Part shown: positions 1 to 64,000 of the stretch, piece by piece | Position numbering within the stretch: the stretch's first letter is position 1 | Layout: every line of letters begins with the position of its first letter | Assembly: GCA_958296135.2 (NCBI GenBank) | Contig: CATQHZ020000001.1 | Span: 64,001-128,000, forward strand | Reading direction: 5' to 3' | Length of the DNA stretch: 64,000 bases | Origin: an uncultured Poribacteria bacterium | Lineage (GTDB): Bacteria > Poribacteria > WGA-4E > WGA-3G | Notes under the pieces: model-generated | What the model saw: the letters and a program-made list of their open reading frames with translations, nothing else | Databases searched by the model: none | Told to the model about the DNA's origin: nothing | Made by a program: the position numbers and the translations under genes

Positions 1-2
1 TG

Positions 3-809
3 TCCGAGGACGACATTGAGCGAAGCGATACCGTCTGTGTTATCGGTTCCAAGGTTCGCAAGGACCTGTTTCAGGGCGCAGATCCGATTGGACTGGAACT
101 GAAAATCGGTGACGAACGGTTTACCGTCATCGGTGTGATGGCGGAGAAGGGGAGTCAAATGTGGCAAGGCGGGTGGGATAGCCGCGTGATAATTCCCTTC
201 TCCACGATGCGGACTCGGTTCCTCGACCCGGGGTGGCCCGGTGTCGGCTATATCCGTGTCCAAGCCAAGAGTTTTGAACAAGTCGATCAGGCACTGATGG
301 AGCTCAAAATCGCCCTGCGGCAGCGTCACATCTCTGAAAAATACTTTGAATTTTTCACGCTAAAGGAAGCTATCAAGCAGCTGAGCTCGACAAGTCGGAC
401 TATCCAAATTTTGCTAGGGGGTGTCGCTACGCTCGCGCTGTTCGTCGGCGGCATCGGCATTATGAACATCATGCTTGTCTCCGTGACGGAGAGAACCGGC
501 GAAATCGGCTTGCGTAAGGCGGTTGGGGCAAAGCGGCTCGACATTCTCACCCAGTTTTTGATTGAGTCCATTGTGCTCAGCCTTTGTGGTGGGGTTATCG
601 GCATCTTTATCGGAGTCGGCCTTGTCTTTGGAACCGTCACAGTGCTTACAACGTTCGTCATGAAAGGGATAGCCTGGCCCGTTGTTGTCTCCGTGCAAGC
701 GACGCTCATCGCGTTTGGCGTTTCGGCGTGCATCGGGATATTCTTTGGGCTCTATCCTGCAAACAAAGCTGCCAACCTGATGCCAACAGAAGCATTGCGC
801 CACGAATAG
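3..809 (+). CDS. MacB/FtsX-family ABC transporter permease (5' truncated by window edge)
   Basis: GGIGIMNIMLVSVTERTGEIGLRKAVGA motif and C-terminal GIFFGLYPANKAA; frame is open back to the window start. Confidence 0.9.
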   Translation, partial: SEDDIERSDTVCVIGSKVRKDLFQGADPIGLELKIGDERFTVIGVMAEKGSQMWQGGWDSRVIIPFSTMRTRFLDPGWPGVGYIRVQAKSFEQVDQALMELKIALRQRHISEKYFEFFTLKEAIKQLSSTSRTIQILLGGVATLALFVGGIGIMNIMLVSVTERTGEIGLRKAVGAKRLDILTQFLIESIVLSLCGGVIGIFIGVGLVFGTVTVLTTFVMKGIAWPVVVSVQATLIAFGVSACIGIFFGLYPANKAANLMPTEALRHE

Positions 810-884
810 TTTACGTCCCGGCGAGGGCCAGGCCCTCGCGCTACGAACTGTTGGCGGTTTTCTGTATCCTAAGGAGTCAACTCT

Positions 885-1913
885 ATGCCAAACCAAACTT
901 CCACCGTGCGCGCCGCTGTCATTGGACTTGGGTGGCCCGGGATGCAACATCTCAAAGGCTACATTGCCGATGCCCGCGCCGAAGTCATCGCTGTCTGTGA
1001 GTTGGACAAAGCGCACGCACAGCAGGTAGCGGCGCAATACAACATCCCGCATATCTACACAGACCACGGGGAGATGTTGGCAAACAAGGAGATTGATGCT
1101 GTCAGCGTCTGTCTGCCAAATTTCCTCCACGCGCCGATGACGATAGATGCCTTAAACGCGGGCAAACATGTGCTGTGTGAGAAACCGCCGGCGTGCAATG
1201 CGGCGGAGGCACAAGCGATGGCCGATGCCGCGACGCAAAACGGAAAAACCTTAATGTATGCGCTTGTGCAGCGGTTTGGCGGCAGCACGCAGCGACTCAA
1301 ACAACTCATTGACAATGGCGAACTCGGCGACGTTTATTTCGGGAAAGCCGGATACGTTCGCCGACGCGGTATCCCTATCGGCAAGGGAGGATGGTTTGTT
1401 GATAAAGCACGCGCGGGCGGCGGCGCGCTCATCGATATCGGTGTCCACGCGCTAGATTGCGTCTGGTGGTTGATGGGCTCCCCGAAACCGGTTGAGATTA
1501 TGGGTGCGGCGTATTCGCACTTTGGGCATCTCGTCCCCGATAACGTCAAATACGATGTTGACGATGCCACCTTCGCGCAAATCCATTTTCAAAACGGCGC
1601 GAGCCTCGTGCTTGAAACGACATGGGCCCTGAACCTACCAGGCGACAATTACATCAAAATCGCAGGCACGAAAGCCGGCGCAAGCCTCAATCCGTTCACG
1701 CTTTACACTGAAGAGAACGGAAAAGAGGTAGATAAACCACTTGAAGCACCCGATAGGAATAGTTTTGACGAAGAAGTGAAACACTTCGTGGCATGCTTAG
1801 TCGAAGGAAAAGAGCCTATCTCCTCCGCCGAGCAAGGTGTCATCCTGATGCAGATGCTTGATGCGATTTACGAGTCTGCAGCGAAAGGCGGCTCCGTGCA
1901 AATTCGGACGTGA
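885..1913 (+). CDS. Gfo/Idh/MocA family oxidoreductase
   Basis: N-terminal GLGWPG Rossmann motif, AGKHVLCEKP, GGGALIDIGVH; AGGAG RBS upstream. Confidence 0.9.
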   Translation: MPNQTSTVRAAVIGLGWPGMQHLKGYIADARAEVIAVCELDKAHAQQVAAQYNIPHIYTDHGEMLANKEIDAVSVCLPNFLHAPMTIDALNAGKHVLCEKPPACNAAEAQAMADAATQNGKTLMYALVQRFGGSTQRLKQLIDNGELGDVYFGKAGYVRRRGIPIGKGGWFVDKARAGGGALIDIGVHALDCVWWLMGSPKPVEIMGAAYSHFGHLVPDNVKYDVDDATFAQIHFQNGASLVLETTWALNLPGDNYIKIAGTKAGASLNPFTLYTEENGKEVDKPLEAPDRNSFDEEVKHFVACLVEGKEPISSAEQGVILMQMLDAIYESAAKGGSVQIRT

Positions 1914-2725
1914 AGACGTTCTATCGCACACTCCTTGTCTATCTGGCGTTTGCGCGGACATCGTTTCAGAAACGGATGCAGTATCGGGTGGCAAACCTCG
2001 CGGGATTGACGACAAATTTCTTCTTCCTTTTGGTGCATATTTTCGTCTATACCGCCTTCTATGCCGCCTCGCGCGAGCCGCAGCCCCTCAACCTAACGGA
2101 AGTCCGCACCTACATCGTGCTGTGCCAAGCGTTCATCATGCTGATGCCGCTGTGGGGTGGCCGCTCCGAAATTGCAGACACAGTGAAAGATGGCAGCGTC
2201 GCGCTCCAACTTGTCAAACCGGTTGACTTTCAAGCCTATTGGCTCGCCGATGCGTTGGGCAAGGCGTTCTACTACCTCCTCATGCGGAGCCTTCCTGCCT
2301 ATTGGCTCGGTAAACTTCTCTTTGGGACCGTCCTGCCGCAGCAGCTTGGCACCTATTTCGCGTTCGCGGTTTCAATGCTCATCGCCATTTACCTCAGCAC
2401 CGCAATAACGATAACTACCCGTAGTATTGCGTTCTGGACGCTCGATGTGACAGGCGTGAACTACATCGCTCACACCGTCATCACCTTCTTTTCCGGACTA
2501 TTTGTACCCATCGCGTTATGGCCCGAGTGGCTCGCGGATATCGCAAGATGGCTGCCCTTTGAAGGCCTCATTGATATTCCGTTCAGTATCTACCTCGGCA
2601 CACTCACTGGCGTGGATATCTGGCAGGCGATAGGCAAACAGGTGATGTGGACGCTCGTTTTTATCGGGCTCGGGCGCGGCATTATCACCCGTGGGTTTTC
2701 CCGGCTCGTCATCCAAGGCGGCTAA
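1910..2725 (+). CDS. ABC-2 type transporter permease (DUF990-like)
   Basis: Multi-TM; DGSVALQLVKP and FFSGLFVPIALWP motifs; GTGA overlap with the upstream stop. Confidence 0.85.
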   Translation: MKTFYRTLLVYLAFARTSFQKRMQYRVANLAGLTTNFFFLLVHIFVYTAFYAASREPQPLNLTEVRTYIVLCQAFIMLMPLWGGRSEIADTVKDGSVALQLVKPVDFQAYWLADALGKAFYYLLMRSLPAYWLGKLLFGTVLPQQLGTYFAFAVSMLIAIYLSTAITITTRSIAFWTLDVTGVNYIAHTVITFFSGLFVPIALWPEWLADIARWLPFEGLIDIPFSIYLGTLTGVDIWQAIGKQVMWTLVFIGLGRGIITRGFSRLVIQGG

Positions 2726-2765
2726 GGGCGCAGTTGGAAACCGCGCCTACGGAATTCATTCTGCA

Positions 2766-3551
2766 ATGCACCACCTTGCACTCTACTTGCATTTCGTGAA
2801 ACTTCGCATCCGCGCGCAGATGGAGTATCGCCTCTCATTCCTCTTTGAGTTGTTCGCGCAAGCCTGCCTCGCTGTCATTGACTTTTTCATGATTGCGATG
2901 CTGTTCGGCCGTTTCAAACAACTGGCGGGGTGGACGCTCTGGGAAGTCGGTTTGCTTTACGGCATGGTTGGCATCTGCTTCGCGCTTGCCGAAATGTTTG
3001 CGAGAGGCTTTGATCTCTTTCCCGATAACGTTGTGCGCGGCGAATTTGATACCATGCTGATTCGGCCCCTTGATACCTTCTTTCAAGTGTTGGCGCATCA
3101 GTTTATTCTCCGGCGGTTAGGGAAACTCTTACAAGCACTTGTTATCTTGCTCATTGCGGGTTCACAGGTAGCCATCGCGTGGACGTTCCCCAAAATTGCG
3201 TATTTGTTCATCGCGCTAGTTGGAGGCACCTGCTTCTTTATTGGGCTCTTTGTCATCGGCGCAACAACCTGTTTCTGGACTATCCACTCGCTTGAGATGA
3301 TTAATATCTTCACGAATGGCGGCATTTTTATGGGAAGTTACCCGTTTTCGATTTACCGGCGATGGTTTCGGCTTTTTTTTACCTTCGTTATCCCACTTGC
3401 GTGCGTCAACTATTTTCCATCGCTGTTCTTGCTTGGCAAGTCTGCGTCAAGAGGTGTGCTTGTCGCACCGTTTGTTGGATTCATTTTCCTCGGGGGCGCG
3501 ATGCTCTTTTGGAGATGGGGCGTGTTGCATTATCAAAGCACGGGACATTAG
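2766..3551 (+). CDS. ABC-2 type transporter permease (DUF990-like)
   Basis: GEFDTMLIRP, YPFSIY, C-terminal YQSTG; ATG at 2766 chosen because the longer ORF runs through a REP. Confidence 0.85.
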   Translation: MHHLALYLHFVKLRIRAQMEYRLSFLFELFAQACLAVIDFFMIAMLFGRFKQLAGWTLWEVGLLYGMVGICFALAEMFARGFDLFPDNVVRGEFDTMLIRPLDTFFQVLAHQFILRRLGKLLQALVILLIAGSQVAIAWTFPKIAYLFIALVGGTCFFIGLFVIGATTCFWTIHSLEMINIFTNGGIFMGSYPFSIYRRWFRLFFTFVIPLACVNYFPSLFLLGKSASRGVLVAPFVGFIFLGGAMLFWRWGVLHYQSTGH

Positions 3552-3605
3552 CCGGGGCGCAGCAGCACCGCCGGGAGCGCGGTTCCAAATCGCACCTTAC
3601 GGAAA

Positions 3606-4619
3606 ATGGGAAAACCGATGATAGAAGTTCGCAACCTCAGCAAAACCTTTAAAGTCTATCACCACCGCAAAGGGTTTTTTGGCACGTTCGCCAATCTCTT
3701 TTCGCGCAAACATCGCATCGTCCAAGCGGTAGAGAACGTCTCATTCACCGTGACGCGCGGCGAAATCGTCGGATATCTCGGACCGAATGGCGCGGGAAAA
3801 TCGACAACTATCAAAATGCTCACTGGCATCCTCGTCCCCTCGTCAGGCAGCGTTACCGTGAACGGTTATATCCCGCATCGCCAACGGAAGGAGAATGCGA
3901 AGCGCATCGGCGTTGTCTTTGGACAACGTTCGCATCTGTGGTTCGATTTGCCGGTGCAAGAATCGTTTGAATTGCTCCGGCGTATCTATCGGATTCCACA
4001 GGAGCAGTATCGGCACAATGTGGCGATGTTTGACGAGTTGCTCGGGCTCGGCGCGTTTTTTCAGACACCCGTCCGCCAGCTCAGCCTCGGACAACGGATG
4101 CGCGCAGACCTCGGGGCCGCCCTCCTCCACAATCCCGATGTCCTGTTTCTTGATGAACCGACTATCGGATTGGATGTCGTCGCCAAATCGCGTATCCGCC
4201 AGTTTATCCGCCAGCTTAACGCTGAACGGCAGGTTACGGTGGTGTTAACAACGCACGACCTGGATGATGTAGAGCAGCTCTGCAACCGGGTAATTCTCAT
4301 CGATGATGCGCGCCTCCTCTTCGATGGCGAGCTCGCCACACTTCGGCGGATGCTTTCAAAAGAACGGCTGCTCAGTGTCGATTACGCTGAGGACTACTCG
4401 GACGTTCGCATGCCTCACACGCGCCTTGTGCATCGAGAAGGCACCCGCGTTCAGTATCGTTTCTCTCCAGAAGAAATTCGCACGGCAGCACTCATCGGCG
4501 CGCTCCTCCAAAAATTCAATATTGTTGACATTTCTCTCCAAGAACCGGATATTGAGGAGCTCATCAAGACTGTTTATGAGGATAATCTTATCCTTCGGGA
4601 AACCTCCAAGCTGATTTAG
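3606..4619 (+). CDS. ABC transporter ATP-binding protein
   Basis: Walker A GPNGAGKST, signature LSLGQ, Walker B LFLDEP. Confidence 0.95.
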   Translation: MGKPMIEVRNLSKTFKVYHHRKGFFGTFANLFSRKHRIVQAVENVSFTVTRGEIVGYLGPNGAGKSTTIKMLTGILVPSSGSVTVNGYIPHRQRKENAKRIGVVFGQRSHLWFDLPVQESFELLRRIYRIPQEQYRHNVAMFDELLGLGAFFQTPVRQLSLGQRMRADLGAALLHNPDVLFLDEPTIGLDVVAKSRIRQFIRQLNAERQVTVVLTTHDLDDVEQLCNRVILIDDARLLFDGELATLRRMLSKERLLSVDYAEDYSDVRMPHTRLVHREGTRVQYRFSPEEIRTAALIGALLQKFNIVDISLQEPDIEELIKTVYEDNLILRETSKLI

Positions 4620-4831
4620 TTTTCCGATACTGCGCCTTTGCTGGCAGGACGATTCCGTTCTCTAGTGGTTCGGAACGTAAGGTGGATTTCTCTATCCCCC
4701 GGTCGGCTTCCCCAATTATTTTCTTTGTCTTCATCTGATCTGTTCAGGCTCAATTGCACCCGGACTACAGAACCACACAAATTTGAAAAATAGTGTAGAC
4801 TGGGGATAAATTTAAACGTGGAGATAAAGGA

Positions 4832-5104
4832 ATGAGATTCATTACAGACACAAAACGGGCGAAAAACCTGCTATACGCCGGTTGCTTGTTAATAATCATT
4901 GGAGGGACAGTAGATTTGATCACCGGCAATACGCTTGCATGTCTTGTTTTTCTCAATCTAGGTAGCTTGCTGGCCACGCTGTCATTCAAATCGGAGAAAT
5001 TTATCAAGTTGCCGCGTCCCCTGATTAATTTTTTCCTGTGGGCGACCGCGATTTCGATCTGCGGAATGATTATGGGGGTAATCTTCTTCCCGGGAGCGCT
5101 GTAA
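4832..5104 (+). CDS. small hypothetical membrane protein (about 3 TM)
   Basis: 90-aa hydrophobic ORF with purine-rich RBS, followed by a strong hairpin. Confidence 0.55.
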   Translation: MRFITDTKRAKNLLYAGCLLIIIGGTVDLITGNTLACLVFLNLGSLLATLSFKSEKFIKLPRPLINFFLWATAISICGMIMGVIFFPGAL

Positions 5105-5124
5105 ATCATCGGCAAATAAACAAT

Positions 5125-5157
5125 AGGGGCACTGAAACACTTAGTTTCAGTGCCCCT
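5125..5157. terminator. perfect 14-bp inverted repeat, probable terminator
   Basis: aggggcactgaaac-actta-gtttcagtgcccct immediately after the 4832..5104 ORF. Confidence 0.55.
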
Positions 5158-5244
5158 TCATGTCCGGCATAATACCCTTACCACTGAACCAGAAAAGAAT
5201 AATCATTTGCGTGTTTTTCTCACCCCAGGAAATAAGAGGGAAAA

Positions 5245-7641
5245 ATGCCGATACGATCACAACTCGGGCACATAGGTCCATGGATCTTGATTGGTACCAT
5301 TCTGCTTATCGCCTTCTGGATTCGGATTCAGGGCGTAAACACGCTCCCCGATGAACAATTCACTGGCACCGATCCCTATCTCTATTATTGGCAAGCCCAG
5401 ATTATCTCTGAGAACGGACAACTCCCAGCCCGTGATATGCACCGCTGGCTGCCCTACGGCAGAGACTTAGGGCAAACCCTGAATCTCTATTCCTACGTTC
5501 TCGCTTATGCCCATAAAGTCATCGCGCTGTGTTTTCCGAGTATATCGCTTTATCTCGTCACCGTCTACTCGCCTGCTGTTTGCTTTATCATTGGGCTCGG
5601 AGTGCTTTGGGTATTCTTGGCGCGCGCTTTCAGTCTGCTCTTTTCAAGTATGATAGGCACACTTTTGGCAACTCTCCCTGGCACCATCGACCGCAGTGCT
5701 GCTGCATTCAGTGACCGGGACAGTTGGTGCTGGTTCTTGGGTGTGCTCGCCATCACAACCTATCTCACATCACTACAAACGCGATGCCCACGCAAGCGAC
5801 TTCTTTTTACAATCGTGAGTGGTGTTACCATGTGCCTCGGCGGCATTTCCTGGGAAGGCTTTGGTGTCTTTCTCAGCATCATCCTTTGCGTGGAACTGTG
5901 GAAATGCCTAACGTCCAAAACAGAGGAAGGTTTGGGATACTATCTCATCTGGACGTTAACGTTCGTGCCGACGCTGTTCCTTGCATCGCCGACCTATCGA
6001 AGCGGGGAAGGTTTTGCAACACACCTCTTTGCCTTCATGCTAGGGCCACCCGTGGCCCTGTTAACGCTTCGCGTGCTCCGGCACCTGCTGCTAACCAAAA
6101 CACGCCTGGCTGTGCATCGGACGCATGGACGTGTCCTTGCAATCGGCTTGACGTTTGCAAGTCTCGCAATCGCGCTCTGCTACGTTCTCAGTCAAATGGA
6201 TACCTTTGCCAATACCACCGTTCCGTTGAGTCAAAACAAACTCATGCAAACTATTGGAGAACTTGAAAATCCTGATTATAGTTACTGGAAATTCAGATAC
6301 GGCAGCGTTTTTATCATAGGGAGCATCGGTGCCTTCGTTGCGAGCATCCGCCTTTGGAAAAAACTGGGGCTCGTATTGACGGTAACGCTTGCCCTCTTCA
6401 CGCTCACCACCTTTTTTCGAAACGCACTTGATCCAGTTTGGGGCGAATCACTCGGCAATATCTTTTTCGGTATTGCTTGTGCAGCCTGTGCTATTGGGCT
6501 CCTGCTTGTGGCATCACAGCGAACAGATCCGCCCCAAAATGAACTCCCATTTGTCGCCGCTGTTGCATGGTTTCTTCTGTGGGTAGCCCTTTCGCGCGAT
6601 GCATTGCGCTATGACTTCTTCATCGGATTTCCGGTCGCTTTCTTTACTGCAGACCTCATACAATACTTGTCTCAGACGTTCAGCAAGAAACTGAGACACT
6701 CAGTTTACATAACTGATAAGTTTCGGAAGGATGTACAACACATCCCCCTAAAAATCGGATTTGCCTTCTTACTCCTCGCTTTGCTTATGTTCTGGCAGCC
6801 TATGGGTGCTCACACAAAACGTTCCATTTACGCGGCGGCAACGATGCGGGCACCCATCCCCGGAAACACGCGCACCCTTCAAGCGTTCCGCTGGATGCAG
6901 GCAGAACTGCCACAAAATGCCATTGTCGCTGCGAGCACAGGATATGGCGGGCAACTAAACGTCCTCGGCGGTGTCAAAACCATCACCGACCCAGACCACT
7001 TTATACAGAACTGGATATACCTTTATTATCGACATGTCTTCTGTACCCATGAAGGGAGAGAGGCATTAGAATTCCTAAGAACACACGGAGCGACACACCT
7101 CATGTTAACAGAGAAGGATTTCCGCAACAGCGGTGTCCACGCAATGCTTGGGAACTATGACGCGCCTGCGGCAAGGTTTAAGCCGAGACAACTTCAAGTC
7201 ACCGAAAAAAGCGTTGGGGGGCCTCAACGCCTCGCTGGCCTGAGACAGACACCGTTTGCAGCAATCACGTACGAGGCAGTGAACCCTGCGAGCATCAGGG
7301 CGCGTCTGAAAACCGGGAAAATCGTAAACCTCCCTTATGTCGCGTTCAAAAAAACCCAACGTGAATCATACCTAATAGATACCGAGGAGGAATATCCATA
7401 TGGAGGTCTGGCACTCTATTTTGACGAACATACGCAGCTTCAGAAAGCCTATTATATACCTAGTGCCGGATGGAAAAGTCTCGCCTGCCGTCTCTACATT
7501 CATGGGCACATGCAAAACGTTTTCGTCCCTATATATCCTACGGATAATTTCGGAGCAGCAGACGTGAAGGTTTGGGAGCTCCACTATCCTCCAGACATCA
7601 AACCAAACCCCAAATACCTTGCAACCGAACCGGAGGAGTAG
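5245..7641 (+). CDS. STT3/PglB/AglB-like GT-C glycosyltransferase with degenerate WWDYG motif
   Basis: Multi-TM N-terminal part with DPYLYY, SDRD and TIGE motifs; soluble C-terminal domain with STGYG at the WWDYG position. Confidence 0.7.
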   Translation: MPIRSQLGHIGPWILIGTILLIAFWIRIQGVNTLPDEQFTGTDPYLYYWQAQIISENGQLPARDMHRWLPYGRDLGQTLNLYSYVLAYAHKVIALCFPSISLYLVTVYSPAVCFIIGLGVLWVFLARAFSLLFSSMIGTLLATLPGTIDRSAAAFSDRDSWCWFLGVLAITTYLTSLQTRCPRKRLLFTIVSGVTMCLGGISWEGFGVFLSIILCVELWKCLTSKTEEGLGYYLIWTLTFVPTLFLASPTYRSGEGFATHLFAFMLGPPVALLTLRVLRHLLLTKTRLAVHRTHGRVLAIGLTFASLAIALCYVLSQMDTFANTTVPLSQNKLMQTIGELENPDYSYWKFRYGSVFIIGSIGAFVASIRLWKKLGLVLTVTLALFTLTTFFRNALDPVWGESLGNIFFGIACAACAIGLLLVASQRTDPPQNELPFVAAVAWFLLWVALSRDALRYDFFIGFPVAFFTADLIQYLSQTFSKKLRHSVYITDKFRKDVQHIPLKIGFAFLLLALLMFWQPMGAHTKRSIYAAATMRAPIPGNTRTLQAFRWMQAELPQNAIVAASTGYGGQLNVLGGVKTITDPDHFIQNWIYLYYRHVFCTHEGREALEFLRTHGATHLMLTEKDFRNSGVHAMLGNYDAPAARFKPRQLQVTEKSVGGPQRLAGLRQTPFAAITYEAVNPASIRARLKTGKIVNLPYVAFKKTQRESYLIDTEEEYPYGGLALYFDEHTQLQKAYYIPSAGWKSLACRLYIHGHMQNVFVPIYPTDNFGAADVKVWELHYPPDIKPNPKYLATEPEE

Positions 7642-7647
7642 ACACTC

Positions 7648-8256
7648 ATGCTAGCCAATAGCATCACCCTCTTGAGAGTCCTATTGACTTTCCTCGTCAT
7701 CTCGCTGTTCCAACGCAATGTCTATGTTGACATCATAATTCTCGGAACAATCGCCCTTATCTTCGCGCTGGATGCCGTTGACGGTTACGTGGCGCGCCAA
7801 CGGAACAAAACATCAGATATCGGTGCGATGCTTGATGTCGTCGGCGATAGGATTATTGAGAACACCTTCTGGATTTACTTTGCGGTTCACAAGATAATTC
7901 CGCTTTGGATTCCGGTGACAGTCCTGGCACGCAGCATCCTGACAGACAACGTGAAAAGTCACGCCATGAGGGACAACACCCGGCAGCTCTCCGCATGGGC
8001 GCGCGTCCTCACGCAGTCGCGCCTTTCAAGGGGCAGCTACGGATGCGCAAAGGCATTGACGTTTCTCTACCTTGGCGGCGTGATGTTCTTGAAACAGGCC
8101 AACGTCCCGTTTGGGCGTAGCCATCACTTTGAACTCGCGGGCGTGATTTTCTCCATTGTCACCGTCGCGATATGTCTCATTCGTGGGCTGCCTGTCGTGG
8201 TTGATGGCTGGCACTCTCTTAACTCAAATCAGAGCAACCCCTCAAATTTACCTTGA
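7648..8256 (+). CDS. CDP-alcohol phosphatidyltransferase family protein
   Basis: DAVDGYVAR...GAMLDVVGD signature; N-terminal ANSITLLR. Confidence 0.9.
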   Translation: MLANSITLLRVLLTFLVISLFQRNVYVDIIILGTIALIFALDAVDGYVARQRNKTSDIGAMLDVVGDRIIENTFWIYFAVHKIIPLWIPVTVLARSILTDNVKSHAMRDNTRQLSAWARVLTQSRLSRGSYGCAKALTFLYLGGVMFLKQANVPFGRSHHFELAGVIFSIVTVAICLIRGLPVVVDGWHSLNSNQSNPSNLP

Positions 8257-8281
8257 CATCCCGAATTGCATGTGTTAAACT
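8253..8281 (+). promoter_or_regulatory. sigma70-type promoter for the LamG gene
   Basis: TTGACA-17 bp-TAAACT. Confidence 0.6.
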
Positions 8282-8323
8282 ATCTTCAAACTTAACTTTC
8301 TGGAAATCAGAAGGAGAATCAAA

Positions 8324-9082
8324 ATGAATTGCAGAAATACCGTAGTCTGTGTGCTCAGCCTGCTGTTGACTGCGCTTTGGTATGTCAACGCGGCGAATGC
8401 GCAAGACTTCGTAACTGACGGCCTCGTCGCCATGTATACCCTTAACGAGGCCGACATTGATGGCAAAGTCGTCAAGGATGCCCTCGGCAAGCAGGATGCC
8501 AAGATGATTGGCAAACTCAAGTCGGTTGAAGGACCGATGGGGGACGCGTTGGAGTTTGAAGGGGATGCCGAGAACTACGTTGAAATCCCCGCCCTCGGTG
8601 CGTTCGAGAAGGTGTCAATTGAGTGCTGGGCCCTGGAGGGCCAGTTTGGCGGCATCCAAGGTATCGTCTCAACGTGGCAGTGGGCGGCGGGCAAAGTCCA
8701 CTTCAAGTTTGAGGGCAACCAAATCCAGGTGCATAAAAACGACGGTGTCAAGATTAGCTTGAACGCCGAGACAGAAACCTGGTATCACATCATTTACACC
8801 AGCGATACCAAAGAGGATGAGCTCAAGCTCTACGTTGATGGCGAGTTGGTGGACGAAGGCACCGCCGGCGGCACGCCTGAAAACATGGACGAACGCCGCA
8901 TCGGTAGTGAACACGATGGCAGATTCCTGATCGGGATGATAGACAATGTCCGTATCTACGACAGGATTCTTGATGAAGACGAGGTGATGCAGAACTTTGA
9001 ATCCGAAAGCGATTCTTTGCCTGTGGAACCTGCCGGGAAACTCTCAACGACTTGGGGCTACCTCAAGGGCTTGAGAAACTGA
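8324..9082 (+). CDS. secreted LamG/concanavalin A-like domain protein with C-terminal PVEPAGKLSTTWGYLK motif
   Basis: Signal peptide; WYHI..T, KLYVDG, GMIDNVRIYDRIL. Confidence 0.85.
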   Translation: MNCRNTVVCVLSLLLTALWYVNAANAQDFVTDGLVAMYTLNEADIDGKVVKDALGKQDAKMIGKLKSVEGPMGDALEFEGDAENYVEIPALGAFEKVSIECWALEGQFGGIQGIVSTWQWAAGKVHFKFEGNQIQVHKNDGVKISLNAETETWYHIIYTSDTKEDELKLYVDGELVDEGTAGGTPENMDERRIGSEHDGRFLIGMIDNVRIYDRILDEDEVMQNFESESDSLPVEPAGKLSTTWGYLKGLRN

Positions 9083-9145
9083 TTTTCTGTCCGTTTGCCT
9101 CCGGTAGGCGCGCTTTCAAAGCGCGCCTACGAGGAACTCAAAACC

Positions 9146-10078
9146 ATGCCCTCAATTAAAAAGGCGATTATTCCTATTGCAGGCTACGGCACACGCCTCT
9201 TCCCCGCTACCAAAGCCGTGCCGAAAGCACTCTTTCCTATCATCGCACAAGATGGATTTGCCAAGCCAATTATCCAACTGATTATTGAGGAAGCATTAAC
9301 GGCGGGGATAGAAGAGGTGTGTCTCGTCGCGCAACCGCAGCAAGTGCAACCAATTGCCGACTATTTTTCCCGCACCGTTCCCGCTGCCATCCGAGAGAAA
9401 GCAGCATTGGCGATGGCGGCGGACAGGTTAGAGGAAATCGGCGAACGGTTGCACTTCGCTATTCAGGCTGAGCCGCAAGGATTCGGGCACGCCATCTATT
9501 GCGCCAAAGAATTCGCTGACGGTGAACCTGTCATGATTTTGCTCGGAGATCATCTCTATCTGTCAGATACGGATGCTTCGTGCGCGAAGCAGTTGGCAGA
9601 CATCTACGCGCAGGTAGGCACCTCCGTGACGAGTCTTGACGTTTGCGATGAAAGCGAACTTCATTTCAACGGAATTGTGCATGGGCATCAACGTGCGCGG
9701 TTACAAAGCGCGCCTACCGGCACCGCCAAGAATAGACTTTTCCGCTTAACCTACATCGCCGAAAAACCGACAGTAGACGTTGCGCGGGAAACACTGCGCG
9801 TTGAAGGGCTGCCGCCACAGCAATACCTCTGTAATTTCGGCATAGATCTGCTCACACCGCTCTTGTTTGACATCTTGGAGCACAACTACCGAAACAACAT
9901 TGTGACGCACGGCGAGATTCAACTGCGCGATGCAATGGCGGAGATAATCCGGCGCGAAGGGATGGACGGTTACCGCGTTGCGGGCCAGCGTTACGATACA
10001 GGCAATCCACAGGAATTGCTCAAAACGGTGCTTGCTTTTGGCAACCGCAGTCCTTATCGCGGGAGTATTTCGTCGTGA
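9146..10078 (+). CDS. UTP--glucose-1-phosphate uridylyltransferase-like sugar nucleotidyltransferase
   Basis: KAIIPIAGYGTRLFPATKAVPK, QAEPQGFGHA, EKP, RYDTG. Confidence 0.85.
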   Translation: MPSIKKAIIPIAGYGTRLFPATKAVPKALFPIIAQDGFAKPIIQLIIEEALTAGIEEVCLVAQPQQVQPIADYFSRTVPAAIREKAALAMAADRLEEIGERLHFAIQAEPQGFGHAIYCAKEFADGEPVMILLGDHLYLSDTDASCAKQLADIYAQVGTSVTSLDVCDESELHFNGIVHGHQRARLQSAPTGTAKNRLFRLTYIAEKPTVDVARETLRVEGLPPQQYLCNFGIDLLTPLLFDILEHNYRNNIVTHGEIQLRDAMAEIIRREGMDGYRVAGQRYDTGNPQELLKTVLAFGNRSPYRGSISS

Positions 10079-10105
10079 TGAGGGATTGCGCTCAGTAACT
10101 CGCGC

Positions 10106-10561
10106 CTACCGAGAAATCACGTCAATTCCGTGCCGTTTCAGCAGTGCCGCTGTCACCCCATCGCCTGTTGTCAGCGTGCCAGAGAATGTCCCGTCATAAA
10201 TGTGCCCACAGCCACAGGAGGGACTCCGCGCTTTCAGGATAACCCGCGTCGCGCCGTGCGATTGGGCAACGCGCAAAGTCTCGTGCGCGCCTCGCAGGTA
10301 TGCGTCTGTCACGTCCGCTCCTGCCGCTGTCATGACTTTTGCGGTGCCGGCGAGCACCGCCTCGCCATCGCCGCCGACAATTTCGGCTGGCGGCCGCGGT
10401 GTGGGCAAATCTCCCAATTCTTCCGGGCAGATTGAGATGAGCGGATCCGTTTCGTGCTGTTTTATCGCGGCAACGTCTCGGCTATGCTCACCGTCGTAAC
10501 GGCACCGAACACCGAGCAGGCACGCGCTAATAAGTGTCTTCATGATGAACGCCCAATCCAT
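10106..10561 (-). CDS. DUF523 (YbbK/TudS-like) Fe-S protein
   Basis: SACLLGVRCRYDG, CPEE, LKARSPSCG. Confidence 0.9.
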   Translation of the reverse strand: MDWAFIMKTLISACLLGVRCRYDGEHSRDVAAIKQHETDPLISICPEELGDLPTPRPPAEIVGGDGEAVLAGTAKVMTAAGADVTDAYLRGAHETLRVAQSHGATRVILKARSPSCGCGHIYDGTFSGTLTTGDGVTAALLKRHGIDVISR

Positions 10562-10626
10562 TCAGGGCTGACAGCCCTAAAAAGAGATTCGGTTGCTAGA
10601 TAACCCCTACTCTTGTCCATCCTGCT

Positions 10627-11247
10627 TCAGACATCGTCTCTTGGTGCTTTTTCTTCTTTCCATGTATTGACTTGTTTCAGGATGCAGTCCGTTTTGCCTG
10701 ACTTCAGCAGCAGATACGTTTCCTCAAGCCGATGCAATATGGACTGCAGGAGCGCGCCGCGGCACACCTCTGAATCGGCGTTTGCGGCTATCCGCACCGA
10801 AGTCGCCGTAGCGCGCAGCTGCGGTGGAAACTCTTCTTCCGTGATATTTACGTTGACACCGAAGCCGAGCACAAAAAAGGGGTGACGTTGCCAGTCTGAC
10901 GCTAATTCGGTGAGGACACCGGCGATTTTCTTTTTTCCGATTCGGACATCGTTCGGCATTTTGATGCGCGTTTCTAGGCGCGTCTTCGCGTAAATCGCCT
11001 GCGCTATGCTGAGGGCCCCGATGAGATTCGGCAGCGCAATCTCATCGCGCAGCAACCGGTGCCTCAGGATAACCGAGGCAAGGATGCACTTGCCGCGCGG
11101 TGCCGTCCAATGCCTACCGTATCTGCCTCTGCCAGCGGTTTGGTATTCCGCGAGGATGAGCGTTCCCTCTGGCGCGCCAGCCTTCCCGCGTGCCAGAGCG
11201 ATGTCGTTTGTGGATGCGACTTCGGTGTGGCGTTCAATCTGAAACAA
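10627..11247 (-). CDS. birA: biotin--[acetyl-CoA-carboxylase] ligase (no HTH domain)
   Basis: STND, QTAGRGR, IKMPNDV, KKIAGVLTE, GFGVNV. Confidence 0.9.
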   Translation of the reverse strand: MFQIERHTEVASTNDIALARGKAGAPEGTLILAEYQTAGRGRYGRHWTAPRGKCILASVILRHRLLRDEIALPNLIGALSIAQAIYAKTRLETRIKMPNDVRIGKKKIAGVLTELASDWQRHPFFVLGFGVNVNITEEEFPPQLRATATSVRIAANADSEVCRGALLQSILHRLEETYLLLKSGKTDCILKQVNTWKEEKAPRDDV

Positions 11248-11318
11248 CGTCTTTGTCCTCTTTGGCCCGTAGCGCGGGGGCCTGTCCTCCGCGAGCGTGG
11301 TGTGGCGAGTGACGGTAC

Positions 11319-14297
11319 CTACTCAATGCCGAGTTCACGGAGATGCTCATCTGCCTCTCGTTTCCACTGTTCCGGCGGGTTTAATGCCAAGAACCGTTTC
11401 CACTGCTCCCGCGCCTGTTCCCGTTTCTCCCGGTATTCATACATGAGCGCAAGGTTGTAGTTAGCCGTCAAGTTCCCCGGGTCCAGTTGGATAACGCGCT
11501 CAAACTGCTCCGTCGCTGCGCCGAGTAAATCCATGCTGAAGAGCGTATTGCCATAATTGAGCAGCGTCGGCACGTGCGATTCGTCTAAAGCGAGTGCCTT
11601 CTCCAATGTCTCTTTGGCGGCGTTGTAATCCAATGCATGCGCGTAGTAGAGCTCACCGAGGTTTTGATACGTCCCGATGGCTATGTCATCGGTTGCATCT
11701 TGAATCAGTGCCGCTTCCTTCTCATACTGCGCGATTGCACCTTTCCAATCCTGTTCCCATGCCGCAATTTTACCGAGGTGCAAATGCGCGCCCCGGTAGT
11801 TCGGGGAGAGCGACAGCACCTTTTCAAACGCCGCTTTCGCCAACCGGTGCCGGTCTATCTCCAAATAGATGACACCCACCGTGTAGTGTGCCTCCACGTT
11901 TCTCGGCTGCAGTTCTGCCACCTGCTTGAAATCCTCCAGAATCTGGCTGTAGCGATAGAGCGTTGCGCCAATCTGCTTGTAACGCAGTGTCAGCATGCCG
12001 CGATGGAAGTAGGCATCGACATAGCCTCCGTTGAGAGACAGCGTTGTGGTATATTCGGTCACGGCGAGTTCCGCGGGTTCATGATAGTCGTCCCCGAGGG
12101 TTTCTGCGTGTCTATCCAGCAAGCGCGCATACCGATAGTGCCACTCAAAGTTCTCCGGCGCGTAATGATTCGCTAATTTGTAGTGATGGAGAGCGCGCTC
12201 CCAAACATAGGGTTCGCGGGGGACAGGCTCCTGCGCTACGTTACCTATTTCTTGACCGGGAGGAGAGCCCGCCCGTTCCCGATTTTCTCCCCGGTTCTCA
12301 AAAATACCCGCGAGCAGATAGTGAAGTTCCGGATGGTTCGGCTCCAATTCTAATGCTGGCGGATAGACGCGGATGAGGTTTTCTTCGTCGTTGCGTTTGC
12401 GATAGATGGCACCGAGTCGGAAAAACGGTTCAGCGTTAGTCTTGTCGAGAGCAATGGTGTTTTCATACTGCGCAATGGCGTTGTCAATATCGCCTTTCTG
12501 TTCAAATAGGATGCCGGCTTGGTAGTGCGCGGTGACATTATCGGGTGTCACGCGTGTGGTTTCAAGAAAGGCTGCCAATGCTGCATCGGGTTGATTGAGT
12601 GCCAGATACGCCTGTGCAGAGATATAGTGTGCTTCGGCGTTATCGGGTTCCATCGCAATGATTTGCTTTAAGGCCTCCACAACTTCCCCATGCGCGCCAG
12701 CTTCACGGTAAATGTGAACCATCTTAAAAATCACATCGGGCCGCGCTGCGTCCAATGCCAGCGTCCGTTTGTAAAAGTGGAGTGCCTGCTTAGTATCGCC
12801 GAGTGCCTCGTAGCTCTGGCCGAGCAGATAGGTGGCGGCGATGTCCTCGGGGAAAAGCAAGAGGTGCGTATTGAGCGGCTCAATCGCATGGGGATAGTCT
12901 GCATCGTCAAACGCGTGCTGTCCCTGTTCGATGAACATGTCCGCCACTGCCGGATTTAATTCGATGGCACGTTGGAAGTAGGTGCTTGCTGTCTCCGCAT
13001 CCCCTTGTCGGTGGTGGAGTTCGCCGAGTTTGAGGTAAACGTCGTTGAAATGTCCTACCGGCAGTTCCATCTCTAGATACCGAGGTTCCGCCGCTATGAT
13101 TTCAAGCGTTTTCTCATAGTACGCGATGGCCCCTTCAATGTTCCCCGTGTCCGCTTCAAGGATGCCTGCGTAAAAGGAGACGCGCGCATCATCCGGTAGC
13201 ACAGCCCTCGCTTTGTCTAAGATTTCTGTCATTCGCGAGGCGTTCGGCGCGCGTTTTTCGTTTGATGACGTTGTCAAGCCTGGCATCCCTGTCTCGCCTT
13301 CAAAATAGGGCCGCAGCGGCTCAAAAAAAGCGTTCTCCAGACTGGGCATCAGCGCGAGTGCCAGCCGATAGTGATGGACAGCCGTCGCCGTATCGCCTTC
13401 CGCATAGAGCAGGGCGGCGAGGGAAAAATGGATAGGCGCGTTTTCTTTTTCAATTTCCAAGGCGCGTTGATAGAGTTGTATCGCGCCGGATGCATTGCCG
13501 CCATCCCTGAAGATATTGGCGAGTTCCGCAACTGTTTGTGCCGAATAGGGCTGATATTTCGCGCCTTTCGCATATTCTTCCAGGGCCGCGGCAAAGAAAC
13601 CTTCGGTGGCAAGCACCTGTCCGAGCTTGAAATAGGCGGGTGCGAATTTCTTTTTCTGCTGGATAAGTTTCTCGAACGCCTCCCGCGCGCCGTTCGTATC
13701 GCCTTCGGCGAACGCGACTAAGCCGAGTCCATAGCGCGGGTATTCCCACTTCCGGTTTAACTGGTGCGCTGTCTCAAACGCCGTGCGCGCTTCAGCGGTG
13801 TTCCCCGCTTTCAGGTGAATCTCGCCGATGCGGTAGTAGACAGGATAGTAGTTCGGATTGAGTTGGAGGCACGCCTCAAATTGCGCGAGGGCATAGGCGT
13901 TCTCGTTTTGCTGCTGATAGACACCGCCGAGGTTAAAGCGCGCCCAAAACAGCCCCGGGTCTAGCTCCAGGGCGCGGTGAAAAGCGGTGACGGCCGTCGC
14001 CAGTCCCGTGTCGGTGCCGTGCAGCGCGTGCGCGTAGCCGAGGCCGTAAAAGAAAGCCGCGTCTGTTTCGCGACGCGCTTTTTCTTCGAGATACAGCGTC
14101 CGGACTGCTGCCAGATGTCCCCGTTTTTCCCATTTGATGGTAAAGTCGCGATGTTTTTCGGTTGGTTTTTTCTTCTCGCGCAGCACCTTCGCGAAGTCCT
14201 TTTGCATATCGGTGTGCCATTTCTCTGCGGCGAGCCCTGGCATCACGAGCGTGAGAAGGAGTAGCGATGCCAAAAGCCAGCTCTGTGTGATTTTCAC
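11319..14297 (-). CDS. large exported tetratricopeptide-repeat protein
   Basis: Many TPR units (A...Y.RAL.L.P); signal peptide after GTG at 14297 with GGAGG RBS (ORF extends to 14369). Confidence 0.9.
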   Translation of the reverse strand: MKITQSWLLASLLLLTLVMPGLAAEKWHTDMQKDFAKVLREKKKPTEKHRDFTIKWEKRGHLAAVRTLYLEEKARRETDAAFFYGLGYAHALHGTDTGLATAVTAFHRALELDPGLFWARFNLGGVYQQQNENAYALAQFEACLQLNPNYYPVYYRIGEIHLKAGNTAEARTAFETAHQLNRKWEYPRYGLGLVAFAEGDTNGAREAFEKLIQQKKKFAPAYFKLGQVLATEGFFAAALEEYAKGAKYQPYSAQTVAELANIFRDGGNASGAIQLYQRALEIEKENAPIHFSLAALLYAEGDTATAVHHYRLALALMPSLENAFFEPLRPYFEGETGMPGLTTSSNEKRAPNASRMTEILDKARAVLPDDARVSFYAGILEADTGNIEGAIAYYEKTLEIIAAEPRYLEMELPVGHFNDVYLKLGELHHRQGDAETASTYFQRAIELNPAVADMFIEQGQHAFDDADYPHAIEPLNTHLLLFPEDIAATYLLGQSYEALGDTKQALHFYKRTLALDAARPDVIFKMVHIYREAGAHGEVVEALKQIIAMEPDNAEAHYISAQAYLALNQPDAALAAFLETTRVTPDNVTAHYQAGILFEQKGDIDNAIAQYENTIALDKTNAEPFFRLGAIYRKRNDEENLIRVYPPALELEPNHPELHYLLAGIFENRGENRERAGSPPGQEIGNVAQEPVPREPYVWERALHHYKLANHYAPENFEWHYRYARLLDRHAETLGDDYHEPAELAVTEYTTTLSLNGGYVDAYFHRGMLTLRYKQIGATLYRYSQILEDFKQVAELQPRNVEAHYTVGVIYLEIDRHRLAKAAFEKVLSLSPNYRGAHLHLGKIAAWEQDWKGAIAQYEKEAALIQDATDDIAIGTYQNLGELYYAHALDYNAAKETLEKALALDESHVPTLLNYGNTLFSMDLLGAATEQFERVIQLDPGNLTANYNLALMYEYREKREQAREQWKRFLALNPPEQWKREADEHLRELGIE

Positions 14298-14610
14298 GGT
14301 TTTTTCCTCCGAGTCAGTTTTTGGTTGTTTGCGATAGGATAAGGTGGCGTGCATTGTCCGCAAAAGCACACCGCGTTCCGAAATGAATCAATATAGTTCC
14401 CGAACAGAGCAAGTTCAAATGAAGGTTCAAAATAATTGGGTAATTTTTCGCAGGGGTGCTGGCTTAGCATGGGGACTGAGCGACGGTTGCAGAAATAACC
14501 CAAATTAGCATCAGAAACGTAGGCATTGACAACGTCGATGACGGTTCTACGTCAACACACGTGATTGCACCAATCACCCTAACCGAACGTATTGCGACGA
14601 ATAAAAAGCC

Positions 14611-16899
14611 TCATTGAACGAAAAGAAAAGCGCGCGAGGTGATGAGTGCCCAAAGCAGGTCTTCGCTTCCCTCACGCCGCGTTGGACTGTCCGCAAGGTA
14701 GGCTGTCGCCGTGGCGAGTTCCGCCGCTGTCGGAAAGCGGGACAAGGTGCGGAGATACAGTTCCGTGATGAGTTCCCGATTCTCGCGGTGTGTTTTCAAC
14801 AGGCGAGTGAGGGCTCCGTCCCGATGACGCAACTTTTTCTGCACATAAGGTGCGTTGATGAGATGGAGGGCCTGCGTCAGCGTCGGTTCCAGTTTCGAGG
14901 ATAAGTCACCCAGGAACTCCCGCTCGGAACGGCCAAACAGCGACAAGAAGCGTGAACTGACAGGCAGAGGCAGTTGCACAGTGCGCGTGCCCATCGGATA
15001 CCGTCCATATTTTTCCTGTGTGCCAGTTACGTCGTTGAGCACATCAAGCAGGGTGTGCGCGTTCATCGGGCGTGGGAAGAACCGCGAGAAGAACCTGTCA
15101 TCCAATTCATTCGTCTCGTTCGGCACGGCGGAGAGTTGATACATTCGCGAATTGAGGATTTGCCGGATGACATGCTTCGGACTGAACCCGCTTTCCACAA
15201 AATCAGCGGCGAGTGCTTCGAGGAGCCCCTCCACACTTGGCGGCGTTGTGGCGCGCATGTCGTCTACGGGTTCAACGATGCCCCTGCCGAAGTAGTAGCT
15301 CCAGATGCGATTGACAGTGGCTCTAGCGAAGTAAGGGTTCGTACCCGAGGTCAGCCACTCGGCGAGGCGTTGTAGCACATCGCCTTGATAGTTTGCAGGC
15401 AACGTTGCACCAGCGAGGAACGTCGGCTGCGCGACTTCACCGCGGTTGCCCTGCACGGACTGATTGATGACGCGTCCCGTCGGATTATAGTAGACAACCT
15501 GTTCGTTGTAGAGTTCACCCGCGCGGGTGCCGACTTTTCCAGTGAAGGCGGCGAAGTTCCAATAATCGTCGGTTGTCCATCTATCAAACGGGTGTTTGTG
15601 ACATCGCGCGCAGCTAAGCCGGATACCGAGGAACACTTGTGCCGTCGTCTCGGCTCTGCCAGCGGGTTGCCGCTCGATGCGGTAGTAGTTAGTCGCTCCG
15701 TGTTGATAAGTGCTGCCCCGCGCCGTGATGAGTTCCCGAACGACTGCATCGTAAGGTTTATTCTGCGCGACGGTGTCGCGCACCCACTCGTGAAAGAGCG
15801 TCGCGCCGCGTTCGCCGAACGCGCCGTTGCCCAAGTCGCGGGGATGGATGCGTAGCATATCGGCGAGTGCCAAGGTGCGGACATCCACCCATGCGGACGT
15901 ATCAAGGAGTTTGTCGATGCACCGGGCGCGCTTGTCCGGGTGTGTATCGGCAAGAAACGCGCGGACTTCTTCCGGTGTCGGTAATCTACCGACGGTATCC
16001 TGATAGAGCCGGCGCAAAAACTCGGTATCGGTGGCGAGAACCGAGGGCTGAACGTTCAGTTTCTTCAGTTTCGTGAAGACCAGCTCGTCGATATAATTGA
16101 CAGGCGTTGGAAAGTCTGCATCGGATACGATTGCCTCGCGGGGCAGCGTGATGAACGCCGCGGTTACCACGCCGAGGTAGCGCGCGAGGATGGCGGTGCC
16201 GCCCCAGCGGAGCCGGGCGACTTCCCCAGTTGCGTTGACTTCTGCGATGGCCGGGTCCTTCGATTCATAGACAACTTGCGCGGTGACATCTTCGACGGAG
16301 CCGTCTGTCCAGTGCGCGAGCACTTTCAGGGATGCAGTTTCTGTCGGCGATGTCAGCACCACCTCGCTCGGGTGGATTTCCAGTTTCGCGAGGCGCGGTG
16401 CGTCGGCAGGAAACGGCGCGCCGGCTCGTATCCAGCGCAGCATCGTTAACGCCTCATCAGAACCGGGCTCAAACCGCACGCCGCCTTCGTGCGGCACCTG
16501 TCCGGTCGGCTTGAGGAGGAAGAGGCTCCGTGCCGGTTCGAGCAGGTTGACACGTCTGCCGCGGTTGTGATGGACAATCGGTTCGTAATCGGATTCAGGG
16601 TTAAGCGTGAGCAGGGAGAGGTTGAACCCGCCTTGCCCACCGAATTTGCCGTGACACATGCCGGCGGAGCACCCCTGTTTATCCAAAATCGGGGCGATGT
16701 CTCTGAGGAACTGTGGCGTTTCACCGGTGATGTTGGCGTGCGCGGATGCCAGCGTCACAGTGAACAGCAAGAGAACGGAAGCCACAAACTTAGCCCTCGG
16801 AACGTAGCCATTGACACCGTCGATAACGGCCCTGGGAAGACACCTTTGAAATGACCAGGGTTGCTGTGCGAACGCGTTGCGAAATACAGAGAATTTCAT
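14611..16899 (-). CDS. DUF1549/DUF1553 (Planctomycete PSD1-type) protein with Ig-like domain
   Basis: CSAGMCHG, FLRRLYQD..GRLPT, CARCHKHPFDRWT, NPYFARATVNRIW, GRGIVEPVDD. Confidence 0.9.
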   Translation of the reverse strand: MKFSVFRNAFAQQPWSFQRCLPRAVIDGVNGYVPRAKFVASVLLLFTVTLASAHANITGETPQFLRDIAPILDKQGCSAGMCHGKFGGQGGFNLSLLTLNPESDYEPIVHHNRGRRVNLLEPARSLFLLKPTGQVPHEGGVRFEPGSDEALTMLRWIRAGAPFPADAPRLAKLEIHPSEVVLTSPTETASLKVLAHWTDGSVEDVTAQVVYESKDPAIAEVNATGEVARLRWGGTAILARYLGVVTAAFITLPREAIVSDADFPTPVNYIDELVFTKLKKLNVQPSVLATDTEFLRRLYQDTVGRLPTPEEVRAFLADTHPDKRARCIDKLLDTSAWVDVRTLALADMLRIHPRDLGNGAFGERGATLFHEWVRDTVAQNKPYDAVVRELITARGSTYQHGATNYYRIERQPAGRAETTAQVFLGIRLSCARCHKHPFDRWTTDDYWNFAAFTGKVGTRAGELYNEQVVYYNPTGRVINQSVQGNRGEVAQPTFLAGATLPANYQGDVLQRLAEWLTSGTNPYFARATVNRIWSYYFGRGIVEPVDDMRATTPPSVEGLLEALAADFVESGFSPKHVIRQILNSRMYQLSAVPNETNELDDRFFSRFFPRPMNAHTLLDVLNDVTGTQEKYGRYPMGTRTVQLPLPVSSRFLSLFGRSEREFLGDLSSKLEPTLTQALHLINAPYVQKKLRHRDGALTRLLKTHRENRELITELYLRTLSRFPTAAELATATAYLADSPTRREGSEDLLWALITSRAFLFVQ

Positions 16900-19442
16900 G
16901 AGAATATCTCCTTAAAAACTTCGGTGATGTGTTCCACGAAGAGGAACGTCATTCCCGATTGAATCTCTTCCGGAATCTCGACAAACTGTTTTTGGTTCTC
17001 ACGTGGGACGATAATCTTCTTGATGCCGGCCTGTTTGGCGGCGAGGATTTTCTCCTTGAGCCCACCGATGGGCAAGACTCTGCCGCGGAGCGTAAGTTCC
17101 CCTGTCATCGCGATTTCTGGGCTGATGCAATGGCCTGTGGCGACAGAGGCAAGGGCGGTGGCAATTGTAATGCCGGCAGAGGGGCCATCCTTGGGAATCG
17201 CACCCGCGGGGACATGGATGTGGATGTCGGCATCCAACACGCCCGAGTCAAACTGGAGTGTATCCGCCTGCGATTTGACGTAACTGAGCGCGGTTTGTGC
17301 GGATTCCTGCATAACATCGCCGATTTGTCCGGTGATGCGGAGCGTGCCGCTGCCATCCGCGCGCCTCGCATGCATCGTGACTTCCACAAATAGGATTTCG
17401 CCGCCGGCTGGGGTGACAGAGAGCCCGGTGGCGACACCGATGTCCGCCTGACGCCCGGCAACCTCGGCAGAGAACTTCGCAGGGCCGAGGTAATCCGGAA
17501 GGCTCTCGGCTGGAATCGCGGCCTCCGCCGCTTCGCCTTCGGCGACGCGGCGTGCCACTTTTCTGCAAAGGGTGCCGAGTTCGCGCTCCAAGTTGCGCAC
17601 GCCGGCCTCGCGGGTATACGCGCTGATGACGGTATCAATCGCCGCATCGTCTACCTGCAGTTGGGCCGCTGACAAACCGTTCGCGGTAAGCTGGCGCGGC
17701 AGAAGATACTGCTTAGCAATCTGCAGTTTCTCGTTGGCGGTATAGCCGGCGAGCTCTAGCGTCTCCATCCGGTCGCGCAGCGCAACGGGAATCGTGTCAA
17801 GTTGATTCGCCGTAGTGATGAACATCACGTTGGAGAGATCGAACGGCACATCAAGGTAGTTGTCGGTGAAGGCGTGGTTCTGCTCCGGGTCCAGCACTTC
17901 AAGCAGGGCGGCACCCGGGTCGCCGCGGAAATCAGAGCCGAGTTTGTCAATCTCATCAAGCATGAAAACCGGATTGTTGGATTCGGCGGTGCGGATGCCT
18001 TTCAGAATGCGCCCCGGCATTGAACCGATATAGGTGCGACGGTGTCCGCGGATTTCTGCTTCATCGTGCATACCACCTAGGGACACGCGGACGAACTTCC
18101 GGTCCATGGCGCGGGCGATGGAGCGGCCGAGTGAGGTTTTGCCTACCCCCGGCGGACCGACGAAACAGAAAATGGGGCTTTTCAGTTCGGGCGCGAGGCC
18201 CCGTTCAGTGCCACCGTTACTAGAGCCGGAAGACTTGACAACGTCCATACCGCCCGGTAAGTCAGCCGTCTCTCCCTCGGTGGTGTCCGACGAACGCTTT
18301 ACACGAGTCCGAAGCATTTGCACGGCGAGGTGCTCGACAATCCGCTCTTTGACCTTCTCTAAGCCGTAGTGGTCTTCATCAAGAACGGTTTGCGCAGCGC
18401 GTAGCTCCAGCGCATCTTCGGTGCTCACCTGCCACGGCAGATTGAGGAGCCAATCGAGGTAATTCCGCGAGACGGTAGATTCAGGGGAGAAGGACTGCAT
18501 CTTGGTGAGGCGGTTGAGTTCCTTTTCCGCTGTTTGCTTCGCCTTTTCGGGCATCTCGGTGTTTTGGAGTTGCTCCCGGAGTTCCTCCATTTCCAGCCCG
18601 AGGTCTTCTGCCTCGCCGAGTTCAGTCTGGATAGCTTTGAGTTGTTCGCGGAGGTAGTATTCGCGTTGCCCTTTGTTAATAACGGCTTGCGCGCGGTTTT
18701 GGATGTTACTCTCCAATTCGTGCAAATCGAGCTCGCGGGCGAGGATGACAGCCAGCGCGTTCAACCGCTTCGTCACAGACACTGCCTCTAAAATCCGCTG
18801 CTTATCAGCGGGTTTTAAGTCAAGCACAGCGGCGACGTAATCGGCAAAGCGGCCGGGCTGCTCAATGTTTTTGGTGAGGCTGCCGTATTCGTCGGGGTAG
18901 CGGGTGGACATGGAGACAATCCGCTGGAACATTTCGTCGTTGCTGCGGAGGAGTGCCTCGACTTCCATGTTGGTTTTGCCCAGGTCTTCTTCTCTGTCGC
19001 GTGCTTCGCTGTTGACGACAGCGACGCGCGCGGTGATAAAGGGTTCCGTGGAGAGAATTTCTTCAATCGCCACCCGCTCGCGTCCGTGCGCGAGGAAAAG
19101 GACATCCTCGTCCTCTTTCTTATAGCGGAGGATATGGATGAGACTGCCGATGGGGCTCAGGTCTGGTGCTGTGATATTTTTGATATCCTCAGACGGGATG
19201 TCCGGATTCGGGCGGAAGATGCAAAGCCCGCGCTCGCTCTTCATGGAGGCCTCAAGCGCAGCCTTCGCCATGTCGCCGGAGAGCGCGACGTGGTGCGGCG
19301 GAAACGGCGGCACTGGCGGCATATACGGAAAAACCACCAGGTCATCGAGCGGCAGGATGGGGAAGTCCCTGTTCGGTTTCTCTTTGGGTTCGCTGTTTTC
19401 GCGATGTTCGTTCTGTGATATTTCTCTCTCTAGTGTTTCCAT
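16896..19442 (-). CDS. lon: Lon (endopeptidase La)
   Basis: GPPGVGKTS, RGHRRTYIG, PKDGPSAG, IGGLKEK; start at 19442 from AAGGAG RBS. Confidence 0.97.
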   Translation of the reverse strand: METLEREISQNEHRENSEPKEKPNRDFPILPLDDLVVFPYMPPVPPFPPHHVALSGDMAKAALEASMKSERGLCIFRPNPDIPSEDIKNITAPDLSPIGSLIHILRYKKEDEDVLFLAHGRERVAIEEILSTEPFITARVAVVNSEARDREEDLGKTNMEVEALLRSNDEMFQRIVSMSTRYPDEYGSLTKNIEQPGRFADYVAAVLDLKPADKQRILEAVSVTKRLNALAVILARELDLHELESNIQNRAQAVINKGQREYYLREQLKAIQTELGEAEDLGLEMEELREQLQNTEMPEKAKQTAEKELNRLTKMQSFSPESTVSRNYLDWLLNLPWQVSTEDALELRAAQTVLDEDHYGLEKVKERIVEHLAVQMLRTRVKRSSDTTEGETADLPGGMDVVKSSGSSNGGTERGLAPELKSPIFCFVGPPGVGKTSLGRSIARAMDRKFVRVSLGGMHDEAEIRGHRRTYIGSMPGRILKGIRTAESNNPVFMLDEIDKLGSDFRGDPGAALLEVLDPEQNHAFTDNYLDVPFDLSNVMFITTANQLDTIPVALRDRMETLELAGYTANEKLQIAKQYLLPRQLTANGLSAAQLQVDDAAIDTVISAYTREAGVRNLERELGTLCRKVARRVAEGEAAEAAIPAESLPDYLGPAKFSAEVAGRQADIGVATGLSVTPAGGEILFVEVTMHARRADGSGTLRITGQIGDVMQESAQTALSYVKSQADTLQFDSGVLDADIHIHVPAGAIPKDGPSAGITIATALASVATGHCISPEIAMTGELTLRGRVLPIGGLKEKILAAKQAGIKKIIVPRENQKQFVEIPEEIQSGMTFLFVEHITEVFKEIFS

Positions 19443-19602
19443 TTTTTCTCCTTTTGCATGGCTTTCGGCAAACGTGCCGGGAAGCGTAGACGTTTTCCTA
19501 CCAGGTCCCATCGATGTTGTTGATGTTTACGTTTTCTGTCCTTGCCCGAACTACAGAAAGGGAGGACTGAATCACTCTGGGCTTTATCGGCAGAGGTGTT
19601 TT

Positions 19603-21615
19603 TTACGGCCAAAACTGATAGAGCGTCGTATTGGCCACAATGCTGCCGATGCTCCAGAGACTGCCGCACAGATAGTCACCGAGGGCGAGCCCGAGGAACA
19701 GGGGCACTGTCCGTCGATACGCCTTGAGTCCGCCTTGGTGCAGCACCAGTGCCTTCGCTATCCACGCGACGAAAAGGCAGCTCCAGAGGTTGAACATTCC
19801 CCAACTGTTCGCCATCGCATAGCCGAGCGGATGCAGGGGCCACCACAAAAATCGGGTGCGTAGCACCATCATCCCGACAGCAAAGGCACCGCCGCCGCCT
19901 ATGAAAGCGAGCGCGGGCACATCCGTGCCTTGCGGATAATTGAGCCAGTTTTCGAGCTGCCGATACACGCCTCTGCCGAATCCCAATGCCCACGGGCCAT
20001 AATAACCCGTCTCGGCACCGTGCCGATAATAACTATCAAGCAGCAGCCAAAAGACGCTGACTGCGCCTACGGCTGTTGCGATGAGGATAGCGGCGGCGAT
20101 GTGCCGGGGATTGATGTCCCGCCGCTCGGCTATTTTGAACGCCTCCAACTGTTGCGGCATCGGATGCGCGCGGTATGCCCGGTTGAAAAACATGTAAAGC
20201 GAGAAAACTGCCTTTGTTCCCGGGGTCAGCCGTTGTGTGCCGAAGGCTGTCACTAACAGCCCGTGCGCATCGATGCGGTGCAAGTCATGGACGAGGAACC
20301 CGAGTTCGGCGCGTAACCGGGCAATCATCGTCGCGAGCAGAAAGTAAATCCCGAAGAAAAGGGGAATCACCCAGAGCGACATGCCGGCTTGATACGAGAA
20401 TACCGTCAAAAAGAGCATGCCCGCGACGCTGCCGAGAGCGGCGAGGCGATAGGGCATCGGTTCGCGCTGCATGTCCGCGCCACCCTCTCGGATGCCAGCA
20501 AGAATACGTTTGAGATGCGCGCGCCCTACCCACGCGGCACTGCCCAAGAGGGCGAGATACGCGCCGAAGGCTTGTGCATCGGCGTACGGAAAGCCGGGCA
20601 GGTTTCGCACGCCGAGAATGCTTCCTCCCATGAGTTGAAACTTATAGAGCCAATAGAATACCCAGCATGAAAACAGCAAATCAAGCGGAATGAGATAGCT
20701 GATGCCAATGGCGAACGGATAAAACGAGAGCCGCACGCCGCCCATCGCATCCCAGGGTCTGCCCGTAAAATAGTGATGTATGTTCTGCCGTTTGACGGGC
20801 AGGTAAGGCACCGCCGGGTAAATGGAGTTGAGCAGATTCACGATGCTAATTCCCGCGGCGATGCTGAAGCCTACCCACATTAATTTGTTTTGAAAAAAGC
20901 CTGTCTGTGTATCTGTCATCGCGAGGGGCAGTTGGATAATCGGATACGTCAGCCGCTCGCGCTCTGTCCATTGGAGCCGGACGAAAGTGTTGATGCACAG
21001 CATGACACCCATCAACACGAGGATAAAGAGCGTCCACCACGCGGCGGGCCCCGCCCACGCGCGAAGATGTGCCTTTTCGTAAAGGGTGGAATTCCCTTCG
21101 TAATAGCCGTGTAGGACGCGGGCATCCTGCACGGTGAGCCAGGGCGGCAGCTCTTTCCAAAAGAGCTGCGCCCATTCGTTCTCGGCGGTGGCAAACCGAA
21201 ACGGATGCCCCAGAATCGTGACGAGAATCTCCATCATATCGTGCGAGCAGAGCGAGGAGACGATGCACAAGATGACGTAGAGCGTGAGCAATTCGGCACC
21301 CGAGAGGTATTTCGTCTGGGCCGCACCGGAAATGCGCTGAACCCTGGAGAGGTGCCGTGAGAAAACCGGCACCCCGGCCATCCATACAAAAAACCGCTTT
21401 GAGAGTTTGCCTATCATCGCGCTCAGCACCATCAGCCAAAAGATGATAAAAATGACGTTTGACAGCGGATGGATGAGGGTCGGGTGTGTATAGCGGACTA
21501 CCTCCAGTTGAATAATCCAGAAAACGTTAAGCGGTATCAGGATGAGAGCGACAACAAGCACCTTGGGCGTGAGACCGCGCTGAAAAGTGTCAGGGCCGAA
21601 TCCATCCACGTTCAC
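19603..21615 (-). CDS. DUF6785/DUF6784-type polytopic membrane protein (putative peptide transporter)
   Basis: Multi-TM; QWTERERLTYPI, WWPLHPLGY, PLFLGLALGD; start uncertain (ORF extends to 21666). Confidence 0.7.
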   Translation of the reverse strand: MNVDGFGPDTFQRGLTPKVLVVALILIPLNVFWIIQLEVVRYTHPTLIHPLSNVIFIIFWLMVLSAMIGKLSKRFFVWMAGVPVFSRHLSRVQRISGAAQTKYLSGAELLTLYVILCIVSSLCSHDMMEILVTILGHPFRFATAENEWAQLFWKELPPWLTVQDARVLHGYYEGNSTLYEKAHLRAWAGPAAWWTLFILVLMGVMLCINTFVRLQWTERERLTYPIIQLPLAMTDTQTGFFQNKLMWVGFSIAAGISIVNLLNSIYPAVPYLPVKRQNIHHYFTGRPWDAMGGVRLSFYPFAIGISYLIPLDLLFSCWVFYWLYKFQLMGGSILGVRNLPGFPYADAQAFGAYLALLGSAAWVGRAHLKRILAGIREGGADMQREPMPYRLAALGSVAGMLFLTVFSYQAGMSLWVIPLFFGIYFLLATMIARLRAELGFLVHDLHRIDAHGLLVTAFGTQRLTPGTKAVFSLYMFFNRAYRAHPMPQQLEAFKIAERRDINPRHIAAAILIATAVGAVSVFWLLLDSYYRHGAETGYYGPWALGFGRGVYRQLENWLNYPQGTDVPALAFIGGGGAFAVGMMVLRTRFLWWPLHPLGYAMANSWGMFNLWSCLFVAWIAKALVLHQGGLKAYRRTVPLFLGLALGDYLCGSLWSIGSIVANTTLYQFWP

Positions 21616-22684
21616 CTTCAAGGGATACCTCCGTGTTGAACTGCGCGCACCGCTGCTGATAGGCACGCAACGTCTCGATGGCTACCTCGCCGTGGAGCGG
21701 TTGCGGTTGATAGGTGGCGTGCGGTGTCTCTGTCACAATCGGAATTAACTCAATGGATGCCAGCACGCCGTCCGTCCACGTCGCCTTGGGGATGACAAGG
21801 TGCGTGTGCTGTTTGTCGTAAACGTCGTAGATGAAATCAGCGAGGCTATAGACAATAGGTTTTCCCTGATAGAGTTCTATCCCACCGAGGGTATGCAGCT
21901 GTTGGCAGAGCACCATATCGGCACCTGCGTCAATGAGCGCGTGGGCGAAGAGTTGTTGCCGGCCGAGGGCAGATTCGCGTTGCGTCGCATCGGGGGAGGC
22001 GGTACCCCAGTGCAGCCAGACGATGATGCGTTCGGCGTTTTGGCGTGCCTGCGCAACAGCGTTTACCATGTCGCTGTAAACGGCATACGCGACCGGGTCT
22101 GCCGTATACCGCGCAAAGTCAGTCTGCCGGTAATAGGCGAACAACGCCACCTGTTTTTCGGTGCCTTTGATAGAAACCCACGCCGGCCGCCGCGCTGCAG
22201 CTGCTGTCAGCCCGGCACCTATCGGTTTGACGTTGAACCCCTTGAGTTCGGCGAGGGTGTCTTGGAGTGCTTCCAAGCCGAAGTCCATGAGGTGCGGCGT
22301 GGCAAGGGAGACAGCATCAAACCCTGCATTCGCGAGGGCGCGGCCAAGCCCGGGTGCAGCGCGAAAAGGATGCTTGATACCAGGGCGCGGTTCACCTCTC
22401 TCCGAGATGCTGGTGTTGAGCGACGCGGTGGCGATGTCAGCGGATTGAATGAGGGGCGTAGTACCTTCAAAGAAGACGCGCGCACCTTCGGTTTCAATCA
22501 ACGGTGTCAACCGCGCCCCGACGGTGATGTCACCGACAGCGAGAACGGTTATCTCCTCGGCGATGGCGGCGGGGCATAAGCATACAAACGTAAGGCTTGA
22601 CAACGTCAAGACAGCCTGGTAAGTCAACCTTCTCTGCACAGCAGCAGCGGAACGACGCAGTGCGAAAGACAGAAAATGGCGCAT
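21590..22684 (-). CDS. CapA/poly-gamma-glutamate synthesis (PGA_cap) metallophosphoesterase-like protein
   Basis: VGDI, FDAVSLA, HWG, LIDAGAD, YSL motifs; some metal ligands look degenerate. Confidence 0.8.
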   Translation of the reverse strand: MRHFLSFALRRSAAAVQRRLTYQAVLTLSSLTFVCLCPAAIAEEITVLAVGDITVGARLTPLIETEGARVFFEGTTPLIQSADIATASLNTSISERGEPRPGIKHPFRAAPGLGRALANAGFDAVSLATPHLMDFGLEALQDTLAELKGFNVKPIGAGLTAAAARRPAWVSIKGTEKQVALFAYYRQTDFARYTADPVAYAVYSDMVNAVAQARQNAERIIVWLHWGTASPDATQRESALGRQQLFAHALIDAGADMVLCQQLHTLGGIELYQGKPIVYSLADFIYDVYDKQHTHLVIPKATWTDGVLASIELIPIVTETPHATYQPQPLHGEVAIETLRAYQQRCAQFNTEVSLEGERGWIRP

Positions 22685-22696
22685 GGGGTGCCTCCG

Positions 22697-23311
22697 TTAC
22701 GCTTCGGGCTCTTCTGGGAGTGCGAGGACTTCGTCAAGATCGATGTCACTCAGATGTTCTTCTTTGAGCTGCGTGCCGAGAATAATAAGCGCATCGGCGA
22801 GCGTAAGCCGGTCTACTTTGCCGATGTCAAGTGTCTCAGTTTCGGCAGCCAGGTCTGCGCGGAGTGCCTCGTGGTTGCGATGCGTCTGCTCGCGCATTCG
22901 CTGCGTCTCAGTGCTGAGCCGGTCGATTTGCGTTTGGAACTCGCGGGCGAACTCGTTGATGAGGGTGGACAACTTCTGCAAGTCGTCTTCGCCCTGATGC
23001 GTAATGCCGTTGAGCCGCGCATCGATGCGCGCATCAATCAGTGCCTCAATCCCCTGCGGGAGTTTCCGAATTTCCGCTTTGAGTGCTTCGACTTCGGCGA
23101 GGACCTGTTTTTCGAGCGCGGCCAGTTTTTCGTCGGCGCGCTTTTCGCTCTCTTCTACCTCGCGGCTGAGCGCGCGCAGCCGTTTGTTAACACTGCGGAT
23201 ATAACTACCGATGATGCTTTCGCGCAGGTAAGATTCGATTTCCTGCTGCCGAGATGCGGGTTCCTGCTGCGTCTCAGTCGCCTGCGATTGCGGAGTGCTG
23301 GGTGTTTGCAT
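22697..23311 (-). CDS. hypothetical coiled-coil protein
   Basis: 204-aa helical, charged ORF co-oriented with its neighbours; GAGG RBS. Confidence 0.7.
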   Translation of the reverse strand: MQTPSTPQSQATETQQEPASRQQEIESYLRESIIGSYIRSVNKRLRALSREVEESEKRADEKLAALEKQVLAEVEALKAEIRKLPQGIEALIDARIDARLNGITHQGEDDLQKLSTLINEFAREFQTQIDRLSTETQRMREQTHRNHEALRADLAAETETLDIGKVDRLTLADALIILGTQLKEEHLSDIDLDEVLALPEEPEA

Positions 23312-23323
23312 GGTTCAATTCCT

Positions 23324-24391
23324 CTACGGATAATTATAGAGATTTTCGGGGGGTTCCGTTTCGGTATCGAGAATTTCTGTCCCGGTGTCGCGGTGTCCCC
23401 CCGCGTCTGTTTCAATGCGATTCGCTGCAAATTCGCGCAGGATACAGCTGACAATCTCCTCCGTATACGCCTGCGCGTCGATGTTCTGTTGATTCGCCTC
23501 CCATGCCATTCGGGCGGCGGCTTCAAAATACTCCGCGTGCTTGTAGGCATCAAGCAAGTCTGCACCACGTGAGAAGGTGCCATGTCCTACCCAATACAGG
23601 ATGTGGCGCGGCGAATTGGGCGCGTTCTCGAACAACCGCAGGCTCTCGTAAGAGAGTTCGGGGATGCCGGGTGCACGCTCTTGCACAAATCCGATGCCGC
23701 CGGACGCGTCGTAGATAATGGGCGTTTCCGGTTCATAGCCGCGGAGAAAGGCGTAAAACCGGTCGGGATGCCCATGCGCGGTGCGCGAGATAAGGTTCAA
23801 GAACTTCGGTTGCAAGTGGACGAGCGCGGTGAAGCCGGGGGTGTCCACCAGCCGCTCAAAAATGAGGAGGTAGTGGAACATCTCACTCGTCGGCTTCGGT
23901 GCGGCTGCGCTGGTTTGCGTTAAGTCTGCCGCTGTCGGTGTGCCAAGACGCATGCGGTAGTGGGTGCCGTCTGGTTCCACTTCAATTACCGTTAAATTGA
24001 GCGCGGGATGTTCCGCTGCTATCATGTCGAGTCGCGCGCCGGATTTGGTGAGGAGCACGTGTTTCCCCGCGAGTCCGGGGACGACAATCTGTGGGGGTAG
24101 CGGGTAGCGCGGTGCCGCGTCATACGGGATGAGGCATGCCGCGTCGGCCGGTACCGCTAACATCGCGCCCATGTTGCCGGCGGATGCCCAGAGGTAGTGA
24201 TGTGCGTGTGCGTGCGCGCCTACCCAGCCCATCTGTCCAATGAGCGTGCCTGCCTCGCTGTCCGGCGATATCGGCCGAAGAGCGGGATGATAGCCGCGCT
24301 CGCGCCACCGCGCCTCACGATAACTCTGAGGTGAAGGTGCCGTCAACGCGTGCGTCAAATAAGGATTTGCTAACGGAAACTGCACTTGCAA
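23324..24391 (-). CDS. class II aldolase/adducin family protein (RhaD-like)
   Basis: AGNM, TKSG, KPTSE..H, LVHLQP, WVGHG, AEYFEAAA. Confidence 0.7.
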   Translation of the reverse strand: MQVQFPLANPYLTHALTAPSPQSYREARWRERGYHPALRPISPDSEAGTLIGQMGWVGAHAHAHHYLWASAGNMGAMLAVPADAACLIPYDAAPRYPLPPQIVVPGLAGKHVLLTKSGARLDMIAAEHPALNLTVIEVEPDGTHYRMRLGTPTAADLTQTSAAAPKPTSEMFHYLLIFERLVDTPGFTALVHLQPKFLNLISRTAHGHPDRFYAFLRGYEPETPIIYDASGGIGFVQERAPGIPELSYESLRLFENAPNSPRHILYWVGHGTFSRGADLLDAYKHAEYFEAAARMAWEANQQNIDAQAYTEEIVSCILREFAANRIETDAGGHRDTGTEILDTETEPPENLYNYP

Positions 24392-24426
24392 TAGATGTCC
24401 TTACGAGAGTTGTTAACTTTAATGCT

Positions 24427-24456
24427 ATTATACCCTATCTGTTTGGGGTTTGTCAA
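24427..24456 (-). promoter_or_regulatory. sigma70-type promoter for the aldolase-to-Lon gene run
   Basis: TTGACA-18 bp-TATAAT on the minus strand. Confidence 0.55.
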
Positions 24457-24638
24457 GTTTTTCTTTGCAATATTCATCTGAATAGGGTAAAATCTGCTAT
24501 AATTCAAATGAGTTGTCACAACGTAGGGCGGGGTTTGTTCCTCGCAATGCTAAATGAAGTAACAGACATGCAAGACTTGACAACGTCAAGACGGCCTGAG
24601 AAGACAACCATCTTATCCCTAGAGGAGTTGATCCGCGC

Positions 24639-26045
24639 ATGGCGAACGACAAAAACATGACGAGAACTGAAACAGATAGCATGGGCACACTCCACGTGCC
24701 CTCCGATAAATATTGGGGTGCGCAGACGCAGCGCGCGCGCCAGAATTTTCACATCGGTGATGAACGAATACCGCGCCCCGCTTTATGGGCCCTCGGCACA
24801 ATTAAACAGACGGTCGCGCATGTCAATGCCGCCCTCGGTCTGCTTGAACCGCACCTCGCCGAGACTATCGGTGCCGCTGCACAAGAGGTGATTGATGGCA
24901 CGCTAGACGCACACTTCCCTCTGCCCATCTGGCAGACCGGCAGCGGCACGCAGACGAACATGAATGTCAACGAAGTCATCGCCAACCGTGCGATTGAGAT
25001 GCTCGGGGGTGAGATAGGCAGCAAGCACCCCGTTCATCCGAATGATCACGTCAATAAATCCCAATCGACGAACGATGTGTTCCCGACGGCCATCCATCTT
25101 GCGATGATTCGGCAGATTCGGGAGCATCTCTTACCGCGGCTCGCCGCACTGCGCGAGGCGTTCTCTGATAAAGCCGCTCTCTTCGCCGATATTGTCAAAA
25201 TCGGCAGGACGCATTTGATGGACGCGACACCGCTCACGCTCGGGCAAGAGTTCAGTGCCTATACCCAACAACTTACAGCCGCCGAAGCCCGCATTGAAGC
25301 GGCATTGCCCGGACTCTGCGAACTGCCCATCGGCGGCACGGCCGTCGGCACCGGGCTCAATACGCATCCCGATTATACAGCGAAGGTGGTTGCACAGTTG
25401 GCGGCGACGACAGGGTATCCACTCAAGCGCGCCCCGAATGCGTTTGAAGCACTTGCCTGCAGGGATGCTGTTCTCAATGCAAGTGCCGCTTTGAAGACTC
25501 TCGCCACCGCGCTCTTTAAAATTGCGAACGACATCCGCTGGCTGGGGTCCGGCCCCCGGTGTGGGCTCGGAGAGTTGCAGCTCCCGCCGAATGAGCCGGG
25601 GAGCTCCATTATGCCCGGCAAAGTCAACCCAACGCAGTGTGAGGCAGTGACGATGGTGTGCGCGCAAGTAATGGGCAACGATACCACGCTAACGTTTGCG
25701 AATGCAAGCGGCGCGTTGCAACTCAATGTCTTCATGCCGGTTATCGCCTATAACGCCTTGCAATCCATCCAGCTCCTCGGCGACGCAGGCGACTCTTTCC
25801 GAAAGAATTGCGTTGAAGGCATCGTGCCGAACCGAGAAAAGATCGCACAGCATCTCTCCGAATCGCTCATGTTGGTGACGGCCCTCGCACCGCATATCGG
25901 CTATGATAGTGCTGCGAAAGTCGCACAGTATGCGCATGAACACGGCTGCACCCTCAGGGAGGCAGCCGTCGCGCTGGAAGTATTAACCGCCGCCGAATTT
26001 GACACGCATGTCGTGCCAGCGGAGATGACGAAGCCGAACTTGTAG
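24639..26045 (+). CDS. fumC: class II fumarate hydratase
   Basis: [34 protein letters not shown]. Confidence 0.97.
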
Positions 26046-26102
26046 TATCCCGCCGATGGAATCATGGCGAGGGTTCCCCTCGCCATGCCGTGAACATTTT
26101 CC

Positions 26103-27590
26103 CTATAAAATCAACTGCAGCGTCGGTTGTAGCGGTTTGCCGGTGTAAGGATTTTTCATATCCGGCAGCCGCAGCCGCTTACCTTCAAAATGCGCTTGGA
26201 GCGACCAGGGTTGCACGCGGGGATACGTCTCTGTTCCCACGGTGACGGTGCCGAGCCGCAGGAGTTCCGCCTGCGCGTGCCGTGATGTGACAGGGTTCAA
26301 CGCGATGAATATCCCCATCGCCGCCTTCTCCCGTTCCAATGTCCATAAGAAATCGCGAAGTTGGCTCAAGTGGAATCTCCCACCTTTGACTTGCGCGAGC
26401 ACCAGTTTGGAGCCGCTGTCATCGGGCTGCAGGAGCGTGTGGCCTCTGCCATCGATGCCGCCATCGCCGGTTTGGATATCGTTCGGCGCGAACCCTTGTG
26501 AGGCACAATTCAATGCCCAGACCTCAAAGTGACGTGGATTTTCCCTGGCCAACTGCGCCGCTGCTGCAAAATCGGCTGGAATACCACTCGTCGGAATGGC
26601 TCTCCCCGGAAAGCGGTTTAACTTGATGACTTCCAATGCATGCGGCGAGATGTCGATGCCTATCCATTTGCGGTTCAATTTATCCGCAGCGGCGATTGTG
26701 GTACCACACCCACAGAAGGGATCCAGCACGATGTCGCCTTCATTAGTGGAAGCCAGAATGATGCGTTCCAAAAGTTTCAACGGCTTCTGAGTAGGATATC
26801 CAAGATATTCTCGGCTCCGCGTGGCAGTCTGAAAGGAGTGGATGTCATCCCATACATCGCCGTAGGGGATGCCGCCTTCATCTTCATAGTAGCGTCTATT
26901 GCCGCGTTGACGATACCGCCGGCCGTCCTCGTCTGTTTGCGTGAAGCTGCGCGCCATATATTCCGCTGAATAGGGTTCAAACTGCTTGTTGAACGTCGCC
27001 CGGTCCGATTTGACGTAATAGAGGATAGTGTCGTGGTCCCGAATCCAATTTGATGCTCGGCTTTTGAAACCCGAACGTGATTTCATTTGCCACACAATCT
27101 CACGGCGAAAATTTTCCGGTCCAAAGATGCAATCCATGAGCAACTTGAGGGGATGCGCCGCTGTCGCATCGCAGTGGAGGTAGACGCTGCCTGTCGGTTT
27201 GAGCAACCGATGCAGCACAGCAATGCGTTCCGCCATGTAGCTGAGATAGGCGAGCATGCCGCCTTCGCCCGGCCATTTGGCAAACGCTTCTATCACCCGA
27301 TGCGCGGGATGCGCGGGTGCATCGAGCAGATTAGCGACGCGCTCGGCGGCAGTGGCATTCCATCGCCAGGAGTCATTAAAGGCTTGGAGTTGTGCGTCGC
27401 GTGTGCCGCGATTGTCCTCGCTGGTTTCGTAAAGTTGATGATATTTGGCGTTGCTGTTAAACGGCGGATCGAGATAGCAGGTGTCGATGGTTTCATCGGG
27501 CCACTGTTGCAGCACTTCGAGGCAATCATCGTAATGTAAACTGTTAAGTTCAGGGAGTTTGAGCATGGGAGACCTCTTGTGCGGGATCAT
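26103..27590 (-). CDS. amino-DNA methyltransferase (beta class) fused to a C-terminal Mrr-like PD-(D/E)xK domain
   Basis: YLDPPF, YPTQKP, LDPFCGCGT; C-terminal DGGIDG...QVK. Confidence 0.88.
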   Translation of the reverse strand: MIPHKRSPMLKLPELNSLHYDDCLEVLQQWPDETIDTCYLDPPFNSNAKYHQLYETSEDNRGTRDAQLQAFNDSWRWNATAAERVANLLDAPAHPAHRVIEAFAKWPGEGGMLAYLSYMAERIAVLHRLLKPTGSVYLHCDATAAHPLKLLMDCIFGPENFRREIVWQMKSRSGFKSRASNWIRDHDTILYYVKSDRATFNKQFEPYSAEYMARSFTQTDEDGRRYRQRGNRRYYEDEGGIPYGDVWDDIHSFQTATRSREYLGYPTQKPLKLLERIILASTNEGDIVLDPFCGCGTTIAAADKLNRKWIGIDISPHALEVIKLNRFPGRAIPTSGIPADFAAAAQLARENPRHFEVWALNCASQGFAPNDIQTGDGGIDGRGHTLLQPDDSGSKLVLAQVKGGRFHLSQLRDFLWTLEREKAAMGIFIALNPVTSRHAQAELLRLGTVTVGTETYPRVQPWSLQAHFEGKRLRLPDMKNPYTGKPLQPTLQLIL

Positions 27591-27781
27591 CTGAGCTCTT
27601 CCCAGATCAGCATCGGGCTCCCGATGTCACTAACATCGGAGGGTTGCAAGCCCTAACGACTCAGGTGAATTTAGTATTAGAGTTGTAGGCGCGCGTTGTA
27701 AGCGCGCCTACGGGTGCCGTTGCACGGAACAAAGCCTCGCGCAACGGCACCCGAGACCGGTCCAACTCAGGCGAGCTGGAC

Positions 27782-30700
27782 TTAGGGACCCGGTGTCTCC
27801 ACGGGTTCGTCGGTGTCAACCTCCGTGATTGCCAGATTCTGGAAATCGTCAAACCCACTTCCTGCAGGGATGAGCCGGCCGAGGATGACGTTCTCCTTCA
27901 ACCCGAAGAGCTTGTCTGTCTGTCCCTTGACAGCGGCATCTGTCAGCACCTTCGTCGTCTGCTGGAACGAGGCGGCGGAGATGAAACTCTCTGTGCTGAG
28001 TGAGGCGCGGCTAATGCCTTGCAGAATGGGTTCGCCGGTAGCGGGTTCCCCGCCTGCATCGGTAACCAGCGCGTTGACTTGGGCGAATTTCCAGCGTGGC
28101 ACCTCACCGTTCTCGTGGAAGGGCGTATCGCCGGGTTCAAGCACGCGCACCTTCGTCAACATTTGTTTGACGATGGTCTCGAGGTGCTTGTCGTTGATGG
28201 CCCGTCCGCCGTAAACCTTTTGGATTTCCTCAACGAGGTATGTCCAGACTGCTTCCTCGCCTTCAATGGCCACATCTTCAATGAAGACACGCCCGATTCT
28301 GAGGATATCGTGCGGGTTGAGGTATCCATCGGTGAGCGGTTGCCCCGCCTCAACCCGGTCGCCTTCGGTGACGCGTCGTTTTTCGTCAGGAATGGCGTAG
28401 AGGCGGCTTTCGTGCCCTTCATCAACGATACGGTATGTCGGCACACCCGCTTTGGTGCCAGCGGACTCAATGAATCCCTCAATCTCAGCGATTTCTGCCG
28501 CGTCCTCACGTTTTGGACGACGCGCCTCAAAAAGGTCTGTCACGCGCGGAATCCCTGCAACGATGTCCATGTTCGCAGTCTTTTCATGGAGTTCGGCAAG
28601 GGTTTGTTCCACTTTGATAGGCTCGCCCTCTTTGACAGAGAAGGAGTAACCGGCGGTGATGAGATGCGGCACCCGATGCCCATCGGCCGTCTCTACCTCA
28701 ATGTGCATCCGCAGTGCAGGTTCATCGGTATCAAATCCGGGGTAGTGGTCGAACGCGCTTTGGTATTCGACTTCGGATAATTCGTCCCCTACCTTATACG
28801 GACAATTCGGGTGATGCACAGCCGTAACGGTATACTTCCGGAGGGCACGGTAGGCCGCCGCGGTGAGGATTTCGGCCCTATCAAAGGGAAACTGCGTCTT
28901 CGGTTCGTCGACGTAGACCTGATACTTCTCGCAGGCGGCCTGATAGTCGGTTTCAGAAAGATTCTGTTCGACTGTCATGCCGCACTCTGGGTTGAGAACT
29001 GCCTTAACCTGCCAGAATTTCACGAGGCGCGGCTTCTCCCACAGCGAGACAGGGCGCTCTAAATTGTCAACGACGTGCTTATAGCGCGCTACCACAGTGA
29101 AGTCGGCCTTCGCATCGGCCTTCGCATCGGCCTTCGCATCGGTTGACGCGTCTTCTGGAAGCCCAATTGCCGCCACTTCTGGTTCGTCCGGAATGACTCC
29201 AAAGAGGGGTTCAACGTCGAACCCTTTGAATTTCTGTTGGAGTTTCTTGTACTCCTTATCCGTGAGTTCGTCGCCGCTTTCAACGGGGAGTCCTGGGTGA
29301 TAGACAGCAAGCACGCGATGTCGGGGGATGCCCTTATCCTTAATCGTCGGTTCCGTTTTGCGCCGCGTTTTGTCTCGCGTCTCCATTTTGCGTCGCGCCT
29401 GATACTCCGCTTCGGTGAGTCGCTGGACAGGTTCGGCAGCTAAGGGTTGCCACGTTTCCAATTCCGCCTGCGTTAGGATATCGCCCGGCTTAACGCCTGG
29501 AGAGTCCTTTTGCGCTTTCTTGTAGGCGGCGTTGGAAATATCCTGTCCAACCTCCAGTTTGCAGGCGGAATGGAAAACTTCGGTAACGCGCCAGACGTGC
29601 TTGGAGCCCTTCCCGGTAAAAGCGGGCCCTGTTAACGCTTCTGCGGTGAACCCAGGCTTCGCTTCGGTGACGCGAGAGTAGTGCCCTTCGGGCACATCGT
29701 AGGAGTGTTCGACATCAAACGCTTTGAACTTCCGGCGGTATGCCGATGCCTCCTTGGGTGTCATCAGTTCACCCTTCTGCAAAGGGCTGCCCGAGCAATG
29801 AACGGCGGCGATGCGATTGAGGCGCGTGGCTTCAAGCGAACCAACGTGGGCTTCAATGCCACGGAATTGATTCCGCCCCTTTTTTGCCTCGACATCGCTC
29901 ATCAAAGTGCCAGGGGCAAGTGTGCATTCGGGATGATGGATATAGGTGACGCGATGCCGCAACTTCTGGACATCAAAACCCATCCAGCGTGCAAGCATTG
30001 CGTCTTTATCCGTTGTCGTTAAATCCTGACCCGGTTTCAACGGGCAGTCACGATGATGCACTGCCGTGACGTGGTGCAACACTTCCGAGACTCTCTCGGA
30101 TTCAAAGGGCCGATAGTTGGCACACGCTTCTTCGTAAGCATAGCGCGTCAGCATTTCGCCGGCGTGCAGCGGGGCGTTTGCGTCGATAACGTAGACAGGG
30201 TTCGGGGCTTCCTCGAAAGGCGTAAACCACGGGGAAATCTCCCCTGCGGCAACTATCTGTCCGATTTCATAAGGGAAGTCCGGGTGCGCGCTCTCGGTGA
30301 TACGGTAAACGCGTTCAAAAGGCGTGCCTTCCGCAAGGGATGTATCAGCAGAAACCAGGTCTCCCGCCATTGCAGGTGACGTGTCTACCGGCATCGCTGT
30401 CTCCGCTATATCTTCAAGCGACTCCACAGCCGTTTCCGAACTGGGCACCAATTCTTCAACCGACTCGAAAATCTCGCCGGTTTCCGGGATACGGTAACAC
30501 CATTCGCCATCAAAGCCGTTCCGAATCTCTGCCTTGTGCTCCCCGATTTCTGCTTCGGTAAGCAGGTCCCCGGGGCGAACGTTGACAGCAGCAAGCTGGA
30601 CATCCGCTATCTCGCGTTTTTCGGTTGCAAAGCGAGGCAGACCGTAGGTGATTCTCGCTTGATGCCACTGTGCAGCAGAAAGCCGGTCGCCGACTTGCAA

Positions 30701-33700
30701 GTGGCAATCTTTCTCGTGAACAGCGGTTACCCGATGCTGCCATGCCTCAGTATCAAAACCTTTGTAACGTTGCGCGTTTTCGGAGAATTGCTTCTCGCTC
30801 AGCAGCTCATCTACGTTCAAGTGGCACTTCGGATGCGTGACGCGCGTGACTTTGTAGGCTGGCGCGTCGAGGTTCGCACGGTTTCCGGCGTTCGACAGGC
30901 TATTGGGACTTGTGGAACCGCCTTCTTCCGATGCTGCAGTGGCATCGGGGTGCTTTACTGGGGAAATCCCGGGGCCCGTGGATATCCAGAGTTCGCCTTC
31001 CTTGCGGACGGTGATGCCGGGGTGGAAATCCCGGAAGCGGACGGTGCCGCTCGCTTTGGCAAGAATTTTGCGCTGGCGGGCATCGGAGACTTCCTCTACT
31101 GCACCGCCGGTGTGGAACGTCCGCATCGTGAGTTGCGTACCCGGTTCACCAATGGATTGCGCGGCGATAATCCCGATCGCCTCGCCGACAGAGACGCGGA
31201 GGTTCGTCGTCAAATCGTACCCGTAGCATTTCGCGCACGCACCCTCCTCTGTTTCGCACGTGAGCACGGAACGGACGCTGACCTTTTTTATCCCACTCTC
31301 TTCAATCCGCTGCGCGGCCGCTGGAGTGATGATGGCATCTGCAGCGACAAGCAGTTCGTCGGTGACAGGATGTAGGATGTCTTCAGTAGCTGTCCGACCC
31401 GTAATTTTAAAACCGAGTTCTCCGCCTTCGGTGGCAAATTTCTTAATGCCGTGGAACGTGCCGCAGTCCTCTGCCGTAACGCGCACGTCTTGCGCAACAT
31501 CTACCAATTTGCGCGTCAGGTAACCTGAGGCTGCTGTCCGCATCGCCGTGTCAACCAACCCTTTTCGGGAACCATAGGTGGAGTTGAAATAGTCGATTAC
31601 GTCTAAGCCATCGCGATAAGAGGTGGTAATTGGCGGCAGCAAAATTTCACCGCTCTGCTTCGCTTTCAGGCCGATAATCGCACTGATTTGCATGAACGGA
31701 TTCTTCCGGGCCCGCGCACCGCTATCCGCCATGATATGCACAGGACTGAAACCTTCGACAAGCCCACCATGCTTGCTGAAGTACTCGGATAACTCAGCCG
31801 CTGAGTTCGCCTTCAGGAGTTCAATGGCATTCCCACGTTCAACCAGGTGCGTCTCCAATTCGGGCAGCGTGGCGAACATAATGTCTTCCATCTCGTTGAG
31901 CGCCTTAAACCACAAGCGGATCTGCTCGTTCTCGAGTTCTTCCGTATCGGCGGTTGCAGCGGGAGCATTGAGAAGCGCATCGATCGCCTTCTGTGTTCGT
32001 TCAAGCAGGGCCTCCCGGCCTGAAGGCGTAATGTAGTCGATGATGCCAGGCGAAATGCCGCTCAGCGTTGCATATTCAAACGCCAATTTTTGGACCTTGT
32101 CCAAAACCGCCACTGTCGCTTGCGTACCCAGTTCGTTGAAACAGGTTTCCACGATAGCAGATAATTTCCTGCCGCCTGCTTCATCGTTGAAAAACGGCAG
32201 TTGCTGCCCAGAAGCGGCATCCGCCCACTCCAACTCAGCCGGCAGCACCTCGTTAAAAATAACTCTGCCGACAGTGGTGAGAATCGGTGCTTTCCCTTCA
32301 AAGAACAACTGGACGCTGTCGTGCAATTTGAGCTGCTCGGCGCCATGCGCGGCTATGACTTCGGCCGGGTGCGTGTAGCGACGGTAATACCACGGCTTGG
32401 CGCGGAGCTCCGCGAACAGGGACGCATCACCGTTTCTAGCCGTGTATGCCTTGTGGAGCAATTCCGCATCCGCAGCGTGGGTTGGCAGCGTTTTCGTCAG
32501 GTAACTCGGCCCAAGCACCATATCAAGTTCTGGAACAGCAATCGGCCCGCCGTGAGAAGGCTTCAAGATGTTGTGGCTGCTGAGCATCAGCAGCTTCGCT
32601 TCTGCCTGCGCCTCGGCGGTTAACGGCACATGCACTGCCATCTGGTCGCCGTCAAAATCCGCATTGAACGCTTTGCAGACAAGCGGCGGAATCCTGATGG
32701 ATTTGCCTTCAACCAAAACCGGCATGAACGCCTGAATGCCCAACCGATGCAACGTCGGCGGCCGGTTCAGCAACACAGGATGGTCTTGGATAACTTCTTC
32801 CAGCACATCCCAAACCGGACTACTCGGGTCGAGATGCTCCACGAAAGCCTTGGCCCGTTTGATAGTACCGCTGAAACCATACGCTTGCAACCGCTCAATA
32901 ATAAACGGCTTGAACAATTCCACCGCCATCCGTTTCGGGATACCGCATTGGTGGAGTTCTAACTCAGGACCGACAACGATGACGCTCCGCCCGGAGTAGT
33001 CCACGCGTTTGCCGAGAAGGTTCTGGCGGAACCGACCGACTTTCCCTTTCAGGACATGCGAGAGCGATTTTAACTCACGATTGCCCGGACCCGTCACCTT
33101 TCTCCCGTGCCGGCCATTGTCAAAGAACGCATCGACAGCTTCCTGGAGCATCCGTTTCTCGTTGCGTAAAATTATCTCCGGCGAACGGATCTGGATGAGT
33201 TTATGCAGGCGGTTGTTCCGATGGATAAGCCGCCGGTACAAATCGTTCAAATCGCTGGTGGCGAACCGGCCACCGTCTAACGTGACAAGGGGCCGCAGAT
33301 CCGGCGGAATGACAGGCAGCACATCCATAATCATCCACTCGGGCCGCTGTCCGGAGGCGATAAAATCCTCCATCAGTTTGATCTGCTTCGCGAGTTTCAC
33401 CTTTTTCTGGTGGCTCCGCGTTTCCTCAAGCTCCTCGGCGAGTTTCGTACGCTCTGCCTCGAGGTCGATCTGGGCGAGGTGTTCGGCGATAACTTCAGCA
33501 CCAGCACCGGCTTTAAATCGCCCGCGATATTGGCGTTTGAGGGTATCGTATTCTACCTCCGTGAGGAGGCGGTTCGGTTTGAGAATGCCTTGCTGCTGGA
33601 GTTCCTCGTCCACTTCGGTGACAATAAACGCTTCAAAGTAGAGCACGCGTTCAATCTGCCGTGCAGGGAGCTCGCAGAACGCGCCGATGCGCGAGGGGAC

Positions 33701-34102
33701 ACCCTTGAAAAACCAGATATGCGAGACGGGGGATGCAAGTTGGATATAGCCCATCCGTTCCCGGCGCACGTGCTGGCGCGTAACTTCCACGCCGCACCGG
33801 TCGCAGATAACGCCTTTGTGCTTGATCCGCTTATATTTCCCGCAGTTACACTCCCAATCCTTAGACGGCCCGAAGATGGCTTCACAAAAGAGGCCCTCGA
33901 GTTCGGGACGGAAGGAACGGTAGTTAATCGTCTCGGCTTTCTTCACCACCCCGCAGTTGCAAGTGTGCATTTCTGGACAGGTAAAGGGTTCGTCAGGAGC
34001 GACGGTGCTGCTTCTACGTTTGCAGCAAGTGCGCTTCGCCAACGCTTTGATTTCGTCGGGTGATGCGATTTTGATGGAGATACTGTCAAAAGGTGTTGCC
34101 AT
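27782..34102 (-). CDS. rpoC: DNA-directed RNA polymerase subunit beta' with an ~840-aa trigger-loop insertion
   Basis: Zn finger, NADFDGD, SIGEPGTQLTMRTFH, GLKENVILGRLIPAG. Confidence 0.98.
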   Translation of the reverse strand: MATPFDSISIKIASPDEIKALAKRTCCKRRSSTVAPDEPFTCPEMHTCNCGVVKKAETINYRSFRPELEGLFCEAIFGPSKDWECNCGKYKRIKHKGVICDRCGVEVTRQHVRRERMGYIQLASPVSHIWFFKGVPSRIGAFCELPARQIERVLYFEAFIVTEVDEELQQQGILKPNRLLTEVEYDTLKRQYRGRFKAGAGAEVIAEHLAQIDLEAERTKLAEELEETRSHQKKVKLAKQIKLMEDFIASGQRPEWMIMDVLPVIPPDLRPLVTLDGGRFATSDLNDLYRRLIHRNNRLHKLIQIRSPEIILRNEKRMLQEAVDAFFDNGRHGRKVTGPGNRELKSLSHVLKGKVGRFRQNLLGKRVDYSGRSVIVVGPELELHQCGIPKRMAVELFKPFIIERLQAYGFSGTIKRAKAFVEHLDPSSPVWDVLEEVIQDHPVLLNRPPTLHRLGIQAFMPVLVEGKSIRIPPLVCKAFNADFDGDQMAVHVPLTAEAQAEAKLLMLSSHNILKPSHGGPIAVPELDMVLGPSYLTKTLPTHAADAELLHKAYTARNGDASLFAELRAKPWYYRRYTHPAEVIAAHGAEQLKLHDSVQLFFEGKAPILTTVGRVIFNEVLPAELEWADAASGQQLPFFNDEAGGRKLSAIVETCFNELGTQATVAVLDKVQKLAFEYATLSGISPGIIDYITPSGREALLERTQKAIDALLNAPAATADTEELENEQIRLWFKALNEMEDIMFATLPELETHLVERGNAIELLKANSAAELSEYFSKHGGLVEGFSPVHIMADSGARARKNPFMQISAIIGLKAKQSGEILLPPITTSYRDGLDVIDYFNSTYGSRKGLVDTAMRTAASGYLTRKLVDVAQDVRVTAEDCGTFHGIKKFATEGGELGFKITGRTATEDILHPVTDELLVAADAIITPAAAQRIEESGIKKVSVRSVLTCETEEGACAKCYGYDLTTNLRVSVGEAIGIIAAQSIGEPGTQLTMRTFHTGGAVEEVSDARQRKILAKASGTVRFRDFHPGITVRKEGELWISTGPGISPVKHPDATAASEEGGSTSPNSLSNAGNRANLDAPAYKVTRVTHPKCHLNVDELLSEKQFSENAQRYKGFDTEAWQHRVTAVHEKDCHLQVGDRLSAAQWHQARITYGLPRFATEKREIADVQLAAVNVRPGDLLTEAEIGEHKAEIRNGFDGEWCYRIPETGEIFESVEELVPSSETAVESLEDIAETAMPVDTSPAMAGDLVSADTSLAEGTPFERVYRITESAHPDFPYEIGQIVAAGEISPWFTPFEEAPNPVYVIDANAPLHAGEMLTRYAYEEACANYRPFESERVSEVLHHVTAVHHRDCPLKPGQDLTTTDKDAMLARWMGFDVQKLRHRVTYIHHPECTLAPGTLMSDVEAKKGRNQFRGIEAHVGSLEATRLNRIAAVHCSGSPLQKGELMTPKEASAYRRKFKAFDVEHSYDVPEGHYSRVTEAKPGFTAEALTGPAFTGKGSKHVWRVTEVFHSACKLEVGQDISNAAYKKAQKDSPGVKPGDILTQAELETWQPLAAEPVQRLTEAEYQARRKMETRDKTRRKTEPTIKDKGIPRHRVLAVYHPGLPVESGDELTDKEYKKLQQKFKGFDVEPLFGVIPDEPEVAAIGLPEDASTDAKADAKADAKADFTVVARYKHVVDNLERPVSLWEKPRLVKFWQVKAVLNPECGMTVEQNLSETDYQAACEKYQVYVDEPKTQFPFDRAEILTAAAYRALRKYTVTAVHHPNCPYKVGDELSEVEYQSAFDHYPGFDTDEPALRMHIEVETADGHRVPHLITAGYSFSVKEGEPIKVEQTLAELHEKTANMDIVAGIPRVTDLFEARRPKREDAAEIAEIEGFIESAGTKAGVPTYRIVDEGHESRLYAIPDEKRRVTEGDRVEAGQPLTDGYLNPHDILRIGRVFIEDVAIEGEEAVWTYLVEEIQKVYGGRAINDKHLETIVKQMLTKVRVLEPGDTPFHENGEVPRWKFAQVNALVTDAGGEPATGEPILQGISRASLSTESFISAASFQQTTKVLTDAAVKGQTDKLFGLKENVILGRLIPAGSGFDDFQNLAITEVDTDEPVETPGP

Positions 34103-34147
34103 TGCGGATTTTCTCCTATAGCCATTAACGGCCTAGATGAAGATTAA

Positions 34148-34343
34148 GAATTTTTTTCCGCGGGCGATGGACGGATAGAACCATCCGCCCTTACACGCCT
34201 AGAACGGGTAATTTTTTCCGCGGGCGATAGACGGATAGAGCCATCCGCCCTGCCAGTCGGGGGCGATGGCTGCAGCGTTGCGGCATAACGGCCCTCGCCC
34301 TACGAACCGCAGCCCGGCGGCGCAGTCTCAAACCGCGCCTACC
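34148..34343. repeat. rpoB-rpoC intergenic repeat cluster: two ~44-bp direct copies plus REP palindromes
   Basis: ttttttccgcgggcgat(g/a)gacggataga.ccatccgccct at 34148 and 34210; related copy at 48356. Confidence 0.75.
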
Positions 34344-34371
34344 GAGGACTACTACGGGCACCTGACACGGA

Positions 34372-37300
34372 TTACTTTTCTTCAGGCGGGTTCAGGGAGA
34401 CGCTGAGGCCGAGCCCCTGGAGCTCGCGCACAAGAACGTTGAAAGACTCCGGCGTGCCGGGGGTTTCAGGGTTGCGTCCCTTTACCACCGCCTCGTAAAT
34501 TTTCGCTCTGCCCCTGAAATCGTCGGATTTGAGCGTGAGCATTTCCTGGAGGGTGTGCGCTGCGCCGTAGGCCTCCAATGCCCACACCTCCATCTCACCC
34601 AGCCGCTGCCCGCCGTGCTGCGCCTTGCCGCCTAACGGCTGCTGCGTAACAAGCGAGTAAGGGCCAGTTGAACGGGCGTGCATCTTGTCGGCAACGAGGT
34701 GGTTCAGTTTGAGGAAATAAACATATCCCACCGTAACCTCCTGGCCGAAGGGTTCACCCGTTCTGCCATCGTAAAGGATGCTTTTCCCGGTCTGTTTGCT
34801 ACGCTCGGGCAGGTGCGTCTTCGCGAGTTGCCCGAAGATTTCCTGCTCAGTCGCGCCGTCAAAAACGGGGGACTCGGCGTAGATGCCCAATTCATGGCAC
34901 GCCCATCCGAGGTGAATCTCAAGAATCTGCCCCACATTCATGCGCGATGGCACGCCCAGCGGATTCAGCACGATATCTACCGGCGTGCCATCGGGCAGGT
35001 AGGGCATATCCTCTTTCGGCAAAATCTCTGCCACCACGCCTTTGTTGCCGTAGCGGCCGGCCATCTTATCGCCGATGGAAATGTGGCGTGTGGTAGCGAC
35101 ATAGACTTTGACAAGTTTAATCACGCCTTGTTTGAGTTCATCGCCGAGTTCCATCTGCTTGAGCGACATCGCTTTCTCTTCGGTGTAGGCCGCGATGCGC
35201 TCATCAGCGATTTCCTCAACGCGCTGGATGTAACTCATCGCCTTCAAATCGGCGACGCGGATATCGCTGAGGACAACGCCGGGTGTCTGGAGGAGTTCCC
35301 CTGTCACTAAGTCGCCGGCTTCTGCAAGCGGTTTGAAGGTGACATCGGGTACTGCGTCATCGTCGCCATCATTGGCGCGTAAGAGGGCCGCTTCGGTGAC
35401 GAGACTCTCGAAAATAGGTTCCGCCAATTCGCATCCGATGAGGGTGTTCCGAATTTCCTCATCCCGCCGCCGGCGAATAGCACGAAGATGCGCCTGGTAG
35501 GTTTCGTCTATCTCCTTCCGCTTTGCGTCGTATCGGAGCTGGTCTGCGTCAGCGAAGCTCTGCGGCCCAGGCTTCCGGGTTGGCTCCTGTTTTCTTGTGA
35601 AGACTTTCACGTCAATCACGATGCCTTCAATGCCGGGTTTGACATAAGTCGAAGCGTCTCGGACTTCGCGCACCTTTTCACCGAAGATGACGTGCAGCAG
35701 TTTTTCCTCCGGTCCGTAATCGCTTTCGCCTTTCGGCGTAATCTTACCGACGAGGATGCTACCCGCGCCAACAAGGCTCCCGACACGGATGATACCCTCT
35801 TCGTCCAGCTGCGAGAGCCGTTGGTCGCTCATATCGGGGATATCGCGCGTAATTTCTTCCGGGCCCATCTTCGTCTCTCGCGCCTCCACCTCAAATTCCT
35901 CGATATGGATGGAACTAAAGGTAGCATTTTGCACAAGCGTATCACTAATGAGGATGGAATCCTCGTAGTTATGCCCACCCCACGGCATATAGGCGCACAA
36001 GACGTTCCGGCCAAGCGCGAGTTCGCCTTCCTCGGTGGAAGTACCATCGGCGATGACATCGCCTGCCGCCACTTTATCGCCGACAGAAACGATAGGACGC
36101 TGATGGATGCACGTGCCGCTGTTGCTCCGCTTGAAAGTGTGGAGTTGATACCGGTCGTACCCCATCTCACTCTTGTGTTGTTCGCCGATGTCTGCGTGAA
36201 GTGCCTCATCGGTATGAATGATGATATCCTCGGCGGAGACGCTCTCGACGGTGCCGCTGCGTTTGGCGATGCCGAGGGCCCCTGAATCCCGGGCGACGCG
36301 TACCTCCATGCCGGTGCCGACAAGTGGGGCTTCTGGCGTGATGAGCGGCACTGCCTGTCGCTGGTGATTCGCGCCCATCAAAGCCCGGTTCGCGTCTTCA
36401 TGCTCTAAAAAGGGCACAAGTGCAGCAGACACACCGACAATCTGCGAGGGTGACACGCCGACGTAGTCCACCTCGGCTAGCGGTAAAGAGAAGATATCTT
36501 CGCCTTTCCGCGCAGGCAGATGAATCCCGGTGTCGCGTGTCTGATGTCCGTTTTTCACCCCGCGGGGTGCAGCTTTGGCGGCGATGCACGCCCGGTCCTC
36601 CCTATTCGCGGTGAGGTATTCGATCTTCAGCTCCTCCAAGGGTTTGCCGGGCTGCACCTTGTAATAAGGTGTCTCGATAAACCCATACGGATTTATCCGC
36701 GCATAACACGCCAGTGAGACAAGCAATCCGATAGAGGGGCCTTCCGGTGTCTCTAACGGACAGACGCGCCCGTAGTGTGTGTGATGCACATCGCGAACAG
36801 CAGCGGTGGCTCTGTCGCGCGAGAGTCCACCGGGCCCGATGGCTGAGATGCGCCGCTTGTGCGTCAATTCATCAAGCGGGTTTACCTGCTGCATGAACTG
36901 CGACAACTGGTTTGAACCGAAGAACTCGCGGAGAGAAACCATCAGCGGCTTCGGGTTAATCAGGGCTGTCGGCACGCAGGTGCGCATATCCGCTGAGGAG
37001 ATACGTTCTCGCGTTGCACGCCGAATCTGGAATAAGCCGATGCCGAATTGGTTTTCGAGCAATTCTCCGATAACCCGCACGCGGCGGTTGCCGAGGTGGT
37101 CCAAGTCGTCCTTGGGCACGAGGCCGTTTTGGACATCAAGGAGGTGCCGCAGCGTCGCCGCGATGTCCTCCGGGCGGAGCGCGCGGAATTTCTCATCTGG
37201 CCGTTCGCCATAGATGGCGAGATGTCCGAGTTTCTCGTTGATTTTGTAACGGCCGACAGTGCCTAAGTCGTAGCGATGCGGGTCAAAGAAGTGCCACGTC

Positions 37301-38928
37301 AGCTGCCGCTGCGCCGCCTCAACGGTAGCAGGTTCCCCCGGGCGGAGGATTTTGTGAATCTCGATAAGTGCAGCGTCCTGAATCGGCGTTTCGCTCTGCC
37401 GTCCAGTAGCGTTTACGCTTGGCGGGTAGTCCGCCTCTTTATCGCGTTCCAGTGTATTCCGTAAGAATCGGAGGGCTTTGGCATCTTCCGGTGCAAGGAC
37501 GGTAAGTGTCTCGATACCAGCATCGCGGAGACGTTCAACTTCTGTCTCAGTGAGCAGAGTATTCGCTGTTACGAGCAGTTCCCCGGTTCTCGGTTCGACA
37601 ATAGGTTCGGCACAGACGCTGCCGAGCGTGTCGTGGATATCTGTGGGTTCAAGTTCCGCCACCGAGAAGTTGCCGCGGTGCATTGCAAGCATTTCGGTGT
37701 ATTCCGTCGGCGTGAGGACTTGGCCTACTTTCAAAGGACAGCCTGTATTCAGAATGTTAGTAACCTGAAGGAGGCGTTCGGTTGTGAACCCTTTCCACTT
37801 CCGGCGTTCGCGGGTGCGTTCGGGCGACGTGAGCATCTGCCCCTCTTCAAGCGGGCACCCTTTGTCGATAACGGAGGTGACACGATAGCACGGTTCGATT
37901 TCAATGCCGGGATATGCCTTCAGTGCCTTTTTATACTTTTCATCTGGCACAATATCGCCGATAGCGTAGGGGCAGTCTGTCCGGTAGAGCGTCGTGACGT
38001 GCCAGACGCGTGCAAATGTCGTCGTCTTCCACGTTTTGCGATGCTGTGCCCACTCGTTCTGTGTGAGCCTATCGCCGACTGCGACGGGGCACGCTGCATC
38101 AGGGACATCGACAACTTCGTAGAAGCGTTCTGCTGCGAAGCCCGGATATTTGGCATCGTAGTTCCGATGTTCCGCAGCAGTGAGGCAATCGCCTATGCTG
38201 AGGGGGCATTCCGGGATAGGCACTTCGGTGACGCGCCAGCCGGCAAGCACGACGCGCGTCGGCTCAGCGAACAGTTTCAAGATATCGGCATCCGTTCCCC
38301 ATCCGAGCGCGCGGAGGAGCACGGAAGCAGGTATTTTCTTGCGCTTATTTAAGCGGACATAGAGCTGGTCCTTCGAGTCCGTCTCAAATTCCACCCAGGA
38401 GCCGCGGTAAGGGATGATCTGGGCGGTGTGCGAGCGTTGTCCGCTCGGGAGCACCTTATCCATAAAAATCACACCGGGGGAACGGTGCAATTGGTTGACG
38501 ATGACGCGTTCGCTGCCGTTGATGATGAAGGAGGCGTTCTCTGTCATCAACGGGACTTCGCCGAAATAGACATCGGACTCGCGGATATCGATGATGTGCG
38601 GTTCGTCGTCCTCGGTATCCTTCTCACAGACGATGAGCCGGAGGCGCGCGGTGAGGGATACCTGATAGGTGACACCTCTAGCGAGACACTCGTCAAGTGT
38701 GTATTTGGGCTCGCCGAGTCGATAATACACGAATTCGAGACGCGACACCTCGCTGAAATCGGCGATAGGAAACACTTCTTGGAAGACAGCTTGCAAGCCG
38801 CTATCGGCGCGGTGTTGGGGCTGCGTATCGCGCTGCAAAAAATTTGCATAGGCGCGCTGCTGTGTCTCAATCAAATTTGGGAGGGGCGTGCGAACGTCTG
38901 TTTTGGCGAAAGAGAGGCGTTTTTTCAT
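34372..38928 (-). CDS. rpoB: DNA-directed RNA polymerase subunit beta with a five-unit repeat insertion
   Basis: QLHRSPG, ETPEG, GDKMAGRYGNKG, GGQRLGEMEVWALEAYG. Confidence 0.98.
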   Translation of the reverse strand: MKKRLSFAKTDVRTPLPNLIETQQRAYANFLQRDTQPQHRADSGLQAVFQEVFPIADFSEVSRLEFVYYRLGEPKYTLDECLARGVTYQVSLTARLRLIVCEKDTEDDEPHIIDIRESDVYFGEVPLMTENASFIINGSERVIVNQLHRSPGVIFMDKVLPSGQRSHTAQIIPYRGSWVEFETDSKDQLYVRLNKRKKIPASVLLRALGWGTDADILKLFAEPTRVVLAGWRVTEVPIPECPLSIGDCLTAAEHRNYDAKYPGFAAERFYEVVDVPDAACPVAVGDRLTQNEWAQHRKTWKTTTFARVWHVTTLYRTDCPYAIGDIVPDEKYKKALKAYPGIEIEPCYRVTSVIDKGCPLEEGQMLTSPERTRERRKWKGFTTERLLQVTNILNTGCPLKVGQVLTPTEYTEMLAMHRGNFSVAELEPTDIHDTLGSVCAEPIVEPRTGELLVTANTLLTETEVERLRDAGIETLTVLAPEDAKALRFLRNTLERDKEADYPPSVNATGRQSETPIQDAALIEIHKILRPGEPATVEAAQRQLTWHFFDPHRYDLGTVGRYKINEKLGHLAIYGERPDEKFRALRPEDIAATLRHLLDVQNGLVPKDDLDHLGNRRVRVIGELLENQFGIGLFQIRRATRERISSADMRTCVPTALINPKPLMVSLREFFGSNQLSQFMQQVNPLDELTHKRRISAIGPGGLSRDRATAAVRDVHHTHYGRVCPLETPEGPSIGLLVSLACYARINPYGFIETPYYKVQPGKPLEELKIEYLTANREDRACIAAKAAPRGVKNGHQTRDTGIHLPARKGEDIFSLPLAEVDYVGVSPSQIVGVSAALVPFLEHEDANRALMGANHQRQAVPLITPEAPLVGTGMEVRVARDSGALGIAKRSGTVESVSAEDIIIHTDEALHADIGEQHKSEMGYDRYQLHTFKRSNSGTCIHQRPIVSVGDKVAAGDVIADGTSTEEGELALGRNVLCAYMPWGGHNYEDSILISDTLVQNATFSSIHIEEFEVEARETKMGPEEITRDIPDMSDQRLSQLDEEGIIRVGSLVGAGSILVGKITPKGESDYGPEEKLLHVIFGEKVREVRDASTYVKPGIEGIVIDVKVFTRKQEPTRKPGPQSFADADQLRYDAKRKEIDETYQAHLRAIRRRRDEEIRNTLIGCELAEPIFESLVTEAALLRANDGDDDAVPDVTFKPLAEAGDLVTGELLQTPGVVLSDIRVADLKAMSYIQRVEEIADERIAAYTEEKAMSLKQMELGDELKQGVIKLVKVYVATTRHISIGDKMAGRYGNKGVVAEILPKEDMPYLPDGTPVDIVLNPLGVPSRMNVGQILEIHLGWACHELGIYAESPVFDGATEQEIFGQLAKTHLPERSKQTGKSILYDGRTGEPFGQEVTVGYVYFLKLNHLVADKMHARSTGPYSLVTQQPLGGKAQHGGQRLGEMEVWALEAYGAAHTLQEMLTLKSDDFRGRAKIYEAVVKGRNPETPGTPESFNVLVRELQGLGLSVSLNPPEEK

Positions 38929-39168
38929 TTTTCGTATTTCCTAGCGGTTGTTTAGCTACCTCTGTGACGAAAACGTTGTTGAACCAGGGCCAGCAACGCC
39001 ATTAGCGATGACGATGACGATGACGATGTCGATGTCGATGTCCTTGGTCCTTCTTCTCTGCCAGGAAAGGAGGCTAGTGATTTTTTAGCGTTTTTCTAAC
39101 GTGGTTTGAAAACAACGAAAAACAAGCGGATTCTATCTCAATTTTATGCAAATATAGCATAACGTAAA

Positions 39169-39197
39169 ATTATACTACATTTTTTAGCAAATGTCAA
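39169..39197 (-). promoter_or_regulatory. consensus sigma70 promoter for rpoBC
   Basis: TTGACA-17 bp-TATAAT with an AT-rich upstream tract. Confidence 0.75.
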
Positions 39198-39345
39198 ATT
39201 AAAAATGCGAAAAAAACGTTTTTTTGCAGATTTTTTTAGAAAATCCGGTTAAAAACAGAAAACTTTTGATTTTTCGCGGCGAACATGGTATTATTTTGGG
39301 AGAAGATACAGAAAAATTGATGCAAATTGTCGCGGAGGAGATACA

Positions 39346-39882
39346 ATGGGCGTGCTCACATCACCCTTGCCGGTAAAACCCATCATCGCCGTGCTGACAG
39401 CAGCACCGCCGCTGCTGCCAGCTGTCCATCAGGCTTTGGCGCGTCGCCTCGGCCCAATTGATTGGACCAGCGCGCTATTACCGTTTACGAACACGAATTA
39501 CTACGCGGCGGAGATGGGCGAGAATCTGCAACGGCAGTTTCTCAGTTTCGAGCAGCTCATGGACGCGGCGGAGTTGGCGGCGATGAAGAGGTTCACCAAT
39601 CAGGTAGAACAGGCGTTTGCGCGCGAAGGAACACACCATCGGCGCGTCAATTTAGACGCAGGCTACCTCTGCTCGGCGAAGCTTGTCCTCGCATCCACGA
39701 AGGACCACGCGCATCGCATCTATCTCCGCGACGGTATCTATGCCGAAATCACCCTCCGTTTCCATCGCAAAACGTTCCAGCCGTGGGCATGGACGTATCC
39801 GGATTATCGTTCACAAGCCTACATTGATATTTTTAATCACATTCGCACTATCTATAGGGAGCAACTGAAAAACATCTTATGA
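39346..39882 (+). CDS. DUF4416 family protein
   Basis: YYAAEMG, RRVNLDAGY, HRIYLRDGIYAE, WTYPDY. Confidence 0.85.
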   Translation: MGVLTSPLPVKPIIAVLTAAPPLLPAVHQALARRLGPIDWTSALLPFTNTNYYAAEMGENLQRQFLSFEQLMDAAELAAMKRFTNQVEQAFAREGTHHRRVNLDAGYLCSAKLVLASTKDHAHRIYLRDGIYAEITLRFHRKTFQPWAWTYPDYRSQAYIDIFNHIRTIYREQLKNIL

Positions 39883-41219
39883 ACACAACGTCACACCACT
39901 CCGTTCCTCGTAGCGCGGGGCCCTGTCCTCCGCCCTGTCCTCTGCCCTGTCCTCCGCGATGCCTCGGCCCTCAGGAGGTTCTCGTAAAAAAAGGGCCCCG
40001 AGGCCAACAGAACAAAAACGTCGTCATTGACAATGTCAATGAGGGTGCTCGTAAGGCAACTGTCTCTCAATTAGGGAGACTGGCCGAACGCCTGGCGATA
40101 TACAAAAAACTCGCGGTCATTTTTTTAACGCTGTTGACTCATACCCCGATAGTTTCTCAAGAAGCGGAGGTGCCTCGTGCGCGGGCACGGGAGCTCGGCA
40201 TTCGGATAGGGCAATTCTCACCGGGTGAAAACAACGCCATCACCGATGTGCCAGGCGTGAAGGTGGGACATGTCACGCTGAATGAAGGCGAGTCCCTCCG
40301 CACCGGTGTCACCGCTGTCGTGCCGCGGGAGGATATATGGGAGGCGCGGCTGTTTGGCGCGGCGCATGTCATACACGGCAATGGCGAGGCAACCGGCATC
40401 GCACGCATCAACCAAGCCGGTTGGATCGAATCGCCCATCTTGCTCACGAACACGCTGAGTGTCGGACCGGTTCACGATGGCGTTGTCCGGTATATCGTCA
40501 AGCGGTATCCTGATAACAACATTGTACTGCCGATTGTTGCAGAATGTTACGATGGCGGTTTGAACGACATTGATGGACTCCACGTCACCGCAGAACACGC
40601 AATTCAGGCGATAGAGAACGCTACCGCCGGCCCTGTCGCAGAAGGCTGTGTGGGCGCAGGCACGGGAATGCGGTGCTACGGCTTCAAAGCCGGAATTGGC
40701 ACTGCCTCGCGGGTGCTGCCACCCGAACGCGGCGGATGGCGAGTCGGGGTACTCGTTAATTCCAACGGCGGACGGCGGCATCAGTTGCGGATTGACGGCG
40801 TGCCAGTGGGACAAGAAATTACGGATGTTCGCGCAAAACGGGGCAGAGACGGCTCGTTTATCATCGTCATCGCGACAGATGCACCGTTAACGCATCGCCA
40901 GTTGAAACAGATAGCGGTGCGCGCGACGCACGGCCTTGCGCGCACCGGCACCCCAAGCACAGACGGCAGCGGCGAGTTCGTCATCGCATTCTCCACGGCG
41001 AACGTAATCCCAGACGATACGGCAGACGGCACCTTTCCGATTCGGATGACGGAAAATTGGCGGTTGAGTGCCCTCTTTCAGGCAGCAATTGAGGCGACAG
41101 AGGAGGCAGTTGTCAATTCAATGACGATGGCGACGACAACCGTCGGCCGCAACGGGAATACGATGTATGCTATTCCGTTGGAGCGGTTGCAACAGGTAAT
41201 GGAGAAATATGGACGTTAG
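39879..41219 (+). CDS. P1/S58 (DmpA-like) aminopeptidase; true start may lie downstream of the repeat-derived N-terminus
   Basis: NAITDVPGVKVGH, GAGTGM, DGSFIIVIATDAPL autoprocessing site, EATEEA. Confidence 0.9.
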   Translation: MNTTSHHSVPRSAGPCPPPCPLPCPPRCLGPQEVLVKKGPRGQQNKNVVIDNVNEGARKATVSQLGRLAERLAIYKKLAVIFLTLLTHTPIVSQEAEVPRARARELGIRIGQFSPGENNAITDVPGVKVGHVTLNEGESLRTGVTAVVPREDIWEARLFGAAHVIHGNGEATGIARINQAGWIESPILLTNTLSVGPVHDGVVRYIVKRYPDNNIVLPIVAECYDGGLNDIDGLHVTAEHAIQAIENATAGPVAEGCVGAGTGMRCYGFKAGIGTASRVLPPERGGWRVGVLVNSNGGRRHQLRIDGVPVGQEITDVRAKRGRDGSFIIVIATDAPLTHRQLKQIAVRATHGLARTGTPSTDGSGEFVIAFSTANVIPDDTADGTFPIRMTENWRLSALFQAAIEATEEAVVNSMTMATTTVGRNGNTMYAIPLERLQQVMEKYGR

Positions 41220-41297
41220 GCCCCGTAGGCGCAGTTTGGCACCGCGCACAGGACGATTTAGTTCTCCCAAATTCGGTTCATTTTCACCGGCGGGCGG

Positions 41298-43538
41298 CTA
41301 TTGAACGCTTTGCACCAATACGAACGACTTTGGCACGACATCGTAATGCGAAAACTCTAACGTGAACGCACCGCGGCCCTGTGTCATAGAACGGAGTGAC
41401 GTTGTGTATTGGAACGTTTCTGACAACGGAATCAGGGCTTTGATAATGGTGACTGTCTCCTGACGCATCCCACTCTCATGAATCTGGGCGCGGCGGGCAT
41501 TCAGGTCACCGATGACTTTGCCGACATGCGCGTCTGGGACAGTGACATGTATCTGCATGATGGGTTCGAGAAGCAACGGGTTCGCCTTTCTCACCGCATT
41601 TTCAAAAGCGAGGACAGCGGCCGCTTCATACGCTATTTCTGAGGAATCTGTCGGATGCATAGAACCCCCGGTGAGCGTTACCTTGATGTCCTGCAGTGCG
41701 TATCCGATGAGCGCGCCTGTCCCCATCGCGCGGCGGAGCGCATGCTGAATAGATGGAATATAGTGGCGCGGTATATGAGTCTCGTCCGTGGTATCCGCAA
41801 ACTGAAAACCCGCGCCGCGTGCCAGCGGCTCCACGGTGAGAGTGACATCTCCGTAGATGCCTTCCTCGTCTGTCTTATGAATGTGTGTGCCGCGTGCTTC
41901 CGCCGCACTGCCGATGGTCTCCCGATACGCCACCTGCAATTGGCTCACCCGCGCGTTCACGCCGAATTCGCGCAGCATCCGGTCTGTCAAGATTTCCAAG
42001 TGGAGTTCACCCATCCCAGAGATGATGCGTTGTCCCGTCTCTTTGTCGATACCGACAGTGAACGTCGGGTCTTCGTCCATCAATTTCTGGAGTGTTTCCT
42101 CTAGCGCGTCTGCATCGCTAGCGCGTTCCGGTTCAATCGCAATGGAAATGACCGGGGGTGGAAAGTCGATGGAGGCGAGCAGGATAGGATGCGCCGGTTC
42201 TGTCAACGTATCCCCTGTTTTCGTATGCTTCAGGCCCACGAGCGCGACAATGTCGCCTGCGTAAGCGGCATCGCGCACCGCCTCTTTATTGGCGTGCATC
42301 TGGAGGATGCGGTTTATCCGTTCCCGTTTTCCGGTGCTGACGTTCATAACGACTTCGCCGCGTCTGAGCGTGCCTGAATAGACGCGGCAGTATACCAATT
42401 TATCGACGGTGGGGTGGCTTACCACCTTAAACGCTAGCGCAGAAAAAGGTGCTTCGTCGTTCGCCATGCGTTCGGCTTTTTCGTCGTTCGCGAGGCGTTC
42501 GGCTTTTTCGTCGTTCGCGAGGCGTTCGGCGTGCATCTCTGGTGGTGCGACAGTTGTCTTACCAGGGCCGTCATCAACGTTGTTGATGACTAGGTTTTGG
42601 ATGCTATTTTGGTACGGTAGGGCATCGGGGATTGTCCCTTGAATGGGGGGCACGTCAAGAGGCGATGGCAGAAAATTTATCACTGCATCCAGCAGCGGCT
42701 GAACGCCGACATTTTTCAAGGCACTGCCGCACAGCACTGGCACTAACGTTCCGTTCAGCGTCGCAGTGCGGATGCCCCCCACTAATTCTGCGCATGTGAG
42801 TTCCTCACCGGCGAAATATTTTTCCAGCAGCGCGTCATCTTCGGCGGCGACGCTTTCACAGAGGTTCTCCCGCGCGCGGGCGATTTGCTCGCGTGTCGGT
42901 AGCGCAGGCGACTCGCCCCCATGCTCACTCAGCTGCCAAAGTTCAACTTCACGATAGGTTTGCCCGAAGTCTTCCGAGTTCCAGTAGAGTGCCTTCTGTG
43001 TGAGAAGATCGGTGATGCCGACGAAGGTGTTTCCTTCACCGATAGGCAACTGAAGGGGCAGTGGGTTTGCGCCAAGCCGTTCATGCATCATCGCGAGGGT
43101 GCGGGCGAAATTCGCGCCGACTCTATCCATCTTATTGACGAATGCGATACGCGGGACACCGTAGCGTTCCGCCTGATGCCAGATAGTCTCGGACTGTGGC
43201 TCCACGCCACCGACAGCACAGAAGAGCGCGATGGCACCATCTAAAACGCGCAGCGAACGTTCGACTTCTACCGTGAAATCGACGTGTCCGGGGGTATCGA
43301 TGAGATGCAGCGCGCAGTTGTGCCAGAAACAGGTAGTTGCAGCAGCGGTGATAGTCACGCCGCGCTCGCGCTCCTGCACCATCCAATCCATCTCGGCGGT
43401 GCCATCGTCTACCGTGCCGATTTTATGTTTCTTGCCGGTAGTGTAGAGGATACGTTCGGTGACTGTCGTCTTGCCAGCATCGATGTGCGCGGCAATGCCA
43501 ATGTTACGAACGTGCTGAATCGAAGTATCACGTGCCAT
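41298..43538 (-). CDS. fusA: elongation factor G (stand-alone, divergent copy)
   Basis: [38 protein letters not shown]. Confidence 0.9.
42549..42590 (-). repeat. best-conserved copy of a dispersed ~38-bp hairpin element (in frame inside EF-G)
   Basis: GTCATCAAC-AAC-GTTGATGAC-GGCCCTGGTAAGACAAC; relatives near 13262, 14522, 16807, 18232, 19491, 22594, 24574, 38974, 40023. Confidence 0.8.
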
Positions 43539-43659
43539 TTTTCTCTATTGGCGCAAAGCGTTCGGCAAAGGGGGGAATTGCCTTTACGTTTCAGCTGCGC
43601 TGAGGCCTCCTTAACTAGGTTTCTTTGGTGTCTGCATTTCGCATTGGAAAGGATTTGGC

Positions 43660-44679
43660 TTATCCGTGAGAAGAACTCCATTGGAGAACCACGCCGAGCA
43701 GCCCAGGATTCCATGCCATGAGCAGTTGATACGCCTTCGGTGCTTCCTCACCGCGCACGCGGTGCGTGATAAGCGGCGCGACGGTGAACCGTTTCTGTGC
43801 AATGAGCGAGAGCATGAGTCTGCTGTCGTCTTCAAGCGTCCAGAAGTGCGGAGATGTCTCGTGGCGGGGCCTGATGGAATTGTGCGCGCCATACAGTATC
43901 AACCCCTTTTTATGCACATCTCGGTAGAAGTTGACGTTCGGCGTTTCGCCACGCGTGCTTGCGAGGATGACAACGCGCGCGCCCCATCCCGCTACGTCTA
44001 ACGCGGTGCTGATGGCATCCGGATGCCCCGTCGCTTCAATGACAACCGCCGGGCCGGCACCGTTCGTCACAGCAGCTAATTGCTCAGTGAAGTCGGCATC
44101 TTCAGGGTTGAGTGTGCAATCGGCACCGATACGTTTGGAGGTGCCAAGGCGGCTGTCTGTCAAATCTGCCGCGATGGCTGGCACTGCGCCGCTCAGTTTG
44201 GCCAGCTGTAGCGCGAGCAACCCGACGAGGCCTTGTCCAAGCACCAACGTGGGTTCGCCGAGTTCAATTCGCGCCTTCCGCACGCCTTGCAAAGCAATCG
44301 CGCCGAGATTAAAGAAGACAGCTTCATCGCCAGGCACGTCGGGCGTTTTGGAATCAGACGATGCTAATCTCAGCAGGCGAGCCGGTGTCGTAACGAAGTG
44401 GCTGGTGTGTCCGCCTGTGGAGGCGACGCGCTCGCCGACTTCACACGCGGTGACAGCTTTCCCCACCGCGATAACCTTGCCGATATTGCTGTAGCCGGGG
44501 CGCGAGGGGAACCCACCTCGGGTATTCGGCAGGCCCAATAAAAACGCGCGTTCGGTGCCGGGGCTGATGAGAGTGCATTCGGTTTCAACAAGCACTTCGT
44601 CATCGCCGATGGCGGGTATCTCAAATTCTTCAATGTCGACTTTGGCCTGTTCTGGCCAAATAACCCGTTTTCCTCTCAT
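43660..44679 (-). CDS. MDR-family (zinc-binding-type) alcohol dehydrogenase
   Basis: ISPGTE, PGYSNIG, GQGLVG, VIEATG. Confidence 0.85.
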   Translation of the reverse strand: MRGKRVIWPEQAKVDIEEFEIPAIGDDEVLVETECTLISPGTERAFLLGLPNTRGGFPSRPGYSNIGKVIAVGKAVTACEVGERVASTGGHTSHFVTTPARLLRLASSDSKTPDVPGDEAVFFNLGAIALQGVRKARIELGEPTLVLGQGLVGLLALQLAKLSGAVPAIAADLTDSRLGTSKRIGADCTLNPEDADFTEQLAAVTNGAGPAVVIEATGHPDAISTALDVAGWGARVVILASTRGETPNVNFYRDVHKKGLILYGAHNSIRPRHETSPHFWTLEDDSRLMLSLIAQKRFTVAPLITHRVRGEEAPKAYQLLMAWNPGLLGVVLQWSSSHG

Positions 44680-44720
44680 ATTTTTTCTTTCCTGTATCGC
44701 GCAATGCGCTCGGGGCTAGC

Positions 44721-44753
44721 TCCGGTAGGCGCGCTTTGAAAGCGCGCCTACCG
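44721..44753. repeat. GTAG-type REP palindrome (family ccggtaggcgcg-N7-cgcgcctaccgg)
   Basis: Perfect copy; relatives near 2725, 3573, 9101, 9692, 10085, 27683, 34315, 41222, 47199, 55659, 62578. Confidence 0.85.
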
Positions 44754-44774
44754 GGTTTGTTCTGCGGCCGTAAA

Positions 44775-46331
44775 TTACCGGTCTGCTAGTTCCAGATTGA
44801 GGGTAACGTAACCGGTTCCCTGTCCGTTCGGCGATTTGACGTAGAGAAGGATGCGCTTTTCCTCACTCACTTCCAGCCGTCGCACCAGGGCGGAATACGT
44901 TTCTAGCGTGTCAATTGGCGTGTATTCCATTTCTTGGATGAGGGCTCCGGGAGTGATGCCCTTCTTCTCTGCATCGCTGCCCTTCGCGACGTGCATGACG
45001 ATTACGCCCGTTTCACTGGATGAATAACCGTATCGTTCGGCGAGTGCGGGAGTCAGTGCTTGGACATGAAGCCCGGCAAAACCGGTGTGTTGCATGTCGT
45101 CAGATTCCGCAAAAGCCTCTCGTTGTGCGTCCAGTTTTGTGATGACTGCCTCGGTCCGCTTTCCCAATGTGACGGTGAACTGTTTTTCCTCGCCGCCCTT
45201 CCGCAGGACTTTCACCGCCACAGACTTCCCGACAGGCGTTGCGCCGACAGCATGCATAAGATGATTCATGTCGCGTATGGCTTGCCCATCAAATTCAATG
45301 AGGACATCGGCGCGGCGCAAACCTGCTTTTGCCGCAGGGCTACCTCGGCCGACTGCCGCGATGAACGCACCGCGTGGGGCATCAAACTTGAGTTTCTTTG
45401 CTAAATCTTTATCAACATCTCTCATCGAGATGCCGAGCCAGCCGCGTTCAACTTTGCCGTCTTTGATCAGTTGTGGCAAGATGTCTTTTGCGGTGTTACT
45501 GGGAATGGCAAATCCGATGCCGATGTTCCCGGTAGTGAAGCCGCCGGTGGCGATTAACGTATTAATGCCGACAAGTTCGCCGCGGATGTTAATGAGCGCA
45601 CCGCCGCTGTTACCGCGGTTAATCGGGGCATCCGTCTGTATGAACCGCCCGTATTGAATGCTACGGAAGCCATCGCGCCCCTTCGCGCTGACAATGCCGC
45701 GCGTCACAGTTTGCGAGAATTCCAGCGGTGTCCCAATTGCGATAACCCACTCGCCGACTTCAAGGACATCCGAATCACCGAACGGAAGAACCGGCAGCCC
45801 CTCCGCATCGATTTTTAGCACAGCCAAATCGGTGCCACTCACGGTGTTACCGGCCGGGTCGCGCCCGATGAGTTTCGCGGCATATTCGCTACCGTCTTCC
45901 AGCGTCACCGTTATCTCATCGGCACCCTCAATAACATGATTATTGGTGAGAATGTATCCATCTTCACTGACGATTACGCCGGAACCAAGGCCGCGTTGAC
46001 GGTGGCGGCGTTCTTCCTCATCGCGCGGCAGAGGGCCATCAAAATAGAACCGAAACCAGTCCGACGCGCGGATATCTATCTCTTTACTCGTCTGAATTTT
46101 GACAACGGCCGGACGCGTCTGCTGCACTAACGCAATAAACGCCCGGTTCGCGCGTGCCAATGCCTGAAAATCGTCTGAATTTTGAAACGTTTCGTGGGTT
46201 TGCCCGATAGCGATTGGCACCGAGAAGTCCTCGCCCCCCCGGTTGATGAAGAACCCCGAAACAGCGATAAGCCCGACGAAAATGAGAAGGAACCCCACAC
46301 GTTTCTGCAGGGCGGTTTTGGGTTTGAACAT
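44775..46331 (-). CDS. Do/DegQ (HtrA) serine protease with two PDZ domains
   Basis: TNNHVI, DLAVLK, QTDAPINRGNSGG; ATG at 46331 with GGAGG RBS. Confidence 0.93.
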   Translation of the reverse strand: MFKPKTALQKRVGFLLIFVGLIAVSGFFINRGGEDFSVPIAIGQTHETFQNSDDFQALARANRAFIALVQQTRPAVVKIQTSKEIDIRASDWFRFYFDGPLPRDEEERRHRQRGLGSGVIVSEDGYILTNNHVIEGADEITVTLEDGSEYAAKLIGRDPAGNTVSGTDLAVLKIDAEGLPVLPFGDSDVLEVGEWVIAIGTPLEFSQTVTRGIVSAKGRDGFRSIQYGRFIQTDAPINRGNSGGALINIRGELVGINTLIATGGFTTGNIGIGFAIPSNTAKDILPQLIKDGKVERGWLGISMRDVDKDLAKKLKFDAPRGAFIAAVGRGSPAAKAGLRRADVLIEFDGQAIRDMNHLMHAVGATPVGKSVAVKVLRKGGEEKQFTVTLGKRTEAVITKLDAQREAFAESDDMQHTGFAGLHVQALTPALAERYGYSSSETGVIVMHVAKGSDAEKKGITPGALIQEMEYTPIDTLETYSALVRRLEVSEEKRILLYVKSPNGQGTGYVTLNLELADR

Positions 46332-46489
46332 GAAAGTTAACCTCCGTTTCAAATTTGGTTTTTGGTATTTACGCTTTAAAAACACACCTATCCCGCCATA
46401 AAGTTCCCAAAAAATTAGCAGTCCTGAAAATGAGTGGAAAAGCCTTGATTCCGACAATTGACAATTATTCGCGCACCCTTCACTCTCTC

Positions 46490-46637
46490 CCGTAGTGCGC
46501 GTTCCTGTGCTCGCAATTCTGTCTCTCTCACGCTCGTAGCGCGAGGTCTTGTGCCTCGCGATGCCTTGCGCGTCTCCAGGTTTTCTTCAACCGTCTTTTC
46601 CCGTAGCGCGAGGTCTTGTGCCTCGCGATGCCTCGCG
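46490..46637. repeat. three GTAG-type REP copies
   Basis: cgtagcgcgaggtcttgtgcctcgcgatgcc twice plus one degenerate copy. Confidence 0.75.
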
Positions 46638-46658
46638 TGTCTCAAGGGCGATGGCCTT

Positions 46659-47027
46659 TTACCGGGCCGAAGGCTTCGCGCCTATACGGGAAATCCGTTT
46701 GACGTGTTCGCTGACGACAGGTGCCGGACACATCCGAATGAATAGCCACGCACCCGGCACCAGAATAACAAAGGTACCGATGAGAAGATCATCGATGTGG
46801 CCGAAGATTGGCAGAAAATCGAAATCGAGCGGATTCACGAAATAGGCAATGGCGAAGGCTACCGCGAGGAGCTCCGCTAGCAACAGAATCGCCTTCCGAT
46901 AGATAGGCACGCGCTCGTCACCGAACAGCCGCCACGTCAACCGGATGAAATTCGGAAAATGGAGTAAGATGCGTAACAGGCGGAAACGCCCTCGGCTGTC
47001 CCCGCGAAAGAAAAAAGGGTTCATCAT
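46659..47027 (-). CDS. DUF1232 (YkvA) family protein
   Basis: YFVNPLDFDFLPIFGHIDD; D.RVP..K. Confidence 0.85.
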   Translation of the reverse strand: MMNPFFFRGDSRGRFRLLRILLHFPNFIRLTWRLFGDERVPIYRKAILLLAELLAVAFAIAYFVNPLDFDFLPIFGHIDDLLIGTFVILVPGAWLFIRMCPAPVVSEHVKRISRIGAKPSAR

Positions 47028-47137
47028 GGTTTCTTATGTTGATATTTCCTATACCGTAGGGCGAAGGTCCTGTCCCTCGCCAGCCACCTATCAAAAGTAT
47101 ACCAAAAATCTCCTTTCTATGCAACTTATTTTTTCTC

Positions 47138-47166
47138 TTGACATCTCGCGGAATTTTAGGTAAATT
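47138..47166 (+). promoter_or_regulatory. putative sigma70 promoter
   Basis: TTGACA-17 bp-TAAATT upstream of 47294. Confidence 0.5.
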
Positions 47167-47293
47167 GTCAAGATGGACGCAAATGTCATCATTCTCCACC
47201 GGTAGGTGCGGTTTTTAACCGCACCTACCGGGTTAGGTCTGCGTCAATCCTATTGTTTGCAAAGCCTATATTTCACAGAGAGGGACACAACTC

Positions 47294-48058
47294 ATGACAA
47301 CACAAATTGCAGCGCAACTCTATACGGTTCGCGACTTCACCAAAACCGAGGTGGGCATTGCCGAAACGATCAAAAAGGTGCGGCGGCTCGGCTACGAGGC
47401 AGTGCAATGCTCCGCGCTCGGCCCGATTTCACCGGCGGCACTGAAAACCATCGTCGATGGCGAAGGCATCACTATCTGTGCAACGCATACCGACTACGCC
47501 CGGATGCGCGACGAACCGCAAGCCGTCATTGACGAGCACCAATTGTGGGGATGCAAACACGCCGCTATCGGCGGTATCCCCGGCGAGTATCGCAATGCCG
47601 AAGGGTTTGCGACGTTCGCGAAGGAAGCATCCGAAGTCGCCGCACGCCTCGCTGAAGGCGGCATCACCTTTTCCTATCACAACCACAGTTTTGAGCTCGA
47701 ACGCTTTGACGGCCGCACCGGCCTGGACATCCTCTACGAAGAAAGCGACCCGGCCTATTTCCACAGCGAACTCGATACCTACTGGATCCAGCACGGCGGC
47801 GGAGACCCGGCCGCGTGGATTCGGAAGTTAAAAGGCCGCGCCGCTATCCTCCATGTCAAGGACATGGCGATGCAGGGCTCCACCCAACGCTTCGCCGAAG
47901 TCGGCGAAGGCAACCTCAACTGGCCCGCCATTTTGGAGGCTTGCACGGAGGCAGGCGTCGCATGGTATATCGTCGAGCAAGATGCGTGCTACGAACGCGA
48001 CCCCTTTGAAAGCCTCGGCATCAGCCTGCGGAACATGCAGGCGATGGGACTTGCGTAA
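47294..48058 (+). CDS. sugar phosphate isomerase/epimerase (xylose-isomerase-like TIM barrel)
   Basis: QLYTVR, YHNH..E, ELDTYW, LHVKD, IVEQD. Confidence 0.9.
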   Translation: MTTQIAAQLYTVRDFTKTEVGIAETIKKVRRLGYEAVQCSALGPISPAALKTIVDGEGITICATHTDYARMRDEPQAVIDEHQLWGCKHAAIGGIPGEYRNAEGFATFAKEASEVAARLAEGGITFSYHNHSFELERFDGRTGLDILYEESDPAYFHSELDTYWIQHGGGDPAAWIRKLKGRAAILHVKDMAMQGSTQRFAEVGEGNLNWPAILEACTEAGVAWYIVEQDACYERDPFESLGISLRNMQAMGLA

Positions 48059-48487
48059 CCTTATATTCTGTTTTTGATGTCAAACGCCATCAGTCGCCAC
48101 CGGGTCGACATCTGGACAGACTAGATAGGCTCATTTCTCGCAGGACCGTAACGTGACGGGTACCGACTACCGCATTGACGCGGCGCGCTCGGTATAGTTC
48201 GGGCTCGCCTGAGCCCGAACAGATCTGGTTTCCCTACAGAAACGAGACGAATCAGATTAATTCAGTTATTTTTTCTTGCTAATAAAACTTTTTTAGTCCA
48301 TAATGGTTACATGAAATTTCAGTCAATAAACGGCTAAATTTTGTCTGCTTGAAACGGGCGGATAGAGACATCCGCCCTTACAATTCAGCACGACAGTAGC
48401 ACAGCTGCCGCAGGGTTCCGCCGAGAAAAGCCCGAATTCATACTGAAACTTCATAAAACCATTTTGAGTGAAAGGGAGCCTGTAGAA

Positions 48488-51400
48488 ATGCTAAAGCGCG
48501 CAAGTCTATGCAGCAGCATGCGAACCATTGCAGGGAACCTGTTGTTGCTGCCCCTCTTGATGATGGTAGGTTGCACAACATTGTCAACCGATCCCCCCGC
48601 CGATGTCCCCTTTGAGGATTTGCGTTCTGGGACGCGCACCGGCAAGAGGTGGCCGGTGGAACGGACGCTCGTCAGTAACGAAGTCAACTGTATTGCTGCA
48701 GACGCACACAATGTATGGATTGCAACAGAAGCCGGGGTGTCGCGCTGGAGACGCAACCAAGGAAAGTGGGACCACTATACCATGGAAGATGGACTCGCAA
48801 ACGATGCCGTGAATGCTGTCGCAATTGATGGACATTGGGTCTGGTTCGCCACAGATGAAGGCGTCAGCCGCTACGAACCCCAAACGAACACCTTTTCCAC
48901 ATTCCGAAGCCTGGATGGATTAGCCAGCGACCAGGTATCCTCCATCGCTGTAGATGGGAACTACGTCTGGTTTGGCACATCCAACGGGCTCAACCGTTAT
49001 GACAAAACCATTGACAGCTGGGCAGTGCGAACCCGGAAAGATGGACTCGTCAGCAAGGTGATTACCACGATTGCTGTTGAACCAGAATACGTCTGGGTAG
49101 GAACAGATAAGGAAATAAACCCAGACCCGCATGGATGGGATGAAGACCCGAGGTTCAGCAAAGGCGGCGTGAGCCGATACCATCGAGACACCGATTCATG
49201 GAATAACTATACCAAATCAGATGGACTCATTGACACGCAGATCGCCACCATCGCAGTGGACGAAGAGAGTGTTTGGTTTGGTACCCAAAATGCCGGGGTC
49301 ACACAATACAATCAGGTCGACCAGACCTTCATCAAGACATATACCAAAACCGATCTGCTCAAAAGCAATAGAATCACGTCGATTCGCGCAGATGGGTTCC
49401 AGGTATGGTTTGGCACCGCCAATGCAGGCGTTCACCGTTTTATCAAGCCTGTCAACACCTGGGTCCATTACACCGAAGTGGATGGGCTTTCAAGCAATCA
49501 TGTCAGTTGGATTACCACACAAGGCAACGATGTCTGGTTTGGCAGCAAAGAAGATGGCGTGAGCCGATTTGATAAAGTCAGCGGGGAGTGGACGATTTAC
49601 AAGCAAGCCGATTTTCTCGCCGATAACGATGTCCGGGATATCGCGCGGGATGCAGATGGAAACCTCTGGGTGGCAACTGTCTCCGGAATTTCAAAATATG
49701 AACCCCAAACGCGCACCTGGGAAGTCATCTCCAGAGAAGATGGCCTCCCGACCCCCTATGTTATGTCGATACAGGTGCATCCACAATCGACGGACGCACG
49801 AATCTGGATTGGGACAGACCGCGGGCTTGGCTCACGCGCGCACCTGGGCGGCGAGTGGGCATTTAACACACCCCCTCAAGCCCTAACGCATGGTGAAGCC
49901 TTTGTGACAGCACTTGATGCGGATGCGGATGCCGAGGTGCTCTGGCTCGGCACGAGCTTGGGGCCAGCGATGTATAACATGACTTCTCAAGAATGGACGC
50001 AGTTGGATATACCGATGGAACGGAATCGCGACCTGGGACTTGTGCCTACCGGGGAGTCGGGCCCCGAGGCCTTGCCTACTCTCCAGGGGCAGGAGACTCC
50101 GCCAAATCCGCTCGTCTTATCTGTCCTTGCTCGCGATGGGAGTGTCTGGTTTGGTGGAGCAAGTGGGATTTGGCGATATGCAATTGCGGAGAAAAAGGGG
50201 TATCAGGTCTCCTCTGAGGGCCTGCCGCACGCCTTCGTGAATGTCCTGCTTGCCACAGAGAACACGCTTTGGGCAGGAACGCGGCAGGGCCTCGCACGAT
50301 ATGACAGTGCCCAGCAGAGGTGGATACCCCTGCCGTTCAATCAACAATTGCCCTCGCCCAACGTCACCGCGCTCGCTTTTCAGCCAGCGGACACATCCGC
50401 CGGCCGCGAGGGAACCCTCTGGATAGGCACCCCGCGTGGGCTCGGAAGCTATACCATTGATTCCGAGTCTTGGCGCAAGCACTCAGACGTGTCGGCCAAC
50501 ATTCGCGACATCCTGTGGGATGAGGCGGACACACTCTGGTTAGCTACCGCCATCGGGCTTGTTGAATATCGGACGCTAGCTGGCGAACAGGTGCTTCATC
50601 AATCCCGACCTGTGCGGAAGCCGTTACTTGAAACAAAGGTGTCACATATCAAATTTGATGGCGATTACATCTGGTTCAATAACTGGAGCTCTTCACCGAA
50701 TGGCGGCATTTTACGCTTTCATCGCCCCACCGAAACATGGCGACGTTTCACGCGCATGGATATTCTCCAGTCCACTCAGAAAAAAGCCATAACCCTCATC
50801 CGTTGGATCCATGTGGATACAGACGCAGTCTGGTTTACCACAGACTTAGGCGTCCTCCGCTACCATAAAAAGACGGATACCTGGAAACATTGGACGGTAG
50901 AAGATGGACTCTCTACGAACGATGTTGACAAGATTGCCGTGAGTGCACACAGCGTCTGGGTAATTCCAATGATAGGTGTCGAATTGAACCAGTATAAAAA
51001 GGCAGCCGGAACATGGAACGTGGTCGCGCCTAAAAGCGACGCTCAGATTGAACGGTTAAACGCGCTAGGCGTTGATGGCCCCGAAGTCTGGTTCGGTTCA
51101 GGGCGCGGCCTTCACCGTTACAATGAATTCACAGCGGAATGGCGCGATTTCACACCCAAAGACGGACTCGCAGGAAGAGGGGCCGAGTGGATTACCGTAG
51201 ATGACGATTTTGTCTGGGTAGCGCGCTCGGAATGGGACAGAGGCAGCAACCGCCCGTTATCGCGATATGATAAAAAAGCAAAAAAGTGGACGACGTTTTC
51301 AACCAATGACGTGCTAGCCGCGAGAACTATTAGACAGATTATTGCAACAGAACACGATGTGTGGATACTCTACAGACCCTGGGATAACGCCGGTGTCACC

Positions 51401-52708
51401 CGATACGACAGGCGCACAGCAGAGTGGACCACGATTAAGTCCGGCCGCGGGACCACCGAGCTAGCCACAGACGAAGATTATCTCTGGTTAGCTGCCCCCA
51501 ATGAAGGCCTCAGGCGATTTCATTTCTCCTCAGGCACATGGACATCCTTTAAAGATATTGAGGGCCTGTTGCATAACCATGTAAATGAATATGGACTCGC
51601 AGTCGATGAAGACTTTGTATGGGTAGGAACATGGCACGGGCTCTCACGTTATGATAAACAGAAGGAATCCTGGATGCCTTACACCGCCCTGCCAACTGTC
51701 GCCGGACGCACCATCCGGACAGTGGATACAGACGAACGTTTCGTGTGGGTAGGCACCGACAATGGGATGTCTCGCTATGATAAAAACTTAGGCACTTGGA
51801 AGAATTATCAGCAGAAGGGCGGCTCCGAGGAAATAGCCACACACGGCGGCCATTGGCACCGCTACCGCCCAAAATCTCGCGACACGCTCTCCGATAACGC
51901 CGTCAATGCTATTGTCGTTGATGAACAATACGTCTGGATAGGCACACGCGATGGAGCAAATCGCTTTGATAAACTCGCACTCCGATGGGACGGATACAAA
52001 ACCGAACATGGACTGCCTGACAATAATGTCACCTCTGTCAGCAGCGATGGCACTAACATTTGGGTAGGAACCAACGCCGGCATAGGCAAATATCCACGCA
52101 CCGCCGATGACCTTAACGCTTGGATCGGTTACACATCTGGCACGGAAATCCAGCCATCAGCTGTCTCCAAGGAGTTCGCGGAATCCTTGGTTACCGATGA
52201 AATCTGGTGCATCGCGACTAGCAAAAAAAATGTCTGGGTAGGCACGCGGCGCGGCGTAAGTCTATACGACATCGGAAGAGACACCTGGCGGACAATCACC
52301 ACAGCAGATGGACTCGCAAGCAACGAAGTGAGTTGTATCGCCATTGATGGCAACCGGGTCTGGTTTGGAAGTGACCGCGGTGTAACGGTTTACAATGAGA
52401 AGACAGCCGCGTGGGTTTCCTACACGACGCAAGATGGACTCGCCAGCAACCGAGTCACCACTATCGGAGTTGATGGCACAGAAGTGTGGATCGGGACATA
52501 CAATGCAGGAGTGAGCCGGTTCGATCAGCTGACGCAGCACTGGACGACTTACACTCGAAAAGAGGGATTGGCTCATAACGGCATCCTTTCTATGGCGATA
52601 GGCAGAACCTACGTTTGGTTCGGCACCTATCGGGGGTTGAGCCGCCTTGAGAAACGCACAGGCATCTGGACGACTTTCACAGAAGCCTACGGTCCTGAAG
52701 ATCTTTGA
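48488..52708 (+). CDS. very large multi-beta-propeller lipoprotein (two-component regulator propeller-type repeats)
   Basis: Lipobox-like MVGC; more than 20 repeats of DGL..N.V..IA.DG..VWFGT..GVSR. Confidence 0.85.
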   Translation: MLKRASLCSSMRTIAGNLLLLPLLMMVGCTTLSTDPPADVPFEDLRSGTRTGKRWPVERTLVSNEVNCIAADAHNVWIATEAGVSRWRRNQGKWDHYTMEDGLANDAVNAVAIDGHWVWFATDEGVSRYEPQTNTFSTFRSLDGLASDQVSSIAVDGNYVWFGTSNGLNRYDKTIDSWAVRTRKDGLVSKVITTIAVEPEYVWVGTDKEINPDPHGWDEDPRFSKGGVSRYHRDTDSWNNYTKSDGLIDTQIATIAVDEESVWFGTQNAGVTQYNQVDQTFIKTYTKTDLLKSNRITSIRADGFQVWFGTANAGVHRFIKPVNTWVHYTEVDGLSSNHVSWITTQGNDVWFGSKEDGVSRFDKVSGEWTIYKQADFLADNDVRDIARDADGNLWVATVSGISKYEPQTRTWEVISREDGLPTPYVMSIQVHPQSTDARIWIGTDRGLGSRAHLGGEWAFNTPPQALTHGEAFVTALDADADAEVLWLGTSLGPAMYNMTSQEWTQLDIPMERNRDLGLVPTGESGPEALPTLQGQETPPNPLVLSVLARDGSVWFGGASGIWRYAIAEKKGYQVSSEGLPHAFVNVLLATENTLWAGTRQGLARYDSAQQRWIPLPFNQQLPSPNVTALAFQPADTSAGREGTLWIGTPRGLGSYTIDSESWRKHSDVSANIRDILWDEADTLWLATAIGLVEYRTLAGEQVLHQSRPVRKPLLETKVSHIKFDGDYIWFNNWSSSPNGGILRFHRPTETWRRFTRMDILQSTQKKAITLIRWIHVDTDAVWFTTDLGVLRYHKKTDTWKHWTVEDGLSTNDVDKIAVSAHSVWVIPMIGVELNQYKKAAGTWNVVAPKSDAQIERLNALGVDGPEVWFGSGRGLHRYNEFTAEWRDFTPKDGLAGRGAEWITVDDDFVWVARSEWDRGSNRPLSRYDKKAKKWTTFSTNDVLAARTIRQIIATEHDVWILYRPWDNAGVTRYDRRTAEWTTIKSGRGTTELATDEDYLWLAAPNEGLRRFHFSSGTWTSFKDIEGLLHNHVNEYGLAVDEDFVWVGTWHGLSRYDKQKESWMPYTALPTVAGRTIRTVDTDERFVWVGTDNGMSRYDKNLGTWKNYQQKGGSEEIATHGGHWHRYRPKSRDTLSDNAVNAIVVDEQYVWIGTRDGANRFDKLALRWDGYKTEHGLPDNNVTSVSSDGTNIWVGTNAGIGKYPRTADDLNAWIGYTSGTEIQPSAVSKEFAESLVTDEIWCIATSKKNVWVGTRRGVSLYDIGRDTWRTITTADGLASNEVSCIAIDGNRVWFGSDRGVTVYNEKTAAWVSYTTQDGLASNRVTTIGVDGTEVWIGTYNAGVSRFDQLTQHWTTYTRKEGLAHNGILSMAIGRTYVWFGTYRGLSRLEKRTGIWTTFTEAYGPEDL

Positions 52709-52721
52709 GGTGAGGTAAGGT

Positions 52722-54695
52722 TTGAATGTTATGATGAGACTCAAAACTCGCAACCGAAAAGGCCTGATGCACGGCTTGCTTGTTCTCACGCTTTGCTGTT
52801 TTCTGACTTCCCGAATTGAAGCAGAAGATGTATACAGCCTATTTGGAAAATTATTCCTGTCCGGACGTGTTGAATACGATTTCACAAATAGACGTAACTT
52901 CCTCGCCGATACGGAAACAGAACGAGTCAGGCAGGACGATTTTGATTTTGACCGGCTCTTCCGACGCGGCTTCCACAGTGTTATGGTGATTGAGGAAACA
53001 GCAGGCAGTGTTAAGAATATTCTAAGCCTCGGTGAAGTCCCAACGACCTTCACGAAATTTACCTTCGACCAGATCGACCTGGCCGGGGTCCGATGGGAGG
53101 TCCGCTCAGAACACACCGATTGGACAATCTTGATGGTTCCCGGACTGCTCAACCGGATAAACGGGCAAGAAGGGGCAACACAAGGCTCAGGCATCGGCCT
53201 GCGGGAAGTCACAAAATTTGGCAAATCGCAGATTGGGCTATCGTGGTACTTCCGCGAAACGCCGGTATGGGCAGTCGATATGGAGACGAACTTCACTAAC
53301 TATGGACTGAAAACAGAGCTCGCTGTCACACCCAAGAGCGCGTTGCAAAAAAACCTGCGTTCGCGGTTTGACGCAACCGCAACAGTCCTCAAAGCTTTCC
53401 AAACCGTCGGAGACACGATTTTTCAGGCCGAAGCGTTTCGCATCGGACCGCGGTTCGATGCCGCACACGCCGTCGGAGATAACGATGACCAGGACCGGTA
53501 CTCCGATAACACACCCCTTGACCCTCCCTCCCTCATTATTCCCGGTGACCTGGATAAAAACAACAATGGCACCTTTGACTATGAAGATGACATCCTGCTT
53601 TTTGATGTCGATGAAGACTTCCTGGACGAAAGCGACCGGAACAACAACGGCATCCGGGACGAAGAGGAAAATGATAAAGACCCAAATTACGAATTTGATG
53701 CCGGACTCCAAGGAATACGCCTCTTCATGAACCGAAAAATAAGTCGGCAGACCAGCATCGTCGATCTGGATGTTGGACTGCAAATCGAAAAGAAACTCAA
53801 TGCTAAAAAAGTGAGAAACGCACCCACCTCGACGAAGGCGTTTGCCAATCTGGTTTACCAGAAAGAACTCGCACGAGCCTCCTCACTACGGTTTGAGAAC
53901 GAACTGAAACTGGTGAAAGACCGGATACCCGACGAAACTTGGTATTTCGCCGGGTTCCTGAGCAAATCAGAGGAACGACTCTATCGGAAACAGCCGGAAA
54001 TCAAGAGGTTGGAGGCAGCAGAGGATGTCCAGTTTTTCGAGATTGATGGCGGCATTGAAGTCGAAAAACGGCGCAGGGACCCGCTGTTGATGCAAGATGA
54101 CCTCATTAACACCGCCAAAGTGACTTGGGAGTTCCTCGGCATTGACCGGATGGTAACAACCGCACGCGCCAAACTGCAATACGATTTTGATTTTCAGAAA
54201 GATAATCAACATTATGAAGTCGGCATTTTCAAAACCTTATACCGCCTGAGGCCCTCCAAATCATTAGAAATCAGTCCCATGTTCAAATACACTATCCGCA
54301 ACGGGTTCCGGATGGCAGAAGACCGGCTCACACACCTCGGGGTGAAAGACGAAATTGATGGCACCGTGCTCACACGGCTGCTCCGATTGCGCCAAATTGA
54401 ACGCGCGGATGTCCGAGATATGGCTTCCGCGTTTATCCTCAAGGTGGTCTATCAGTTCACGAAAACCATCAAAATCACTGGCGGCGGGCAGATTCTCCTG
54501 TTCAATGATATGCTTGCCGATGATAACGATTTTGTCCGACAGGCATTACTCGCTGAAATGGAAAAGAGTTTCGTCGCCTACAACAAGCAGCTTTTTCTAC
54601 ATATCGGCGCGCGATACATCGATCAGCGGGCAGTAGGCGAAGTGAACGATCAAAATTTCATGGAAATTTTCGTGCGGGTCTTTGGCAAGTTCTAA
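52722..54695 (+). CDS. putative outer-membrane beta-barrel protein with acidic Ca-binding-like loops
   Basis: Signal peptide, amphipathic strands, terminal VRVFGKF; DLDKNNNG and DRNNNG motifs. Confidence 0.6.
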   Translation: MNVMMRLKTRNRKGLMHGLLVLTLCCFLTSRIEAEDVYSLFGKLFLSGRVEYDFTNRRNFLADTETERVRQDDFDFDRLFRRGFHSVMVIEETAGSVKNILSLGEVPTTFTKFTFDQIDLAGVRWEVRSEHTDWTILMVPGLLNRINGQEGATQGSGIGLREVTKFGKSQIGLSWYFRETPVWAVDMETNFTNYGLKTELAVTPKSALQKNLRSRFDATATVLKAFQTVGDTIFQAEAFRIGPRFDAAHAVGDNDDQDRYSDNTPLDPPSLIIPGDLDKNNNGTFDYEDDILLFDVDEDFLDESDRNNNGIRDEEENDKDPNYEFDAGLQGIRLFMNRKISRQTSIVDLDVGLQIEKKLNAKKVRNAPTSTKAFANLVYQKELARASSLRFENELKLVKDRIPDETWYFAGFLSKSEERLYRKQPEIKRLEAAEDVQFFEIDGGIEVEKRRRDPLLMQDDLINTAKVTWEFLGIDRMVTTARAKLQYDFDFQKDNQHYEVGIFKTLYRLRPSKSLEISPMFKYTIRNGFRMAEDRLTHLGVKDEIDGTVLTRLLRLRQIERADVRDMASAFILKVVYQFTKTIKITGGGQILLFNDMLADDNDFVRQALLAEMEKSFVAYNKQLFLHIGARYIDQRAVGEVNDQNFMEIFVRVFGKF

Positions 54696-54744
54696 TTCCA
54701 AGCCGTGCCGTCCCCTTTTTCCGTAGCGCGAGGCATATTTTAAT

Positions 54745-54981
54745 CCGTAGCGCGAGGGCCTGTCCCTCGCCCTGCTGCCGGTACTTTACCGTAGGGCGAG
54801 GGCCTGTCCCTCGCGTTGTTGTCCTCCGCCCTGCTGCCGGTACTTTACCGTAGGGCGAGGGCCTGTCCCTCGCGTTGTTGTCCTCCGCCCTGCTGCCGGT
54901 ACTTTACCGTAGGGCGAGGGCCTGTCCCTCGCGTTGTTGTCCTCCGCCCTGCTGCCGGTACTTTACCGTAGGGCGAGGGCC
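54745..54981. repeat. 59-bp tandem repeat (three exact units plus partial units), each containing a GTAG REP
   Basis: Units start at 54789, 54848, 54907 and 54966. Confidence 0.9.
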
Positions 54982-55084
54982 GTCACGGTCACGTCTACAG
55001 CAAACGTGTTTACGGTAGGTCAGTCGATCTGCCTTGTCAGATCGACTGTCTTGATAGACGTGACCGTTGCTTCGCATAAGCAAA

Positions 55085-55146
55085 CTACCTTACTTTAACG
55101 CTGTCCTCTCTGCCGCCTCGCTGCAGAGCTGTCCACTGTCCCTCGC
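55085..55146. repeat. 62-bp direct repeat, left copy
   Basis: Matches 61940..62001 with one mismatch. Confidence 0.9.
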
Positions 55147-55192
55147 GTTGCTGCCCTCTATAGGAGTCGCGTATTTTATCCGTAGCGCAAAA

Positions 55193-55639
55193 TCAAACGC
55201 ATCGCGCCAAGACAGCAAGTGTCAACGTCCGTTCATTTGGGAAAGCCACGGTGAGCAAGGCTGAAAAAGTACCGGGCTCTCTCACCGGTCCTAGCCGAAT
55301 CGTAATGCGTAGATTTCCTTCCGATTCCGGCGTGAGGCTCCATGTCAACGCGGGGTGGTGTGTCGGCATCAGGCGAATCTTGGCGGTAAAGTTTTTGCGA
55401 GGCACCGCTCTCGCTTCGGTATAGGCGCGCCCGTTCACGGAAAGGGTTATTTGCCGCGTATGCGTTGTGTTGGGCAAGATATCCCCGAAATCGCATAGGG
55501 CTGTGCTCAGTTTTGCGAACGGTTTGGGAACGGAATTGACGCTGTTCTGTTCACGCCGATTGTTGACTAAGATAGTGAGGATGGCGAGGAGAAACAGCGC
55601 GGATATGAGGATAGAGGTAAGCGTTGCGCGTTTTTGCAT
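55193..55639 (-). CDS. membrane-anchored Ig-like (DUF1573-like) protein, possibly internally deleted
   Basis: N-terminal TM, CDFGDI, beta-rich C-terminal part. Confidence 0.5.
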   Translation of the reverse strand: MQKRATLTSILISALFLLAILTILVNNRREQNSVNSVPKPFAKLSTALCDFGDILPNTTHTRQITLSVNGRAYTEARAVPRKNFTAKIRLMPTHHPALTWSLTPESEGNLRITIRLGPVREPGTFSALLTVAFPNERTLTLAVLARCV

Positions 55640-55698
55640 TTTTTCATCCCCTCATTATCCGTAGGCGCGGTTGCAAACCGCACCTCCCGGGGAATGGC

Positions 55699-56151
55699 TC
55701 AGTTCGCGAATCTAGAGCCTTGTTGTGGAGATAAGGCGATGAAGAGACTCGCGGCGGCGCAGAGCATGTCAACGAACACCGCCTTCCACGTCGGGGCTTG
55801 CGAGAGCGACAGCCATTCAAACAGAATATTCTCGCACCCGCACGAAGAGAGCGGCAGCTGTCGCCACAGCACCGATGCGAGTGCCAACGCAAAGCAGAGG
55901 AACAGCAGCGATGCCACGGCACCAGCACCCGATAGCCGATAGCCGATGCACAACGCTATCCCCAACGTTATCTCTGCCGATACCAGCAAGTAACTGGCAG
56001 GCCGGATGAACGCCGCGGGTAAGATATGATAGCTCTCCACCGCTGCAACGAAGGTACCGAAGCCATCAAATTTGGCAATGCCGGAGAAGAGGAGAATCAA
56101 GCCGAGAACGACTCGGAGAAGCGTCAGCAAGACAGCGGCAACCTGTTTCAT
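55699..56151 (-). CDS. MauE/DoxX family membrane protein
   Basis: LRVVLG..LFSGIAK, YHILP, SCGC. Confidence 0.85.
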   Translation of the reverse strand: MKQVAAVLLTLLRVVLGLILLFSGIAKFDGFGTFVAAVESYHILPAAFIRPASYLLVSAEITLGIALCIGYRLSGAGAVASLLFLCFALALASVLWRQLPLSSCGCENILFEWLSLSQAPTWKAVFVDMLCAAASLFIALSPQQGSRFAN

Positions 56152-56651
56152 TTTCCCTGTTCCTTGCTGTGGGAGTCCGGATGTGCCAAATCTGCCTTCT
56201 CCACCGGATAGCCCGCGCTTTCCCACCCGAAAATGCCACTCGGAAAAACTTGGACGTTTCGGTAGCCTTCTTCCAACAGGAATTCCCGCAGGATATGCGC
56301 AATCGGGCAGCTGATGTTCCCGCAGTAGGTAATCAGATACGTGTCCTTGTCCGTTGGCAATACGGACAACGTTTCCTTAACGCGGCTGAGAGGGACGTTC
56401 ACGGCACCGGGGATGTGTCCCCGTTTGAAGTATTTGGTGCCGCGCGCATCCACAAAAACCGCTTCGCCTTGCTGCCAGACCTGGTGCACCTCCGGCATGT
56501 CGAGTTCTATGGAAGGCGTGCCGCGATGACTGATGGAGTTGTCAGGCAGGATTCCCGCAAGAGTTATGCACCAGAGTGCTAAGGCAACGAGGCATATCCA
56601 CAAAGTGATGAAGAGTGAGTCGCTAAAGATTCTCATTATTTTCTGTGACAT
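56148..56651 (-). CDS. membrane-anchored rhodanese-like domain protein
   Basis: FVDAR, GHIPGAVNVP, YCGNISC, GW..AGYPVE. Confidence 0.9.
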   Translation of the reverse strand: MSQKIMRIFSDSLFITLWICLVALALWCITLAGILPDNSISHRGTPSIELDMPEVHQVWQQGEAVFVDARGTKYFKRGHIPGAVNVPLSRVKETLSVLPTDKDTYLITYCGNISCPIAHILREFLLEEGYRNVQVFPSGIFGWESAGYPVEKADLAHPDSHSKEQGK

Positions 56652-56655
56652 TTCA

Positions 56656-57360
56656 TTATGGCTGTTTTTTCAGGGTTCCCCAGGTCGTCGCCAATTTCGC
56701 TTTGGGTGAAACGGCGAGTGTCGGGCCAGAAATGGTAAACGCATCCACCCACGCCGTGCCTTCCCATTCGTTCGCGACGTTAATGCCTTCCATGACGAAA
56801 CCGAGAATCTCGATTTTGTCAAAGTTGGCATCCCGGAATTCGGTGCGGAATGCACCATCGGCATACACCTCGAAATGCCCAACGCGAAACCGCAATTCTA
56901 GCTGCGTCAGTGCCTCCGTGTCCCAGCGCGTTCGGGGTTCTCTGGAGACGCGCAGCCGAAACGGATGACTGCGCCCCTTGCCATCAAATCGCCGCGCTCG
57001 GATTTCGTCCGTGAAGAAGACATAGAAAAACGCATCCTCCTCTGGCGTATCGGGGAAACTTTTGCCGATGGCGAACCCGAACCGCGTCCTGTCACCGCCG
57101 AAGTCGTTGAGCGTCACGGTGAAATGCGTATAGGGCGCGCGGAGTGCCTGAAATCGGTAGAGTTCGTAGTCCAGTTCCCATTCGCGTTTGACTTCGGCGC
57201 GGAGAAACCCATCGGCGATTTTCCAGATGTCGGGATTGCCAACAATCTGCCACGCCGCCGGGTTTTCTACCTCAAAATCGTCGTGCCACACCTCGGCGGC
57301 GGCAGACGCTATTGATAAGCAGAGTGCCGCGGCCACCGCAGCGATAATCATTTTTCCCAT
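56656..57360 (-). CDS. secreted hypothetical protein with C-terminal AVSPKAKLATTWGTLK motif
   Basis: Signal peptide, WHDDF; paralog of 59542..60216. Confidence 0.75.
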   Translation of the reverse strand: MGKMIIAAVAAALCLSIASAAAEVWHDDFEVENPAAWQIVGNPDIWKIADGFLRAEVKREWELDYELYRFQALRAPYTHFTVTLNDFGGDRTRFGFAIGKSFPDTPEEDAFFYVFFTDEIRARRFDGKGRSHPFRLRVSREPRTRWDTEALTQLELRFRVGHFEVYADGAFRTEFRDANFDKIEILGFVMEGINVANEWEGTAWVDAFTISGPTLAVSPKAKLATTWGTLKKQP

Positions 57361-57515
57361 CCCTGTTCCTCCCGAAGAACTTCTTACGTATTGGCGCAAG
57401 ACGTTCGTTGATGTCTCTGGGGCAATCACGCCTCTTTACGTTCTTGCGATAAGGGTTTCTGGCAGTTTGAGAGCGCGCGGCGGACAGGCCCCCGTGCTAC
57501 TGCCCTAGGGCTATA

Positions 57516-58265
57516 TCATTCAATTTTGATGCAATCATACCACCGCTTCGTCTTTTTCCCTCTGCGGCTGAGCACGCCGGGTTTGCGTTCAACCGGCGGG
57601 CCGAAATCGCCATCTTTCTGCTTTAAGACATCCCAGTCCGGCGGAAACCACGTTTTCAACGTTCGGCAATGCACCTCAACGCTTTCGTCTTCCCACCCGC
57701 CGATTTTGTAATACATCGGGCAGACCCAACGTTCTTGGCGGTAGAGATACCGCCGCCAGCCGGTGACAGATGCCTGCGCGCGGATTTTCCTGCCATCGCG
57801 CCAGTGTCGTTCCACGCCGCTCCACGGGTACCCCGTTGTGCCGCTCCCAGCGTTGATTTCACTCCATCCCAGGTCATCACGGAGAGTGATATAGGCGTAG
57901 TCGGTGCCCCACGGGGTGTCGGAGGTGCCGAAATACCACTGCTGCGAACGATACCAGTGCAACGCGCCGCGGATACGGGACGAGGATACTTCTGCGCGTT
58001 CGAGCGTCTCCGGAATATCAAAAAACCCACGATTGTTATAGGGGTTATGGACACCAGGGCACAGCGTGAGAGAATTAACTTCCGGTCCGAACCATTTCCC
58101 ATCTCGCCCTGGCGTTCGATAGTACGCGCCTGCGTCACGCGGTTGAGCACTCTCGCCGGGATTCAATCGGGCGCGCGCGTAGGTGCTCCACAATGCAACA
58201 GCGAGGACGACAGCAGATAAGAGTGCCGCAAACAAGATGTCTTGATATGTGTGAATTTTTCGCAT
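57516..58265 (-). CDS. hypothetical exported protein (Trp/Gly/Cys-rich)
   Basis: N-terminal hydrophobic segment; 249-aa ORF with GGGGA RBS, co-oriented with the cassette. Confidence 0.6.
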   Translation of the reverse strand: MRKIHTYQDILFAALLSAVVLAVALWSTYARARLNPGESAQPRDAGAYYRTPGRDGKWFGPEVNSLTLCPGVHNPYNNRGFFDIPETLERAEVSSSRIRGALHWYRSQQWYFGTSDTPWGTDYAYITLRDDLGWSEINAGSGTTGYPWSGVERHWRDGRKIRAQASVTGWRRYLYRQERWVCPMYYKIGGWEDESVEVHCRTLKTWFPPDWDVLKQKDGDFGPPVERKPGVLSRRGKKTKRWYDCIKIE

Positions 58266-58332
58266 GCGTATTCCCCTGTCAGCCGATGCGCTCTCATCAG
58301 GTGCGCGACTCTGGTGGCGATTTCGGTTGTTG

Positions 58333-58683
58333 CTAGTTTCCGTATTTACCGAACCATCCGAAGATTTGATTCAGTAGGGAGACGGCACTAAACCCGATAG
58401 CGGAGAGGATGGCTGCAATCTTCCAGCGTTCAGTGGTATCCGTCTTTTTCTGTGCGTCTGCTTTTTCAGCGTCTGCTTTGCGTTCGGCAGTGTGGGCGAT
58501 GTGCATCTCAAACATGGCGTTGAGCCGCGTTTGTTCGTTCCGCATGTCCTCCACCTTGCCGTTGAGTTCTTTCATGTCGTTCTTCAGTTCGGCTTCAATT
58601 GGCTTGAGTACGTTGGCAACTTCCGCTTTGACGGCTTTGCCAATCTCATCAGCGATGAGTTTGCGAAGTTCGTCTGGGTTCAT
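58333..58683 (-). CDS. small coiled-coil protein with C-terminal TM helix, copy 3
   Basis: MNPDELRK...WFGKYGN; GAGGAG RBS. Confidence 0.75.
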   Translation of the reverse strand: MNPDELRKLIADEIGKAVKAEVANVLKPIEAELKNDMKELNGKVEDMRNEQTRLNAMFEMHIAHTAERKADAEKADAQKKTDTTERWKIAAILSAIGFSAVSLLNQIFGWFGKYGN

Positions 58684-58750
58684 GTTTTTCTCCTCGGTTG
58701 TAGGGACGCGGTTTGTAACCGTTGCGCGCCTGTCGTTATTTGGGTTGTTG

Positions 58751-59068
58751 CTAGTTTCCATATTTACCGAACCATCCGAAGATTTGGTTGAGTAGGGAGA
58801 CGGCACTGAACCCGATGGCGGAGAGGATGGCTGCAATCTTCCAGCGTTCAGTGGTATCCGTCTTTTTCTATGCGTCTGCTTTTTCAGCGTCTGCTTTGCG
58901 TTCGGCGGTGTGGGCGATGTGCATCTCGAACATGGTGTTGAGCCGCGTTTGTTCGGTTTTCACGTCGGTTATCTGTGCTTCAATCGGTTTGAGTGCGTTG
59001 GCAACTTCCGCTTTGACGGCTTTGCCAATCTCATCAGCGATGAGTTTGCGGAGTTCGTCTGGGTTCAT
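58751..59068 (-). pseudogene. small coiled-coil/TM protein, copy 2, with in-frame TAG
   Basis: CAG in copies 1 and 3 is TAG at 58868..58870; homology continues to the stop at 58751. Confidence 0.75.
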
Positions 59069-59135
59069 GTTTTTCTCCTCGGTTGTAGGGACGTGGTTTG
59101 TAACCGTTGCGCGTCTGTCGTTTTTTGGGTTGTTG

Positions 59136-59528
59136 CTAGTTTCCGTATTTACCGAACCATCCGAAGATTTGGTTGAGTAGGGAGACGGCACTAAACCCGA
59201 TGGCGAAGAGGATGGCTGCAATCTTCCAGCGTTCGGCGGTATCCGTCTTTTTCTGTGCGTCTGCTTTTTCAGCGTCTGCTTTGCGTTCGGCGGTGTGGGC
59301 GATGTGCATCTCAAACGTGCCGTTGAGCCGTGCCTGCTCAACCCTCACGTCCTCTACCTTCTCGGTGAATGTGTCTTTCAGGCTGTCCACCTTCTCGGTG
59401 AGGGTGTCTTTCACGCTGTCCACCTTGGAATTGAGTTCTTTCATGTCGTTCTTCAGTTCGGCTTCAATCGGCTTGAGTGCCTTGCCGATTTCTTCAGCGA
59501 TGAGTTTGCGGAGTTCGTCTGGATTCAT
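59136..59528 (-). CDS. small coiled-coil protein with C-terminal TM helix, copy 1 (extra 11-aa repeats)
   Basis: MNPDELRK...KVDSVKDTLTEKVDSLKDTFTEKVEDV...WFGKYGN. Confidence 0.75.
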   Translation of the reverse strand: MNPDELRKLIAEEIGKALKPIEAELKNDMKELNSKVDSVKDTLTEKVDSLKDTFTEKVEDVRVEQARLNGTFEMHIAHTAERKADAEKADAQKKTDTAERWKIAAILFAIGFSAVSLLNQIFGWFGKYGN

Positions 59529-59541
59529 GTTTTTCCTCTGT

Positions 59542-60216
59542 TTACGGACGCTTGAGGTATCCCCAGGTCGTCGCTAATTTTCCTTTGGCAGACGCGTCAA
59601 GTGCAGGACTGGAAAAAGTAAATGCATCTGCCCACGCTTTCCCGATTTTTCCATCATCTTGGACGAAATTGGCGAGGACGAGGCTGATGCTGTCAATCTT
59701 GTTGAAGTTCGCATCTTTAAAATCGAGGCGCGATTCGCCATCAGCGAACAGTTGAAACCGCCCAGCATGAAAACGCACTTCCAGTTGTTCAAGTTCATCG
59801 GTGTTCCAGCGAGTGCCATCACCGACAAGCACTTTGCCGTTTCGGGCGACGCGCATGTCATTGGTGAAAAAGAGGTAAGAACCCGTATCCTGATTCGCCT
59901 CGTCTCCAAAATCTTTCGCGAGCGCAATGCCGAAATGCGCATTCTCCGCGCCAGCATTGTGGAGAATGACAGTGAATGCCTCGTAAGGCGCGGGAACAGC
60001 GGCGAAGCGCAGATGCTCCACCAGCGTGCCGAGCAGTTTTTGGGGACGCGTCTCTGCCTTTAACACGCCACCTTCAAATACCCAAGCGGATTCGTTGCCT
60101 TCCTGTTGCCACGCGCCCTCTTTTTCCGCAGGCTCGGTAAAGTCATCGTGCCAGTCCGACGCGAAGGCAGCGGCAATGAACGTGATAGCGATGCATAAGC
60201 AGCCAAACAGTTTCAT
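59542..60216 (-). CDS. secreted hypothetical protein with C-terminal GKLATTWGYLK motif
   Basis: Signal peptide, WHDDF; paralog of 56656..57360. Confidence 0.75.
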   Translation of the reverse strand: MKLFGCLCIAITFIAAAFASDWHDDFTEPAEKEGAWQQEGNESAWVFEGGVLKAETRPQKLLGTLVEHLRFAAVPAPYEAFTVILHNAGAENAHFGIALAKDFGDEANQDTGSYLFFTNDMRVARNGKVLVGDGTRWNTDELEQLEVRFHAGRFQLFADGESRLDFKDANFNKIDSISLVLANFVQDDGKIGKAWADAFTFSSPALDASAKGKLATTWGYLKRP

Positions 60217-60224
60217 TGTTTTTT

Positions 60225-61805
60225 TTACTCCGTATCGCGATAAGGCGTGCCATCCCGTCTTCCTACATAGATGTGATAAGCGTCCCCGCAGGCCGGAATA
60301 GCAACCAGTTTCTGAATCAGTGAGCGTTGGTAACTGCCTGTTGTTTCGTTGAACACGGTATTGACAGCACGAATGCGCAACTGATAGCGGCCCTCCGTGA
60401 TGTTTTCAAAAACGAAGTGTCCTTGCGCATCGGTTTCTGTCTCAAAACGCTCAAGCGTCATCGACATATCGTAGGGCTCCAATTCCCACGGATACCATGA
60501 ACGGGTGATGACAGCATTGCGCATAGGTGCACCCGTATCTGCCCAATAAACGTATCCGGCAAGTGTCTTGGCGCGCTCATCAGCCACAATAAGCAGCTCT
60601 TTTGCAGTGACGGCTGCATCCACTTCAATGTTCGCCGCTGCGATGCCATCGCCGACAACATACACCGCGTATTTTTCCTCAAAAACTCCCGCTATCGTAA
60701 ACGTCGGTTCGGTTACAGGAAACCGCTTGGTGAGAAGCGGTTTCTGTAACGCCATCGGATGCATCGCAGACTGAAGCGGCGCGTCTGCCGGAAATATCTT
60801 TATCGCGTAATGTCCATCGGCGGGGATATTGAGGGGCAAAATCACGCGTCCCGTAATTGCAACCCCCTTTTCAAGCCTGACAAGGAGCGGCTCCGCACCG
60901 ATATCGATGTTTTCATAGACGGTGGTAAAATAACCTTTTTTGCCTACCTCCACGCTGAGCAAACTCGGTTCGGTTTCTAGCACGTGCATCTGAAACTCGC
61001 CGCTAGCATCGGTTTGCGCGACAGCGAGGAGAGCACCGTGTCCGTGCGGCGTTTCTCGGTGCCGCATCGCGTAAAGTTGTGCTTCTGGCACCGGGATGCC
61101 TTGTACATCCACAACCGTGCCGTGTAACGTCTCCAACTGCGGCAACGGCACGGTGAACCGCGCCGAGTTTCGTGGATGAACCGATTCTATGTATCCTATG
61201 ATAACATTATTTTCAGAAATTGTCAAGGTGTATTCGATCGGATAGAGTTCTGTGAAAACGAAGTCGCCTTGGTTATCCGTTTCTGTCGTGAGTTCGGTTT
61301 GCGCGGCGGCGCGGAAGAAATCGGCTGATTTGGCATGCATTTTTAAGCGGACGACGAGCCCCTCAAGGTGCCGGGCCGGCATCGCGCTACCAGCAGAAAC
61401 AACGACGCTGCCTTGTAAAGTCAGGAACTGGTTCATCGCAATCTCGCCCAAGTCATACCGATTTTTGCCGGGAGACATGTCAAAACGCAAGAGCCGCGCT
61501 TGATAGCGCGGATGGAGTGCCATGAGCGCGAAGGAGTAATAGGTGCCAGCATCGTTTGGCGTGGAGAGCGAGAAGATGCCGGCTGCATCTGTCTCGGTTT
61601 CGTGCGCGAAGTCTCTGTCGGGATAGAGGCTATCGCGCTTTTCGGATGCAACGCGGACAAGGAGACCGGCGATGGGATGCCGGGATTCGGCATCAACGAA
61701 TTTGCCGTGAAGGGACGCGACAGGAGTCTCCGAATAAACGATGAAGATGGGCGCGAGCGTAGCACAGAGGTATAGCAATGGCAGCAGGAAACGGTTGATG
61801 CGCAT
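60225..61805 (-). CDS. secreted protein with repeated carboxypeptidase-regulatory-like (prealbumin-fold) domains
   Basis: Repeated G.VVD..G.P....V and TD..G.F motifs. Confidence 0.8.
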   Translation of the reverse strand: MRINRFLLPLLYLCATLAPIFIVYSETPVASLHGKFVDAESRHPIAGLLVRVASEKRDSLYPDRDFAHETETDAAGIFSLSTPNDAGTYYSFALMALHPRYQARLLRFDMSPGKNRYDLGEIAMNQFLTLQGSVVVSAGSAMPARHLEGLVVRLKMHAKSADFFRAAAQTELTTETDNQGDFVFTELYPIEYTLTISENNVIIGYIESVHPRNSARFTVPLPQLETLHGTVVDVQGIPVPEAQLYAMRHRETPHGHGALLAVAQTDASGEFQMHVLETEPSLLSVEVGKKGYFTTVYENIDIGAEPLLVRLEKGVAITGRVILPLNIPADGHYAIKIFPADAPLQSAMHPMALQKPLLTKRFPVTEPTFTIAGVFEEKYAVYVVGDGIAAANIEVDAAVTAKELLIVADERAKTLAGYVYWADTGAPMRNAVITRSWYPWELEPYDMSMTLERFETETDAQGHFVFENITEGRYQLRIRAVNTVFNETTGSYQRSLIQKLVAIPACGDAYHIYVGRRDGTPYRDTE

Positions 61806-61939
61806 GCAGGCTCTCTCCTTGAGGTAATTTGTAAGATAATTAACGCAGCACGAACCCCACCGTGCCGCGCGTCCGTAGTGCGAGGGCCGTCACGGTCACG
61901 CCTATAGAAAACGTGCGTGTGTTGCCCCGCGAAAGCACG

Positions 61940-62001
61940 CTACCTTACTTTAACGTTGTCCTCTCTGCCGCCTCGCTGCAGAGCTGTCCACTGTCCCTCG
62001 C
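61940..62001. repeat. 62-bp direct repeat, right copy
   Basis: Matches 55085..55146. Confidence 0.9.
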
Positions 62002-62027
62002 AGTGCCGCGCCAACCGTCCTGCACGT

Positions 62028-62144
62028 CCGTAGTGCTGCGGGCCTGTCCCTCGCAGGGCCACGGCGTACATACACGGTTGACAGGCCGCCCTGCCAAGGG
62101 TCCCGCAACTCCGTAGTGCTGCGGGCCTGTCCCTCGCAGGGCCA
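62028..62144. repeat. two identical GTAG REP copies
   Basis: ccgtagtgctgcgggcctgtccctcgcagggccac at about 62028 and 62111. Confidence 0.8.
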
Positions 62145-62168
62145 CACGCCGCACAAGAGGGATACTGC

Positions 62169-62207
62169 AAAAACAGACAAGCCCCGGGGTTCAACGGGGC
62201 TTGACTG
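62169..62207 (-). terminator. rho-independent terminator of the tRNA operon
   Basis: caagccccg/cggggcttg stem followed by a T-run on the minus strand. Confidence 0.6.
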
Positions 62208-62245
62208 CTTCAGGAGAGAACAATGAAGAATCTGCAAGTGTGGGA

Positions 62246-62320
62246 TACCCCCGACGAGATTTGAACTCGTGTCGCCGCCGTGAAAGGGCGGTGTCCTTGG
62301 CCAGGCTAGACGACGGGGGC
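62246..62320 (-). tRNA. tRNA-Glu(UUC)
   Basis: GCCCCCG acceptor stem, CTTTCAC anticodon loop, GTTCAAATC T-loop; CCA not encoded directly. Confidence 0.95.
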
Positions 62321-62325
62321 ATAGA

Positions 62326-62401
62326 TGGTGAGCCGTACAGGGATCGAACCTGTGACCACCTGATTAAAAGTCAGATGCTCTACCTGCTGAGCTAACGGCT
62401 C
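62326..62401 (-). tRNA. tRNA-Lys(UUU)
   Basis: GAGCCGT acceptor stem, CTTTTAA anticodon loop, GTTCGATCC T-loop, encoded CCA. Confidence 0.97.
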
Positions 62402-62416
62402 AACCTATTCTGCTTA

Positions 62417-62445
62417 ATTATACCACATTTTCCAGCGGATGTCAA
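62417..62445 (-). promoter_or_regulatory. consensus sigma70 promoter of the tRNA operon
   Basis: TTGACA-17 bp-TATAAT with extended -10 TG. Confidence 0.8.
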
Positions 62446-62584
62446 ATTAAAATGCGAGAAAATTCATTTTTTCCACATTTTTTAGATAAAGGCGATTTTT
62501 AACCGCCGCATCCGTTTTGTCGCGCCGCGATGTGGACAGAAACCGGGTTCTTTTCTAACGGCTGTCGCGACCGGGAGGGCGCGC

Positions 62585-63874
62585 CTACCGGAGATTGACG
62601 TGCGATGCATCCAACGTCACAATCTGAGCTCTGTCCGGGCCGACAGAAATAATCGGAATCGGCACGTTGAGATATGCCTCCACATAAGCGACGTAGTCTC
62701 TCGTGCGCTGTGGGATGTCTTCCGAGGCGCGCGCTTCAGTGAGGGGCTGTTGCCACCCGGGCAACGTCTCGTAGACCGGTTTGCATTCGTCCAGCACCTG
62801 CAGGCTACTCGGAAACGTCGTCCTTTCCTTTCCTTGATAGCGATAGGCGACGCAGACCTGGAGTTCGTCAAGCGTATCAAATACATCCAATTTCGTCATC
62901 GCAATGGCGGTGAACCCGTTAATGCGCGCTGCGTATCGGAGTGCAACCAGGTCCAGCCAGCCGCACCGTCTGGGCCGCTGCGTTGTTGCCCCATATTCCT
63001 GTCCGATGTCCCGAATCTTTTCGTCCAAATCGGGGTGCATCTCGGTTGGAAACGGCCCGCCGCCGACGCGCGTGACATACGCTTTGGAAACGCCCATCAC
63101 CTTAGCAATCGCCTTCGGCCCGATGCCGAGGCCGGTGCATACCGCGCCCGCCGTGCAGTTGGACGATGTGACATACGGATAGGTGCCGAAGTCGATATCC
63201 AGCATCGTTCCCTGCGCGCCTTCAAAGAGAATGCGTTTTTCCGCGGCGAGTGCCTCGTGCATGAAGGCAACCGTATCTGTCACATAAGGCGCGAGCCGCG
63301 CCGCATAACCGCGATAGGTATCCAGCAAGATATGCCTGTCCACCCCACCGAGCTGGAGCGCGTCCGCCTTCGTATCCAGATTGTAATCCAGTTTCTTCCG
63401 GAAGTTGTCAAACTCCAGCAAGTCACCGATTCGGACACCGGCGTGTCGGTTCATCTTATCGGCGTAAGTCGGCCCGATGCCGCGCGCGGTAGTACCGATT
63501 TTGGTGCCGCTACCCATCTGCTCCCACTGCTCAACAGTCTTGTGGTAAGGCAAAATAAGATGCGCCCGGTCGCTGATTTTCAGGTTTTCGCTGCTGACAG
63601 CGATGCCTTGCGCGTGCAACCGGTCGATCTCCCCGAAAAGCGTCTCTAAATTAACGACAACGCCGTTGCCGATAACATTGATGGTCTCGGGCCGGAGGAT
63701 GCCGGACGGAATAAGGTGAAGAATAAAGGTTTTGTCGCCGAGGACGATAGTGTGCCCGGCGTTATCGCCGCCCTGATAGCGCGCGACAATATCGGCGTTC
63801 TCCGCGAACACATCGGTGAGTTTCCCCTTACTCTCATCGCCCCACTGCGCACCTAAGATGACAAGGTTTGACAT
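62585..63874 (-). CDS. purA: adenylosuccinate synthetase
   Basis: GAQWGDESKGK, GGDNAGHT, EGAQG, RPRRCGWLD. Confidence 0.97.
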   Translation of the reverse strand: MSNLVILGAQWGDESKGKLTDVFAENADIVARYQGGDNAGHTIVLGDKTFILHLIPSGILRPETINVIGNGVVVNLETLFGEIDRLHAQGIAVSSENLKISDRAHLILPYHKTVEQWEQMGSGTKIGTTARGIGPTYADKMNRHAGVRIGDLLEFDNFRKKLDYNLDTKADALQLGGVDRHILLDTYRGYAARLAPYVTDTVAFMHEALAAEKRILFEGAQGTMLDIDFGTYPYVTSSNCTAGAVCTGLGIGPKAIAKVMGVSKAYVTRVGGGPFPTEMHPDLDEKIRDIGQEYGATTQRPRRCGWLDLVALRYAARINGFTAIAMTKLDVFDTLDELQVCVAYRYQGKERTTFPSSLQVLDECKPVYETLPGWQQPLTEARASEDIPQRTRDYVAYVEAYLNVPIPIISVGPDRAQIVTLDASHVNLR

Positions 63875-64000
63875 ACGAATCCTTTTTGGGATAGACGCAA
63901 AATCCAGACTCCCGCGGAGCCTGCGACGGGCCGGTTCTTTTAACGTTTCGAGAACTGATACCGCGCACGCGCGCCTTTCTGCCCATATTTCTTGCGCTCC

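Follow-up and report, generated by a model that had tools for sequence, protein, structure and literature searches.

A dispersed hairpin-bearing repeat, probably a selfish element of the REP/RPE type, in leaders and coding sequences of a Poribacteria-like genome

A family of hairpin-bearing repeats is scattered through the 64-kb window examined here (the whole stretch of DNA that was analysed), and its members are probably selfish, non-autonomous repeats of the REP/RPE type, resident in a Poribacteria-like genome. Copies have inserted, in either orientation, between genes, into 5' leaders and within coding sequence. Those seen within genes comprise a whole number of codons and contain no stops, so that the host protein gains a segment of 30-50 residues, either in a linker (EF-G and Lon) or at the N-terminus. 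Ribosomal bypass of inserts, as reported for mitochondrial 'byp' elements, may occur but need not be invoked here, since all of the intragenic copies seen are in frame and open. These results support an earlier note on this DNA, which read the repeat as a non-autonomous mobile or structured element, comparable to Rickettsia palindromic elements (RPEs), that adds peptide loops to proteins.

The repeat was sought with nhmmer profiles, built from the listed copies or at full length, and with a covariance model that includes the hairpin. Eleven matches to the covariance model were found in the window, eight of them full copies (76-104 bits) and three degenerate; all ten sites listed previously were recovered. 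The first nhmmer profile, from the listed copies, identified eight sites at E values of 1.5e-14 to 2.5e-10 and gave weak matches at 38967-39054(-) and 13267-13289(-). With the full-length profile the same eight copies scored 62-81 bits, the best of 20 shuffled windows reaching 10.9 bits. A 17-nt tail motif on its own, allowing up to three mismatches, gave four matches where 0.14 are expected, a number that none of 100 shuffles attained. A comparison of frequency with controls had been proposed as a check, and its outcome is clear: 11 copies in 64 kb against no covariance-model match in 1.30 Mb, made up of the Lon loci of 80 other genomes including four syntenic Poribacteria loci, and nothing comparable in shuffled sequence. 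Searches of the 80 other loci with nhmmer were likewise negative. Rfam gave no match at E ≤ 1 over positions 13000-43700, and at the gathering score only two tRNAs are seen in the whole window. Blastn of one copy against plasmid and phage collections produced no match, nor did a scan of 40 window ORFs for transposase families. No description of the element was found in literature titles and abstracts on Poribacteria palindromic, RPE, selfish-DNA and intragenic REP/RAYT topics; related PVC families might be among the intragenic REPs in Additional file 3 of PMC3733652.

The element is considerably larger than the ~38 bp first ascribed to it, with a conserved unit of ~110-125 nt (108 model positions). 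A 5' arm of ~27 nt closes in a degenerate CGTAG (the majority consensus of the eight full copies, directly 5' of the stem) and just 3' of this tag comes the hairpin, with a stem of 6-9 bp and a 3-nt AAC loop. The non-palindromic tail that follows consists of GGCCCTGGTAAGACAAC, then ~20 variable nt, then CCGAACGCnTnGCGAA, and the element finishes in an A-rich 3' end, GACAGAAAAA. The repeat had been said to lack the GTAG end; this appears incorrect, because CGTAG is the consensus, with GTAG exact in two of the eight full copies, GTAA in two and CTAG in one, the remaining three having GTCG, GCAA and GGAA. The window's other repeats (families D3, D4, D5, D13 and D15) comprise CGTAG and a GC-rich hairpin. 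Copies in the window average 68% column identity and thus give no sign of very recent bursts there, and none of the 11 forms part of an inverted dimer. The possibility of a second conserved hairpin in the tail was rejected: eight tails fold no better than shuffles (z -1.83 to +0.52) and RNAalifold retains only the first hairpin and a 3-bp CGC/GCG stem.

Covariation in the first hairpin, claimed in the earlier note, is well founded. Across eight copies and nine pairs, 77.8% of cells are paired, compared with 5.6-54.7% after the 3' partner has been shifted by one to three columns; four of the nine pairs have changed on both sides, and none of 500 shuffles reaches the covariation score. The tail diverges into subfamilies whilst the hairpin is kept by compensatory change. 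Even protein sequences record this compensatory evolution. The palindrome is preserved in all of the peptide variants IDNV, IVND and INNV, and in 65 of 66 core pentapeptides the two inner residues (D/V, V/D, N/V and A/G types) allow codons that are reverse complements of each other, counts that are not independent events because some matches are orthologues, against a mean of 49.4 and a maximum of 56 in 1000 trials of a shuffled-partner control. The same DNA is found in non-coding sites, antisense in genes and in at least three reading frames. Non-coding copies, the use of both orientations and several frames, and the compensatory changes in the hairpin all support the view that conservation is at the nucleic-acid level, whether DNA or RNA.

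Where the copies lie with respect to genes is far from even. In six of the 11 the A-rich 3' end is no more than ~10 nt from a start codon; four of these are sense copies in 5' leaders and two are antisense just inside an ORF. The earlier note had placed copies just 5' of lon, fumC and rpoB, and their 3' ends do reach each ATG. At lon, the leader copy (19437-19544, minus strand, 82.3 bits by covariance model), which had been called degenerate at 19491(-), is in fact full, and its 3' end enters the native ribosome-binding region and the lon ATG (19442-19440); AAGGAGAAAAAC-ATG is kept upstream of lon in loci L001-L004, all of which are without the element. The full copy in the fumC leader (24556-24662, plus strand, 88.6 bits) ends at the fumC ATG (24657), where the start of the protein (10 residues) matches MRTETDSMG of L001, and a promoter-like site is located upstream at 24464-24493(+). 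In the rpoB leader the copy is degenerate (38922-39053, minus strand, 25.0 bits, E 0.021), its stem being replaced by (GACATC)3(GTCATC)3; its 3' end abuts the rpoB ATG (38928) and upstream of it is a sigma-70 promoter with a 12/12 match to consensus, at 39197-39169(-). The eleventh copy, found in addition to those listed, is internally deleted, comprising the 5' arm and the 3' module but no hairpin (43533-43601, minus strand). It scores weakly with the covariance model (21.9 bits, E 0.12), nhmmer detects its 3' module at E 0.017, and it abuts the ATG of the EF-G gene, fusA (43538).

Both of the antisense copies at gene starts are full. The first (16790-16899, plus strand, 90.9 bits) occupies approximately codons 2-37 of a PSCyt2/PSD1 gene, with its A-rich 3' end ~6 nt from the ATG (16899), and lies directly below the lon stop codon. 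The ATGA overlap of lon stop and start is kept in L001, and the window is ~61 nt longer than L001 in this region, although the alignment is weak at such divergence. The second (22576-22682, plus strand, 89.8 bits) covers approximately codons 2-36 of the CapA ORF (FLSFALRRSAAAVQRRLTYQAVLTLSSLTFVCL) and overlies the region of a predicted signal peptide, between the CapA-like gene and the stop of a gene at 22697-23311(-). The latter is the true neighbour (its orthologue in L001 is 53% identical, E 3e-71), and the plus-strand ORF at 22676, which the earlier notes would place 3' of this copy, is spurious.

The gene-start position suggests a preference for translation-initiation regions, or survival only where insertion is tolerated. 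So strong an association with start codons could also point to a role in the host and not to selfishness alone, the element being mainly a host cis-regulatory cassette (one acting in the leader or in translation initiation, or else an operator bound at its palindrome by a dimeric regulator) and the intragenic copies its by-products. The four sense copies whose A-rich ends extend into the start codons of lon, fumC, rpoB and fusA fit this, as do the two further copies that adjoin start codons from the coding side, and the rpoB and fumC copies would be transcribed as leader because they lie downstream of the promoter-like sites. Against this, the element is missing from the syntenic leaders of four lon and three fumC Poribacteria loci, with the lon leaders keeping their native ribosome-binding site, and seven of the 11 copies are something other than sense leaders (they are antisense, or lie inside lon, EF-G, the TPR gene or the S58 ORF, or follow a stop codon between genes). 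Compensatory changes between half-sites of the TTGAC, TCAAC and CGTC types also ill fit a single protein operator, and no copy is called as a sigma-70-type promoter. A primarily regulatory element is therefore unlikely. Two narrower promoter readings were dropped as well. If the TTGACA of the stem were a -35 box, copies might be expected to pass the sigma-70 scan; none does, and good consensus promoters are found elsewhere. An ECF-type promoter (AAC..CGTC) would need a longer spacing than is seen, and the genes concerned are housekeeping ones.

The remaining copies are intergenic or lie within genes. One full copy (14505-14614, plus strand, 80.6 bits) is intergenic and antisense to the two genes that flank it, the PSCyt2/PSD1 gene, whose stop is at 14611 (minus strand), and the TPR gene; its frame SIRNVGIDNVDDGSTSTHVIAPITLTERIATNKKP is open. 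Within the TPR gene itself is an internally deleted copy in the sense orientation, retaining the 5' arm of the hairpin and the 3' module (13216-13283, minus strand, 27.6 bits, E 0.0047), in which another frame is used, reading GLTTSSNEKRAPNASRMTE. A full sense copy (40006-40115, plus strand, 91.1 bits) is in frame in an ORF for an S58 peptidase; it falls within the N-terminal 118 residues, the S58 Pfam domain beginning at residue 119, and its predicted frame reads QQNKNVVIDNVNEGARKATVSQLGRLAERLAIYKKL.

For the intragenic copies in lon and fusA a comparison of filled and empty sites had been proposed. The lon copy is antisense (18186-18321, plus strand, 75.6 bits at 18214-18321) and contributes an in-frame insertion of 117 nt (39 aa) at 18186-18302, with junctions defined at the codon level, that reads RVKRSSDTTEGETADLPGGMDVVKSSGSSNGGTERGLAP. 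Of seven aligned Lon proteins only that of the window is filled, the insertion being absent from all six orthologues. The EF-G copy is sense and in frame (42453-42607, minus strand, 104.3 bits at 42498-42607); it reads a 34-residue peptide and has its 27-nt 3' module three times in tandem (42453-42533; tandem family D7). Here the insertion is present in seven of 18 aligned sequences. P0003 and P0009 have a diverged copy at the same site, whilst P0004, P0005, P0006 and P0008 have a copy at that site and a second copy elsewhere. The site is empty in P0002, the closest relative (87% identity), and in more distant Poribacteria EF-Gs; the empty site in P0002 could reflect loss rather than gain elsewhere. 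Placed by sequence alignment to the solved EF-G and Lon structures, both inserts fall in linkers. In EF-G, residues 307-359 replace seven residues (297-303) that separate the G domain of 1dar_A from its domain II, and in Lon the segment stands in for seven residues of 7p6u_A, just before the AAA+ P-loop strand. An AlphaFold2 model of the window's EF-G was dropped as evidence for a loop, its mean pLDDT being 34.8 (18-row alignment).

Further occupied sites come from proteins of related genomes, where the encoded peptide, ..VIDNVNDG..ERLANDRK, is found in frame in unrelated proteins; the fuller frame conserved across host proteins and genomes is ..VIDNVNDGSTxxHVIAPTxLxERLANDRK. A peptide profile detects 34 proteins at E ≤ 1, and gives 79 domain matches in 48 of the 51 proteins collected, peptide counts that include orthologues and hence are not counts of independent events. 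The host families include BamA-like, TPR, PFOR, C25 peptidase, ABC ATPase, GATase, GyrB, Wza-like and UxaA-like proteins. As relatives were compared as proteins only, any out-of-frame or gene-breaking insertions in them are invisible to this comparison. BamA-like proteins carry up to four or five copies, the presence of which differs between orthologues: in P0121, P0122 and P0123 (77-90% identical) there are at least seven insertion sites with occupancy differing among the three, and the ~41-aa insert at site 1 of P0121 is missing from P0137.

That one frame is so well conserved across host proteins and genomes, and stays open in copies 14505-14614 and 40006-40115, would be in keeping with a protein-level module, its peptide selected for function in many proteins and the similarity of the DNA simply following. 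The non-coding copies and those antisense in genes contradict this, as does the reading of the same DNA in other frames in host proteins: ADLPGGMDVVKS in Lon, LTYQAVLTLSS in CapA, GLTTSS..PNASRMTE in the TPR protein and PNASRTT-type variants in BamA. The peptides quoted in the earlier note (14 residues in EF-G, GLTTSSN in the TPR protein and those of Lon and the CapA ORF) are all present. Moreover, the succession D-N-V to V-N-D to N-N-V is intelligible only at the DNA level, as changes that keep the palindrome. We consider a peptide module highly improbable.

Selfish DNA of a different kind, a MITE-type element, also has to be weighed. MITEs are described as small, non-autonomous elements, often located immediately 5' of genes and transcribed together with them, that occasionally become fused in frame to a protein (PMC10969869). 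The 110-125 nt of the present element are within the MITE range, and A-rich words at its two ends are alike (5' CAGAAAAC and 3' GACAGAAAAA), more so in some copies than in the consensus, e.g. ACAAAAAC and ACAAAAAAC in the copy at 40023. Terminal inverted repeats, however, are lacking in all four copies examined, and the lone conserved structure is one sub-terminal, internal hairpin. The A-rich words look like element sequence rather than site-specific duplications, since they are common to all copies and to the host proteins of relatives, in which the peptides begin ..EK and end ..RK; a clean target-site duplication is not definable, comparable empty sites being too diverged at the DNA level. 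A MITE is considered quite improbable. Correia/NEMIS and ERIC elements resemble the repeat in being small, non-autonomous, often just upstream of genes and occasionally fused in frame, but it differs from them in being without terminal inverted repeats or promoter-like hexamers and in its far more frequent intragenic use.

The closest parallels to the REP/RPE-type reading that we prefer are the two systems after which it is named. RPEs are described as having a palindromic core, lying between genes and in frame in unrelated housekeeping proteins, and encoding a conserved peptide, their host proteins being thought functional since the inserts sit on the surface (PMC10969869, PMC3733652). The present family shares with them a dispersed repeat of ~100-150 bp with a palindromic core, copies between genes, a conserved encoded peptide and in-frame insertion in unrelated proteins (Lon, EF-G, BamA-like and others) that have orthologues without the insert. 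It differs in that the host is Poribacteria-like rather than one of the Rickettsiales, with a large genome (5.0-Mb contig), that a short hairpin near the 5' side is followed by a ~70-nt non-palindromic tail, and that, comparing descriptions rather than sequences, the tag has the consensus CGTAG and not the CGTC of RPEs (PMC3733652). GTAG REPs are reported from PVC bacteria including Opitutus terrae, with complementary-stem subfamilies, G-T pairs and intragenic copies (PMC3733652); RAYT tyrosine (Y1/HUH) transposases are their presumed mobilisers. The element resembles them in having a stem-loop of 6-9 bp, immediately preceded by what may be a degenerate form of the GTAG tag, complementary-stem subfamilies, G-T pairs, some intragenic copies that add residues and several families coexisting in one genome. 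REPs, however, are 20-40 bp long, lie mostly downstream of genes and often form inverted dimers, whereas this element is three to four times longer, has a conserved coding-competent tail, lacks dimers, favours gene starts and has a degenerate tag.

The hairpin and the CGTAG-like tag 5' of it would together form the site recognised by a trans-acting enzyme. Because the architecture matches that of the GTAG-tagged REPs filling the rest of the window, a RAYT-type Y1/HUH single-strand DNA transposase is tentatively put forward as the most likely mobiliser; were this so, REP-type single-strand transposition could remodel essential proteins (EF-G, Lon, GyrB, BamA) proteome-wide. Secondary effects on the host might include a leader hairpin, a weak terminator-like shape when antisense, surface loops and a borrowed signal peptide.

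Rickettsia is the best-known setting for in-frame palindromic repeats in essential genes, REP examples being scattered among other organisms. It is possible, if rather doubtful, that the family is a second independent case of intragenic selfish DNA on a large scale, in which a composite element joins a REP-like head to a coding-competent tail of ~30 codons, homes to initiation regions and linkers, is still polymorphic among close relatives and has been partly co-opted. Co-option might then have produced an mRNA leader for lon, fumC, rpoB and fusA and an N-terminus or signal peptide for CapA-like and PSCyt-family proteins, and intragenic selfish DNA would be placed in a sponge-associated and marine phylum rather than an obligate intracellular parasite. 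In the conserved proteins EF-G, Lon, BamA, GyrB and PFOR there are numerous polymorphic sites, some filled and some empty, which, with the clear gene-start bias, make both the mobility mechanism and the effect on the protein directly testable.

The inserts also have practical consequences, in that they inflate protein lengths, create spurious small ORFs and extend N-terminal ORF calls, and they could serve as strain markers in Poribacteria metagenomes. A three-peptide profile run against 1.84 billion representatives matched 12 proteins at E ≤ 0.001; P0129 and P0134 look like unrelated repeat proteins, and most of the 12 are ORFs of 38-138 aa that resemble miscalled intergenic copies.

Evidence that the dispersed hairpin repeat is real comes from several searches. 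A profile built from the copies listed in the earlier note found eight sites at E values of 1.5e-14 to 2.5e-10, as well as two weak sites that recover two of those it had called degenerate or partial. With a full-length profile, eight copies scored 62–81 bits against a best score of 10.9 bits in 20 shuffled windows, the control that the note had proposed. The 17-nt tail motif has four matches at three or fewer mismatches where 0.14 are expected, a number reached in 0 of 100 shuffles. A covariance model that includes the hairpin gave 11 matches, every one inside the 64-kb window, and none in 1.30 Mb of sequence from 80 Lon loci of other genomes, among them the four syntenic Poribacteria loci; nhmmer likewise found no match in these 80 loci. 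The eleventh match is a weak, internally deleted copy adjoining the EF-G start codon. All 11 copies are confined to 13216–43601 (30.4 kb), with none in the 1–13 kb or 44–64 kb intervals; chance, local spread or gene-content bias could each account for this.

Wider alignment resolves the unit into four sections: a 5' arm (..CCAAAnTAGCAnCAGAAA) terminating in CGTAG, a hairpin with a stem of 6–9 bp and an AAC loop, a tail comprising GGCCCTGGTAAGACAAC, ~20 variable nucleotides and CCGAACGCnTnGCGAA, and an A-rich end, GACAGAAAAA. Because the insertion in lon is 117 nt long and the insert in BamA-like proteins, delimited by comparing two close proteins, is ~41 residues, we put the full unit at ~110–125 nt, much longer than the ~38 bp first proposed. 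Nor does the element lack a GTAG end, as had been thought, the majority consensus beside the stem being CGTAG, though this is exact in just two of eight copies. Long and short variants differ by 2 nt 3' of the hairpin, and the 27-nt 3' module of the EF-G copy (family D7) is present as three tandem repeats. Terminal inverted repeats were seen in none of the four copies examined.

The covarying stem and 3-nt loop described in the earlier note gain support: among eight copies, four of the nine pairs show changes on both sides, 77.8% of hairpin cells are paired compared with 5.6–54.7% in slid controls, and the covariation score was reached by none of 500 shuffles. Coming from eight related copies, this covariation is supportive of a conserved hairpin rather than decisive. 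Consensus folding keeps the first hairpin only, and the tail folds no better than shuffles. In the degenerate copy in the rpoB leader, at ~39005–39045(−), the stem arms have grown to hexamer runs, (GACATC)3(GTCATC)3.

The copies have a marked relationship to gene starts. As well as lying 5' of lon, fumC and rpoB, as originally observed, sense copies run into the start codons of these genes with their A-rich ends, and a fourth does the same at fusA. A 12/12 consensus promoter lies upstream of the rpoB-leader copy and a promoter-like site upstream of the fumC-leader copy, so both are probably transcribed as leader. At lon, the ribosome-binding region AAGGAGAAAAAC-ATG is kept in four Poribacteria loci without the element, so the lon copy blends into native sequence at its end. 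The PSCyt and CapA ORFs each hold an antisense copy close to their start, 6–9 nt from the ATG, and in CapA an element-encoded stretch occupies the signal-peptide position. Another copy terminates at the PSCyt stop codon; read antisense, its hairpin with ..ACGTTT.. scored as a weak terminator-like site. In total, the 3' end lies within ~10 nt of a start codon in 6 of 11 copies, which may reflect either target choice or tolerance. Promoter or promoter-like sites of the window map to 39169–39197(−), 24427–24456(−), 62418–62448 and 62468–62498; perfect TTGACA-N17/18-TATAAT promoters precede rpoB and an aldolase-like gene, and a 31-nt promoter-like word (family D17) is repeated upstream of rpoB and of two tRNA genes.

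Comparison of orthologues, suggested in the earlier note, revealed both filled and empty sites. An insertion of 39 residues separates the N-terminal helical region of the window Lon from its P-loop strand and is absent from all six other aligned Lon proteins (four from Poribacteria, one each from Planctomycetota and Thermodesulfovibrio); on alignment with the solved Lon 7p6u_A, residues 402–443 replace seven residues. Here the element is antisense and reads as ..ADLPGGMDVVKS... Similarly, where the G domain meets domain II, EF-G residues 307–359 replace seven residues of the solved 1dar_A. In an 18-sequence EF-G alignment, the insert is absent from the closest relative (P0002, 87% identity), a diverged copy occupies the identical site in P0003 and P0009, and P0004, P0005, P0006 and P0008 have a variant at this site plus another copy, containing ..DIDNVDVGL.., within the G' region. 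More distant EF-Gs, from Candidatus Poribacteria, have a short linker there that is unrelated to the element. The window EF-G has ~10–14 extra residues of its own in the G' region (~residues 203–213, ~42900–42940(−)), coinciding with the second-copy site of relatives P0004–P0008, and these may be an element remnant. The ATGA overlap of lon stop and PSCyt start is kept in L001, one of the syntenic Poribacteria loci, relative to which the window has ~61 extra nucleotides directly after the PSCyt ATG, the alignment being weak at such divergence.

Further clues come from proteins of related genomes, the element-bearing relatives being known from protein sequences alone. A peptide profile made from the sense-frame translation of three window copies, later enlarged with three short database ORFs, was run on longer proteins. 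It hit seven at E ≤10 (680 candidates) in its original form and 34 at E ≤1 (6729 candidates) once enlarged. According to precomputed Pfam assignments, the hosts are BamA-like (POTRA + Omp85, ~1100–1240 aa), TPR, pyruvate:ferredoxin oxidoreductase-like, C25 peptidase-like, ABC ATPase, class-I glutamine amidotransferase, GyrB, Wza-like export, UxaA-like dehydratase and periplasmic binding protein-like proteins, with several lacking a domain assignment; every one, on reading its sequence, contains units such as ENVVIDNVNDGSTEKHAIAPTTVIERLANDRK. Across 51 stored proteins, hmmsearch made 79 unit matches in 48, calling up to four units per BamA-like protein, and in P0121 a fifth, frame-shifted unit was seen by eye. 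Three BamA-like orthologues (P0121–P0123), 77–90% identical, differ in occupancy across at least seven sites. Since only 12 proteins reached E ≤0.001 in a library of 1.84 billion representatives, the family appears, as far as protein sequences indicate, to be restricted to a narrow clade; most of the 12 are ORFs of 38–138 aa that resemble miscalled intergenic copies.

The evidence points to conservation at the DNA (or RNA) level, as the earlier note had argued. Copies are present in non-coding DNA and antisense within genes, and the varied frames and strands noted within proteins are seen again: element DNA is read in at least three frames, one shared by EF-G and the S58-peptidase ORF (copy 40006–40115(+)), a second in the TPR gene, and antisense in Lon, CapA and PSCyt. 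Frame-shifted versions (..PNASRTT..) occur in the BamA-like proteins. The 66 core pentapeptides comprise IDNVN (27), IDNVD (20), IVNDD (8), INNVD (3), SDNVN (2) and SDNVT (2), with IDNVT, IANGD, VNNVN and IDNAD seen once each. In 65 of the 66, the residues on either side of the central Asn allow codons that are exact reverse complements of each other (Asp/Val, Val/Asp, Asn/Val or Ala/Gly), against a mean of 49.4 and a maximum of 56 in 1000 shuffled-partner trials; these cores include orthologous copies and so are not independent events, yet they show four complementary pair types.

Taken together, the properties of the element fit a selfish, non-autonomous repeat. It would enter genes and spacers alike and persist where harm is small, the surviving copies being codon-multiple, stop-free and situated in linkers, N-termini and leaders, with selection constraining a single strand-specific hairpin together with the tag on its 5' side. 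Our best guess for the mobiliser would be a RAYT-type Y1/HUH transposase working on the single-stranded hairpin; the 40 ORFs scanned in the 64-kb window had no match to transposase families. Di Nocera and colleagues report, among the features of GTAG-tagged REPs (those of PVC bacteria included), complementary-stem subfamilies, G-T pairs and intragenic copies (PMC3733652), all of which the element shares, together with the hairpin architecture and, in degenerate form, the tag; it differs, however, from REPs in size, dimers and location. RPEs, which the same paper notes as REP-like with the tag CGTC and whose in-frame insertion is summarised elsewhere (PMC10969869), are matched in manner of working: the likeness to Rickettsia palindromic elements drawn in the earlier note stands as regards in-frame insertion into unrelated proteins, though tag and host differ. 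Unlike MITEs, the element is without inverted ends of their type. It is thus RPE-like in its working and REP-like in its head, yet a member of neither family as defined. It matches no Rfam family, nor anything in the plasmid and phage collections by blastn, and among the titles and abstracts listed by literature searches we found none describing it.

In the remaining repeat families of the window, too, a GC-rich hairpin comes after CGTAG. A REP family of classical type, GTAGGCGCGn..nCGCGCCTAC, has a GC-rich hairpin with ends GTAG and CTAC and copies at 2721–2765, 9101–9145, 9694–9720, 27682–27726, 34319–34345, 41228–41254, 44722–44766, 47199–47243 and 55658–55702, by eye mostly in gaps between long ORFs. 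Further CGTAG-tagged families, CGTAGCGCGAGG..CCTCGCG and relatives, lie at 46535–46647, 54746–54981 (a tandem array of 59-nt period), 807–840, 11244–11292 and 39885–39933. One CGTAG-tagged copy lies within the S58-peptidase ORF, towards its N-terminus and directly upstream of element copy 40006–40115.

Gene products of the window (Pfam) include PSCyt2/PSD1-family proteins, Lon, FumC, RpoB, RpoC and EF-G. The best relatives of its Lon are those of four Candidatus Poribacteria genome bins (65–73% similarity), with which fumC, a CapA-like gene, a DUF6785 gene, lon and the PSCyt gene are syntenic. The species representatives searched do not include the source genome. Beside copy 22576–22682(+), the long + strand ORF 22676–23572 is spurious, the true neighbour being the − strand 204-aa ORF 22697–23311, a real gene whose orthologue in L001 is 53% identical (E 3e-71). 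RpoC (27782–34102(−), 2106 aa) and RpoB (34372–38928(−), 1518 aa) look long for bacterial subunits and have long gaps between their Pfam domains. Finally, 58174–59510 holds a cluster of paralogous small genes without Pfam match, with common repeats of 91–300 nt (families D1 and D6).

Follow-up and report, generated by a model that had tools for sequence, protein, structure and literature searches.

The two large RNA polymerase subunits encoded in the window, the whole 64,000-nucleotide stretch of Poribacteria DNA analysed here, carry arrays of one and the same module of about 39 residues. We consider it probable that this module originated in the sLC sub-domain of the beta' clamp, spread through the SI3 insert of beta' and then to the beta-i4 site of beta, and that the arrays are surface structures maintained by selection. 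No description of long surface arrays of one clamp-derived 39-residue module in both large subunits was found in the literature searched.

One repeat module in both large subunits

The rpoB gene and the units of its array were delimited as follows (bit scores are those of the unit HMM unless another model is named).

34372..38928, - strand: rpoB, RNA polymerase beta subunit, 1518 aa (ORF; TIGR02013, 1595 bits; Pfam Rpb2 domains)
38125..38241, - strand: beta unit 1 (RpoB 230-268), type A helix (..YPGF), 50.3 bits
38008..38124, - strand: beta unit 2 (RpoB 269-307), type B helix (..RKTWK), 42.3 bits; within the indel of 78 aa (two units) that separates this array from those of 3-unit relatives
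37891..38007, - strand: beta unit 3 (RpoB 308-346), 36.6 bits
37774..37890, - strand: beta unit 4 (RpoB 347-385), 50.1 bits; 70% identity to the orthologous unit of G055
37657..37773, - strand: beta unit 5 (RpoB 386-424), 27.5 bits

RpoB 230-424 consists of five tandem 39-aa units starting at residues 231, 270, 309, 348 and 387, so that the period is exactly 39 residues, and C-P-x3-G is present in all five. This agrees with the sequence-only reading that preceded our analysis, which had described five consecutive units of about 39 aa, each with CP...G, at 37660-38240; the span delimited here, 38241-37657, comprises the five units including one preceding residue. At the DNA level no tandem repeat was detectable in the array, the only repetition being a 27-nt motif at 63-78% identity. 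The RpoB units are thus old, and represent neither a recent amplification nor an assembly artefact. Pfam returned nothing above cut-off for the array (top match DR2241, E 0.058), an antisense ORF opposite it (37633-38352, + strand) matched no family, and an Rfam search of 27000-39600 gave no match.

The corresponding features of rpoC are given below.

27782..34102, - strand: rpoC, RNA polymerase beta' subunit, 2106 aa (ORF; TIGR02386, 1412 bits)
28568..31096, - strand: trigger-loop insert at the SI3 site (RpoC ~1003-1845), from trigger-loop motif spacing, E. coli alignment and AF2 model
30743..30859, - strand: beta' unit (RpoC 1082-1120), 30.9 bits; orthologues in g2, g3 and g4 (SH-aLRT 98)
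30620..30739, - strand: beta' unit (RpoC 1122-1161), 40.3 bits
30092..30208, - strand: beta' unit without Cys (RpoC 1299-1337), 15.8 bits
29963..30079, - strand: beta' unit (RpoC 1342-1380), 32.5 bits; the P0123 orthologue holds a nested REase domain
29843..29959, - strand: beta' unit (RpoC 1382-1420), 23.3 bits
29705..29821, - strand: beta' unit (RpoC 1428-1466), 22.9 bits
29480..29596, - strand: beta' unit (RpoC 1503-1541), 45.4 bits
29207..29323, - strand: beta' unit (RpoC 1594-1632), 37.1 bits
28901..29017, - strand: beta' unit (RpoC 1696-1734), 32.3 bits
28721..28837, - strand: beta' unit (RpoC 1756-1794), 43.7 bits

The FHTGG (996) and GIPRV (1850) motifs of RpoC are 854 residues apart, compared with 188-221 in eight array-free relatives. 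The insert falls between the trigger-loop helices, at the equivalent of E. coli beta' ~945 to ~1130 by alignment, and has SBHM-type SI3 remnants at its N- and C-terminal ends, which enclose ~15 units akin to the module along with three disordered linkers. The ends match the two-SBHM SI3 profile of relatives only at positions 1-34 and 154-216, and no SBHM-type Pfam match was obtained in RpoC 1030-1800; the terminal strands may together form an SBHM. Most of the insert (~770 residues) is accounted for by sLC-like units and disordered linkers, not by SBHM.

When RpoC was searched with an HMM derived solely from the five beta units, 15 domain rows were returned; nine had i-E <= 0.001 (best 3.5e-10) and fell, without exception, in residues 1083-1792. 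The beta-unit profile finds the module about ten times in the insert, and the earlier claim that RpoB units match those of the RpoC insertion was borne out. With an iterated unit HMM, the RpoB units scored 27.5-50.3 bits and ten RpoC units 15.8-45.4 bits, the highest of 600 shuffled RpoB/RpoC sequences reaching 7.8 bits; this model was partly trained on the units that it scored, the non-circular tests being the beta-only search of RpoC and the RpoB-only hhalign comparison described below. A genome-wide module search (5.19 Mb, 71,406 six-frame ORFs) retrieved rpoC (E 6.7e-105) and rpoB (E 3.4e-61), with the next match at 0.035. In this genome, the module is confined to these two genes.

The AF2 model of the beta array has a mean pLDDT of 93.8 and a pTM of 0.77, from an input in which only five alignment rows covered units 2-3. 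Each ~39-residue unit is predicted to consist of a long strand, a Cys-Pro loop, a second, short strand and a helix of 10 residues, and the same order of elements recurs ~15 times in the predicted beta' insert (units at pLDDT 84-94). The ESM Atlas yielded no usable match for the array. Comparison with relatives revealed the array to be under purifying selection, with a dN/dS of 0.19 against 0.10-0.13 in the flanks and dS near saturation (1.27). It evolves faster than the core, identity with P0003 being 73% in the array versus 89-91% in the core.

Cysteine occupies unit position 12 in 67-79% of units, with F, A, S or L in several others, and histidine occupies position 9 in 69% of 56 SI3 units, where beta and clamp units have Asp. 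The conserved Cys, together with the His of the beta' units, might be taken to make the arrays metal-binding or redox-sensing elements. We regard such a role as very improbable, given that each unit has a single Cys that is not invariant, that this residue was inherited from the clamp segment (see below) and that no metal-binding family was matched.

The clamp segment as candidate source

Two single-copy segments bear on the origin of the module.

33515..33634, - strand: beta' clamp segment, sLC domain beta'-bD2 (RpoC 157-196); aligns to E. coli beta' 142-181
37483..37626, - strand: canonical BBM2-type unit of beta-i4 with TGE motif (RpoB 435-482), directly C-terminal of the array; aligns to solved beta chains (E. 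coli beta ~287-337)

The clamp segment has been named sLC ('small left claw'; beta'-bD2 and beta'-bD7; CATH 3.30.60.280) in the available text of Alvarez-Carreno et al. 2024 (PMC11515920). Profile comparison supports derivation of the module from this sub-domain. When the unit profile was compared by hhalign with an array-free, full-length beta' alignment, the clamp segment was the single match in 1426 columns (91%, E 1.1e-6), and it was again the sole beta' match when RpoB-only units were used (probability 90.7%, E 1.3e-6). In controls, the reversed profile reached 0.16, and none of 30 column permutations did better than 0.014. Duplication of a core clamp sub-domain, which the sequence-only reading had proposed together with a profile comparison of units and clamp as a check, is upheld by these values. 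Beyond this order the similarity to sLC is marginal (E 0.03-0.05): the top four matches of the unit profile among 177,635 PDB sequences were beta' chains at residues 141-175 (E 0.027-0.053), and E. coli beta' alone was matched at 154-174 (E 0.047).

The units had also been said to resemble the clamp segment of this very RpoC. That likeness is weak in the genome itself and becomes significant only through relatives, whose clamp segment reads V-x-E-V-x-D-P-x-C-P-L. RpoC 157-196 scored 1.2 bits with the unit HMM, a value equalled by about seven shuffled sequences and not significant, while the clamp segments of G055, G015, G010, G003 and G001 scored 22.4-30.4 bits. Since D-P-x-C-P-L is already present in the clamp segment of array-free sister families, the Cys-Pro predates the spread, contrary to the suggestion that the Cys was gained after duplication; the clamp segment of this genus has since lost the motif. 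Foldseek comparison, a further check that had been put forward, gave no significant PDB match for the beta array model (0 at E <= 0.001, best 0.38). Chains of beta' appeared only among the weak matches (best probability 0.47), and for this reason the assignment to the sLC fold draws on sequence and secondary-structure order.

The beta array is located at the beta-i4/SI1 site, the insert opening after E. coli beta ~226-230 in the alignment. This is exactly the site at which one to six tandem BBM2 repeats are predicted in the available text of Opalka et al., and a canonical BBM2 unit with TGE, kept in 15 of the 15 RpoB of the phylum compared, adjoins the array; the array could thus be envisaged as a usual BBM2/BEAN insert with several copies, divergent and of Cys-Pro form. 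We consider this highly unlikely. The canonical BBM2 unit scored only -1.5 bits with the unit profile, hhalign against the full-length beta alignment gave E 0.24 but E 1e-6 with the clamp sLC, and TGD/E, the motif of RNAP-beta BEAN domains according to the available text of PMC11515920, occurs in none of the five units. In a PDB sequence search with RpoB 177-509, the flanks and the canonical BBM2 were matched and the array was left without a match. We had at first taken the units for a variant of BBM2 and the clamp segment for the BBM2 of beta', an idea dropped on the strength of the unit-profile and hhalign values and of PMC11515920.

Distribution, spread and nested nucleases

Of the 37 genomes of family f1, 36 have the array, each with 6-17 matches. 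Every genome of f2 (6/6) and f3 (11/11) has exactly one match, in the clamp, and no module match was obtained in f4, f5, f6 or f8. A single-protein scan for related loci returned two, both from Candidatus Poribacteria MAGs. The beta' core tree gives f1 as (g3,(g1,g4)) plus g2, and no beta units were present in the three g2 RpoB examined. The arrays are confined to one family, at the beta-i4/SI1 site of beta and the SI3 site of beta'; a spread into two lineage-specific insertion sites of two subunits had been proposed at the outset.

We propose that, within one family of a Poribacteria-like order, copies of the module left the clamp and increased in number. The SI3 trigger-loop insert of beta', which contains it in all four genera of the family, would have been filled first. 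The beta subunit would have been entered next, in the three-genus clade, at the beta-i4/SI1 lobe site and N-terminal of the ancestral single BBM2 unit. A single in-register two-unit duplication may subsequently have taken the beta array from three to five units; the array differs from that of 3-unit relatives by an in-register indel of 78 aa. The direction from beta' to beta is drawn from parsimony because most inner branches of the unit tree are open (45 of 74, from 77 units and 37 columns). With so few columns, the phylogeny of all units, also suggested at the outset, supports nothing beyond positional orthology. Positional orthologues are conserved across genera, as are unit number and register.

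Relatives provide observations of another kind. Module units lie at several further beta and beta' sites, and G045 possesses 4+3 near-identical units. REase_MTES_1575 (PF18741) is nested in the RpoC of P0123 (1328-1421), P0131 and P0167, and HSDR_N_2 in the RpoB of P0007; precomputed Pfam annotation places PF18741 in 12 among the 120 RpoC relatives listed. The P0123 nuclease resides inside the Cys-Pro loop of a unit that is intact here (RpoC 1342-1380), a difference in presence between close relatives. Units also occur beside HSDR_N_2-like domains in the non-polymerase proteins P0132 and P0136 (residues 193-490 of P0132 match g3 RpoB ORFs, in a genome search otherwise swamped by TPR matches).

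These observations raise the prospect that a mobile cassette, in-frame and unspliced, left the arrays behind largely as fossils. Module copies would travel with nuclease domains, or receive them, and would persist at permissive surface positions while rendering no service to the polymerase. We think this unlikely: an intein and homing-endonuclease test found no nuclease, splicing, intein or HNH domain in the rpoB or rpoC of this genome, nucleases being found only in relatives; unit number and register are kept across genera; the dN/dS is 0.19; and the predicted fold is confident. An HNH-like motif was read in P0008, P0011, P0014 and P0118, but Pfam did not confirm it in P0011. On a more specific version, to which we likewise give a minor chance, the module would be the repeat unit of a domain-level, in-frame, unspliced mobile element with restriction-endonuclease-fold domains in its Cys-Pro loop. 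In Poribacteria, such an element would have spread to six or more surface sites on the two large subunits, as well as to a few other proteins, the arrays here being its domesticated fossils. Because nuclease domains are nested in relatives' units, selfish processes, and not adaptation, may account for part of the history.

Possible roles and comparison with known inserts

Under the clamp-to-array explanation that we favour, the arrays would be non-catalytic surface structures kept by selection. They would extend two mobile modules, the beta lobe and the trigger-loop insert, which flank the downstream-DNA and secondary-channel face. By analogy with SI1 and SI3 of E. coli, they may tune open-complex stability and pausing, and may offer docking surfaces for lineage-specific factors. 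In E. coli, one of the walls of the DNA channel consists of the beta lobe-Si1, and TraR uses both Si1 and Si3, as described in the available text of PMC6970531.

Binding of the beta-lobe array to the SI3 array across the downstream side of the enzyme could also be imagined, both sites lying on the downstream-channel and secondary-channel side, a single factor (TraR) touching both inserts in E. coli, and both arrays being built from one module with long strands predicted to be exposed. We judge it improbable. Genomes of g2 lack a beta array yet possess that of beta', which therefore works with no counterpart in beta. A complex prediction of RpoC 1027-1800 with RpoB 226-430 (score 0.00, mark 0.32, run without controls) gave no answer either way.

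The usual view is that lineage-specific inserts of bacterial RNA polymerases draw on two module types, with BBM2/BEAN used in beta and SBHM/HABAS in the trigger loop of beta'. The arrays would add a third: the sLC sub-domain of the clamp itself, which here would serve as the repeat unit and fill both classic sites. Since the source is traceable to a segment that sister families have in single copy, this would be an unusually clean, datable case of a core sub-domain turned insertional repeat and crossing subunits. Beta' is 2106 aa long in this genome, the longest among the relatives listed having 2605 aa, and a trigger loop with ~850 extra residues raises questions on elongation rate and pausing. 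Given the nucleases nested in relatives, one may ask whether the accretion of domains by essential enzymes is driven by selfish elements. The arrays also single out a candidate phylum of sponge-associated, uncultured bacteria for its strongly remodelled transcription machine.

SBHM domains number two in the SI3/beta'-i6 insert of E. coli and nine in that of cyanobacteria. The RpoC insert resembles these SBHM (HABAS) inserts in its trigger-loop insertion point and in being nested and recursively enlarged, but consists mostly of sLC-like units and disordered linkers. Likewise, the beta array shares with BBM2/BEAN inserts (E. coli SI1, beta 225-343; PDB 3LTI; CATH 3.90.105.10) the insertion point, the tandem architecture and the one canonical unit kept, but belongs by sequence to another module family, without the TGD/E motif. 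Its 195 residues sum to a net charge of 0, in contrast to E. coli beta-i4, which is called highly acidic in the available text of its description.

With respect to sLC itself, the units are profile-homologous to the beta'-bD2 of relatives, and their order of elements (strand-loop-short strand-helix-strand) fits the clamp segment. The available text of PMC11515920 reports rare beta' variants with an extra sLC inserted in bD2, bD4, bD5 and bD7. Here, in contrast, tandem arrays of 5 and ~10-15 copies occupy the beta lobe (i4) and the trigger loop (uD5), sites not given for sLC in that text, which contains 0 occurrences of Poribacteria. The unit profile also matches P0140, a 2029-aa beta' from a metagenome (E 2.6e-15, seven stretches), which on reading of its sequence appears to repeat the clamp sLC and the following helices ~8 times. 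Unlike the arrays described here, P0140 appears to have been amplified in situ at the clamp, without Cys-Pro and in another lineage.

Cys-Pro repeat arrays in RpoB and RpoC

The following minus-strand features were annotated at the polymerase locus:

34372-38928, minus: rpoB, 1518 aa; passes the NCBIfam equivalog model by a wide margin and carries Pfam Rpb2 domains
38241-37657, minus: beta array (RpoB 230-424), five head-to-tail 39-residue units
27782-34102, minus: rpoC, 2106 aa, following rpoB; assigned by the NCBIfam equivalog model, by a wide margin, and Pfam Rpb1 domains

The beta units start at W231, Y270, W309, Y348 and L387, a period of exactly 39 residues, and Cys-Pro with a Gly three residues on is present in 5/5. 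This confirms the sequence-only reading, which had described five consecutive RpoB units of ~39 aa, each with CP...G. Pfam returned no family over the array stretch, an overlapping plus-strand ORF matched no family, and Rfam gave no match at the array region. Tandem Repeats Finder reported nothing on the array DNA, where the sole recurring motif is 27 nt around the Cys-Pro codons at 63-78% identity. Thus, the repeat is old and visible only in the protein.

Alignment to E. coli K-12 beta places the opening of the insert after residues ~226-230, the beta-i4/SI1 site (225-343). C-terminal of the array, RpoB 435-482, which carries a TGE motif, corresponds in this alignment to E. coli's second BBM2 unit. 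This single canonical BBM2 was kept in 15/15 RpoB of the phylum compared, with Cys-Pro units N-terminal of it in three genera only.

An HMM built from the five beta units alone returned 15 domain rows in RpoC, nine with i-E <= 0.001 (best 3.5e-10), all within residues 1083-1792; the proposed match between RpoB units and RpoC insert units was thereby borne out. The iterated unit HMM (121 proteins, 781 unit matches) recovered ten RpoC units at 15.8-45.4 bits and one partial unit at 7.2 bits; the top score among 600 shuffled RpoB/RpoC copies was 7.8 bits. When all 71,406 six-frame ORFs from the genome (5.19 Mb) were searched, matches were confined to rpoC (E 6.7e-105) and rpoB (E 3.4e-61), the next ORF standing at E 0.035. 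The beta' units occupy the E. coli SI3 site; the span bounded by FHTGG (996) and GIPRV (1850), both trigger-loop motifs, is 854 residues here versus 188-221 in eight array-free relatives. Those relatives possess an E. coli-like two-SBHM SI3, of which profile positions 1-34 and 154-216 alone are still detectable in RpoC. Unit position 9 is His in 69% of 56 SI3 units (window 28721-30859 and relatives), often as H-H-P-x-C-P, whereas it is Asp in beta and clamp units.

AlphaFold2 modelled RpoB 226-430 with a mean pLDDT of 93.8 and a pTM of 0.77 from 30 alignment rows, only five of which cover units 2-3. In this model, a strand of 11-12 residues crosses each unit boundary and leads into an 11-residue loop bearing Cys-Pro...Gly; a short strand (2-3 residues) and a helix (10 residues) complete the unit. 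The RpoC 985-1870 model (mean pLDDT 73.9, pTM 0.41) shows this pattern in ~15 units, whose pLDDT is 84-94; they form three blocks separated by disordered linkers at 1037-1078, 1220-1259 and 1640-1663. A Foldseek search of the beta array model against the PDB gave no significant match; for the array as a whole there is no solved counterpart.

Array identity was 73% versus 89-91% for the core in a comparison with the relative protein P0003, and 48% versus 72-74% with P0006. Against one named Poribacteria MAG, dN/dS was 0.19 for the array and 0.10-0.13 for the flanks, at a dS close to saturation. The array is under purifying selection, though less conserved than the core.

Several other features of the locus were recorded. 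A tandem repeat of 12 nt, perfect over 3.3 copies, in rpoC (29103-29142, minus) encodes KADAKADAKAD and falls in the disordered linker at RpoC 1640-1663; no other DNA repeat in rpoBC looks recent. A Cys-rich extra segment near the beta' N-terminal zinc region (window 33940-34030, RpoC ~25-55; CCKRR...FTCPEMHTCNCG) is kept in the family consensus. The gene directly downstream of rpoC, at 26103-27590 (minus), codes for a fusion of an N6/N4 DNA methylase with an Mrr_cat-like restriction endonuclease domain. No rplJ-rplL precedes rpoB; its neighbours (38929-43538) comprise DUF4416 and peptidase S58 genes in divergent orientation, beyond which lies an EF-G-like gene (41298-43538, minus).

Origin of the module in the beta' clamp

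The units had also been likened to a beta' clamp segment, RpoC 157-196 (window 33515-33634). In this genome alone the likeness was not significant: the segment scored 1.2 bits with the unit HMM, a level that shuffles attain. It did hold through relatives, since the clamp segments of five other genomes (G055, G015, G010, G003, G001) scored 22.4-30.4 bits and read V-x-E-V-x-D-P-x-C-P-L-x-x-x-Q-x-L-T-E-x-E-Y. Profile-profile comparison (hhalign) of the units with full-length beta' sequences (seven array-free Poribacterial ones aligned with that of E. coli) produced one match in 1426 columns, the clamp segment (probability 91%, E 1.1e-6), upholding the likeness. A profile of RpoB units only found the same segment (E 1.3e-6), against 0.16 for the reversed profile and 0.014 for the best of 30 column permutations. 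Furthermore, a search of 177,635 distinct PDB sequences ranked four beta' chains first, matched at residues 141-175 (E 0.027-0.053), and E. coli beta' by itself matched at 154-174 (E 0.047).

From the matches of RpoB and RpoC units to the relatives' clamp segments, together with these controls, homology of module and clamp is firm within the order at the level of sequence; it reaches other bacteria via orthology of the clamp segment. The suggestion that the Cys was gained after duplication was not sustained: it is already present in the source segment and is therefore no later gain. In g1, the genus of this genome, the Cys-Pro loop of the clamp segment is replaced, as it is in P0123.

Alvarez-Carreno et al. 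2024 (PMC11515920) assign residues 142-181 to the 'small left claw' (sLC; beta'-bD2, CATH 3.30.60.280), homologous to beta'-bD7, and place BEAN (the BBM2 pair) as beta'-bD5 and in beta inserts; an assignment of the clamp segment to beta' BBM2 was dropped on this account. BBM2 was likewise rejected as the identity of the units, canonical BBM2 scoring -1.5 bits with the unit profile (hhalign E 0.24).

Distribution and history of the arrays

All named homologues were Candidatus Poribacteria: six for RpoB and seven for RpoC, each among 120 matches listed, and 2/2 loci in a scan of genome contigs. The unit profile was then applied to 61 genomes of the phylum.

Unit-profile matches by family of the phylum (f1-f8)
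f1: 36/37 genomes with a match; 6-17 per genome
f2: 6/6 genomes; exactly 1 per genome
f3: 11/11 genomes; exactly 1 per genome
f7: 1/2 genomes; 1, marginal
f4, f5, f6, f8: no genome; 0 per genome

The sole f1 genome without a match has a completeness of 90%, and no rpoC was found in it either. In every case inspected the single f2 or f3 match was the clamp segment, and beta' reading frames measure 1868-2383 aa in f1 versus 1411-1445 aa in f2 and f3. A search of 1.84 billion representative proteins (E <= 0.001) yielded 47 matches, which on inspection of the sequences comprise ~25 polymerase subunits or array fragments, four non-polymerase proteins, one uncertain case and ~17 unrelated repeat proteins.

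The beta' core tree (927 columns) resolves f1, on a long stem, into (g3,(g1,g4)) and g2. The three g2 RpoB examined contained 0 units, while their RpoC contained 9-15; g2 thus possesses a beta' array without a beta array. The most parsimonious order begins with a Cys-Pro clamp sLC across the order, from which an SI3 array would have arisen in the f1 ancestor and a beta-i4 array in the (g1,g3,g4) ancestor. Alternatively, g2 may have lost a beta array, instead of the (g1,g3,g4) ancestor having gained one. The five-unit and g3 three-unit beta arrays differ by one in-register 78-residue indel, equal to two units, with break points within a helix, a signature of unequal crossing-over. For most units, the closest counterpart is the one at the same position in other genera; several such groups were supported (SH-aLRT 95-99), the remaining unit-tree branches lacking resolution.

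Related variation was observed elsewhere. In P0140, a 2029-aa beta' of another lineage, the clamp sLC and following helices are amplified in situ ~8 times without Cys-Pro. Two g2 RpoC, L035 (genome G045; residues 1146-1361) and L036 (G019), carry further insert sites upstream of the trigger loop, which a rough alignment puts close to E. coli 664-711 and 821-857, and G045 shows recent amplification as 4+3 almost identical units. A g3 genome encodes a second, shorter RpoC-like frame (1073 aa; G056:C1:367865-370984) distant from rpoBC.

Nested nucleases and a possible role

Restriction-endonuclease-fold domains were found nested in frame in unit arrays of relatives: PF18741 (REase_MTES_1575) in RpoC P0123 (1328-1421), P0131 and P0167, and PF13588 (HSDR_N_2) in RpoB P0007 (904-956). 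Precomputed Pfam assignments place PF18741 in 12/120 RpoC relatives among the matches listed. The P0123 domain sits inside the Cys-Pro loop of a unit orthologous to RpoC 1342-1380, which is intact in the window; rpoB and rpoC of the window contain no nuclease domain. A Cys-/His-rich stretch between units in RpoB P0008, P0011, P0014 and P0118 resembles an HNH nuclease motif by eye; a Pfam search of P0011 (E <= 0.01) detected no HNH family. Units also occupy additional beta and beta' sites in relatives. In the non-polymerase proteins P0132, P0136, P0139 and P0144, Cys-Pro units adjoin HSDR_N_2-like domains, and the longer ones continue into a putative membrane helix (identified visually), then a coiled coil and TPR repeats; P0132 193-490 matches the beta-i9 insert of g3 RpoB. 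Together, these observations suggest that the spread of the module may have been aided by selfish in-frame cassettes.

The trigger loop folds and unfolds with each nucleotide addition, and the beta' array would ride upon it. By position, the beta array would extend the beta lobe, a wall of the channel for downstream DNA. In E. coli, the inserts at both sites influence pausing and the stability of the open complex, and secondary-channel regulators dock on them (PMC6970531 and further abstracts). The sequence-only reading proposed that the two arrays might contact each other; in g2 the beta' array exists without a beta partner. Given these positions and the role of the E. coli inserts, we infer that the arrays are non-catalytic, selected surface extensions, which may modulate open-complex stability and pausing and bind lineage-specific partners.

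The Cys-Pro array is real and its origin well supported. Full-text searches on BBM2, polymerase inserts and Poribacteria rpoB/rpoC, judged by titles, abstract openings and selected passages, yielded no description of the arrays; an earlier record of sLC-type inserts at these sites may exist. In its available sections, PMC11515920 mentions sLC insertions only for rare beta' variants (in bD2, bD4, bD5 and bD7), assigns trigger-loop inserts to HABAS (SBHM) and gives the beta BEAN domains a TGD/E motif, which the Cys-Pro units lack. The module is a third type of unit from which polymerase inserts are built, and it occupies two classic sites.
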